Source: Haliotis rubra (Eukaryota). Taken from it: a DNA stretch of 64,000 nucleotides. Both the position numbers and the translations under genes were made by a program. Numbering within the stretch: the first letter of the stretch is position 1; every line of letters begins with the position of its first letter. The notes below the pieces were generated by a model, which ran no database searches, was not told where the DNA came from, and was given only the letters and a program-made list of their open reading frames with translations. Shown here in pieces: positions 1 to 64,000 of the stretch. The stretch spans positions 1,674,001 to 1,738,000 of the forward strand of contig NW_025766669.1 of NCBI RefSeq assembly GCF_003918875.1. The letters are read 5' to 3'.

Positions 1-732
1 GATGATTGCGCCCTGCATCCACTCGTTGAAGCGGGTGGTGCCCAACACATGACCCTCACCGGGGTCTGTGAGTGACATGTATGTCTGAGTGTGAGGACGG
101 AAGCCTGGAGAGCCAAGTGACCTGTGAGGCTTCAGGGTGACCTGTTTCCCTTTAGCCAGACAATGGTACGCCAACTGGAAGGCAAGGTACTCCACCGGGT
201 TGGGCTGACGACGTTCATCTCTCAACGCCTGAGCCAGCTTGCATGTTGTATTCATGAAGTCTTTCTCGAACTTGTTCTCGTCCCATGTCAGCTTGACCTT
301 GTTGACGTCATCGACGACGCTGAAGTTGATGTAGCCGGGTCCTTCAGTCGGGACTACGCCCACAAACAGCTCCCTCTCAGCCTCCCATTCTCGGACGATG
401 CCCAAACAGACGCGGCAGATTCGGAAGGTCGAGTCCAGAAGTTGCCTCACGGTGTTGTCCTTCAGGATCTTCTCGCCAATAGCCATGAAGGTTTCAGCCT
501 TAGAAGAGTCATCGGGAAAGATGAGTTGAAGCGTCTGTCCGAGTTGTTTGGTGACGGTCTCGTTGTCGGCAGCGGTGGTCATGGCCAGTTCTCGGTCAGA
601 CTGGAACTTCTGTGTCGTCCGGCACTCGAGTTTGATGTGGATGTTGTACAGGTTGAGCAGCATGTCGTGAAGGAGAGACAGCGATATCTGGCGTAGGGTT
701 CCCACACCAAGACACATGTTGGCTTCCTCACA
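1..732 (-). CDS. Gene A large exon (244 codons, open to window edge)
   Basis: Acceptor tttgtttccag then CEEANMCLGVGTLRQISLSLLHDMLL...WDENKFEKDF...EYLAFQLAY...WMQGAII with no stop. Missed by the ORF track because it lacks a stop inside the window. Confidence 0.9.
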
Positions 733-3314
733 CTGGAAACAAATACTCACATATCAAATACCGGAATCAATGACATTTGTTTAACAGAGATTTATATAAC
801 ATAACGGAAAACAAACAACACATGTACTTNNNNNNNNNNNNNNNNNNNNNNNNNNNNNNNNNNNNNNNNNNNNNNNNNNNNNNNNNNNNNNNNNNNNNNN
901 NNNNNNNNNNNNNNNNNNNNNNNNNNNNNNNNNNNNNNNNNNNNNNNNNNNNNNNNNNNNNNNNNNNNNNNNNNNNNNNNNNNNNNNNNNNNNNNNTTCA
1001 CTAGGTTTCACCTCCACACCTGCTATATAGACATTATTCGCGATTTGCGTGAAATTGCTGGAATATTCCTCCATATAGCTGGTATATTGCTGAGTGCGGT
1101 GTAAAACAACAAACAAATCGTGTTTCCATGTTTGTCTGCACGGTAACCGTGTGTTTAAACGACTCAGATTTACATTACTTCGGGATTTCCTCCCAAATTA
1201 AGCAGACACGCCTTGAAAAAAGTAGAACGCTATCCAAAACGGTGTTAAACCCAACTCACTCACTAACTAATGACGAGATGTACTCACCGGGATTGTTGAC
1301 TGTCCACGTGCATCATCGTTAACTTCAGCTGCAGGCAGGGGATTTTTCTCCATCAAATCAATTCGATCTGAAACCACAGACACGAAAATAAAATCGATTC
1401 AATTCATGCTACCAGAAAAAGTCACAAAACCGATATTTCCATGTTTCTTTCATATGTTGTGTTGTAAAATTAATGTTTAAATTTAAACTAATTTACCTCA
1501 ATATAATAAACAAATTTTTAATTTTGAAAGTGTTATTTTTGTTAGTCTCTCTCACAGTCCCTGAACCATATCATATTCCCTACTGCCCAGAGCTCCCTAC
1601 AATGCTAAAGCCCTAAATGAAGCAAGTCTAGATTTCCTCAAGTTCAGTTTCCCACCTGACTGGGGCTCCTTTAAAATCTAAACGGTTTATTTTATCAAAA
1701 CTATATACATTCAGAGACTAAGCGTTAGACTAGAGTTTTATTCGTTCTGACAGTATTTTAGCCATAAAGCGTCAAGATCAAATTTGCATATGAACACAAA
1801 TCAGTCATTAACACAAAGTCACACTCAAAAGCAAGATTTCGTGAACACAATCCAATATCACAATGCTATCTACAATTTATAATAATAGCCCTCATGTATA
1901 CTATTTACAATCCAGAACACGGGCCCAACGCCCAATTTTTAAAAAAGCAGGCAACTTGTAATGCACATAAAAGCATCTTTAAATCTATAGTTTACGATAC
2001 ATTTTTAGTTGCACATTTAAACTTTTGACCAGTCAGAAGGCCGCGCCTTTGGATATTCGGTTACGTAATACTCGGCGCTTGAAGGTCCGGCCTCGGTAAG
2101 TATGAGGAACCCGGATGTACAACCGGTAAAGTAGAGAGCGTTATATCGAGGGAATGACTTACCGGACACGGAGTTTCCGAAGTTGCTGTGTTGTCCATAT
2201 CCGTCATGCTGAAATAAACAATACAGGTGATTGTTGTGACAGGTGACATGCTTGTTGATGTTCAAGTATTTCCGGGATAGCACACACTCACTGCATGGCT
2301 TGTAAGGCGCATTGCGTGAGTAGATGTATGATGGGTTTGTTACGGAAGTTATACAGTGGCGTCGTACTTTTGTGAGTGTGTTTACGAGCAGAATTAGGAA
2401 AGGCATTACGTATTCACAGCCGTGGCGGTTTACATTTGTCGGAGGTACACAGTCACACTTCCATCTTTCGTGGAAGCCGCGATGGCTGAGTAGGTAAGAT
2501 GGCTGACTTTGTGTGCTGGCGAGTAGGTGCCTGATTCTAAATTAACATGGTGTGGGTTCGAAGCCCGAGGACTCAACTTAAAAAGTACTAGAATCTGTAC
2601 TTTACTGAGAACGTGTAATTACAAATATAATGTGTTACATTTGACCACTTTTTAAAAAACCCATTGTGTATTCAGAGAGAAGAAAAGGGTTGAAACTCGG
2701 ATATATTCATCCATCATTTCAAGGAAATATATCTTTCAGAAATCTGGCATGTTAGCAGAGCCCTCTGCCAAACCAATTCGTTTCTCGGGTGTTCAGTGCA
2801 CCAAGCGACACACAGCTTACACACACACTTTACAAACTCCCGGATCCCGCTCTGAATACGTGTTCACAGACAATAAATGTGGAAATATTTACCTGTATTC
2901 TCCTCATGTAGCATGCTAGAGCCGATCCCAGGAAGAGTATCCCCACACATGCAATGATTCCAATGATGAGGGCCGCTAGGGCCAGTCTCGTGTCTGGTCC
3001 ATTTGGATTGCTCTGTTAATAAGAAGGTTAACGCGTTGAGTGAACTTTCACTACAACAATGGTTGCATCAGACGTCCGTTTTGATTAGATGTACATCTTT
3101 GAACAGTTAACTTCTAGCGCCATCATCACAATCATCATCATCATCTTCAGGGGCGGTGGGGTAGCCTAGTGGTTAAAGCGTTCGCTCGTCACGCCAAAGA
3201 CCCGGGTTCGATTCCCCACATGGGTACAATGTGTGAAGCCCATTTCTGGTGTCCCCCGCTGTGATATTGCTGGAATATTGCTAAAAGCGGCTTAAAACTA
3301 AATCCACCCACTCA

Positions 3315-3350
<36 letters not shown>

Positions 3351-4276
3351 TATATCAGTTACTATACATGACAACGCTGAGCAATACGTTTCTTCTTCGC
3401 AGTCAAGTATTAACAATAATGTTCTTTCGAATACCAGTAAATATTGATGTTTCCATAAAGCGAAATTCGTTTCCGTTATATATAGTATATAGGTGTATAT
3501 AACCGAATAATTGCAGGGGTTGTAAATCTGACTTGTCAAAACTCAGATCAGGAGAAATCGTGATCCAGGATTTTCAAATTTTATCCGATTAAACACAACT
3601 ATTCATGTTTTGATAAAACAGAAATCATTTTCGTTATATCACACACACGTGTACTATGTAAAAGAACACAAACTTTATAATTATGTGTAAATCTGCCAAT
3701 GTTTAAGATAGATGAAATCGTTAACATTCACTGACACGTTGGTTGTACGAGTAGTTTCAATGCGCTCGTTAATCTGCACATATAATATGAACGTAGCATT
3801 CGCTGAGCTCTCAGTGTGGTTTGTTTGTTATATACACACTTCTCTGTAAATTTCTCTCAAATTTTAATTAATTTCCTTTTAAAATTGGGACGATAAAAAT
3901 CACCAGTAATGACTTCCCTACTTACACAATGCGACGGTTTATGAGCAGTTATTTGCGCTCTCGTCGGAGATTGAGTTTGTACAATGTAATGCACAACGAT
4001 TTGTCTAAACAGAGGCCACTGTGGAGTGTGCGCAATGACTCAGAACAAACGACAAAGAAATCGTTCATGAAAATACCACAAATGCATGGTAATTAATCAG
4101 AAATCCCATAATGACAAAATACAGTCCCCCAAATAAATTTGTTTTAAAAGTTTTATTTATCAGCTCAACGTGTTAATAAATATTGCGTAAATTCAACTGT
4201 GACAACTTACCTCGTTCTGGGCCGCGGACAAGCCAACGAGCAGTGTTAGAATCACACTGCCTAATAGTCTCCGCAT
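1..4276 (-). CDS. Gene A: uncharacterised type I membrane protein with predicted cytosolic MfnB/DUF556-like TIM barrel (multi-exon, 3' part outside window)
   Basis: Hand-built exons with GT-AG boundaries and consistent phases: 4276-4211 (MRRLLGSVILTLLVGLSAAQNE, signal peptide), 3012-2893 (SNPNGPDTRLALAALIIGIIACVGILFLGSALACYMRRIQ, TM helix), 2208-2163, 1367-1288, 732-1. The last exon is clearly paralogous to gene B (SPGFRPHTQTYMSLTDPGEGHVLGTTRFNEWMQGAII vs SPGFRPHTQTYMSFTDPGDGHVLGTTRCMNWMQGAVI). Confidence 0.85.
1542..1733 (+). mobile_element. Helentron/HINE-like ~190-bp repeat family (other copies 10872-11063 minus, 18700-19020 plus, 24425-24623 plus)
   Basis: Four similar copies. The subterminal inverted repeat AGTCCCTGAA / TTCAGGGACT is followed by a 3' hairpin GACTAAGCGTTAGTC. 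Confidence 0.65.
3149..3316 (+). mobile_element. tRNA-derived SINE family 1 (~165 bp, TCAC-repeat tail); >20 copies or fragments in window
   Basis: GGGGCGGTGGGGTAGCCTAGTGG (A box)..GGTTCGATTCCCC (B box)..GCTGGAATATTGCTAAAAGCGGCG. Copies include 6918-7075, 16225-16325, 16395-16573, 19592-19755, 27807-27972, 30065-30203, 30737-30902, 32033-32193, 33360-33765, 35340-35458, 57805-57968, 59210-59355 and 63438-63585. Confidence 0.93.
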
Positions 4277-5164
4277 GTTTGTCCAATTTGTAGTGAAACT
4301 GAAAGATATAATATACAAGCAATGCATTAAATCTTTCTAAATCAGATTCAGACTAAAAATTATAATATATGTAAACATAGGAGACGAGATATGTATTCAA
4401 AACAGAGCCAACATGTACGTATAACGTGCGTACCTGTATTCTTACATCAAGTTGGTGTTATCGAATTACCTATCATTAGTATTGCTTTGAATTCAACAGA
4501 TTTATTTGATTTTTTTTTAAAACAACAACAGATTTATAAAGAACGAAATGAAACGGTACTGGCCTGTATTTATACTTTGGCCCGTTTCCACTCTATATGA
4601 CATAGTTTATCCGACACTTACATTTCTGTATTCAATGATCCACTGACGCTTTTGAATATTTAGAAATGTAAGTAAACTCTCCACAATGTCTAAATAATTT
4701 TGGAAGAAATAGTTTCTGAAAACTAAATATGCGTTTACACTTAAATCTGTTAAACAATCTTTTCAAAGTTTATTTCATCCTAAGCTAATTCACACAAAAA
4801 AGATAATTCGTAAAAAAATATATTTAAGACAAATGTTGATATTTTCAATTGCGGTTCCCGATTTATACAAATAGCAGCAATATATGGAGATTTTACCCAG
4901 CATATCCCCAATAGGGTATTTGCAAGTTCCGTTCTTAGTAGAATTAAGAAAACGAAGTTTCAAATCCGAATAAGACTTATTAAGATATTAAGCTATTATT
5001 TTCGTTTCCACCAGTCGTTTCTTCAATCTTTCCCAAACTTACGTTCAAATTGTTGTATAATTAAGATTTATTCCTGCCGTAATCAACATAATAATTATCA
5101 TATTTAGAAATAAACGCAGTGAAGTATTATGCGTGTACAAGACAATAATGAAATTTTAACAAAC

Positions 5165-5371
5165 CTGTAAGTTTTCCAAGTGTATCGAGGATAAGCCAGG
5201 TGTTGAGGTAAGTGTGTGTCCAACCCGGCTCGCTCCGGTTTATATAACACGGCGCGTCACGTGGTACCGGATTCGTCGACCGGACTGCGCGGGCAGGATC
5301 TGGCCTCACCTTTCCAAGAACTCTCAACGGGGCATTCCCCGTTCATGCAGGTCCGGCTGGCGTCACGTGTT
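5165..5371 (-). promoter_or_regulatory. Putative core promoter and non-coding first exon of gene A: TATA box plus two GTCACGTG E-boxes
   Basis: On the minus strand: TATATAAA at ~5239-5246, GTCACGTG at 5256-5263 and 5362-5369, and a candidate donor CAG|GTTTGT at ~5164, in a locally GC/CpG-rich patch upstream of the ATG exon. Confidence 0.5.
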
Positions 5372-8300
5372 TACCAGAAGTAAATCAGCTTTACGGGGCA
5401 GCCGAGAACGAACTGAATTAATTATTCAAGTCAGGGAAAGCATCGTGGACCATATACTACATGAAATTCAGCAATTTAATTCAATTGTTGTCTATTTACG
5501 CATATTTTATTGTCGTACAAATCCACAGATCGTTATGAAACCTACACGTTGATCTCCATTATTTGCAGATTATATCTCGATAATATTATATATAAACGAA
5601 CGTTTAGCTATATGGCATCACGATTACTATTAGGTACTGGTCACACTTATCATCAACACATGCAAGGGCAAGTCAATTGTCCACCTGAAAAAATATGTTG
5701 AAATATGGTACAAGTCAAAATAAAATATGTTATATCATATAAATATCGTTCACCTATATAGGAGTAGGTAGGCGGCACACAATTCCACCCGAAGAAACTT
5801 GAATGTCTAACCACTGCGACATGTTTGATGTTGGCGATGAATTTCACTACATTTTTTTCCAGCCCTTTCTTCAAACACCATCGGAAAACTTAAATCCCAA
5901 ACCATTATGTTAAAAAAACACAATGTGTTAAAATTTAACGAATTGTTTCACTGTAAACGAATTAGTGTTTCAAAAATGTTATCTATATTTTGTAATACCT
6001 TCATGAAAACTGTACAATCTCCTTTCTAAAACATCCCGCCATCATACGTACCCTTAACTATATATTTGTACCTCTAATGCCGAGTATCCCGGCCTGAGCG
6101 TAATAAAAGTTCTGTTCTGTTCTCCAGTATTCGCAAATTATATCTCGATAACATAATAGACAAACGAACGTTAATATGGCATCACGGCGTTAAACATTGG
6201 TATTGGATACTAGTAAAAGATTCATAGACGTATTGACTAACACAAACGTCTCGGTTTAAACGAATATTCCTTTCACTACAAAATCCGCAGCTGTTAAATT
6301 TTCATTTTATGAATGGGCGGTATTACTTGCACATTCAAAAAAAGAAATTAAAAAAAGGAAAATAGACGTTCAAGTGAAAACGATCAATACTAATTTTGGC
6401 TCTCTCGGAACGATTTCTTATCACATGCCTGAAAACACGTGTTCCCTAAACCAACGCTAATAATAGCGGACACATCAGAACATGAAGTGACTCCAATTAT
6501 AGCCCTTCACACATTAAACTTGTCAGAAAGGCAATGTATTCCTGGAGAAACAGGCGGTTCTGGAACTGTAACTGAAACGACGATGTGAAGATATAGATAG
6601 CGATTATTATTAATATAGAGATTATGTCACATCGCTTTTTCGTTAATCATTTGAAAAATACTATTTCTATATATTTTATATTGACAACGTCATGGCCTAC
6701 GTGAATATGATTTGAACAGGATTTCACATGACTCGCGCTGATTAAAAAAGTTTGAAAGATGCGGTCACATATTCCTGGGAAATCACAATACTTCAGAATT
6801 TTCCTGTTCGCTACAACCTGGACGTGGCTACATGCCACAGACACGGCATCACATACCTACCTCCTGCTGTATTTATAGAGAGGTGCAAGTAGTGACAAGC
6901 GTCGTCTTTAGAGAATAAGTGAGTGAGTAAGGTTTTACGCCGCTTTTAGCATTCCAGCAATATCCCGGCAGGAGACACCAGAAATTAGCTTTACACATTG
7001 TACCAAAGTCTTGAACTGATCACAAGTTTTCGGCTTGACAAGCGATCGTTTTAGCCACTAGGCTGTCCACCACCCTCTTTCCAGGGTTGATCACTGTCAA
7101 CTCATGTTAACTGATATGCTTCACATCTCGGTTAACCTGTTTTGTCTATACCTACCAAAACCCTAGTATGGGGTACACTAGTTATGAAAGCGTCTTCAGA
7201 GTTTGACAGACACTAGAAATTGTCTTCACGAGTTGTACCTATGTGAGGAATTGAATGTCATATTTTGATTAAATCACGAATAAAAGCATATTAATTAAGA
7301 CAGTTAAAAGGTATTGTTAGTGTGTATGTCATCTGTGTCAAGGAAATTTTACTGTCATTGTTTGATATATACTATTCCAAAAAGAAACGTATAACTCATG
7401 CGAAAATGTATTTTCAAACATGTATAACTCGTCCACAAATAGACTTTAGAAAATGAATTTTTGCATCAGGTTAGAACAAGGAAATGTACAAGTGGATAAT
7501 GTTATATAATAACGGAGACGTAGCGCGGGCCCGACGTCGAATCTGGATCTCATGAGAATCAAAAGTGTAACTTTGAAAATGATGTCGACTTTCGTTTTGA
7601 TCTTTTAAGCGTTATATTTATTTTTCTTAATTTCCACAGATTTAATCAGAATAGACACGGTGGAAGCGTTGTCAAGCAATAAAACACTTCTTGAAATACG
7701 CGTCTCTATATGTTGGTGGATGTAACCTTCGTACACATATATTTTAATATTTTTTCTCTAATAATTAAAATCCATTCATTCGTTCTGTTTTTAACTTACT
7801 TTAAACCTAATTAGTGGTTTGTGTACTTTGATTATAGTTCATGTGCCCTTCACCTGCTTCGTGCATTGTATCAAAGTTGCATTTTGTGCGTTTTATTTAA
7901 GGCATCGTCATGGGTTCTCTATGATTGACAAAGGTTAACTCTGATTGAACTCAGTCAACCCTGGTTGATAGAAATATTTTAACCTCGGTTGACTCCTGTC
8001 AATTACATTTTAATCGCTTAACGCATGTCATGTAACGCCGGATCCAGGATTCTTCACTTTCCCTTTCTCTGCACTCCTCCCTCGTAACAAATAGTGAACT
8101 GTGTCAATATTTTAATGATAGATTGTTAAACAACTTTTTTATTTTTAGGACAAAAATTCTGCAAAAACCTCACAGAGTGGGTATGATGTTTTGATTATGA
8201 TCAGCGTTTCATTGAGTATTTTATGTTTATTAGTTTTCGAGTTAGATTGCAATCCATCGGTCCGCTTTTGAGCCAACCGGACTATATACTCCAAACAAAT

Positions 8301-8596
8301 CCTTTTGAACGAATATAGAAATTAATAGAAAATCATGTCCATCACTTTTATATGTCCTTCAGAGAACACATGCATACTGTCAGTCTACTGGGTATTTTTC
8401 TTTTATGATAAAGTAGATCGCACTTTTTTTCTTTTCTTTATTGAATTTTTTAAATTGTCTTCAAAGAACATTTAACAGACTTTTCAAAAAATCAACGAAG
8501 GGCATTCAGGTTACAATTGTACAAACACGATTTACAAATTATATAGCCAATCCATGCCATGAAGACCAAAGGCGCTGATATTGCACTCCATCAGAG

Positions 8597-8966
8597 AGGT
8601 GAGGTGAGGTGAAATTGGGTTTCACGTCGTGCTTGAGAATGTTTCGCTCATATGACGACGTGCATGCGTGTGTATGTGTATGGGCGGCTGCTTGTACAAG
8701 TTAAGTTGTTGTACCAGACTTAAGCTGGTTTTGTAGTGCTAGCCCACTGAGATACCATGCCGCAGTGAAGCATGAATACCCCAATCAGACACATTATACT
8801 GACTCCAAGCCGACCTGTCCTCGTTGTACCCATTAATGCCGAGCGCCAGGCAGGGACCAACAAGTACCATATTTTAACGTGTTTTGGTATGACGCGGTCG
8901 GGGATCGAACCCGCGACCTTCCGCTCTCCGGGCGGACGCTCTAACCACTACACCACGGAGGCGGTC
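8597..8966 (-). mobile_element. tRNA-derived SINE family 2 (~370 bp, TCACC tail); other copies 15798-16122 plus and 20405-20673 plus (5'-truncated)
   Basis: Head GACCGCCTCCGTGGTGTAGTGG..GGTTCGATCCCC. The three copies are highly similar, and the one at 15798 is flanked by TSD CTTTGGTCAACAG. Confidence 0.92.
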
Positions 8967-11899
8967 GCACTCCAGAGAAGAACACTTAGTTATAATATAC
9001 TAGTGTCTTAGTTCATTCTGGAAAACATGAAAAGGTGGCCCACTGTTTCTGAAACTGATTCCAAAATAAGGTTTATAAATGATGATGATTATAATATTAA
9101 GAGGGTCATTGTTTTTGTCTGGAAAACCAAGTAATACTTGTCTTTTTGTTATTTGAATATTGAGATGAGTTTTCCGATTAAGCCAGATTTCAAGTTTTTG
9201 CCAGATATTATTAACTTTGCTGCAAGACCAGGAAATATTATCAGGTCACTCTTGTCTCTGGTCACACGGCTCATAGCTCGTCGTCTATTTGTGGCCCGCA
9301 CCCTTTTAGGGAGTTATCGCATGCCTTTCCATTTATATAGAAGTAACCCAATTAATATATATCTTCTCCCACGCCATCCGACATGCTATGCGCATGTCAA
9401 CTGTCCGATATGTTGGCGCGTTATGACCTGACGGGAGCCGGACCCGAAGGAAAGTGTAATGATTATGTTGCATAAATATTAGTAATTGTCAAACATTTGA
9501 ATAAACTGGGGGCGGGGTAGGATGTGTGCATTTCCAATTTAACGAATAACGTGTGATAACGTAAAATATGCCTCCATGAAAGGAAATTACAGAGCGTAAA
9601 TGTTAATATATGAGTGATAAGTTTTCCGTTATACGACTCAGCTATTACCAATTACTTGACAATAAAATTATTTCATTTTGCCTGCTATAAACATCTGCAA
9701 GTTTCAGTCCTTTGAACCATGTTTTAGAACACAATGGTGCTTTAAGCTTGCCCTATGCCAAACATAATGATATCATACGCGCTGTGCGTTTTTATATTAC
9801 AAGACATTAAACCTTTTGTCAAATTTTAATGACTAAATTTAATGTATATGGTATGTTCACAAGAATGTGTTCTATGTTGTCTTGACTACACCCCACCATG
9901 GAAATATACAAATGTATATTACCTGCGCATATGTGTGTTTTTTATTTTTTTAGCCTAGTGGTTAAATAATGCTCGTCATGAGTTTAATTCCCCGACTAAA
10001 ACAATGTGAAGATTGTCAATATCCTAGTAAAAAACGTTCACCAGTATCGCACTAAGGCTTGCGTTGTTTCATGTGTTTGCCTGTAAATATTTGGATGCGA
10101 CAAGTTCATTTTAAAATTCATGATGGACTTATCTTCAACGCATCGCAAATGTACATTGTATTCCATACATGACGTCATATTTTCCACGAAACGTAATCAA
10201 GTGTTTCCCAAGTCTTGATTAAAGAAGTTATAACTGCAGTTTACTAGTATGTGTCATAACAGCTAAACGATGATAATTTCGAAGATTCCAGTTTTATTTA
10301 ACTTCTTTTTATAAAAGGCTTCTGGAAGTGTCTGAACATCTATATATTTAAAGTTTTCTGCATGAAATTGATGATTTTTCATATTAAATACTGAGTACAT
10401 ATATTCTAGATAAGTAGCAAACATTGTACCTTATCTCGCCGGTCTGAAACCAAAATTAAATTACAATTACCAATTACATAAATGTAATGCCTACTCTCTC
10501 TGCAAATGTGACATTTTTGTTTCATTTTGGTCGTCTTGCCACAATCTATTTACATAGATAATGACTGTAATTTGACGTGCTATGTAATGCAACAATTATG
10601 CCGACCTGTTAAACGTATATGAAATGCTGTACCCAGATCAAAAGAAATAAAGTGATTAAAAAAATTGATGACTTCCATCACTGATTCTGGAAAAAGGTAT
10701 GTTTATTTATTCTGTTCCTGCATCAATCGTATATTGTTTCCGCCATGTTTGAATCCGCCAATCCTCAATTAGATGTCCCTGTTAGTATAAACCAATAAAC
10801 ACCACTCTTTGTGGATGTCGCCAGTAGGAGTGGGAAAAAACAGCCATATCAACACGGCCTTAGTATTGGGATAGACTAACGGTTAGTCTCTGAATATATT
10901 TATGTTTGATAGTAGGAAATAAACCCTTTAAACTGAAAAGGAGCCCCAGTGAGATGGGAGATTCAGAGGAAATCTAGACTTGCTTCATTTAGGGCTGTAG
11001 CATTGTAGGGAGGTTAAGGCAGTAAGGAAAATATTGCGGTTCAGGGACTGTGAGAAAGACTAGTATTGGGACATCGGTGTGTGCGTGCGCGCGCGCGTGT
11101 GTGTATCTGGTCACAGCGTATGTATACTGACAATACATGTGTGTGCGCGCGTGCGTGCGTGTGTGTGTCCCTTATCATATTCGAAGAAAAATACATGACC
11201 TCAATACTTATAATGTGGTCACGACATATTTATTGATTGAAATATAAATGGATGTTTTTCAGCACCCCGATGTCCAAATAGTATTCAACTGATCATTCAG
11301 TGTGTTTTGGACCTGTATAGACTACTACGCATACAGCACATCCGCTTTTCTCCGAAGTCCCGGACACAGAGCGGACACAGGGGGAACACCCCGCACCCCT
11401 CCGCCGTCATGAACGCCGGGAGCTTTGTTGTCCCTCGTGACGCCTTCTGTGAGCTTCCTCCTATCTCCCCATTTCCCTGTTTACGTCGTCTCTTAGGTAA
11501 ATATTGCCCAATAATACTTATCAGTATGTTACACAAATGGGATGTATATGTCATAGCGATAGCATGTAGACTTTAAATATAGCCCATTTGTTAAAGTTCA
11601 GCCTAAATAGTTCTGACGTCATTCTATAAGCGATGTTAATGATGTTATATGACAGAAAACAATCCCCAGAGAATACTTTGTAATTTTTAAATTGTATTTT
11701 TATAATTGTAAATTGTTATTTCCTGACTCCCTCTTACGAATAAGGCGATACAGCCAGGGGACTGTAAAGTCTTATACAAAATCGTTATGGAGGTGAGTTT
11801 GAAAACTGGAATACAGGAATTTCTTTTAAAAAAAGAAAAGACACTACAACACACTACAACACATTCACTCCCAAATCACTCATATAATGTTCAAACAAT

Positions 11900-12830
11900 T
11901 ACAATGCATTTGTGGGGTTCAACATTGTCAAGACTAATTACATGTTCAATGGATACCAAACTGCGATGGTTCCAGTTAGGATTATACATGGTATACTATC
12001 AACCGATAACCAATTCTTTGCTATTCAAGATGAAATTAGCTGAAAGCAATTTATGTACTTTTTGCCAATGTAAAGTTGAGACAATAACACATCTATGTGG
12101 GGATTGTAAACGTGTTCAAGCCTTTTGACAATGTTTTCTAAAACTACTGAATGAAAAATGTTTCACTGATTTTGTTTGTTGGGGTTTTTTGTGTTTTTTG
12201 TTTTTGTTTTTCTCGTTCTTTATTAACACGTATATAAGACCACGATTGTTACATGTCGACCTTCATATGCCACGTGGTCGGGGCACCACGGTCATTTTCA
12301 GACATAGCTTCATTCGACATACATTGAATACAAGCTTATCGATTGTTTACTGTAACATAAAGTCAAAAGTGGTTATTTATAAGAACTACGATTTATTACT
12401 TCTAACTGTTTGACAAATTGCCCTTTAAAGCTTTGAGTGTTGGAATAGTATTTGACATATTGCACTTGTAAACATAAAACGTTGCTACTGTGAAGACACA
12501 ATTAAGACTTATAATATTAGCTATATCTGAAGAATCTGTTTCCTTTCATCCAAGCAATATATATATGCATTCTCTCTGTAACTTTGTGGTTTGAAATATC
12601 TACAAAAATTATGCTGTTGCCAATCGACAAACTTTAATAAAAAAGGTATGACTGATGAACAATAAAACATGCAATGATTAACAGCAAAAAGTGTGAATGT
12701 TCACAACATGAACCTTGATCTACAAGTTATTGTGTTTGGAATGAAAACAAATATATGTTTACTGATAATATTTTTATCTATTATTATTGTTAGCTAAATG
12801 TTTCATATATAAATGTAAAGTGTTAAAGAT
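11900..12830 (+). mobile_element. Degraded LINE 3' remnant (zf-RVT region)
   Basis: KLRWFQ..TNSLLFKMKL..SNLCTFC..ETITHL..DC..VQAF, with LLAKCFIYKCK downstream. Confidence 0.7.
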
Positions 12831-12918
12831 ACTCTTAGTTTTAAACACTTTAGACAATATGTACATAACGTATAGGAGTGATGCTGTATTTTTCCTTCAT
12901 CCATCACTTACGTCAATA

Positions 12919-13138
12919 CCCGTGAAGGTCCGGGTTAGAATATTGATCTTCAGTAACCCATGCTTGTCGTAAGAGGCGACTAACGGGATCGGGTGGTCAG
13001 GCTCGCTGACTTGGTTGACACATGTCATCGGTTCCCAATTGCGCAGATCGATGCTCATGCTGTTGATCACTGTATTGTCTGGTCCAGACTCGATTATTTA
13101 CAGACCGCCGCCATATAGCTGGAATATTGCTGAGTGCT
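12919..13138 (+). mobile_element. SINE-like repeat family 3 (other copies ~20965-21185 minus, 24045-24212, 29130-29240 minus, 58117-58358)
   Basis: Recurrent CCCGTGAAG.TCCGGGTTAGAAT..TCTGGTCCAGACTCGATTATTTACAGACCGCCGCCATATAGCTGGAATATTGCTGAGTGC. Shares its 3' tail with family 1. Confidence 0.85.
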
Positions 13139-13480
13139 GATGCACGTGACTTTATTGACGATAATTTTCAAACGTTATGTATGTTTAACGTATGCATACA
13201 GGCATGTAGCAATGCGGAAGTGAGTTCTGGAGTGCATGTGCACCAGTGTCACCGAGTTCTACGACGCACGTAACTTTATTTCTATAAACATAATTGATTA
13301 AGTAATTAAGTTATGTCATTATCAAACAAGGACCGCGAGAGAGTTAGGAACAGGAAGCGTCGTCTTCTATTTTTAAGTCCAGTGTCTCGCCACGTGAACC
13401 TGCACATGATACTGTCACGTGGCTCACTGACTGCCACAAGTTAGGCGTCCAGACCTTTACTTCCTTGAGTATGTGTCTAT

Positions 13481-14385
13481 GGGAGAGAGAGAGCGCGAGG
13501 GAGAGAGCTAGAGATAGAGGGAGCGAGAGAGAGGCAGAGTGGAAAAGAGGAGAGAGGGAAAGAGAGAGTGANNNNNNNNNNNNNNNNNNNNNNNNNNNNN
13601 NNNNNNNNNNNNNNNNNNNNNNNNNNNNNNNNNNNNNNNNNNNNNNNNNNNNNNNNNNNNNNNNNNNNNNNNNNNNNNNNNNNNNNNNNNNNNNNNNNNN
13701 NNNNNNNNNNNNNNNNNNNNNNNNNNNNNNNNNNNNNNNNNNNNNNNNNNNNNNNNNNNNNNNNNNNNNNNNNNNNNNNNNNNNNNNNNNNNNNNNNNNN
13801 NNNNNNNNNNNNNNNNNNNNNNNNNGAGACAGAGAGAGGGAAAGAGGAGAGAGCTGAGGGAGAGAGAAAGAGGGGAGAGAGAGAGAGAGACAGAGAGAGG
13901 AGAGAGGGAAAGAGGAGAGANNNNNNNNNNNNNNNNNNNNNNNNNNNNNNNNNNNNNNNNNNNNNNNNNNNNNNNNNNNNNNNNNNNNNNNNNNNNNNNN
14001 NNNNNNNNNNNNNNNNNNNNNNNNNNNNNNNNNNNNNNNNNNNNNNNNNNNNNNNNNNNNNNNNNNNNNNNNNNNNNNNNNNNNNNNNNNNNNNNNNNNN
14101 NNNNNNNNNNNNNNNNNNNNNNNNNNNNNNNNNNNNNNNNNNNNNNNNNNNNNNNNNNNNNNNNNNNNNNNNNNNNNNNNNNNNNNNNNNNNNNNNNNNN
14201 NNNNNNNNNNNNNNNNNNNNNNNNNNNNNNNNNNNNNNNNNNNNNNNNNNNNNNGGAGAGAGCGAGAGAGAGGGAAAGAGGAGAGAGACAGACAGGGAAA
14301 GAGCAGACAGCGAGAGAGAGGGAGAGAGAGACAGAGAGGGAAAGGGGAGAGACAGAGATGGAAAAGGGGGGAGGGAGGAGAAAAG
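13481..14385. repeat. GA-rich microsatellite tract spanning two assembly gaps
   Basis: (GA)n-like purine tract flanking the N runs at 13572-13824 and 13921-14254. Confidence 0.95.
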
Positions 14386-16612
14386 AACGTTTTGCATCTA
14401 AATGTCACTGTTAAATTTGCCAGAATGTTGTAAATTATGGCTTATTGTGCCTTATCTCTATTTCATTGTGGGCAGACTGCGGCAGTCGGCATATCTAACG
14501 AATCATACTATAATACTCCTTCTAAATTAGCAATCTTGTATTGCTTTAGGCCCATGATTTGCATGCATTATTTCGGTAATAAAATGTGAAAATATGCGTA
14601 GTTTATAACTTGTGGTTACATATTTCCATGAATCCTCTGCACATTATACACATTATTTGCAAACCTGAATATTGTTTTCTTAACATTTGATAAAAATGGA
14701 TTGATGTCTAATAATATAAAGGACTAAACAACGCTAATAGCAGAGGCTTATAACGGAAAACATGTCACTCATTTACCAACATTAATTTAATTTGTGGAAT
14801 TGAATTGAAATCAAACCAAACTACCCACCTCTCTCTCTCCCACATGGTTTTTTAATAAACTCTCAGGACAAAGGGTCTCTCTCTCTCTCTCTCTCTTTCT
14901 CCTGATGACATGCCTTTGTTCGCCAAACCATTACAAATATTTCCTTTCCTCTCGGGTCCGGCTCACTTCAGGTATAGTCTACACCACCATATAGGACAGG
15001 TGACATGCGCATAATATGTCGGATAACGTGGGAGAAGATATTTCTTTCTTAGGTTTCTTTATAAATTTTCATAAATCCCTGGGTAGGGCAAGCAATAACG
15101 CACGTCTCTCCGTAAAAGAATGCGGGTCATTATAGATGACTGTCTCAATGCCGTGTGACTTGTGCTAACATAAGTGATCTAGAATCTATATGTCTTGACC
15201 AGTGTCAATCATGCAGAACCAAGGGAATTACTCTATATAAAAAGCATAAAATGCAACCTTTGACAGATGAAGGACGCCTGAACTATAATGAAATTCGCCT
15301 AACCACTAAATATGCATCAAGTTCAAGACAGAACCTGGAACGATTGGAATAAAATAGCAGACACTAAATAATACATAATTGTACGCAGGTTACATCCGTC
15401 AACAATTAGGAATGCGTGTTTCAACATCTTTTTATTGCTTGACAACGCTGCCACCATGCCCATTCTAATAATATCTGCAAAACGAAACGAAAGAAAGCTC
15501 AAAACGAAACGAAAGAAAGCTAAAAAACAAAATCATAATTTCACTTTTGATTCTCATGATTATATAACATTTCCTTGACACCGATGACATACACACTGAC
15601 TATACCTTGTTAATTATCTTCATTAATATACTTTATTCGTGATTAAAAGAAAATATGACGACTTTCGTAACTAGATACCCTATCCTAGGTTTTCGGTAGG
15701 TATATGCAGAAAGGTTCAGCTGAAATATGACATAATCGGTTAACATGAGTTAACAGTGGTCAACCAAGGATAATTTGGTTCTTTCTTTGGTCAACAGCGC
15801 GTCCGCCCGGAGAGCGGAAGGTCGCGGGTTCGATCCCCGACCGCGTCAAACCAAAAGACGTTAAAATATGGTACTTGTTGGTCCCTGCCTGGCGCTCGGC
15901 ATTAATGGGTACAACAAGGACTGGTCGGCTCGGAGTCAGTATAATGTGTCTGAGTGGGGTATTCATGCTTCACTGCGGCATGGTATCTCAGTGGGCTAGC
16001 ACTATTAAACCAGCTTCAGTCTGGGCTAGTACAGGCAGCCGCACATACACATACACACGCATGCACGTCGTCATATGAGTGAAATATTCTCGGGCACGAC
16101 GTAAAACCCAATTTCACCTCACCTTTGGTCAACAGGCCTTCGTCTTTCAAATCTAACGCCAAACGCCAGCAAAGTGATTTCATGCAATGTCACTAATCCA
16201 TAGTCCTTTTAATGGGTTTGACTGACTGACTGACTGAGTTTGGTTTTACGCCTCTTTTAGCAATATTCCAGCAATATCACGGCGGGGGACACCAGAAATG
16301 GGCTTCACACATTGTACCCATGTGGTTCCATAGTTTTGAGCAGACAACGGTGTAGGTCGAGTTGACTGACCCGAATGCTCTTTCTCGAAAGAGGAGCGGT
16401 GGGTAGCCTAGTGGTTAAAGCGTTTGCTCGTCAGATCGGCGTAAAAATAAACTCACTCACTCGTCAAGCCGAAGGCCCGGGTTCAATTACCCATGTGGGT
16501 ACAATGTGTGAAGCCCATTTCTGGTGTCTTCCACCCCTCGGGATATTGCTGGAATATCACCAACTAACTCACTCGGGAGGTGTAGTTTGTGGTTCCGTGT
16601 CTGGGGCATATA

Positions 16613-18042
16613 TACTGAGTCAAAAAAGAAACTTCACATTCTTTCTTCAGGGCACTATAAAAAAACAAGAGATGGTAAGATGGTTAAATTGTTATTATTT
16701 CATTGCTGAGATCTGTGTGATGTACTCGATACACTGACAGTGCCATAATCAGTTCCATTAGGCTACACCGCCGTTCCAAAACATGGGTATACAGAATGTC
16801 AAGTCACAAGAATACAAATGCGAAATTTCTCAGTTCAGTATCGTGTATGGCCGCCCCGCGCATTCACCACTGCCAAACACCGTCTCCTCATCGACTGCCT
16901 GATGCTTGTGAACACGTGGTTGGGGATTCTGCGCCATTGCTCTTGCAAGGCAGCGCCAAGTTCCTGCAAATTCTGAGGTTGGTTCAAGACCACGAAGTCT
17001 TCTCCCAAGAATGCATCCCAAACGCTCTATTGGATTAAGGCCAGCCCTCGATGAAACGGAACGAGTTCAACATCGGGTGAGCATTATCTGGTCGCCGCCA
17101 TGAAAGGAAGCAGCAGCTGTGAGGTTTCCACGGATGACCAGAAGTCGGGAACGGTTGTTCCCACAGAAAGCACCCCACACCATGCAACTTCCGCCCCCGA
17201 ATCTGTCGACTTCCTGTACACAACATTGGGCATACCGTTCACGACGTCGTCTCCAGACTCTATGCCTGCCGTCCGCGAATCTGAGGGTAAACCTGGATTC
17301 ATCGCTAAAGACGACTCGATTCCAGTCTCTCTGGGTCCATCGGAGGTGACGTTGGGCCCACAGCAGACGTTGACGTTGATGAAACGGCGTTAATATTGGC
17401 CCACGATATGGACGTCGAGAATGGAGATTGGCAGCCCGCAACCGATTTCGAATGGTCTGTGAGGACAGTCGACCTCTAAACATCTCAGCCCTGGTTCGTG
17501 TAGCCGGCAGAAATCTGTCACGTAGGTGACGTAGGACGATTTGACGGTCTTCTGCTCGTGACGTCACACGTGGACGACCCGACCTTGGGCGATCAGAAGT
17601 GGTGCCAGTTTGTTGTAGACGACCTCGCAAGTCATACACAGTACGACGGCTGCATCCCATTGCTCTTGCGACGTCAAAAACTGATCTTCCCGCTTGCAAC
17701 ATGCCAACGGCACGTTCACGTTGCACATTTGACAATCGTGGCATTTCAAGTACCGTTAGAACTGTGGTTTCAAGTGTTTTTTCAATTCTTGAGGCCAATG
17801 CAAACACGTGCATATGAAGAAAACTTCGATGCGAAGATCACGTGATCGACTGCACGTGCAAAACCTGATTTGGCACTAACGTCATTTGCACGACGAATGG
17901 ATGGGTTTGAGTGGGTTTTGCTAACGTTTTTCTAGAGTCGAAAGATAGGGATCCCATTTCGGGTACATAGATGTATCATCAGAGAAAAATTATTCATTAT
18001 TTTTCAAATTACATTTTGTGAAGTTTCTTTTTTGACTCAGTA
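16613..18042 (-). mobile_element. Tc1/mariner DNA transposon, degenerate
   Basis: 26-bp TIR TACTGAGTCAAAAAAGAAACTTCACA at both ends with TA termini. Encodes a transposase with HTH, GRPR, VVFSDESRF, MVWGAF and an out-of-frame LNPIERVW. Confidence 0.95.
16836..17744 (-). pseudogene. Tc1-family transposase, internally deleted and frameshifted
   Basis: MPRLSNVQ..VVFSDESRF..NLTAA is intact. The second Asp region is deleted, and the C-terminal ..MRRRCLAVVNARGGHTRY lies in other frames. Confidence 0.9.
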
Positions 18043-21000
18043 GTGTAGTGTAGATTGTAGCATTCATGGAAATTCTGTGATTCATGGAAGCATTGTGATT
18101 CCCCAGGAATATGTGTTACAACTAGACAGGCTTAGTTATACCGGGACGTTGTCAAAATGGGAAGACACCGCCTTACTGTAGGGATGATGTGTATTCAGAT
18201 GACCAGATATAGGCATGAGAATGCAGACGCAGAAGTAGTCATAGAAGTTGTCATAAATAGCCCCTTTTGTGGAACTGAGCCAGAGTGACTACACCATATT
18301 GTGACTCAAAATGAGAAGACCCTGTGAGAGGGGGGGTCAGATTGGTGCATATGAACTGTGTTAGTTTGAAATAAGCCAGTTGGGAGCTACCAATTAGTGT
18401 CAGGTGATAAACAAGTTAATCCTAGATCCACAATGAGACAATACTCTTGTTCCAGTATTTTTCTTAATTATATCCATACTAAGAATGTTTCAGATGAATG
18501 AAATTCATTTGAAATCGTTGACAAATATAACCAAATGCCAATATGATTGACCAAATGCCAAATGCCAATATGATTGACCAAATGCCAGTATGATTGACAC
18601 ATGTTTAATACCACAAACATTAGAATACTGCCGCCAAACGTCAATAGTTATGAAATACATCTATACAAACAAACTGAAACGTCACTGACACATATGTGAT
18701 AGTTTGTCTCACAGTCCCCGAACCACATTATTTCCCAGCTGTTCAGCCCTCTCTGTAAGTCCTAAATGAAGCAAGTCTAGATTTCCTCAGGTTCTGAATC
18801 TCTGGTCTCCCTTTGGCTCCTTTTCAATTTAAATGGGTTTGTTTGTTACAATCAAAATTATATATACTGGACAGGCTAAGTTATGGATATTGGTATTTTT
18901 ATGATTGATATTTTATCAGTGTGCCAATGAATAAATAGATCATTGTTCATAATTTCAAAATTTACATATATCCCTAACTATTTTTGTACAGTATATATTC
19001 AGAGACTAAGCGTTAGTCTACATATGTGACCGCATCTTTCAGTGTGAGTCTGAGTCACTGAGCCAGGCACCCATACTTCTCTCACCTCACAAAATTCACG
19101 GGGGCTTAATTTTCATGTGAATCGCTCTCAAGTGCATTGTTTTGTCATGCCATGTGTCATCTTCACGTGGGTGGTTACCAAGGAGACGAAGACCGTAGAC
19201 ATTTATCACTAAGATGAATTTCAACTCAGAAAGGGAGAACGTTTTTCATCTACATGATGTATGTTTTAACTAAACTAAGAAGTCCGATTCCGTGCATGGC
19301 CATCACTGTCATATTGTGAGAGAAGGAGCAGTTAACACAGACCCTCGTGTTTTCGCGATGAATGAAGATTTAAAAAATAATTGAGATGACCCCCGGCTTG
19401 AATGCTTCACAGCACAATAAATCACGAGGGACCGTGGGAGGTAACTCCGACCTATAAGCTCTCAGCATCACCATTAGGCCACCCACATTTGTAAACAAGC
19501 TACAATAAAAAATTAAATAAATACTCCTTCTGTTTGTTTCAGGCATGAAGGGACACACCAATGTAACATAATGTACCTGTGTGTTTGTATTGAGTGAGTG
19601 AGTATGGTTTTACGCCGTTTTTAGCAATATTCCAGCAAATTCTCTGCGGGAACACCAGAAGTGGACTTCACACATTGTACCCATGTGGGGAATCGAACCC
19701 GGGTCTTCAGCGTGACGAGCGAACACTTTAACCAGTAGGCTAGCCTACCGCCCCGTTTTAGGCATGTGACACACCAGTGTAAAGTAACCTAGCGTATACC
19801 AGTGTTTCTGTAAATCGTTGGGGTTATTAAACATTACTTCAAAATTAAGTAAAATTGAATTAATAATCTATTTTTGTAAATCCGTGTTAACATTGACACT
19901 AAATCTTGCTTGAGTTCACTGACATATCAGTAAGCTAGATTTTGCAATCAGCTTGGGTAACCTAACTTAGAGGGTTGAGTGATAAGTTCTTAGCGTCACA
20001 TAGTGGGAACACCGTAACATTGAAATATATGTGTTGTCAAACTTCTAAGGTTAGCAACACCGGAACTGATCCAAAGAACCCACTATATGGTGAAGCGACC
20101 GTCGAAAGCGTCAAAGCGCTAGTTCTGTTTGTATCTCCTCTGTCAGAGCACATTTCATTTATGCAGATACTTTGGTAATGACGGAAATATCAGCTAGCTG
20201 GTTCCAAAGATTATCGTCTCTGACACAGAAAACACCAGGCACAACATGCCTTGTGATAAACTAGCGCTGTTTGAAACTGGTCAAGAAAGGTTCTTGCAAT
20301 GACTTGTGACTATGGTTGAAATCCGGATTCGACATTTCTAGTCTCGAGTCCAAACAACCATTAAGATAGAGGAAACGTTTGACATCCCCATGACCACATA
20401 TATCTGACACGTTAAAATATGGTACTTGTTGGTCCCTGCCTGGCGCTCGGCATTAATGGGTACAACAAGGACTGGTCGGCTCGGAGTCAGTATAATGTGT
20501 CTGAGTGGGGTATTCATGCTTCACTGCGGCATGGTATCTCAGTGGGCTAGCACTGTAACAGCTTAAGTCTGGGCTAGTACAAGCAGCCGCACATACACAT
20601 ACATACGCATGCACGTCGTCATATGAGCGAAATATTCTCAAGCACGACGTAAAACCCAATTTCACCTCACCTCCCCGTACGTTTCACTATCCGAACGTTT
20701 TTGATGAAAAACGGAAGTGTTCGGATTGACGAGGCCTGACTGTATATATAGTGGGTTGCACCTGATGTCAGACAATATAAGTAAGTACAATGTGCCTCTT
20801 GTTAGCGGATATTTCTTTCATAATATCAAAATCATGGGTCGTTAGTCTATTGGTGTTAGTCGATTGGGGCCCGTTAGAAACGTAAGGTAATTCAGATATA
20901 TGTGTTTGTTATGTATTATTGTATATGTAAATAATCTTTATCTTTTCTAGGCACATTCTATCAGGGTGCCGTACTCAGCAATAGTCAAACTATGGCGACG

Positions 21001-21354
21001 GTCTGTAAATAATCGAATCTGGACCTAATAATCCAGTGATCAACAGCATGCGCATCAATCTGCGCAATTGGGACACAATGGCATTTGGCAACCAAGTCAG
21101 CTAACCTGGCCAACCGATCACGTTAGTGGCTTCTCACAACAAACATGGGTTGCTGAGGACCAAATCTAACCCGGATCTTCACAGGTCAGGGTGCATGTTT
21201 ATAATTTATTGCCAGAGGACCGTTCATATTTAATGGCTTTGGTGGGTGGAGTGTTGATGATGATTCGTAGGGAGAAGCTTGTACAATGTGGATGACCCCC
21301 ACACCTTATATGTATGTACAGAGTAAAAGAACATATGTTAAATATTTTATGTAC

Positions 21355-21524
21355 ATAATTGCACACACACACGCACGCACGCACACACACAATAATGTGT
21401 ATGTGTACAAAACTGATGACTACTTCCCAATTGCGTTCTCTCAGTACATGCATCCGTCCGTCCGTCCGTGCGTACACACGCACATATACACTTGATACAT
21501 ACATGCATACATATATGCATGCAT

Positions 21525-21567
<43 letters not shown>

Positions 21568-21592
21568 TATACATACATACATACATACACTA
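21355..21592. repeat. Compound (CA)n/(GCAC)n/(CATA)n microsatellite
   Basis: Directly visible. Confidence 0.9.
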
Positions 21593-22207
21593 TATTTCTA
21601 CTATATCTAAAACTGGATTAAGTGACATTAATAAATACCTGTCAGATACTAACTAGTATCTAAACATTGAGTAAGTGAGGATTACAAATACTCCATCTTT
21701 TCTTATTAAAAACGATAAAAGATTATATTAGATCGAATTCATGATGTCAGTATTTTAATTTTCAGATTGGAGTAAATAGACAAAAAGCCCGGATTACATA
21801 AAAAAACCGATTAAATAGAAAAACGCTTTTCTGCCCGAGTGTAAAAAACGAAAAAGGTTGCAAGTAGTGCACGCAGCATCTATGGTGCACGGATGCAGCC
21901 TTAAGTAAATTAACAAACAAAACGTGAGCTCGATCAAGCCGTTACCTGTCAGCACGTGGAGTAGCCAAGCGTCCCGGATGTACCGACGACCTCGTCAACG
22001 CGTGACAGGGTTGTCTAACGTGAATTGTTCCATATCACGACATGCACGTCCCGCCCTGCAGCGCATAATGTGAGTGGAGGCGAGGTGAAGTGAGAGGGGG
22101 GATCAAATGGGTGAAACGTCGATTTGAAGCGTTTGCAGATATACAGTCACGGGCATGCACGTGTGAGGGTTGTCAGTGCAAGTCCGGATCAATGCTACCT
22201 GAGATGC

Positions 22208-22256
22208 CATTGGCGGATCCAGAGGGGGGTTCAGGGGGTTCGAAACACACACACAC

Positions 22257-22295
<39 letters not shown>

Positions 22296-22332
22296 CACAC
22301 ACACACTTTCACAATTCCTGGATCCGCCCATG
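22208..22332. mobile_element. Small MITE with GGCGGATCCAG TIRs enclosing a (CA)n(CAA)n microsatellite
   Basis: CATTGGCGGATCCAG ... CTGGATCCGCCCATG. Confidence 0.65.
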
Positions 22333-22378
22333 GATACCATAACCCTGCCTGACATGAATACCGTGTACACGGTGTACA

Positions 22379-22758
22379 CAGTGTGCGAAATAGCCACTAG
22401 CCCAAGGCTAGTAAAAATCCAGTCGGGCCAGTGGATCTCCACAGTCTCTGGCCCAGTTGGCTAGTGAGTGAATTTTCATGGGTTCATTTTGTAAATCTAT
22501 CACTCTCTCCGACTTGTTAAGTTAAAATAGACTTTTAAATCATGCAAGATTATGACCTGATAAAAATGTTCATCATATTAGCAGCTCAATGATAAAAGCT
22601 GTATCATGCCGACAATATCTTTTTCTCATCTATTTTTGTAATCTTTTGCTTAGTTTCTACATTCAAATTTCAGGCTAGTGATTTATTTCGTGGGCTAGGA
22701 ACTTTCAGGCATAGATAGCCCGACTGGCTAGCAAAATTTGAAACCATTTCGCACACTG
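22379..22758. mobile_element. hAT-type MITE
   Basis: TIR CAGTGTGCGAAAT...ATTTCGCACACTG flanked by a perfect 8-bp TSD GGTGTACA (22371-22378, 22759-22766). Confidence 0.9.
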
Positions 22759-24796
22759 GGTGTACAGTCTCTACGCTGATATGCCATGCTTGTATAGTGA
22801 GTGAGTTAAGTTTTACGCCGCACTCAGCAATATTCTGGTTTGGACAGGATGTTTTTATTACTTAAGATTATTTGAAGATAAAAGTGAAATAGTATTTATA
22901 AAATTCAGTATAAACAAAGTATGTAACTGGAGAACAGGATGTTTTATAACAGTTATTTTTTCATGACTTTTTTCCTGTGACCAAGATATATGCAGCTACC
23001 TGTATGCCAAGAACGAGGTGAAAGGAGAAAATGATGATGTTTAAGTGACTTTCTAATAAGTGTTATCTGTGCACTGACAAACGTGATGTAAAATAATATG
23101 GTGCTTGGTCTCATATGTTTGATAGGTACATGTATATAAATTATTGTTTTTGATAATATTCTCAAGTAAATGTGATCTGGCAAATATATGTTGATGTGCA
23201 TATATGTTGATGCAATATGTCTTAATTTGAAAATCATAATTCATTACATGAACTGATAAAACTATAGTTAATACCTAATGTTGTCTTTTTTATCTGGGCA
23301 CATACCATTATCATCAAGGGTACAGCTTAATGAAGCCTTATGCAACCAACCATAAAATGTGTTGTTTTAGGCGGTCTGTCTTTTGGGAGGTCTGTCTTAT
23401 GGAAAGATACCATCTACACAATTGGAATACGATGACACGTGTCAACCAGTGCCCCAATTACATCACGACATGACTGCTTAAAGGGGGAGGAAGTCCCGAA
23501 GCGATGTCAGTCATATATAGAAGTTTACCACTTAGTTGAAACCCACGAGCACGGGAATGGTACTGACAAACCAAGAAACATAGTCGGTACTACAGGGATT
23601 CGAACCCAGAATGAATCAGAGTGTTTTGCTTGTCCAGGGGACATAATTGTGGCGCCTTGGGCGAATGAGCAATACACGTACATTTCTATTTCAAGGCTGG
23701 ACAGTCCCTTTACAGGAGGCTGCGTCAGGGGAAGCCAAATGAACTTTGACCCCAAATCAAAATTAAGGATTGAACGTCGAAGATTGCCCTGAACAATAGG
23801 GCGGGTCTCTGTCACCACACTCAGCTGGCATGACTTGGTGTATATAAATGAATATCCAACTTACGTAATGAAGTAAGAGGCATTAAGTAAAAAAATTCAA
23901 AATTGTCCGTCAGTATCTCATGCGACCCAGATATGCCCGGGAACAGACCACCAGGCTGGAAATTTGTCTTGTTGATAAAACAGGCTTCAACTCACTTTGC
24001 AACTTAAATGCAATTATTTTTTTGTATCAAAATTATATATTCAGAGACTCAGGTTCACAGACTAGGTTGACACAATCATGTCATCGCATCCCAGATGCGT
24101 AGAGTAATGCTTATACTGTTGATCATCGGATTGTAAGGTCCAGACACGATTATTTACAGACCGCCGACATATAGCTGGAATATTGTTGAGTGCGGCGTTA
24201 AACAACAAACAATATATAATTTATATTCATAAAACGTGAACTCCATAAGAAAAGCAGTTTCAGTTATCGGCCCAAATAAATTCCATTGGACGTAATATGC
24301 CAAATAAAGGGGAAATTCATATGTATGGATCACTGAACATCAATGAAGGCACCATGGCCATAATCTTTAAATATCTTACTGCTGTCGTAATTAACTCTAT
24401 GGTATAGCATGGGGGGAGGGTTTTTAGTCTGTCTCACAGTCCCTGAACCACATTATTTTCCCTAATGCTTAGTCCTCCCTGCAGTGCTAAAGCCCTAAAT
24501 GAAGCAAGTCTAGATTTCCTCAGGTTCAGAATCTCCTAACTCACTTGGGCTCCTCTTCAGTTTAAATAGGTTTATTTGTTACTATCAAAATTATATATAT
24601 TCAGGGACTAAGCGTTAGTCTAGGGAGGTGTGTGTGTGCTGAAACGGGGCCATGTGTTCACAGAGAGGAAATGTTTCGTCTCTCTGCGATTTACACAACT
24701 GTTTTAGTAATCCTGCTTAAATTCATAGAATAATATGCAAGACAACACTGAGACCTGGCGAGGGGAAATAAGCTTAATTGCACTTCTTATAAATTA

Positions 24797-25917
24797 TAGT
24801 CCGTCAGCTGAACTTTTGGCACCCTGTTCATCACAATTTACCTTTTCACCAAAAATGCCTTCAAAATGTTTTTAGGCATACGCTCTTTATATCTTATGAC
24901 CTATCTAAGGTTTAAATTTCATAATTTTATGTTAATTATTAAAGTTTCTTCTTAAGAAGCTATCTTATAAAAATATGAAAAATAGAAGTAGTTATACAAG
25001 GGAGTAAAATGATACGATGGAACAGCAAACAACATGGTGTGACACACGTGCATCTTCTTTGCATTGTTATGCCTGCAAGCAAATCTAAAGGGACTGTATA
25101 ATCATCACAAATCCATTTTAAACAAGTAGATTTATTGAAGTCTTTAAATACTGGTTGCTCAATCTCTTGTATCAAGATCCAAATTTGAGCAACAGCTTGC
25201 ATATAGTATGCTTTGATACATTGATGTCATGATCTTCTTTTGAACAATATTTTCTTCAGTTTGCTTGACGATATGGACTCACTGGATCGATTTAACCGAC
25301 GTATGACGTCCCTAACAACCCTTCTATCGAATTCATCAAGCTATCGTTCGTTGCATGTTTTGAGACGGTCCCCGATTTAACTGCCATGTCATCGTCAGTC
25401 TCTGAAATAGTGTCATGGGAGATAACTCTTTGCTATGTTCTTTTACAGATCTTGGTGGCATTAAGTGTCTTTTGGAGAAACACTCAATTGAAAAAAGAGG
25501 GGTTTTTTTCGCTTTGCCTTGCGCTTGAAAAAGTTGTAAACTCTTTTGATGATTTACCGGTCATCTTTGTACAGCATCGTTTTTACCACAACCTGTGTGT
25601 TGACGATCTTTGACATCATTTGAGCGTGCTAATGTAAATACCCGTGCATGTATATATTACGCTGACGCACATTTTACAATGTTGTTGTCTTTTCCATCAC
25701 GTGCGTTAACCCCTCGTAAAACTCTCCACAGTTTTACAATTATTATATGACAGGTTTAAAGGCAAAATGTTTAATAATTGTTTTAGAATTACTAAAATCG
25801 ATATCTTGTTAGGTCACAGTATACAATTATCATATGAACAGAGTAGCGTTTTATAATATTCAGGAGTTTAATGTAATTTGTGAAAAACAGGGTGCCAAAA
25901 GTTAAGTTGACGGACTA
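24797..25917. mobile_element. Non-autonomous TIR DNA transposon, TA-flanked (~1.1 kb)
   Basis: ~45-bp imperfect TIR TAGTCCGTCA.CT.AACTTTTGGCACCCTGTT..TCACAA.TTAC at both ends, with TA on each side and no intact ORF. Confidence 0.85.
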
Positions 25918-26751
25918 TAGCTTTATCCGTACTCCCGAATCACCTCGCACCTTCAGCATGTGCTTGAGTCATGAATTTGAATAACATCCGATCAGTTTCC
26001 TTGCTATAATATAGAATGTCGTATTCTTCAAAGTCGGTCAGAGTGCGTAAGACTTACAGTAGTATCACGGCGTGGGGACACCAGAAATGGGCTTGACTTG
26101 TCGTATTTTCTGTCCAACAGACGGACATAACCTACGTCGTCGTCATCATCATCATTCTCGACATCATCATTACCCACTGTATATGGCAATTCATCGGTCT
26201 ATACATCTACTTTATACATCTGGTGCTCGCGGTCAAAATCTACCGGCAATAAGAGTACACCCATTTCTATAATTTAATAGAGTTGTTTATAAATACGTTA
26301 CACGTTTTATGGATAACAGATTCTTTTTTATTCTTTACATGACGTTTCTTTCACCTGACCATGTATTTATGTCCAACTTCTAAATATCTTTCAAGTACTT
26401 CAGTTGTCTATAACATGTAATATGGAACGATATCTTTGCTGCCGTGGTGATGTCGCGTCCACGTTGTCCTGCATCCTGCTACGACAATATAACACGTGGT
26501 GAGTTTGGTCAGTGAGTCACTGACAGACTCTGCCATACGAGGTATCGCACTGAGTTGCGAAATGAGGGCCAGATATTTCACGAAATTGCTGACGTGAACC
26601 GTAACATTCTAATCCGGGATATGAAGGGACACCCCGACCCCTGATACAAGACAAAAAGAGCAGTCTATCTTTGCAAATGTAACTGCAGGTAGGGGTCTCC
26701 GAAATACGGCATCCAGATGATTGAAAGTGACATCGATACAACCAAGCGTGC

Positions 26752-27451
26752 AGCATCCCCAGGGTCCAGAGAACGCAATCTCTACCTAAATCAGAGCTTA
26801 CTCAACGCCGGGTGGAACTGGCCCCCTGTCTCTCATGCACGCACGCACACACGCACGCACACACGCACGCACGCACAGCGGCATTATACCCCGTAACCGC
26901 CACTCTGGTTTGTCTGGTCCAGACTCGATTACCTGCCAGGCGCCCTTATCGCTTCGTGCGGCGTGTTATTAAACAATATACAACCTCATATAACGAAACG
27001 ATCGTTCCTCATGTTTTCAATCACCAGCTAACCTAAAGAATCGAGTTTTACAGGCCGCTTTCATTTGGCGACATTGAGCAACATTTACTCTTTGTTTGAA
27101 TGAAAGCATCCCCAGGGTCCAGAGAACGCAATCTCTACCTAAATCAGAGCTTACTCAACGCCGGGTGGAACTGGCCCCCTGTCTCTCATGCACGCACGCA
27201 CGCACACACGCACGCACGCACAGCGGCATTATACCCCGTAACCGCCACTCTGGTTTGTCTGGTCCAGACTCGATTACCTGCCAGGCGCCCTTATCGCTTC
27301 GTGCGGCGTGTTATTAAACAATATACAACCTCATGTAACGAAACGATCGTTCCTCATGTTTTCGATCACCAGCTAACCTAAAGAATCGAGTTTTACAGGC
27401 CGCTTTCATTTGGCGACATTGAGCAACATTTACTCTATGTTTGAATGAAAG
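26752..27451. repeat. Near-identical ~350-bp tandem duplication
   Basis: agcatccccagggtccagag.. starts at 26752 and 27105. The copies differ in (GCAC)n length and a few substitutions. Confidence 0.95.
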
Positions 27452-28918
27452 AATTCCTACACTCAATACCCACTTTGTATCCTTAACAGGCATATTATCA
27501 CGGTAGACAAACATAACAAAAATACCTTTCTAATAAGAGTTGTAGAGTTGGGGACACAGTATACCAGGTATATCGTGGCTTGTCAGCTTAATGTGGGGAA
27601 AAAAGTAGTCTTGATGCTTTACTTACCGATATGTCAGTGAAGTCATTCAAGACTTAGTGTCAATGTTAACACGGATTAAAAAAAATTAGATTATGAATTT
27701 AATTTGGCTTAATTTTTAAAGTAATGTTTAATAACCCCAAACATTTACAGATACACTGGTATAAGTAAGGTTACTTTACACCGGTGTGTCAATGCATGCC
27801 TAAAACGGGGCGGTGGAGTAGCCTAGTGGTTCAAGTGTTGGCTCGTCACGCCGAAGACCCGGGTTCGATTCCCCACATAGGTACAATGTGTGAAGCCCAT
27901 TTCTGGTGTCCCCCGCCGTGAAATTGCTCGATTATTACTAAAAGCGGCGTAAAACTAAACTCACTCACTCACACAAAGCCTTTTACCACATTGTAAGAGA
28001 ATTCGTACCCATTTGTTATAAAAGGATTTAAAAATATATTGTAAGGGATCTGGAATAATGGAAATAATATAATTTTACTTTTACAAAGTCCAAATGGTCA
28101 TCAGAGGTGTGCTACACCGCCGCCAGCGCGGATAATGTTAACATTATTTTAAGCATTCCGTCTTCCGGGTTAAGCCAATGCGTAGAAGAAAATGTTCAAA
28201 CATAATCAGGTTAACACGACCTAACACGTGACTGTCTCGAGTCGGCTTTCAGCAAGGTGAAGGTCATCGTTAAGCGCAATGTCAAGGCAGGCTTTCCGTT
28301 GGTATTCACGTTGGCGAAACCGGACCAAGACCAATCTGGTATAGCACATTCGCTTTAAACGGATGTCTGGGGGTGGGGTGGGTTTTTTTCACAACAACAG
28401 GATTGCACCATACATCACGTTGATAAATAAACTGTCTATGTCCGGACCGTGTTCTCGGGAAAATGAATGCCTCAGCCAATCGGATCAGTTTAACCACAGC
28501 AGGTTGATCAATGTAGATCTACAAACCGCAAGTGCACGTGTTTCAATAAAAGAAAAAAACGAGAAAGAAGTCCCAGCATCAATACGGTAGAAATCCGTCG
28601 TCCTATCGGACAAGGGAAGTTTCGAAACAACCAGACTGGGGATTTGGAAGACAAATGAGTTGATTTTGATCTGTTTCCGAGGACACAATGTAGCATTAAA
28701 TGCAGACACATGAACACTAAAGAACTCGCTACCAGGGACTCATGAACCAGGCTCCGCTGCATGGTATGTATGGCTGACTGGTTTGTTTGATTTGATAGTT
28801 TTGTTTGATATATATCGCCATTGTTGACTTGAGAGATATTTTGTAATTTTGCTAACTTTGAAGTGGAGGTTGTTTTTGACCATCATTTTGAAACATATCA
28901 TTATTCATAAGTATAATT

Positions 28919-29084
28919 GGGGCGGTGGGGTAGCCTAGTGGTTAAAGCGTTGGCTCGTCACGCCGAAGGCCCGGGTTCGAATCCCCACATGGGCACAATG
29001 TGTGAAGCCCATTTCTGGTGTCCCCCGCCGTGATATTGCTGGAATATTGCTAAAAACGGCGTAAAGCCATACTCACTCACTCAC
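28919..29084 (+). mobile_element. SINE family 1, full length with 14-bp TSD
   Basis: TSD TCATAAGTATAATT at 28905-28918 and 29085-29098. Confidence 0.95.
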
Positions 29085-31866
29085 TCATAAGTATAATTAG
29101 TTTGGTGGTTTTGTTGTTGTTTGCATTGTATGTTGTTTTACGCCGCACTCAGAAATATTCCAGCTATACGGCCGCGGTCTGTAAATGATCGAGTCTTTAC
29201 CAGACAATCCAGTGATCAACAGCATGAGCATCTATCTGTTTAATTAGTAGTAGTACAATCATCGTTGTCATCATCATCGTCGTATTTTGTTTATCTATTT
29301 TTATTGCTACGATCCGGTGTTTAAGTAAATAGTTGTCATGAGGATCGAGTGTTAAGTGTTACAACCTTTTCAGCTATGGACACTATCATAGAACTGACAC
29401 ACCTAACAATTTAAAACATCCAGTGACGTCATAAACGTTTTGGTTATTATGGTATGATAACTCCGTGTTGCTGGGCCCAGTCCAGCTATGCCTAATTATA
29501 GAACGATCTCCGTTGTCTGTGAAGTAGTCCAGCTATGCCTAATTATAGAACGATCTCCGTTGTCTGTGAAGTTAGTTTTCACAGAGCTATTGTCTAAATG
29601 TGACTCAAACGCTATTACTGTGATTGACAAATCCACAGGTACTCAACTGGAGTCTCAATATTGTAAGTGTCCATTTTTCTCTTCATGTTTGATAAACAAT
29701 AACTTTCTCTTATCAGTATGACAGTATGTGGAAAACAACACGATAAGGGTCCGTTCATAATTTATGGCTAGGAGCGGTGAAGTTGATGGTGAAGATGGGG
29801 TGGTTTGGGTGGGTGGGTGGTGTGTTCAACCATTTTGTACATTGATTTTGTGATATTGTACTTACTTTGTACTTCAAATTGGTGTGTGTGTGTGTGGTGT
29901 GTGTGTTCATTCACATTGTACATGCTACTCCAAAAAATCAGTCTTCATTAAAAAATCATACATTTTAGCATTGCATCAAGGGAAATGAATGTGGTTCAGG
30001 GACTGTGGGACTGTGGCACAGCCCATGCATCAGATGGAATTGAGCAGTGACTGAGTTAGTGGGGTTTAGTTTTACGCCGCTTTTAGCAATATTACAGCAA
30101 TATCACGGCTGGGAACACCAGAAATGGGCTTCATACATTGTACCTATGTGGGGAATCGGACCCGTTTCTTTGGCGTGACGAGCGAGCGCTTTAACAACTA
30201 GGCGACATTATAATTTCACAAGAGATTGCAGTGAGTTGTGTAAGGCAATCACTGTGCTCTTGACCAAAAACTTCTTACCACCCGCCAAACCACCATAATT
30301 GACTCTTTTGTTCATCATTAAATATCATTTTTGTAATCATTTGTTATTACACAGAGTATATTTGTTAATTACATTAAGAGCCATTGATATAAACATACAT
30401 TTCACTGTGTTTGTTTAATTTTGACTGTGTGTGGTTTCATTTTGGACTTATTTTCTAAAAACTCCCTCTATATCAACATTTTTCACCGGTCCCGAGCGAT
30501 ATCGGTTTAGAGGGAGTCCACTGTACATATTGTGTTCTAGGAAATCTGACCCTCAGGCGCAACTTTTCCTACGATTCTAATGCATCAATGCATTACACGC
30601 ACACGTATATTATTCATGAAACTGATGAATTTGAAGAAGTCCTTTCGATTGCATAGATAGATATTGGGTGCCTACATGCACCACATATATACGCTATACT
30701 TTTCGATGTGTTATATGATAGGTATTTACACGAGCGAGTGAGTGAGTGAGTATAGTTTTACGCCACTTTTATCAATATTCCTGCAATATCACGGCGAGGG
30801 ACACCAAAAATTGGTTTCACACATTGTACCCTTGTGGGGAATCGAACCCGGGTCTTTGGCGTGATGAGCGAACGCTTTAACCACTAGGCTACCCCACTGC
30901 CCATTATTTACACGACTTAACTTGAGACATGTTTTTTTATATAGATACATTTTGTGAGATGATCCAGTATGATTAGTAGTTACAGAATGTATTATGTGCC
31001 CATCATATGATGGCTCTCTGAAACCATATGCAACTGAAACCATTGAGAACTTTCCCTCCCACAAGAGTCTAATTTGATTGGTCGGGTATTTTTAGCGCCG
31101 CGTCATTAAATGGAGCCGTTACATTGTTATGTATTACAACAGGATGGAGACGCAATAATCGCGACTGATTGTTTTAACAACCCGGGTTGTTTTCATGGAA
31201 ATGTGTCTTGAAACGTTCCTAGCCGGTTCTAAATTATGCCAATCACTGGACATAAAATGCATGAAATTATCATGGTATACTATGAATTTGTCTAACGGAA
31301 ATGTCAAATGTTAAGTGTCCAGATTCCCTCAGATCACGATATCTAAATGTTATCCCTCTGTGGAGCAGATAACCCAAGAAGCCTGTGATGTGCTGTGTAA
31401 GCCTGCGAAGTTGGTTATCACAGAATTCAGGGGCAGATCCAGCTTTTGGAAAAGGGGCGCGGGTTGGCAGGTCGGTCGGGGGTGTTGCACAGGTTATTAA
31501 CACCCGCTTTCACGACAGTTCCCATTGTTTTTTAANNNNNNNNNNNNNNNNNNNNNNNNNNNNNNNNNNNNNNNNNNNNNNNNNNNNNNNNNNNNNNNNN
31601 NNNNNNNNNNNNNNNNNNNNNNNNNNNNNNNNNNNNNNNNNNNNNNNNNNNNNNNNNNNNNNNNNNNNNNNNNNNNNNNNNNNNNNNNNNNNNNNNNNNN
31701 NNNNNNNNNNNNNNNNNNNNNNNNNNNNNNNNNNNNNNNAATGTTTAAATCTGCCTCGCACGACATAGTTTCAATGTCAAATCGACACTTAGATTACTGG
31801 AGTCATATCATTAAGTCCTCATTTTCTTTTCACGTTAATTCAAAAAGTAATTTCTTATTATTACAG

Positions 31867-34800
31867 GTTGACAGCATGGCCTGGATGTACACGAGTTGGT
31901 TTGCACTGATCGGAGCCTGTCTATCAACAGTTGGGCTAGTCGGATTGGGAGCGATGTTAGCGCTATGGACCTGCTCTCATATCACGCAGGTAGGTCAGTT
32001 TTATAGGCAACAGTGAGCAGGTGGGGCTACAGTGAGCGAGTGAGTATGGTTTTGCGCCGCTTTTAGCAATATTCCAGCAATATTACGGCGGGCGACACCA
32101 GAAATGGGCTTCACACGTTGTACCCGTATGGGGAATCGAACCGTGTCTTCAGCTTGACGAGCGAACACTTTCACGACTAGGCTACCCAACCGCCTCTGTT
32201 GGGCAGCAGTCCTCGATGGTGGGGTTCAGTGGGATGGTATCTGGTAGAGAGTTACATATTTTATCCAACATAACTGAGAGAGTAAATGTTGCTTTAAGCC
32301 GCACCAGCAATGTTGCAGGTTTTCGCGGTATCACCATAATTATTATTTGTTATTTGTCTTTGATAAATTTGAAAAAAAGAAAAACATTTAATTTTTTTAG
32401 AAATACAAAAAAACCCATCTTAATGAAGTCTGCAAGTAAATCACAGGCGCATCAGACATTCAGTCAAACAAGCGGTTGATTATTTTTCTAAAACAATTTA
32501 CGCTCAATTTCTTCACACACATTAGATATGAATAAAGAAGAATTTCAATATTGCTGTTTCAGAGGTTATCAATGCGATCTACTTGGAGCAAGCTGTATAC
32601 CAGTAAGTCTTAATGGGAAAACTCCAGTGTTATCAGTGTCACAGCTCCCGCAGGCCTGTTAAGTGATAGGCGATAAGTCGGTCTTAGGGTTAACATAGCT
32701 TTGGGTAACCGAACCTCAGCAACAGGTGCTAGTCGTGGTGTCCTAAAGCACAAAGTCATAATGAAATATATTTCATATGACGTTTGTCTACTTTTTATCA
32801 TTTAATCCTTTTTTTAATTTGTGATACGCGTTCATAATAGCAACAGTTAACAATTTTAAGAAATGTATATAACATTATCAGCTTTTGATAAGGATATATT
32901 ATTTTAATTGTCCGGTTTAGGGCTGAACGAGGTCGATTGTTCGGATGTGTTGTCATACCAATAGTATATGATATTGTAGCGGAACTGAATCATGTTTCCT
33001 TTTAATTCAACAAATACGAAATCATATTCAAGTTTATCTACCGCGGGTAAAATATTCTCAAAGTGATGTGTATGTACTTTTCTGTTCACAGAGCATAGGC
33101 GAACTGTAATTTACGTTTCTCGACTACGGTGCCAGGTCTCTGACGTAAATGTTCTGTGTTGTAGGCAGGTCAGACCTCGGACAGTCCGGCCCAACCTCGG
33201 TCACCAAAGAAGACATCTGCCGTGTGGACGTGGACGTGGACGTGGACGTGGACGTGGACGTGGACGACAATGGCTTGATCACGGAAGAACTGGTACAAAA
33301 CATTTCACATTGCTAAAATCTTCATGATTCAAGTGCATCTTTTATAATAAATATTGGGACGTGAGTGAGTATGGTTTTACGCCGCTTTTCCAGCAATATC
33401 ACGCGCGGTTGACACCAGAAATGGGCTTGGGACGTGGGTTAGACTAGTGGTTAAAGGCCTCCGCCAGTCAAGCCTAAGGTTTGGGTTCGCTTCCCCGCAT
33501 TGGTACATTGTGTGAGTGAGTGAGTTGGGTTTTGCGCCGCTTTTAGCAATATTCCAGTAATATCACGGCGGGGGACACCTGAAATGGGTGTCACATATTG
33601 TACCCATGTGGGGAACCCGGGGCCTTCGGCGTGACGAGCGAACGCTTTAATCACTAGGTTATCCCGCCGCCCTGTACAATGTGTGAAGCCTTGGCTGTTT
33701 GTGTCCCCCGCTGTGACATTGCTGGAATATTGATGAAAGCGGCGTAAACGCATATTCATTCACCGCTGTAGTGGCTACAGATGGTTTTGCAACTGATGAA
33801 CGGTATATCAGAGAGTATACACGATACTCCACCCTCTCAGCATTAGCAAAGGTAGTTTTCACACATTTTGCCAGCCACATCTGAATTGCGTTATATTTCT
33901 ACGAATCACTGGGGCTGTTCCAAGCGCTAAAATGAAGTGAGTGAGGGGGTGAATGGTTATGGTTTACGCAGCTTTAAGCAATCCTTCAGCAAAACTACTA
34001 CAGGACCATTCCGAAGAATATGTCAGCTACCTGTTCGAGTCTAACACTTCAAATTCTGAGATTGTAGTCATGTTCTGTTTTGAACATTCTGAATTGATGA
34101 TGTCTTTAAAATCCATGCATGTTCCATATACAGTGTCCTGCGACCGTGACAGCTGGTGTTGGCACCCTCCGACAGGTGGCAGTCTCTAGTCTCCACGACC
34201 TACTCCTCGGCCTTGCCACGCTCCGACCCCCGGGGAAAGAAAGGGAGAATTCAACGCCACCCTCATCTACTCCCATCGAGGACACGGACAGGGATGTCGG
34301 TCCCCACACCCAGGAAAATGTATCGATGCCACGCCCGAACACAGAGAGGCGTATGTCACTCCTCAACAGACACCTACCGGTTTGTGAGACGCTGGACGGA
34401 GAATACGTACCACTCTCAGACATACCAACCTACATGGTAACTAGTACTGAAACGATGAGCAATCCTGTTGCACCTATGATGTCGGCAGATGTTGCGAAAC
34501 CTGCACTCTCTGCAGCGTTGTCTCCTCCTTCACGCATGGACAATCACTCCGCCCACGTCAACACGACCACATCTGCAGACACGGACGCCTTCAGGGCATA
34601 CGTGAATCGTCAGGTCGAGGCCATCTTCCCCAAGGACAGCATGCGGCGCGAGACCTTCTTATCCATCGTTGAGGAGATCCTGTTCGCCTCCACTGCCCAG
34701 CTCGTAACAGACGCCGTCTTCAGGGCGTTCAGGGTCACCCTGGGAGTAATGCGTCATTGGGAACTCGAGCATGCACTTGTGGGTGCCTTTCCAAGAGAGG

Positions 34801-36974
34801 CTCAAGGCGAGATCACATACCAGGTTAGAAAATCGTATTATGACATACACAAATCCCACAGGAGTGTAAAGAACCGGAATTCGCTATGTTTGCGTTCCAA
34901 AATCGTATGATAATTGGTTCGAATCCCGGTTAAAACTGATAATGTCTATGGGATCGTTAGCTTGTGACCGTGGGTTTCACTAAAGAGCTAAGCGTCTAGT
35001 CTTAGAACTGCGTCACTAAGCATCAAGGGGCGGTGGGGTAGCCCAGTGGTTAAAGCGTTCGCTTGTCACACTGAAGGCCCGTGTTCTATTCCCTACAAGG
35101 GTACTCTGTGTGAAGCCTATTTCTGGTGTCCCCCGCCGTGATATTGCTGGAATATTGCTGAAAACGGCGTAAAAACCAACTCACTCACTCACTAAGCATC
35201 AAAGCGCTAAAAGTGTAAGACTTGCATCACTGCGCTGCTCCATCAACACCCATACTAGTATACGACAATAAAGGTTATACCTTACCTAAATCGGATCAAA
35301 TTTTTGAGGAGGAAATCAGAAACTGGTATTTATCTTCATGTTACGCCGCCTTTAGCAATATTCCAGCAAGATCATGAGGAAGAACACCAGAAGTGGGGAT
35401 TTGAACCCGGATTTACGGTGTGACGAACGAACACTTCAACTACGAGGCTACCACACCGTCCTATATCTGTGTTTTAAACATCATATCTATTGCTGACTTT
35501 GGTCCATTTTCAGGTCCAGTTTGTCTTGAATACCGTCACTTTCACATGGGACAAACACAAGTATGGGTCAGATTTGATACAGACGATGTCACAGATAGCC
35601 CACCATCTCCGGGAACAGGAACGGCAACCGACGTGCTCAGAATACCTGGCCTACCAGCTGGCATACTACAAGCTGTCCAAGGGACATCGTTTGGACTTGT
35701 CCGCGCACATGCCTATAGGATCCCCCGGATTCCGCCCACACACGCAAACATACATGTCCTTCACAGATCCAGGCGATGGACACGTGTTGGGTACAACTCG
35801 TTGTATGAACTGGATGCAGGGCGCGGTCATCAACGTGGATACCCAGAGTCACCAGCCAGAGGAACACCCTGCTGATAAACGACCATCTTTGTTAGATCTG
35901 TCCAAGGTGCGCCTCCACACAGGATCAGCAGCGCCAACCTCCACATCTGTGGGAACAGCGGTTCTCTCTGAATATGGTGGATTTGATGAACAGTTTGGGG
36001 AGATAGTTTATGTGGTATCCTCTGAAGCCACAGCGGCCTTCCATCGGGGAGCTGCCGAGTACAAGGTGACCATGGACGGACTCAGTACAAGCCAGGTTGT
36101 GAGGTACATGAGAGCTCTAACTTCTAACGTCAGCCGTGAACGCTTCAGTCAGCTTCTTTCCGCTGCGTGGACTCTCAACCAGATCGTTTTTGACGACTAT
36201 GAGCGAGAAAAACCAATGCATCTTGTCAGCAACAGCGATATAGCAATGAGAATTCTTGAGATAACCTCAATGGGTGGTTTCGATGCTGTGTGCCTCACGG
36301 GAGGAAGTGGTGACAGTATTTCAAAGGACATGTTGGGATTTGAAGAAGCTCTTGTCTTCAATCACCGGGCTCACATGCTCGGTCTGGTCACACACGTATC
36401 TGGTATCAAGTTCGACAAAATCAGACAGGCTGTGTTTGCCGGAGTAGACATTATCGGCATAGCGGGAGGAACAGCGTTGAGGTTCATGGACAGTGAGAGC
36501 GGCATTCTCGGACCTCACATGGAGGACGTCCAGAGGATCCTGCAGAGCAGAGACGACGCTGCCAAGTCTGTCCGCGGAAGAGGCGCGCACCTCCTGGTCA
36601 GACTGGACACCATGCTCTTCGAGGGAACCATTAGCCAACAACAGAACATTCTCAGAGAACAGTTATTAAAAGCTCTAAAGTCGAAGCGCAAAGCCGAAAT
36701 AGAAAACCTACTTAATGAACTCCATGTCGTCTGCTGTGAAGCTACTACTTCCCGCCACGTTGTGGAGGGTACTGCAGGTCGTCTGTGCCGCGCTACGGCG
36801 CCATTGCTGCAACAATGCGCAGACAGTGCAACCGAGTGGCGGATGTTCATTGCCCGTCTCAGGCTGCTTCTACATGCAAAAGACAATCTTTATTTAGTAG
36901 AGGAATACGAGAGCGAGCCGTGGCTGACTTATCGACGGAAATACACTGACCAGCTTAAAGCAATGGTACTGTAG
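31867..36974 (+). CDS. Gene B: uncharacterised single-pass membrane protein with predicted cytosolic MfnB/DUF556-like TIM barrel, paralogue of gene A
   Basis: Exons 31867-31989 (VDSMAWMYTSWFALIGACLSTVGLVGLGAMLALWTCSHITQ, TM), 32563-32602, 33165-33292, 34134-34823, 35514-36974 (TAG). All are GT-AG and in frame, and phases 0/1/0 match gene A. About 813 aa. The start is uncertain: ATG 31876, an ATG|GT at 28761-28765, or an exon in the N-gap. Confidence 0.87.
34134..34823 (+). CDS. Gene B exon (230 codons) with S/T/P-rich insertion
   Basis: Part of ORF 34119-34910 between the acceptor catatacag and the donor CAG|GTTAG. GVGTLRQ and IFP..S...ETF blocks match gene A. Confidence 0.88.
35027..35188 (+). 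mobile_element. SINE family 1, full length with 14-bp TSD, in gene B intron
   Basis: TSD TCACTAAGCATCAA at 35013-35026 and 35189-35202. Confidence 0.95.
35514..36974 (+). CDS. Gene B terminal exon (486 aa) carrying the TIM-barrel-like domain
   Basis: Long ORF 35490-36974 with acceptor ccattttcag. Contains GAAEYKVTMDG, GGFDAVCL, AHMLGLVT and AGVDIIGIAGG beta/alpha motifs. Confidence 0.92.
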   Translation, partial: VQFVLNTVTFTWDKHKYGSDLIQTMSQIAHHLREQERQPTCSEYLAYQLAYYKLSKGHRLDLSAHMPIGSPGFRPHTQTYMSFTDPGDGHVLGTTRCMNWMQGAVINVDTQSHQPEEHPADKRPSLLDLSKVRLHTGSAAPTSTSVGTAVLSEYGGFDEQFGEIVYVVSSEATAAFHRGAAEYKVTMDGLSTSQVVRYMRALTSNVSRERFSQLLSAAWTLNQIVFDDYEREKPMHLVSNSDIAMRILEITSMGGFDAVCLTGGSGDSISKDMLGFEEALVFNHRAHMLGLVTHVSGIKFDKIRQAVFAGVDIIGIAGGTALRFMDSESGILGPHMEDVQRILQSRDDAAKSVRGRGAHLLVRLDTMLFEGTISQQQNILREQLLKALKSKRKAEIENLLNELHVVCCEATTSRHVVEGTAGRLCRATAPLLQQCADSATEWRMFIARLRLLLHAKDNLYLVEEYESEPWLTYRRKYTDQLKAMVL

Positions 36975-37004
36975 GTTGTAGTTCCCGCGCCTGAACGCTC
37001 ATAA

Positions 37005-37300
37005 CTTCATCATCATCGTCCGCAGCACAGGACTTGTGCTGCTACATCATCATCATAATCTTCATCGTCGGTATTGCACGTACAGCATCGCCAAGACTTT
37101 GTGCTCGCTCCATCAACACCATTTCATCGTCATAATCCTCATCAGCGATAGTGCTGCATACATCAGCATCATCATCATCATCATCATCATCATTAGTGCT
37201 GCATACACATCAGCTCCATCATAATCATCATAATCCTCATCAACGGTAGTGCTGCATACACATCAGCTCCATCATCATCATCATCATAATCTTCATCGTC
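37005..37300 (+). repeat. (CAT)n-rich degenerate repeat in the presumed 3' UTR of gene B
   Basis: catcatcat tracts with a repeated agtgctgcatac unit. Confidence 0.8.
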
Positions 37301-39358
37301 GGTAGGTCCCACACATCCGCGCCATGTGCCAGTTACTGAGATTTACCACAAAACGTCTTGCAATGGTCGCGTTAGTCACAGGAACACGGGTAACCGTCAG
37401 TATTATTAATATTCAGCTTTAGCTTATTTCGTTTAGTGATCTATGTTACATATCCCTTATTCATGTGCTAGTCAAGTAAATAGATGGCCAGTCGGCTCTC
37501 GGGTTGATCTTGGGTATTAATCCAGCCCGCATTTTCAACCCATTCTGAAGGAATGACGTTAGGGGCCGGCCTTTTGATTAGGAGTGCGTGTTTGAGGGTG
37601 AGCCGCCAGACATTATGGTCACTAATCAATAGGAGTGTCTAAGGAGGGTGATACAATATACACATTTTGGGTGGAAAGACATTTTAGAATAAAATATAAG
37701 ATGTTTACAGTCTTTTCGGGGCGGGATCTCCAAATTATGACACGAATAAGGAGAGGAACAATTTAAATCAGCATGTTAGTGAGTGAAAACCTGAGGCCCC
37801 ACCCATCCCGGTACACTAGACGGATGCCTCTAGACACGTTATACGTGAAGCTGCGTTATACAAATATTCGTCTTAATTGCCCACAGTGAATTCATCACAT
37901 TTATCTACCTCAGTGTTCATTGCAACCCAACGAAACAACCACAAGTTCGGTCTTTCCAACAATGTGTGAAGCCCATTTCTGTTGTCCTGTGATATTGCTG
38001 GAATATTGCTACAGGCGGCGTAAAATTATACTCACTCGGTCTTTCCAAAGTGTTGGGCGCTTTGTGTAAATTGATACGTCAGCATTCTACGTTTCTGTCG
38101 CCTCGTATTGCTAGTCTAGTGAAATATTGTCATGGATGCTGGTATCCGTATTTAACCATTACTGCCTGTCATCTGACGAATAGATTGTGTTGCTAGTTTA
38201 TAACAATAGAGTTAATGAATCCTGTCCTATAGCTCCGGACGACACGAGTCATTAGAGGAAAAGGCGCCATCCTATATACATGTATACATCATACCCAGGA
38301 CGAATGTCCCCGACTGATAGCTATAACCATGGTCCATGTAAATAATATCGCTTTATTTTTTAAGAATTAGAAAATATAGGTGCATGCAGGTTTAAGTGTG
38401 CCTGCTTGTAATATACTACCCATCAACAATTTATACTCACTAGTGTAAATGTAGCCACTTACTTCAGTCAACTGATCTAAGCTAGATTTTGCAAAATATT
38501 CCATAGTCTTTAAAGGTGCTGTTTACACGTGAACTGATGTATTGTAAAACAAATTTGAGTTCAATAAATGATGAAACACAGCGAATTCTAACAAAACTTT
38601 ACACCAAAACGCAGCTGTCCCCATGCACGCTATTTGCACATGCTTTTCAACAATTTGATGCTAGATCCTCATGCAAGTCATCTCTCCTCTCAATTCTGCA
38701 TAAGGTTTGCAGTTGGTTCCCCAAGTTAGTGGAGAAATTCATCTTCGATGTAACCATGTATATATATATATATATATATATAGATACACACACACACATA
38801 GTGAGTGCTTTGAGTGAGTCTAAACTTTTGATGGGTAGTATATATAGTTCGTGGGAAGCCGGTTTTATAGAGTTTGTCAAGGAAGAAACAATACCGCGGG
38901 GTAACATGAGACAAATTATACAAACGAAGATGACTAGACCCTATGTTATACCTCTAACGCTGAGCCAGGTGCTATTTGTGATATGGTGCCTGCGGTGATT
39001 AAACCACAGACTTCAGCTCTCCAAGCAGTCGCTCGATCCGCTAGGCCACAAGGGCGACCAGAGAGGAAATGTCCCCCACGTCAGCTGGGTACTTTATTTG
39101 TACATCTACCACATGTAACCACGAGACTTCTTGTCATGACTTCCGGAAGAAGAGCTAAGGGTTTGCATCTGTTATTGCAAGCACTTGACACTTTGTTTTA
39201 AGTTATTTATTGTACCGTCGCCTTATTGCTTTCTGTTCTTCTGTTACAATAATATAGTTGCTAAAAACTCTGGTGTCTTTTGTCTTGATTTTAGCCAATC
39301 AGAACAAAGTTTCTCCCTTGACACAAACGTTCTTGGTTGGTTTGTTTAACCCCGCATT

Positions 39359-39815
39359 AAGATTTCATGATTTCCACCTGCATCAAACAGCTGAATTATT
39401 GAGGTTTGGCCAAGATTTCATGATTTCTACCTTCATCAAACAGCTGAATTGAGGTTTGGTCAAGATTTCATGATTTCCACCTGCATCACACAGCTGAATT
39501 GAGGTTTGGCCAAGATTTCATGATTTCTACCTTCATCACACAGCTGGATTATTGAGGTTTGGCCAAGATTTCATGATTTCCACCTGCATCACACAGCTGA
39601 ATTGAGGTTTGGCCAAGATTTCATGATTTCTACCTTCATCACACAGCTGGATTATTGAGGTTTGGCCAAGATTTCATGATTTCCACCTGCATCACACAGC
39701 TGAATTGAGGTTTGGCCAAGATTTCATGATTTCTACCTTCATCAAACAGCTGGATTACTGAGGTTTGGCCAAGATTTCATGATATTCCAGCTTCAGACAA
39801 CTGGATTATCGAGGT
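39359..39815. repeat. Tandem repeat of alternating 50/53-bp units (~9 copies)
   Basis: aagatttcatgatttc(c/t)acct(g/t)catcacacagctg(a/g)att(att)gaggtttggcc. Confidence 0.95.
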
Positions 39816-39862
39816 TAATTAACAAACAAAGATAATGACAACTCACATAACATGAATGAACA

Positions 39863-39868
39863 TTTATT
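39863..39868 (-). terminator. Candidate MCM5 polyadenylation signal AATAAA
   Basis: tttatt on the plus strand, ~490 nt downstream of the MCM5 stop. Confidence 0.5.
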
Positions 39869-40355
39869 GTGTATTTACATATACAAAGCACTTGCCACAA
39901 ATACAGTGAATTCTCAACCATTGAAACAGTTCCACCAAGAGTAGACACATTATTCTGTACAAACATATCGGTAGTGAATCTTCCCGATTACAATATCTAC
40001 ATATCATTTACATTTGTTTTTTATACATTGAAGAATATCCCAAACACGGTAGTGTACAAGAGCATGGATTTAGCCAAGAATTCCATCAAATCCTTAGTAG
40101 GCAAAAATTAATGGAAAATTTGCTCAAATTGGTCAGTCAAATTCACGTCCAAAGAACAAAGCCATGACATTAACCAAGATCATAGAACATGACTTTGGAA
40201 AGTTGTAATTCCAACTGTGAATATAAACTGACTTAAGCAAAGTCATGGGGCTGTAATAGGTCTTCTGGAGTAGGTTGAGATAAATCCTGGGAATGACTCT
40301 TCTACATGGAAACGTCACCCTTTGTTGTCATCACCTCAACACAGCATCACTTGTA

Positions 40356-61923
<21,568 letters not shown>

Positions 61924-61984
61924 GATCGTATGTTCTGTCAACAAGCTGATCAGCCACTGCGCTTTGTTGTGTTCACGTGCTGAA

Positions 61985-62220
61985 TTTGGCGCGAGAATTT
62001 TCCCGCGAAAGCTAAAATTAGATTCCGGAAAAAGGCGAGTATTTAACATGTACAATTTTATAACATAATCAGATGTCGCGTATGCATTTCAATTACATAA
62101 AATGAAACTATTTTAGAAAAGAAGATAATATAGTGTAGGGCACATTTATTTGATATCATTGCTATTACTTGACGTGTAAGATTGTAAACGACCCAAACCG
62201 AATATTCATGAGGGGGCGGG
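61985..62220. promoter_or_regulatory. MCM5 promoter with E2F sites and GC box; probably bidirectional
   Basis: TTTGGCGCG at 61985-61993 and TTTCCCGCG(AAA) at 61999-62010, 60-90 bp upstream of the MCM5 ATG. GGGGCGGG at ~62213. A plus-strand donor CAG|GTAAGT at 62391/62392 suggests a divergent first exon. Confidence 0.75.
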
Positions 62221-62786
62221 ACGACAGATAAGGGACACCACTCCAAATACGATCGTTTTCAACTAATATTTGTTTGCTGCTTGTGCGATTTCGGGATCGA
62301 CGCTGAACAATTTAGATCTTGCACTTGATTTGTTTCTGTTCACTTCAATTGATTTTAAGAAAAATTTAGTGTTCTTGAAGAATTTCGTCAGGTAAGTTTA
62401 AAGCTGGTCGCTACGAAAGATTACTGACGCAACACTTAATTTCAACTCACGCACGTTGTCCTATTATAACGCTTTAAATGATTTCATTTGATAATGAGAT
62501 TTACAATTTGTTATCTGGGATTTCGACTTGGTATGGTTACTATGTGCATATCTCAGGGCTGCATTGAGATCCTTACACGTCATTGATTGAATGTAACGAA
62601 ATCTTGAGAATGATGACGATTCCACGACTGTTGAGCCTGAAAGTAACATAAAATAATTTCTTTCAATATTAGTTGAAAACGTTTTTACATTTCATGTCTA
62701 TATTTCTAAGTGATATACTTCACGAATGACAGTCAATTACTACAAATAGGGAAGGAGAAGTTGATAAGTAAGTCTATAAAGGAAGA

Positions 62787-62953
62787 CTGACTGACTGAGT
62801 TTAGTTTTACGCCGCTTTTAGCAATATTCCAGCAATATCACGGTGGGGGACACCAGAAATGGGCTTAACACATTGTGCCCATGTGGGGAATCGAACCCGG
62901 GTCTTCGGCGTGACGAGCGAACGCTTTAACCACTAGGCTACCCCACCGCCCCC
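62787..62953 (-). mobile_element. SINE family 1 upstream of the SAMD15-like exon
   Basis: Reverse-orientation copy flanked by the direct repeat CTATAAAGGAAGA. Confidence 0.9.
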
Positions 62954-63095
62954 TATAAAGGAAGAATAAATAATATAAATAAAATCGCAATAAAAGCAAA
63001 ACATAATGGAATAAATAATTAATTTTAAAAAACCCAAAACCAAACAAACACGAAATACGTCGGCTAAGCATAAGATTAGAATTCTATTACAAATG

Positions 63096-63121
63096 TGACG
63101 TCATTGTGTTTGATGACGTCA
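63096..63121 (+). promoter_or_regulatory. Two perfect CRE palindromes (TGACGTCA)
   Basis: TGACGTCA at 63096-63103 and 63114-63121, 36-60 bp upstream of the SAMD15-like ATG. Confidence 0.55.
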
Positions 63122-63156
63122 CAATCAGCTACATTTCGTGCGTGCAAGTGGGCGAG

Positions 63157-63910
63157 ATGTACAGGTCGTACAACAATTACAAAGTTATAGAGTCTGACAG
63201 GAAGGCAAACGTTGCTCCGTGTTTGTACTGGGACGTGGATACAGTGGCTGACTGGGTGGGAGAGATAGGCTTCCCTCTGTACAAGGTAAACACATGCGCA
63301 TCTATACATTATACACCTTATACCTAACGTCCAAATAAATACTCTTGTTATTGTACAAGACTTAATAGCTCATCTTCTTTCCTGTCGTAAAATTGTGAGC
63401 TTCCATGTCGTTGTGTAGATATTTTAGCTGTCTACAGAGTGAGTGGGTATTGCTTTACGCCGCTTTTAGCAATATTCCAGCAATATCACGCCGGGGGACA
63501 CCAGAAATGGGCTTTACACATTGTGCCCATGTGGGGAATCAAACCCGGGTCTTCGGCGTGACCACTAGGCTCCCCCACCGCCCCCTGGATACAAAACAGG
63601 CGTAGTATTGTTTCTTTATCTTCTTAATACCGACCGTCTGAATTCCAGTTAGGAATTAATTCTAACCAACCGTAAAAGTCAGCTCAGCGAACTGGTAAAA
63701 GCTTATAGCTATGTAATTCTCAGTCAGTGATAATGTTTTTATTTTAACAACTACCTCGGTCCGTTAGTGCGTGTATTATGTAACTTTATGTTCGTTTTCA
63801 ACATATTTCAGGAATGTTTCCGCCGCAATTTCATCAACGGCCGTAAGCTGATCTGTGTCCACGCCTCCTCGCTGCCTAGAATGGGAGTACTGAAGTTTGA
63901 TGACATCTTG
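63157..63910 (+). CDS. SAMD15: SAM-domain protein, SAMD15-like (partial, continues beyond window)
   Basis: Exons 63157-63285 (..CLYWDVDTVADWVGEIGFPLYK|GT) and 63812-63910 (ECFRRNFINGRKLICVHASSLPRMGVLKFDDIL|GT) give the W..W..GFP.YKECF..NFI.GRKLI signature of SAMD15-type SAM domains. Confidence 0.82.
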
Positions 63911-64000
63911 GTCAGTGTTTTATGGAATATTGCTAATGTCTACACACAATGTCATCAACGTAGAAGAAAACTACATCCACGTAAAAATACTTTCAGACCC

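What the first reader, a model, noticed from the sequence alone, without database searches (positions are those of the whole stretch)
1..36974. Head-to-head pair of diverged paralogues with conserved exon phases, one invisible to the ORF track
Seen: gene A (minus) and gene B (plus) diverge across a ~27-kb spacer in which I found no other gene. Both have a TM exon (40 vs 41 codons ending Q|GT), a short phase 0-to-1 exon (46 vs 40 nt), a phase 1-to-0 exon, then an exon starting with Cys before GVGTLRQ. The blocks SPGFRPHTQTYMS.TDPG.GHVLGTTR and EYLA.QLAY are nearly invariant while linkers diverge. Inference: an old duplication with both copies under purifying selection, possibly a co-regulated or heteromeric active/inactive pair.
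Basis: partly seen in the sequence, partly recalled or inferred. Interest (0 to 1): 0.75.

Follow-up and report, generated by a model that had tools for sequence, protein, structure and literature searches.

The report
Divergent abalone enzyme gene pair
Two neighbouring abalone genes that point away from each other are old copies of one membrane-anchored enzyme of an unnamed family; one copy is strictly conserved, and the other is still expressed but has lost many residues that every other family member keeps.

Summary
Gene A (minus strand, 5 exons, 755 aa) and gene B (plus strand, 810-814 aa) are the only two copies in this Haliotis genome and are 48% identical. Their exon layout matches: a TM exon of 120 vs 123 nt ending Q|GT, a 46 vs 40 nt exon (phase 0 to 1), an 80 vs 128 nt exon (phase 1 to 0), then an exon starting with Cys.

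- B has a further 5' exon ending ATG|GT at 28763, so the spacer is about 24.4 kb, not 27 kb.
- B has one extra intron.
- All four N gaps lie in introns or between the genes.

The order A(-) | B(+) | MCM5(-) is shared with H. asinina, H. rufescens and Patella; Lottia also has a head-to-head pair.

A is under strong constraint (dN/dS 0.06) and keeps 95 of 95 family-invariant columns. B has dN/dS 0.30 and has lost 26 of them, yet it is spliced in RNA contigs and open in three species. It also carries a conserved B-only insert.

Gene conversion occurs: in H. rufescens, A and B differ at 1 of 248 nt in one tract.

The family has no Pfam or NCBIfam model. Its barrel is closest to MfnB (Z 24.6), but it is not a PF04476 member. 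Bacterial homologues sit beside HxlR, MDR reductase and DJ-1 genes. Heteromer formation and co-regulation were not tested.

The parts
4211..4276 (-). Gene A exon 1: ATG plus a 22-codon signal-peptide-like segment (MRRLLGSVILTLLVGLSAAQNE), ending in phase 0
   Evidence: Same 66-nt exon in H. asinina. Identical to the N-terminus of public protein P0122.
2893..3012 (-). Gene A exon 2: 40 codons with a short ectodomain (NES sequon) and the TM helix, ending RRIQ|GT
2163..2208 (-). Gene A exon 3: 46 nt, phase 0 to 1
1288..1367 (-). Gene A exon 4: 80 nt, phase 1 to 0
830..996 (.). Assembly gap inside gene A intron 4 (733-1287); no coding sequence is affected
   Evidence: The product is colinear with P0001 and identical to P0122. 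The H. asinina intron is 361 nt, against 388 read bases here.
1..732 (-). Gene A exon 5: first 732 of 1956 nt. It starts with Cys (CEEANMCLGVGTLRQ), encodes the whole soluble enzyme part, and continues 1224 nt left of the window as one open frame.
4277..28636 (.). Intergenic spacer of about 24.4 kb: transposon debris and interspersed repeats, two N gaps (13572-13825, 13921-14254) in low-complexity repeat, no gene found
   Evidence: No gene is called in the 19.3-kb H. asinina spacer.
17067..17813 (-). Tc1/mariner-like transposase remnant (N-terminal HTH domains only)
   Evidence: HTH_29, HTH_Tnp_Tc3_2
28637..28763 (+). Gene B exon 1: 5' UTR ending in ATG|GTATGT. The ATG is in frame with exon 2. 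The 5' end is only estimated, from 127 extra bases in an RNA contig.
   Evidence: homology to H. asinina exon 1; X1 record 1 carries 127 nt 5' of 31866
31536..31739 (.). Assembly gap inside gene B intron 1 (28764-31866)
31867..31989 (+). Gene B exon 2: 41 codons (VDSMAWMYTSWFALIG...HITQ|GT) with the TM helix and an internal ATG at 31876
   Evidence: RNA contigs lie on 31866-31986 with spliced continuation on both sides.
32563..32602 (+). Gene B exon 3: 40 nt, phase 0 to 1
   Evidence: exon-only RNA depth
33165..33292 (+). Gene B exon 4: 128 nt, phase 1 to 0. It contains a (GTGGAC)n repeat coding (VD)n, 30 nt longer than in H. asinina and H. rufescens.
   Evidence: RNA contigs break in the repeat.
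34134..34823 (+). Gene B exon 5: starts with Cys (CPATVTAGVGTLRQ), N-terminal helical domain
   Evidence: An RNA contig joins 34820 directly to 35511, the same junction given the repeated CAG.
34224..34562 (+). B-specific insert of about 113 aa in the loop between helices 1 and 2. It contains PRPNTERRxSLL..GEYVP, conserved in three Haliotis species.
   Evidence: alignment, with dN/dS 0.16-0.22 in columns 180-240, among the lowest windows in B.
35514..36974 (+). Gene B exon 6: MfnB-like barrel and C-terminal helical domain; stop codon at 36972-36974
   Evidence: An RNA contig runs through the stop codon and 157 nt past 36989.
36378..36635 (+). Segment of B that matches the A/B gene-conversion tract
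   Evidence: A-B dS is 0.39 here against more than 1 elsewhere. H. rufescens A and B differ at 1 of the first 248 nt.
40365..41406 (-). 3' end of MCM5, convergent with gene B (synteny marker)
   Evidence: MCM5_C domain

Best explanation
The locus is an ancient inverted (head-to-head) duplication of a gene for an N-terminally membrane-anchored enzyme. It probably predates the split between limpets and abalones.

The enzyme part is about 650 aa and predicted to be cytosolic. It consists of a helical N-domain, a TIM barrel most like MfnB, and a helical C-domain. The family is widespread but undescribed.

Gene A is the conserved copy and is presumed to be catalytically active. It has a signal peptide, a tiny ectodomain and one TM helix.

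Gene B has only a TM helix. It is transcribed, correctly spliced and still constrained. However, it has lost many residues that are invariant elsewhere, including the HVEHLERP strand motif in all three Haliotis species. It has also gained a conserved B-only insert. B is therefore most likely a pseudoenzyme or a copy with a changed function, not a decaying pseudogene.

The two copies occasionally exchange sequence by gene conversion.

What is shown: the gene models, the synteny, the selection figures, B's splicing, the fold and the conversion. What is inferred: the topology, the activity of A, the inactivity of B, and any chemistry. Bacterial neighbours suggest reactive-carbonyl metabolism, and the catalytic set differs from MfnB's.
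For: - Only two copies exist in the genome.
- The exon models have canonical splice sites and matching phases. The same exon sizes occur in H. asinina and H. rufescens. The gene A model is identical to public protein P0122.
- RNA-type contigs X1-X3 cover B's exons but not its introns. They join exon 5 to exon 6 and carry exon 2 with spliced flanks. The DNA run X5 covers the introns.
- Synteny was found in five species.
- dN/dS is 0.06 for A and 0.30 for B, and B is below 1 in every window.
- A keeps 95 of 95 conserved columns; B has lost 26, 31 or 17 depending on species.
- The AF2 model has pLDDT 90. MfnB (4rc1) is the top match: Foldseek E 7e-8; VIA Z 24.6, rmsd 2.6 A over 231 aa, with the next barrel at 18.2; hhalign probability 63%, E 7e-5.
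- Gene conversion is seen.
- Bacterial neighbours: HxlR in 6 of 6 Bacillota loci, an MDR reductase in 7 of 9 loci across three phyla, and DJ-1/PfpI in 3.
Against:
- No activity data exist for any family member, so 'active' and 'inactive' rest on conservation alone.
- B keeps the invariant lysine K322 and much of the barrel, so a changed activity is as possible as none.
- The ancient date rests on synteny. The Patella copies are 70% identical, which fits either concerted evolution or a separate, younger duplication.
- No tree or branch model could be run, because the script machine was lost.
- The TM and signal-peptide calls come from reading the sequence, not from a predictor.
- The two profile alignments disagree on which residue matches MfnB D151.
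Confidence: 0.7

Rival explanations
1. Gene B is a functional enzyme with a changed substrate or chemistry (neofunctionalised), not an inactive partner.
For: - B has an open frame of 810-814 codons in three species and dN/dS 0.30.
- It keeps K322, the SPGFRPHTQTYMS..GHVLGTTR block and most structural glycines.
- It has a conserved B-only insert.
- It is expressed and spliced.
Against: - 26 of 95 columns that do not vary from bacteria to molluscs are changed.
- The HVEHLERP strand has a 3-residue deletion in all three species.
- In this species and H. asinina the GVDGIGIGGAQ loop and TYFSAGFKF are also altered. In H. rufescens the same segment was overwritten by A's sequence, which suggests no B-specific requirement there.
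Confidence: 0.25
2. Gene B is a transcribed pseudogene on its way to loss and has no function.
For: - Its protein divergence from H. asinina is nearly six times that of A (16% against 2.8%).
- It has lost conserved residues, and H. asinina has a further 9-codon deletion in the barrel.
Against: - There is no stop codon or frameshift in about 2.4 kb in three species separated by dS 0.3-0.6.
- dN/dS is 0.30 overall and 0.13-0.79 in all windows.
- The B-only insert has among the lowest dN/dS values in B.
- All splice sites are intact and used.
Confidence: 0.07
3. The pairs in Haliotis, Patella and Lottia arose by independent duplications at the same site, so the Haliotis duplication is younger than the synteny suggests.
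For: - The Patella copies are 70% identical, with about 140 identical residues in a row, against 48% in Haliotis.
- Both Patella copies are closer to A (64% and 62.5%) than to B (44% and 42%).
- B's extra intron is absent from the Patella copy in B's position.
Against: - Patella and Lottia share the orientation and the split into a signal-peptide-plus-TM copy and a TM-only copy.
- In Patella the TM-only copy is also the one next to MCM5.
- Gene conversion is demonstrated directly and explains the high within-species identity.
- The 5' exon layout is shared between A and B.
Confidence: 0.2

Closest known systems
MfnB / MJ1099, 4-(hydroxymethyl)-2-furancarboxaldehyde-phosphate synthase (Pfam PF04476, PDB 4RC1/4U9P)
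   Same: Residues about 206-490 of the gene A model superpose on almost the whole MfnB chain: Z 24.6, rmsd 2.6 A, 231 of 238 residues, 20% identity. That is 6 Z units above any other barrel. Profile-profile alignment gives E 7e-5. MfnB Lys85 aligns with the family-invariant K322 in both alignments.
   Different: - The PF04476 model finds nothing in the proteins or in the whole genome, even at E 10. It also misses the family's copy in a Streptomyces genome that has a true MfnB.
- The protein is about 650 aa with extra helical N- and C-domains.
- At the strand that carries MfnB's Asp25-x-Lys27 (the Schiff-base lysine, PMC6604932), the family reads IIHVE, with invariant His and Glu. This is my own reading and is not covered by the profile alignment.
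- Lys155 aligns with an Asp.
- The bacterial neighbours are HxlR, MDR reductase and DJ-1 genes, and none matched a Pfam family linked to methanofuran synthesis.
Enzyme/pseudoenzyme paralogue pairs (a conserved active copy next to a divergent copy that has lost catalytic residues)
   Same: One copy is under strong constraint with all conserved residues. The other is expressed and constrained but lacks many of them. Lottia shows the same pattern with the roles of the two copies reversed.
   Different: No activity, binding or complex has been shown for either protein. Which residues are catalytic is itself unknown for this family.
Conserved divergent (head-to-head) gene pairs with a bidirectional promoter
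   Same: The divergent orientation is conserved in three abalone species and two limpets.
   Different: The 5' ends are about 24 kb apart here, 19-28 kb in other abalones and 5.5-5.9 kb in limpets. The spacer is filled with transposon debris. This is far beyond the sub-kilobase spacing of the classical bidirectional promoter (general knowledge). Co-expression was not tested.

Membership tests
MfnB / 4HFCP_synth (PF04476) | Match to the Pfam PF04476 model above its cut-off | tested here: not met
   No hit for either gene's exons or for 32 family members. No hit in six frames of the whole genome at E <= 10, while the control methanogens ring.
MfnB / 4HFCP_synth (PF04476) | TIM-barrel fold superposable on MJ1099 | tested here: met
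   Foldseek E 7e-8, TM 0.81 by target. VIA Z 24.6, rmsd 2.6 A over 231 aa, next fold at 18.2. Atlas rows with PF04476.
MfnB / 4HFCP_synth (PF04476) | Sequence-profile homology to MfnB | tested here: inconclusive
   hhalign of the barrel core against 5 MfnB sequences: probability 63%, E 7e-5, 176 columns. With the full-length profile the probability is only 9%, E 0.0036.
MfnB / 4HFCP_synth (PF04476) | Asp25 and the Schiff-base Lys27 (D-x-K at the end of strand 2; PMC6604932) | tested here: inconclusive
   The profile alignments start after this strand. By eye, MfnB IIDVK lies opposite the family's IIHVE, with H240 and E242 invariant. That would mean both residues are replaced. A residue-level structural superposition was not available.
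MfnB / 4HFCP_synth (PF04476) | Essential Lys85 | tested here: met
   It aligns with K322 (AECKVAMEG), which is invariant in 32 sequences, in both profile alignments. It is kept in gene B.
MfnB / 4HFCP_synth (PF04476) | Asp151 and Lys155 | tested here: inconclusive
   One search puts D151 opposite the invariant D400 and K155 opposite D404. One search aligns this stretch differently. D400 is Thr in gene B here and in H. asinina.
MfnB / 4HFCP_synth (PF04476) | Single-domain protein of about 235 aa in a methanofuran-synthesis context | tested here: not met
   The protein is about 650 aa with three domains. Of nine bacterial or archaeal loci examined, eight have HxlR, MDR reductase or DJ-1 genes as neighbours; the thaumarchaeal one has none of these. 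No neighbour that was scanned matched a Pfam family linked to methanofuran synthesis.
Pseudoenzyme paralogue (gene B) | Loss of residues invariant in the active family | tested here: met
   26 of 95 columns are changed in B, 31 in H. asinina B, 17 in H. rufescens B, and 0 in A.
Pseudoenzyme paralogue (gene B) | Retained open frame, purifying selection and expression | tested here: met
   dN/dS is 0.30 in three pairwise comparisons. Spliced RNA contigs exist. The exon structure is intact in three species.
Pseudoenzyme paralogue (gene B) | Demonstrated lack of catalytic activity | not testable with these tools
   This needs recombinant protein and a known substrate, and neither exists for this family.
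Bidirectional-promoter gene pair | Transcription starts less than about 1 kb apart | tested here: not met
   A's ATG is at 4276 and B's exon 1 at about 28637-28763, roughly 24 kb apart. The spacers are 5.9 kb in Patella and 5.5 kb in Lottia.

The most novel reading that the evidence does not exclude
The pair could be a membrane-tethered complex of a catalytic subunit (A) and a regulatory pseudoenzyme subunit (B). Both would belong to a previously undescribed three-domain enzyme family with an MfnB-type barrel but a His/Glu-based active site. The family would act on reactive carbonyl compounds. Among named animals in this search it appeared only in molluscs, at 40-50% identity to fungal, algal and bacterial proteins, so it may have reached the mollusc ancestor by horizontal transfer. 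Limpets and abalones would then have added the anchor exons. In this reading B's conserved insert, which carries an RRxS motif, is the regulatory input.
Probability: 0.15. Interest if true: 0.75.

Novelty: new variant of a known kind. Interest (0 to 1): 0.5.

Why it matters
Tandem duplicates are common, so the pair itself is ordinary. Three things make this locus more useful than most.

1. It is a clean natural case in which a conserved copy and a degenerate copy stay side by side for a very long time. Lottia shows the same outcome with the roles reversed. In H. rufescens a conversion event has partly reset the degenerate copy. This makes it a good system for asking why dead-looking copies are kept.

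2. It points to a large, strongly conserved protein family (molluscs, fungi, green algae, many bacteria including Limosilactobacillus) that has no Pfam or NCBIfam model and no literature. There is now a confident fold assignment (MfnB-like) and a testable bacterial context (HxlR, MDR reductase, DJ-1).

3. It shows a soluble enzyme turned into a membrane-anchored one by the addition of short 5' exons.

Tried and rejected
- **HeLo/HET-s lead.** The N-terminal helical domain gave a weak PDB profile hit to HET-s (E 0.5). I folded the domain alone (pLDDT 90). Foldseek found nothing at E <= 0.001. A full VIA search gave only generic helical bundles, best Z 7.5, with no HeLo entry. Rejected.
- **Family libraries.** Pfam and NCBIfam gave nothing for either gene or for bacterial homologues.
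- **Non-coding RNA.** Rfam found no RNA gene in 1-37500.
- **Literature.** Searches on MfnB, UPF0264, DUF556 and PF04476 found no paper on this family. The 'DUF556' hits in two of the papers were DUF5565 and DUF5568.
- **Phylogeny and codon models.** A tree and branch or RELAX tests were planned, but the script machine was lost. Later comparisons were done with the alignment tools and by counting.
- **Patella A copy.** One look-up for P0002 failed because the machine did not answer. The locus fetched for P0003 already showed it.
- **Spliced models.** The joined proteins and coding sequences were built only inside scripts, for local alignment and dN/dS, and were never sent to a search tool.
- **Other rules.** No N gap was filled, and no contig looked human.
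Full report
**What is there**

The window is G000:C1779:1674001-1738000 of a 1.38-Gb Haliotis genome. Orthologues in H. asinina lie at dS about 0.2 and in H. rufescens at about 0.5.

A tblastn of gene B's large open frames against the window found a second, diverged copy on the minus strand at 738-1. That copy runs off the left edge, so the ORF list omits it. In the whole genome there are only these two copies. Gene A's last exon is one uninterrupted 657-aa frame ending at contig position 1672840, so A is not disrupted downstream.

**Gene models**

I mapped the N-termini of annotated orthologues, read the junctions and assembled the models locally.
- Gene A (minus): exons at 4276-4211, 3012-2893, 2208-2163, 1367-1288 and 732 to beyond base 1. 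Sizes are 66, 120, 46, 80 and 1956 nt, giving 755 aa.
- Gene B (plus): exons at 31867-31989, 32563-32602, 33165-33292, 34134-34823 and 35514-36974. It gives 810 aa from the ATG at 31876.

All junctions are GT..AG. H. asinina and H. rufescens have the same exon sizes. My gene A protein is identical to a public 755-aa protein, P0122.

There are two corrections. First, the H. asinina model of B begins with an upstream exon that contributes only the ATG. Its homologue here ends ...GCTGCATG|GTATGT at 28761-28763. B therefore has six exons, and the spacer is about 24.4 kb. Second, B has an intron (34824-35513) where A has none. The Patella gene in B's position also lacks it.

**Gaps**

- 830-996 lies in A's intron 4.
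- 31536-31739 lies in B's intron 1.
- 13572-13825 and 13921-14254 lie in an intergenic low-complexity repeat.

No frame crosses a gap, and none was filled.

**Transcription**

Runs X1-X3 are transcriptome-sized contig sets from the same organism. They cover B's exons and give zero depth in the non-repeat intron bins. The DNA run X5 covers the introns.
- One 2364-nt contig joins 34820 directly to 35511. This is the modelled junction, given the repeated CAG. The contig runs through the stop codon into the 3' UTR.
- A 317-nt contig lies on 31866-31986. It has 127 further bases on the 5' side and 69 on the 3' side, which fits the last 3 bases of exon 2, all of exon 3 and the start of exon 4.
- The chain breaks only in the (GTGGAC)n repeat of exon 4.

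Its support is the matching orthologue models and the public protein.

**Spacer**

The spacer holds a Tc1-like transposase remnant, a zf-RVT fragment and many SINE-like repeats. It has no Rfam match. The equivalent 19.3-kb H. asinina spacer has no annotated gene.

**Age and synteny**

The order MFS transporter, A(-), B(+), MCM5(-) holds in H. asinina and H. rufescens (27.6-kb spacer). The window shows A(-), B(+), MCM5(-); A's downstream neighbour here was not examined.

In Patella vulgata a 751-aa gene (signal peptide plus TM) lies head-to-head, 5.9 kb from a 720-aa gene (TM only), which is followed by MCM5. Lottia has a 758-aa and a 734-aa gene head-to-head, 5.5 kb apart.

This argues that the pair predates the limpet-abalone split. 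No tree could be built after the script machine was lost, so independent duplication remains a rival.

**Selection**

- A against its H. asinina orthologue: dN 0.012, dS 0.21, omega 0.06.
- B against its orthologues: omega 0.30 in all three pairwise comparisons.
- A against B: dS is saturated at 1.8.

Among 95 alignment columns that are identical in at least 30 of 31 family members from bacteria to molluscs, A keeps all 95. B has lost 26 here, 31 in H. asinina and 17 in H. rufescens. The losses include H240N, a deletion removing E242, R246T, K396A, D400T, Y435H, G455I and G459A.

Even so, every 60-codon window of B has omega below 1. A B-only insert of about 113 aa (34224-34562) carries PRPNTERRxSLL..GEYVP, conserved in three species, and has omega 0.16-0.22. 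B is therefore constrained but probably not as the same enzyme.

In Lottia the degenerate copy is the other one. The signal-peptide copy P0042 has K322A and many further losses, while the TM-only copy is intact.

**Gene conversion**

In one tract (window 36378-36635 in B) A-B dS falls to 0.39, against more than 1 elsewhere. Between A here and H. rufescens B it falls to 0.24. Aligning the DNA shows that H. rufescens A and B differ at one of the first 248 positions. The Patella copies share about 140 identical residues in a row. The inverted copies therefore exchange sequence from time to time.

**What the protein is**

The family has no Pfam or NCBIfam model. It has more than 200 relatives:
- many molluscs, mostly about 648 aa without the anchor;
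- chytrid and basidiomycete fungi;
- green algae;
- bacteria of several phyla, and one thaumarchaeon.

These relatives are 35-68% identical to A.

AlphaFold gives pLDDT 90 and pTM 0.91. The model has a helical N-domain (residues 1-190), a TIM barrel (about 206-490) and a helical C-domain.

The barrel's nearest solved structure is MfnB/MJ1099, with Foldseek E 7e-8 and VIA Z 24.6 against 18.2 for the next barrel. A profile alignment of the barrel core reaches E 7e-5.

The family is not a PF04476 member. That model misses it everywhere. MfnB Lys85 matches the invariant K322. However, the strand that carries Asp25 and the Schiff-base Lys27 (PMC6604932) reads IIHVE in this family. That is my own reading, and the profile alignments do not cover the strand. 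The chemistry is therefore likely to differ from MfnB's.

The N-domain alone has no specific structural relative, and a weak HeLo hint was dropped.

**Bacterial context**

- In six Bacillota genomes the homologue sits beside an HxlR-type regulator (6 of 6).
- A zinc-type MDR oxidoreductase is the neighbour in five of them, and also in a gammaproteobacterium and a Microbacterium.
- A DJ-1/PfpI protein is present in three.

From general knowledge of HxlR regulators and DJ-1/PfpI proteins, this points to aldehyde, quinone or other reactive-carbonyl metabolism. It is an association only.

**Topology (inferred by reading)**

A has a signal-peptide-like start, about 13 residues outside the membrane including an NES sequon, a 26-residue hydrophobic helix and then MRRIQ. 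B has a short acidic N-terminus, a helix and then basic residues. Both would place the enzyme part in the cytosol.

The spliced models were searched exon by exon by reference. The joined sequences were used only inside scripts.

**Verdict**

The 'active/inactive' idea fits the residue and selection data. Heteromer formation and co-regulation remain untested.

Noticed in passing
L029, L008, L035, L036, L034, L026, L032, L044 (bacterial loci; homologue at about 7.4-9.7 kb in each): Bacterial homologues of this family sit next to an HxlR regulator, a zinc-type MDR oxidoreductase and often a DJ-1/PfpI protein. The MDR partner recurs in three phyla. This looks like a conserved electrophile or reactive-carbonyl module around an unnamed enzyme.
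   Followed up: partly
L058:15864-16127 and L005:14282-14545 (H. rufescens genes A and B): The two H. rufescens paralogues are 99.6% identical over about 248 nt (1 difference), against saturated dS elsewhere. This is a recent gene conversion that restored A-type barrel residues in B.
   Followed up: yes
L055 (Lottia gigantea); proteins P0042 and P0004: Lottia also has a head-to-head pair, but there the degenerate copy is the one with the signal peptide (K322A and many other losses), and the TM-only copy is intact. This is the reverse of Haliotis.
   Followed up: partly
window 33218-33275 (gene B exon 4): A coding (GTGGAC)n microsatellite gives a (Val-Asp)n run. It is 30 nt longer here than in H. 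asinina and H. rufescens. Transcript contigs break at it.
   Followed up: partly
window 34224-34562 (gene B exon 5): A B-only insert of about 113 aa sits in a loop that has low model confidence (pLDDT 64-86) at the matching place in A's model. Its core, PRPNTERRxSLL..HLPVCETL.GEYVP.SDIP, is conserved in three species. It contains a basic RRxS motif that resembles a kinase site (from memory, not tested).
   Followed up: partly
window 28742-28763: An upstream ATG at 28742 in B's 5' exon is out of frame with the ATG at 28761. After splicing it would end after 8 codons, which makes it a possible short upstream ORF.
   Followed up: no
window 8714-8942, 15796-16024, 20407-20554 and others: Copies of a short interspersed repeat are 96-100% identical to each other in both orientations. 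Each carries the same small spurious ORF (MNTPLRHIILTPSRPVLVVPINAERQAGTNKYHILT), which suggests a recently active SINE- or MITE-like element.
   Followed up: no
window 124-696 (+): A 190-aa ORF lies antisense to gene A's last exon. It has no family match and is most likely a by-product of the coding strand's composition.
   Followed up: no
family-wide (one search hit list): Among named animal hits only molluscs appear, yet identity to fungal, algal and bacterial proteins is 40-50%. This patchy spread could reflect horizontal transfer or wide loss. Only the best 120 of 208 hits were seen.
   Followed up: no

What the first reader, a model, noticed from the sequence alone, without database searches (positions are those of the whole stretch)
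35730..36520. An animal membrane protein carrying what looks like an MfnB (methanofuran-pathway, DUF556) aldolase TIM barrel
Seen: the terminal exon of gene B encodes, in order, TYMSFTDPGD / GAVINVD / TSVGTAVL / SSEATAAFHRGAAEYKVTMDGLSTSQVVRYMRALTSNV / LLSAAW / SMGGFDAVCLT / LGFEEALVFNHRAHMLGLVTHVSGIKFDKIRQAVFAGVDIIGIAGG. Knowledge: 4-HFC-P synthase MfnB (MJ1099; Pfam 4HFCP_synth/DUF556) is a prokaryotic (beta/alpha)8 class I aldolase that builds a furan from two glyceraldehyde-3-phosphates using Lys27 and Lys85. As I recall it, its motif order is LLVSP.D.EE / GADIIDVK / VSATVGD / AA..GADYIKVGLYG....A..LM / VVAAGY / AGCDVAMLDT / ..EF...AH..GL..ALAGS.....I......G.DIVGVRG. Inference: all eight strands are collinear and the beta4 Lys (codon 36063-36065) is retained. 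The beta2 Lys and beta6 Asp appear substituted in this paralogue. I know of no described animal enzyme of this type. It may be a horizontally acquired or patchily retained triose-phosphate/carbonyl-condensing enzyme or metabolite sensor. The alignment is by eye and from memory only.
Basis: partly seen in the sequence, partly recalled or inferred. Interest (0 to 1): 0.92.

Follow-up and report, generated by a model that had tools for sequence, protein, structure and literature searches.

The report
Degenerate MfnB-like barrel in abalone membrane protein
The last exon of this abalone gene does encode a TIM barrel distantly related to the archaeal furan-making enzyme MfnB, but it belongs to an unnamed family (molluscs, fungi, algae, amoebae, bacteria) and this copy has lost about half the family's active-site residues, so it is probably a non-catalytic, membrane-tethered paralogue.

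Summary

Homology is also visible in sequence. A 97-sequence barrel profile hits MJ1099 at E 1.5e-6. A ~400-aa bacterial bridging subfamily matches the family (hhalign E 7e-87) and also PF04476 above threshold.

The protein is not a canonical MfnB. The family is 650-800 aa with extra helical domains and has no Pfam model. It keeps the Lys85 and Asp151 equivalents but has His-x-Glu-His where MfnB has Asp25-x-Lys27.

The window gene (gene B, a Haliotis species) keeps only 9 of 18 signature residues. Lys85-equivalent K184 is kept. The beta2 His/Glu/His, Arg, two other Lys, the beta6 Asp and a Tyr are lost. It arose by duplication of neighbouring canonical gene A and is still under purifying selection (omega 0.28 against 0.04).

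Best reading: a membrane-anchored pseudoenzyme paralogue of a new, probably sugar-phosphate-acting, MfnB-related family.

The parts
31876..31989 (+). Gene B exon 1: start codon and a single N-terminal transmembrane helix (about 24 hydrophobic residues after an 8-residue tail)
   Evidence: tblastn of orthologues P0071 and P0316. Translation and the CAG|GTAGGT donor were read.
32563..32604 (+). Gene B exon 2 (small; coordinates approximate), a basic juxtamembrane linker
   Evidence: Local alignment of the H. asinina exon peptide to the window, flanked by a tttcag acceptor and a GTAAGT donor.
33165..33292 (+). Gene B exon 3 (approximate), an acidic linker with a (Val-Asp)n coding microsatellite
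   Evidence: tblastn of P0071; splice sites read.
34133..34823 (+). Gene B exon 4: first part of the family's N-terminal helical domain, plus a lineage-specific low-complexity insert
   Evidence: tblastn of P0001 and P0071; acceptor ATACAG| and donor CAG|GTTAGA; frame checked.
35514..36974 (+). Gene B terminal exon (486 codons plus TAG): end of the N-domain, the barrel and the C-terminal helical domain
35745..36566 (+). (beta/alpha)8 barrel, residues 78-351 of the exon, MfnB-like
35832..35840 (+). Degenerate beta2 motif Asn-Val-Asp, where the family has His-Val-Glu-His-Leu-Glu-Arg (the Glu and second His are deleted, Arg is changed to Thr)
36063..36065 (+). Lys184 codon on beta4, equivalent to MfnB Lys85; retained
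   Evidence: Lys in 154 of 155 family barrels. HMM alignments to MJ1099 pair it with chain residue 92, which is Lys85.
36285..36299 (+). beta6 Ala-Val-Cys-Leu-Thr, where the family has Lys-Val-Thr-Trp-Asp. Both the family-specific Lys and the Asp151 equivalent are lost.
36567..36971 (+). C-terminal all-helical domain (residues 352-486), conserved across the family
   Evidence: AF2 helices H353-485 at pLDDT 86-98; family alignment A1.
1..4276 (-). Gene A: the canonical paralogue (98% identical to H. asinina P0001, 755 aa; signal peptide, TM helix and an intact 18-residue signature). It runs off the left edge of the window.
   Evidence: tblastn; signature and hydrophobicity; omega 0.037.

Best explanation
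Gene B (exons 31876-36974, +) of this Haliotis genome encodes a protein of about 810 residues. It has one N-terminal transmembrane helix and a large domain that is probably cytosolic. That domain consists of an N-terminal helical domain, a (beta/alpha)8 barrel and a C-terminal helical domain.

Shown: the barrel is a distant homologue of the archaeal 4-HFC-P synthase MfnB (MJ1099, PF04476/UPF0264). It belongs to a separate, unnamed family of about 650 aa with some 400 cluster representatives. Members occur in molluscs, fungi, Tetraselmis, Amoebozoa, a diplonemid, Myxococcota, Actinomycetota, Acidobacteriota and Chlamydiota. The family keeps MfnB's Lys85 and Asp151 equivalents. It has His-x-Glu-His on beta2 where MfnB has Asp25-x-Lys27, and an extra invariant Lys on beta6.

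Also shown: gene B arose by duplication of neighbouring gene A within the abalone lineage and evolved fast on its stem. It lost 9 of 18 family-invariant pocket residues while keeping the fold, the beta1 TDPGxGH loop and Lys184. It remains under purifying selection.

Inferred: gene B no longer catalyses the family reaction. It acts as a membrane-tethered pseudoenzyme, either a ligand-binding or scaffolding/regulatory partner, plausibly of the similarly membrane-anchored gene A product.

Inferred for the canonical family: an enzyme acting on a sugar phosphate, most likely a pentose 5-phosphate. It would use either a Lys (beta4/beta6) covalent mechanism or a His/Glu/His/Asp metal site.

For: Sequence homology: barrel profile A2 hits 4rc1_A at E 1.5e-6. 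Bridging subfamily A3 hits 4rc1_A at 3e-8, and 15 of its 19 members pass PF04476. A2 against A3 by hhalign gives probability 100 and E 7e-87 over 299 columns.

Degeneration: 64 of 202 near-invariant columns are changed in gene B. The key-residue string is QTDHN--TKATSHSDIA against the consensus QTDHHEHRKKDSYSDGG, and H. asinina shows the same pattern. About 58 of 62 mollusc and fungal proteins keep all 18 residues. H. rufescens gene B shares the beta2 deletion and the losses of the Arg and of two Lys. pLDDT falls below 50 exactly in the beta2, beta6 and beta8 loops.

Selection: omega is 0.278 (CI 0.21-0.37) for gene B and 0.037 (0.007-0.077) for gene A, at similar dS.

Origin: the gene B clade is sister to gene A (support 99/95), with a stem of 0.79 against 0.12.

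Substrate theme: a zinc-type alcohol dehydrogenase is a neighbour in 8 loci from 6 genera and 3 phyla, and G6PD is a neighbour in myxobacteria. Fusion partners include LOG/SLOG with ribose-5-phosphate isomerase A, PNP_UDP with a cytidylyltransferase-like domain, a phosphonate-binding domain, and an ADH. A nucleoside hydrolase and HAD phosphatases are also neighbours.

Expression: the Biomphalaria family member LOC106051655 (P0051) was detected by mass spectrometry in haemocytes, at 4.05 against 28.4 normalised counts on parasite encapsulation (PMC6281880).
Against: No biochemical data exist for any family member, so 'invariant' means 'catalytic' only by inference. Gene B keeps Lys184, the whole beta1 loop, the beta7 Ser/Gly and the beta8 Asp, so an altered activity is possible. 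I had no model coordinates and no MfnB sequence id. The beta2 register (His~Asp25, Glu~Lys27) and the pocket location of individual residues therefore rest on strand periodicity, not on a superposition. Membrane topology is inferred from the positive-inside rule alone. Transcription of gene B was not checked; its gene models come from NCBI annotation of two other Haliotis species. The pentose-phosphate idea rests on gene fusions and on neighbourhoods that are only partly conserved.
Confidence: 0.6

Rival explanations
1. Gene B is still an enzyme with a changed reaction (neofunctionalisation). It would use the retained beta4 Lys184 and the beta1 TDPGxGH loop, for example as a simpler Schiff-base or carbonyl-binding catalyst.
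For: Lys184, the beta1 loop, the beta7 Ser/Gly and the beta8 Asp are retained. Purifying selection acts on the barrel itself, with omega 0.27. The long stem branch would fit adaptive change as well as relaxation.
Against: The three Haliotis gene B orthologues differ among themselves at former pocket positions: His245, Asp402, Tyr437, Gly457 and Gly461 are kept in H. rufescens but lost in the window species and H. asinina. That looks like progressive decay, not a new fixed site. The pocket loops are shortened and poorly predicted. Omega is about 7 times that of gene A.
Confidence: 0.2
2. Gene B is a decaying pseudogene or annotation artefact with no function.
For: It has lost half of the signature residues and evolves fast (85% identity against 98% for gene A between the same two species).
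Against: The ORF is intact over 5 exons with conserved splice sites in three Haliotis species. Omega is 0.278 with an upper 95% bound of 0.37. Exon identity is about 87%, against 70-78% in introns and flanks.
Confidence: 0.07
3. The likeness to MfnB is only the generic TIM-barrel fold (analogy), and the family is unrelated to PF04476.
Against: A direct profile hit to MJ1099 at E 1.5e-6 aligns the two conserved catalytic positions. A bridging subfamily passes Pfam's own PF04476 cut-off and aligns to the family at E 7e-87. JGI names those proteins UPF0264. MfnB stands about 3 Z units above all other folds.
Confidence: 0.03

Closest known systems
MfnB / 4-HFC-P synthase (MJ1099; Pfam PF04476 4HFCP_synth, UPF0264; PDB 4RC1, 4U9P)
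   Same: It is the best structural match for both gene B and the canonical paralogue. Homology is detectable at profile level. The Lys85 (beta4) and Asp151 (beta6) equivalents are conserved in the family, along with Gly-rich beta7/beta8 loops. Gene B keeps the Lys85 equivalent.
   Different: MfnB is a single-domain protein of about 235 aa, whereas this family has 650-800 aa with N- and C-terminal helical domains and, in some gastropods, a TM anchor. Lys27, which forms the Schiff base (PMC6604932), and Asp25 are replaced by His-x-Glu-His. There is an extra invariant Lys on beta6. No family member reaches the PF04476 threshold. The hosts are eukaryotes and non-methanogenic bacteria with no methanofuran pathway (the last point is from general knowledge). 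Gene B additionally lacks the Asp151 equivalent.
Bacterial ~400-450-aa 'UPF0264 family' proteins (alignment A3, e.g. P0254)
   Same: The whole barrel aligns with the same motifs: TDPGxGH, HHE..R, (V/C)K on beta4, (D/E)(K/R)VT.D on beta6, YISGG and GVDGVGIG. They also carry His-x-Glu on beta2.
   Different: They are shorter, lack most of the N-terminal domain and part of the C-terminal domain, and have Arg in place of the beta6 Lys. 15 of 19 pass PF04476. Their function is unknown too.
Class I (Schiff-base) aldolases such as DERA, and the two-lysine PLP synthase Pdx1/PdxS
   Different: No sequence relationship was shown here. The analogy is untested, and gene B has only one of the lysines.
Ribulose-phosphate-binding barrels with metal sites (e.g. 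ribulose-5-phosphate 3-epimerase)
   Same: From my own knowledge, the epimerase has a His-x-Asp on beta2 and an Asp in a 'DGG' motif on beta6 as metal ligands. This resembles the family's His-x-Glu on beta2 and W-D-G on beta6. 3-hexulose-6-phosphate synthase and OMP decarboxylase barrels appear among the Atlas and VIA matches.
   Different: This is a resemblance recalled from memory and was not tested. MfnB scores higher. No metal-binding evidence exists.
Pseudoenzymes (catalytically dead paralogues kept by selection)
   Same: Gene B fits the operational definition: it is homologous to a conserved putative enzyme family, has lost invariant pocket residues, and is under purifying selection across species. 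Independent parallel cases exist in Lottia (P0055) and Littorina (P0317).
   Different: The parent family's activity is itself unknown, so 'dead' cannot be verified.

Membership tests
MfnB / PF04476 (4HFCP_synth, UPF0264) | (beta/alpha)8 barrel whose closest solved structure is MJ1099 | tested here: met
MfnB / PF04476 (4HFCP_synth, UPF0264) | Sequence match to the Pfam model above the gathering score | tested here: not met
   No match among 54 family members, including the window exon, even at E up to 10. Only the bacterial bridging subfamily passes: 15 of 19, best 30.7 bits against a cut-off of 22.4.
MfnB / PF04476 (4HFCP_synth, UPF0264) | Asp25-x-Lys27 on beta2 (Lys27 forms the Schiff base; PMC6604932) | tested here: not met
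   The family's beta2 is G-A-I-V-H-V-E-H-L-E-R, with no Lys in the segment in 155 barrels. Gene B has G-A-V-I-N-V-D-T. The exact register against MfnB was not obtained.
MfnB / PF04476 (4HFCP_synth, UPF0264) | Lys85 on beta4 | tested here: met
   HMM alignments pair the family's (E/D)-C-K with MJ1099 Y-I-K at chain residue 92, which is Lys85. It is Lys in 154 of 155 barrels, and gene B has Lys184.
MfnB / PF04476 (4HFCP_synth, UPF0264) | Asp151 on beta6 | tested here: not met
   The family's W-D-G aligns to MJ1099 L-D-T at chain residue 158, which is Asp151, and is Asp in 152 of 155 barrels. Gene B has Thr262 there. The feature is therefore met by the family but not by this protein.
MfnB / PF04476 (4HFCP_synth, UPF0264) | Single-domain protein of about 235 aa in a methanofuran (mfn) pathway context | tested here: not met
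   Family proteins are 650-800 aa with extra domains. Bacterial neighbours are ADH, G6PD, peroxidase and similar genes, not mfn genes.
MfnB / PF04476 (4HFCP_synth, UPF0264) | Converts two glyceraldehyde-3-phosphate molecules to 4-HFC-P | not testable with these tools
   This needs an enzyme assay.
Unnamed ~650-aa 'TDPGxGH / HxEH / K / K..D' family (alignments A1, A2, A4) | Full-length sequence homology (N-domain, barrel and C-domain) | tested here: met
   E 3.5e-143 to 1e-79 against mollusc and fungal members, with 98-100% coverage of the query (the terminal exon, residues 43-486); 407 cluster representatives.
Unnamed ~650-aa 'TDPGxGH / HxEH / K / K..D' family (alignments A1, A2, A4) | 18-residue invariant signature QTDHHEHRKKKDSYSDGG | tested here: not met
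   Gene B keeps 9 of the 18. Neighbouring gene A's orthologue keeps all 18.
Pseudoenzyme | Loss of conserved pocket residues while coding sequence stays under purifying selection in several species | tested here: met
   Searches show the losses, which are shared by three Haliotis species. One search gives omega 0.278 with CI 0.21-0.37.
Pseudoenzyme | Demonstrated lack of catalytic activity | not testable with these tools
   This needs biochemistry on gene A and gene B products.

The most novel reading that the evidence does not exclude
The canonical family (gene A here, and its relatives of about 650 aa in molluscs, fungi, algae, Amoebozoa and bacteria) is an undescribed enzyme. It would convert a pentose 5-phosphate, released from nucleotides by LOG/nucleosidase-type partners, into a small heterocyclic or carbonyl product by MfnB-like multi-step chemistry, using a relocated catalytic Lys or a metal. 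In gastropods it has become a membrane-tethered, immune-responsive module, and enzyme/pseudoenzyme pairs such as gene A and gene B evolved repeatedly.
Probability: 0.25. Interest if true: 0.8.

Novelty: new variant of a known kind. Interest (0 to 1): 0.6.

Why it matters
MfnB-type barrels have so far been treated as prokaryotic enzymes of methanofuran biosynthesis. This analysis shows a large, highly conserved sister family without any Pfam or NCBIfam model. It is present in animals (all major mollusc classes sampled), fungi, green algae, Amoebozoa and several bacterial phyla, and its active-site layout is different but equally invariant.

Its fusion partners (LOG/SLOG, ribose-5-phosphate isomerase, nucleoside phosphorylase) and neighbours (zinc-type ADH, G6PD, haem peroxidase) point to unexplored sugar-phosphate or nucleotide-derived chemistry. 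One snail member rises about 7-fold in haemocytes of a schistosome-resistant strain during encapsulation (PMC6281880).

The window also offers a natural experiment: a canonical copy and a degenerate copy about 28 kb apart (head to head), both membrane-anchored. Similar degenerate copies arose independently in limpets and periwinkles. That pairing makes the family's function and the role of the pseudoenzyme directly testable.

Tried and rejected
1. Single-sequence Pfam, NCBIfam and PDB searches of the exon found nothing. The full-length 54-sequence profile against PDB and Pfam also found nothing relevant. Only a broader, barrel-only profile reached MJ1099.

2. I could not obtain a residue-level alignment of beta1 and beta2 to MfnB. 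HMMER aligns only beta3-beta4 and beta6-beta8. Model coordinates are not exposed. The best 150 hits of the representative search were all family members.

3. Literature hits for 'DUF556' were false prefix matches to DUF5565 and DUF5568. I found no paper on an animal MfnB-like protein.

4. An amidohydrolase-like reading (3mtw, E 0.08-0.98) was considered for the beta6 Lys as a possible carboxylated lysine. I set it aside because amidohydrolases are absent from the top structural matches.

5. DRE-TIM metallolyases (pyruvate carboxylase CT domain, HOA aldolase) appear as second-tier Foldseek hits, but with rmsd 18-25 Å and low TM.

6. ORF-based neighbourhood clustering in high-GC bacteria produced many overlapping spurious ORF clusters. 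I used only neighbours confirmed by Pfam.

7. A single origin of all degenerate gastropod paralogues was tested and rejected (AU p 5e-6). The group was named after seeing a first tree.
Full report
OBSERVATION. The ORF 35490-36974 (+) is real. Codon 36063-36065 is Lys184.

GENE MODEL AND ORGANISM. tblastn with relatives shows two paralogues in the window. Gene A lies on the minus strand (4276 down to 1, running off the window). It is 98% identical to P0001 (755 aa; signal peptide plus TM helix). Gene B lies on the plus strand. The H. asinina protein P0071 (797 aa) and the H. rufescens protein P0316 (809 aa) are gene B orthologues, 85% and 73% identical. They define five exons: 31876-31989 (Met plus one TM helix), about 32563-32604, about 33165-33292, 34133-34823 and 35514-36974. 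The H. asinina locus is syntenic, with MCM5 downstream and gene A nearby. The window therefore comes from a Haliotis species. Basic residues follow the TM helix, so the large domain is probably cytosolic; this is inference.

SEQUENCE HOMOLOGY. Direct searches fail. Pfam, NCBIfam and PDB give nothing with the exon or with a full-length 54-sequence profile. A barrel-only profile of 97 diverse members (A2) hits MJ1099 at E 1.5e-6 in the 177,635-sequence PDB set.

That alignment pairs the family's '...G-x-A-E-C-K...' with MJ1099 'G-A-D-Y-I-K'. This is chain residue 92, which is Lys85 after allowing for the 7-residue tag. It also pairs 'F-D-K-V-T-W-D-G' with 'C-D-V-A-M-L-D-T', which is chain residue 158, or Asp151.

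The same profile retrieves bacterial proteins of about 400-450 aa at E about 1e-86. JGI names them 'UPF0264 family', and some carry precomputed PF04476. In an alignment of 19 of them (A3), 15 pass PF04476's gathering score, and the profile hits MJ1099 at 3e-8. hhalign of A2 against A3 gives probability 100% and E 7e-87 over 299 columns. Homology with the MfnB superfamily is therefore established by fold, by a direct profile hit and by transitive links.

WHAT THE FAMILY IS. The family has 407 representative clusters at E<=1e-3 among 1.84 billion representatives. Named members come from:
- Polyplacophora, Bivalvia and Gastropoda;
- chytrid, mucoromycote and basidiomycete fungi;
- Tetraselmis;
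- Mastigella, Cavostelium and Pelomyxa;
- the diplonemid Rhynchopus;
- Myxococcota, Actinomycetota, Acidobacteriota, Parachlamydiaceae and Desulfobacter.

All are annotated as uncharacterised or are mis-named. Across 155 complete barrels a set of positions is almost invariant: Q-T...T-D-P-G-x-G-H (beta1 and its loop), H-V-E-H-L-E-R (beta2), a Lys after beta3, E-C-K (beta4), F-D-K-V-T-W-D-G...P-S (beta6), T-Y-x-S-A-G (beta7) and G-V-D-G-I-G-I-G (beta8). In 58 of 62 mollusc and fungal proteins the 18-residue signature is letter-perfect.

Compared with MfnB, PMC6604932 reports two Lys and two Asp as essential and Lys27 as the Schiff-base residue. The family keeps the Lys85 and Asp151 equivalents. 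It has no Lys anywhere in the beta2 segment. It has an extra invariant Lys four residues before the beta6 Asp, which places it on the same face of the strand; this is inference from the DSSP strand limits.

GENE B IS DEGENERATE. Of the 202 columns that are at least 90% conserved in the other 53 sequences, gene B differs in 64. The differences are concentrated in the beta2, beta3, beta6, beta7 and beta8 strands and loops. At the key positions it reads QTDHN--TKATSHSDIA against the consensus QTDHHEHRKKDSYSDGG. In detail:
- the beta2 His is changed to Asn;
- the Glu and second His are deleted;
- Arg is changed to Thr;
- the post-beta3 Lys is changed to Glu;
- the beta6 Lys is changed to Ala;
- the Asp151 equivalent is changed to Thr;
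- the beta7 Tyr is changed to His;
- two beta8 Gly residues are changed.

Lys184, the beta1 loop, the beta7 Ser/Gly and the beta8 Asp survive. The three model segments with pLDDT below 50 are exactly the beta2, beta6 and beta8 loops. H. asinina gene B has the same pattern. H. rufescens gene B shares the beta2 deletion and the losses of Arg and of two Lys, but still has the first His, the beta6 Asp, the Tyr and the Gly residues. The site has therefore eroded stepwise.

SELECTION AND ORIGIN. These are NG86 estimates between the window species and H. asinina. Gene B gives omega 0.278 over 706 codons (bootstrap 95% CI 0.21-0.37; dS about 0.27-0.31). Gene A gives omega 0.037 over 244 codons (CI 0.007-0.077; dS 0.24). 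By region of gene B, omega is 0.15 for the N-part, 0.27 for the barrel and 0.32 for the C-domain. The intron between the last two exons is about 71% identical, against 87% for the exon. Gene B is thus constrained, though about 7 times less than gene A.

In ML trees the molluscs are monophyletic (100) and sister to fungi (SH-aLRT 88). Tetraselmis, Parachlamydiaceae/Acidobacteria, Myxococcota and Actinomycetota branch outside them. Within a TM-anchored gastropod subclade (98/95), the three Haliotis gene B sequences are sister to gene A (99/95), on a stem of 0.79 against 0.12 substitutions per site. Other degenerate copies exist: Lottia P0055 has even lost the beta4 Lys, and Littorina P0317 is also degenerate. 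These do not group with gene B (AU p 5e-6), so degenerate paralogues arose at least three times.

FUNCTIONAL CONTEXT OF THE CANONICAL FAMILY. In 23 bacterial loci, the neighbour that recurs across phyla is a zinc-type/MDR alcohol dehydrogenase. It occurs in 8 loci: Actinomyces, Microbacterium, Streptomyces, Dermatophilaceae, Acidobacteria and Parachlamydiaceae. Myxobacterial loci add glucose-6-phosphate dehydrogenase and an animal-type haem peroxidase. Kineosporia adds a multicopper oxidase. A nucleoside hydrolase and NagD-type HAD phosphatases also occur.

The fusion partners found are:
- a phosphonate/phosphite-binding domain (three clusters);
- LOG/SLOG, with or without ribose-5-phosphate isomerase A and an endo/exonuclease-phosphatase domain (Amoebozoa, Desulfobacter);
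- a cytidylyltransferase-like domain plus a PNP_UDP nucleoside phosphorylase;
- a zinc-type ADH (Glycomyces);
- DHDPS.

Together with the Gly-rich beta7/beta8 loops, this points to a phosphorylated sugar as substrate. A pentose 5-phosphate generated from nucleotides is the most economical guess; this is inference.

The Biomphalaria glabrata member LOC106051655 (P0051) was detected in haemocyte proteomes. It rose from 4.05 to 28.4 normalised spectral counts when haemocytes of the resistant BS-90 strain encapsulated Schistosoma sporocysts (PMC6281880, Table 3).

MECHANISM. For the canonical family I see two possibilities.
(a) Covalent Lys catalysis, as in MfnB and DERA, with the nucleophile relocated to beta4 or beta6.
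(b) A His/Glu/His/Asp metal site, reminiscent of ribulose-phosphate epimerase. This comparison comes from my own memory and was not tested.

For gene B either mechanism is crippled, because it lacks both the beta2 triad and the beta6 Lys/Asp. I therefore read gene B as a membrane-anchored pseudoenzyme that is retained for binding, scaffolding or regulation, possibly of gene A's product. Gene A's product is also membrane-anchored, and the two genes lie head to head about 28 kb apart. The steps that are shown are the fold, the homology, the residue losses, the selection and the duplication history. The steps that are inferred are loss of activity, topology, the partner and the substrate class.

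COMPARISON AND NOVELTY. The closest known family is MfnB (PF04476), but four of its defining features are not met by this protein: the Pfam threshold, Asp25/Lys27, Asp151 and the single-domain architecture. I found no paper describing an animal or fungal relative. I class it as a new variant of a known kind: a distinct, unnamed family within the MfnB-like barrels. The window copy is a degenerate member.

LIMITS. I had no coordinates for a residue-level superposition, so the beta2 register is not fixed. Gene B has no transcript evidence. There is no biochemistry for any member. Absence from other animal phyla was not tested exhaustively, because the searches list only top hits. The HGT-versus-retention question therefore stays open.

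Noticed in passing
window 1-4276 (-): Canonical paralogue (gene A), 98% identical to H. asinina P0001. It has a signal peptide, a short ectodomain, a TM helix and the full 18-residue signature. It is cut by the window edge, and an N run (830-996) lies in one of its introns. Omega is 0.037.
   Followed up: partly
window 33200-33260 (+), gene B exon 3: A coding (Val-Asp)n microsatellite. The window species has about seven VD units, where H. asinina has 'VDVD' and H. rufescens 'VDVDD'. This is a length-polymorphic acidic linker between the TM helix and the domain.
   Followed up: no
window 34230-34560 (+), gene B exon 4: A Ser/Thr/Pro-rich low-complexity insert of about 110 residues that is absent from gene A and other family members. 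It is present in the H. asinina orthologue.
   Followed up: no
window e.g. 3180-3297, 27818-27969, 28949-29081, 30741-30873, 35057-35189, 62792-62922: A dispersed repeat of about 130-160 bp (SINE-like) with at least 12 copies in the window. It is also present in the H. asinina locus at 80-92% identity. One copy sits in the last intron of gene B.
   Followed up: no
window 12918-13136, 20968-21187, 24049-24203, 29135-29238, 58115-58309: A second dispersed repeat family of about 170-220 bp, shared with the H. asinina locus at up to 95% identity.
   Followed up: no
window 41457-43603: A long tandem array: many offset blastn matches with a period of roughly 150-180 bp. It coincides with extreme strand asymmetry (GC skew -0.47, AT skew +0.38 in 42001-44000).
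   Followed up: no
window ~40600-48200 (-): MCM5 lies downstream of gene B on the opposite strand, as in H. asinina, where the called gene in L024 carries MCM_N, MCM_OB, MCM, MCM_lid and MCM5_C.
   Followed up: partly
P0055 (Lottia gigantea), P0317 (Littorina saxatilis): Independent TM-anchored degenerate paralogues. P0055 has lost the Arg, two Lys (including the Lys85 equivalent) and the Tyr. P0317 has Glu changed to Gln and all three Lys replaced. They do not form a clade with Haliotis gene B (AU p 5e-6).
   Followed up: partly
P0129/P0313 (Mastigella), P0152/P0315 (Cavostelium), P0168 (Pelomyxa), P0170 (Rhynchopus), P0149 (Desulfobacter): Giant fusion proteins (1000-2100 aa) join the family barrel to LOG/SLOG, ribose-5-phosphate isomerase A and endo/exonuclease-phosphatase domains. 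P0134 (5969 aa, NCBI, unnamed) also contains the barrel.
   Followed up: partly
L001, L005, L007 and other myxobacterial loci: The family gene is flanked by glucose-6-phosphate dehydrogenase and an animal-type haem peroxidase in Archangium, Hyalangium and Pyxidicoccus.
   Followed up: partly
database names: Misleading automatic names are attached to family members: 'Acyl-CoA dehydrogenase' (AFDB A0A428YW30), 'pnrc100 replication protein h-like' (Plakobranchus P0035) and 'zinc-binding dehydrogenase' (Glycomyces P0241, a true ADH fusion).
   Followed up: no
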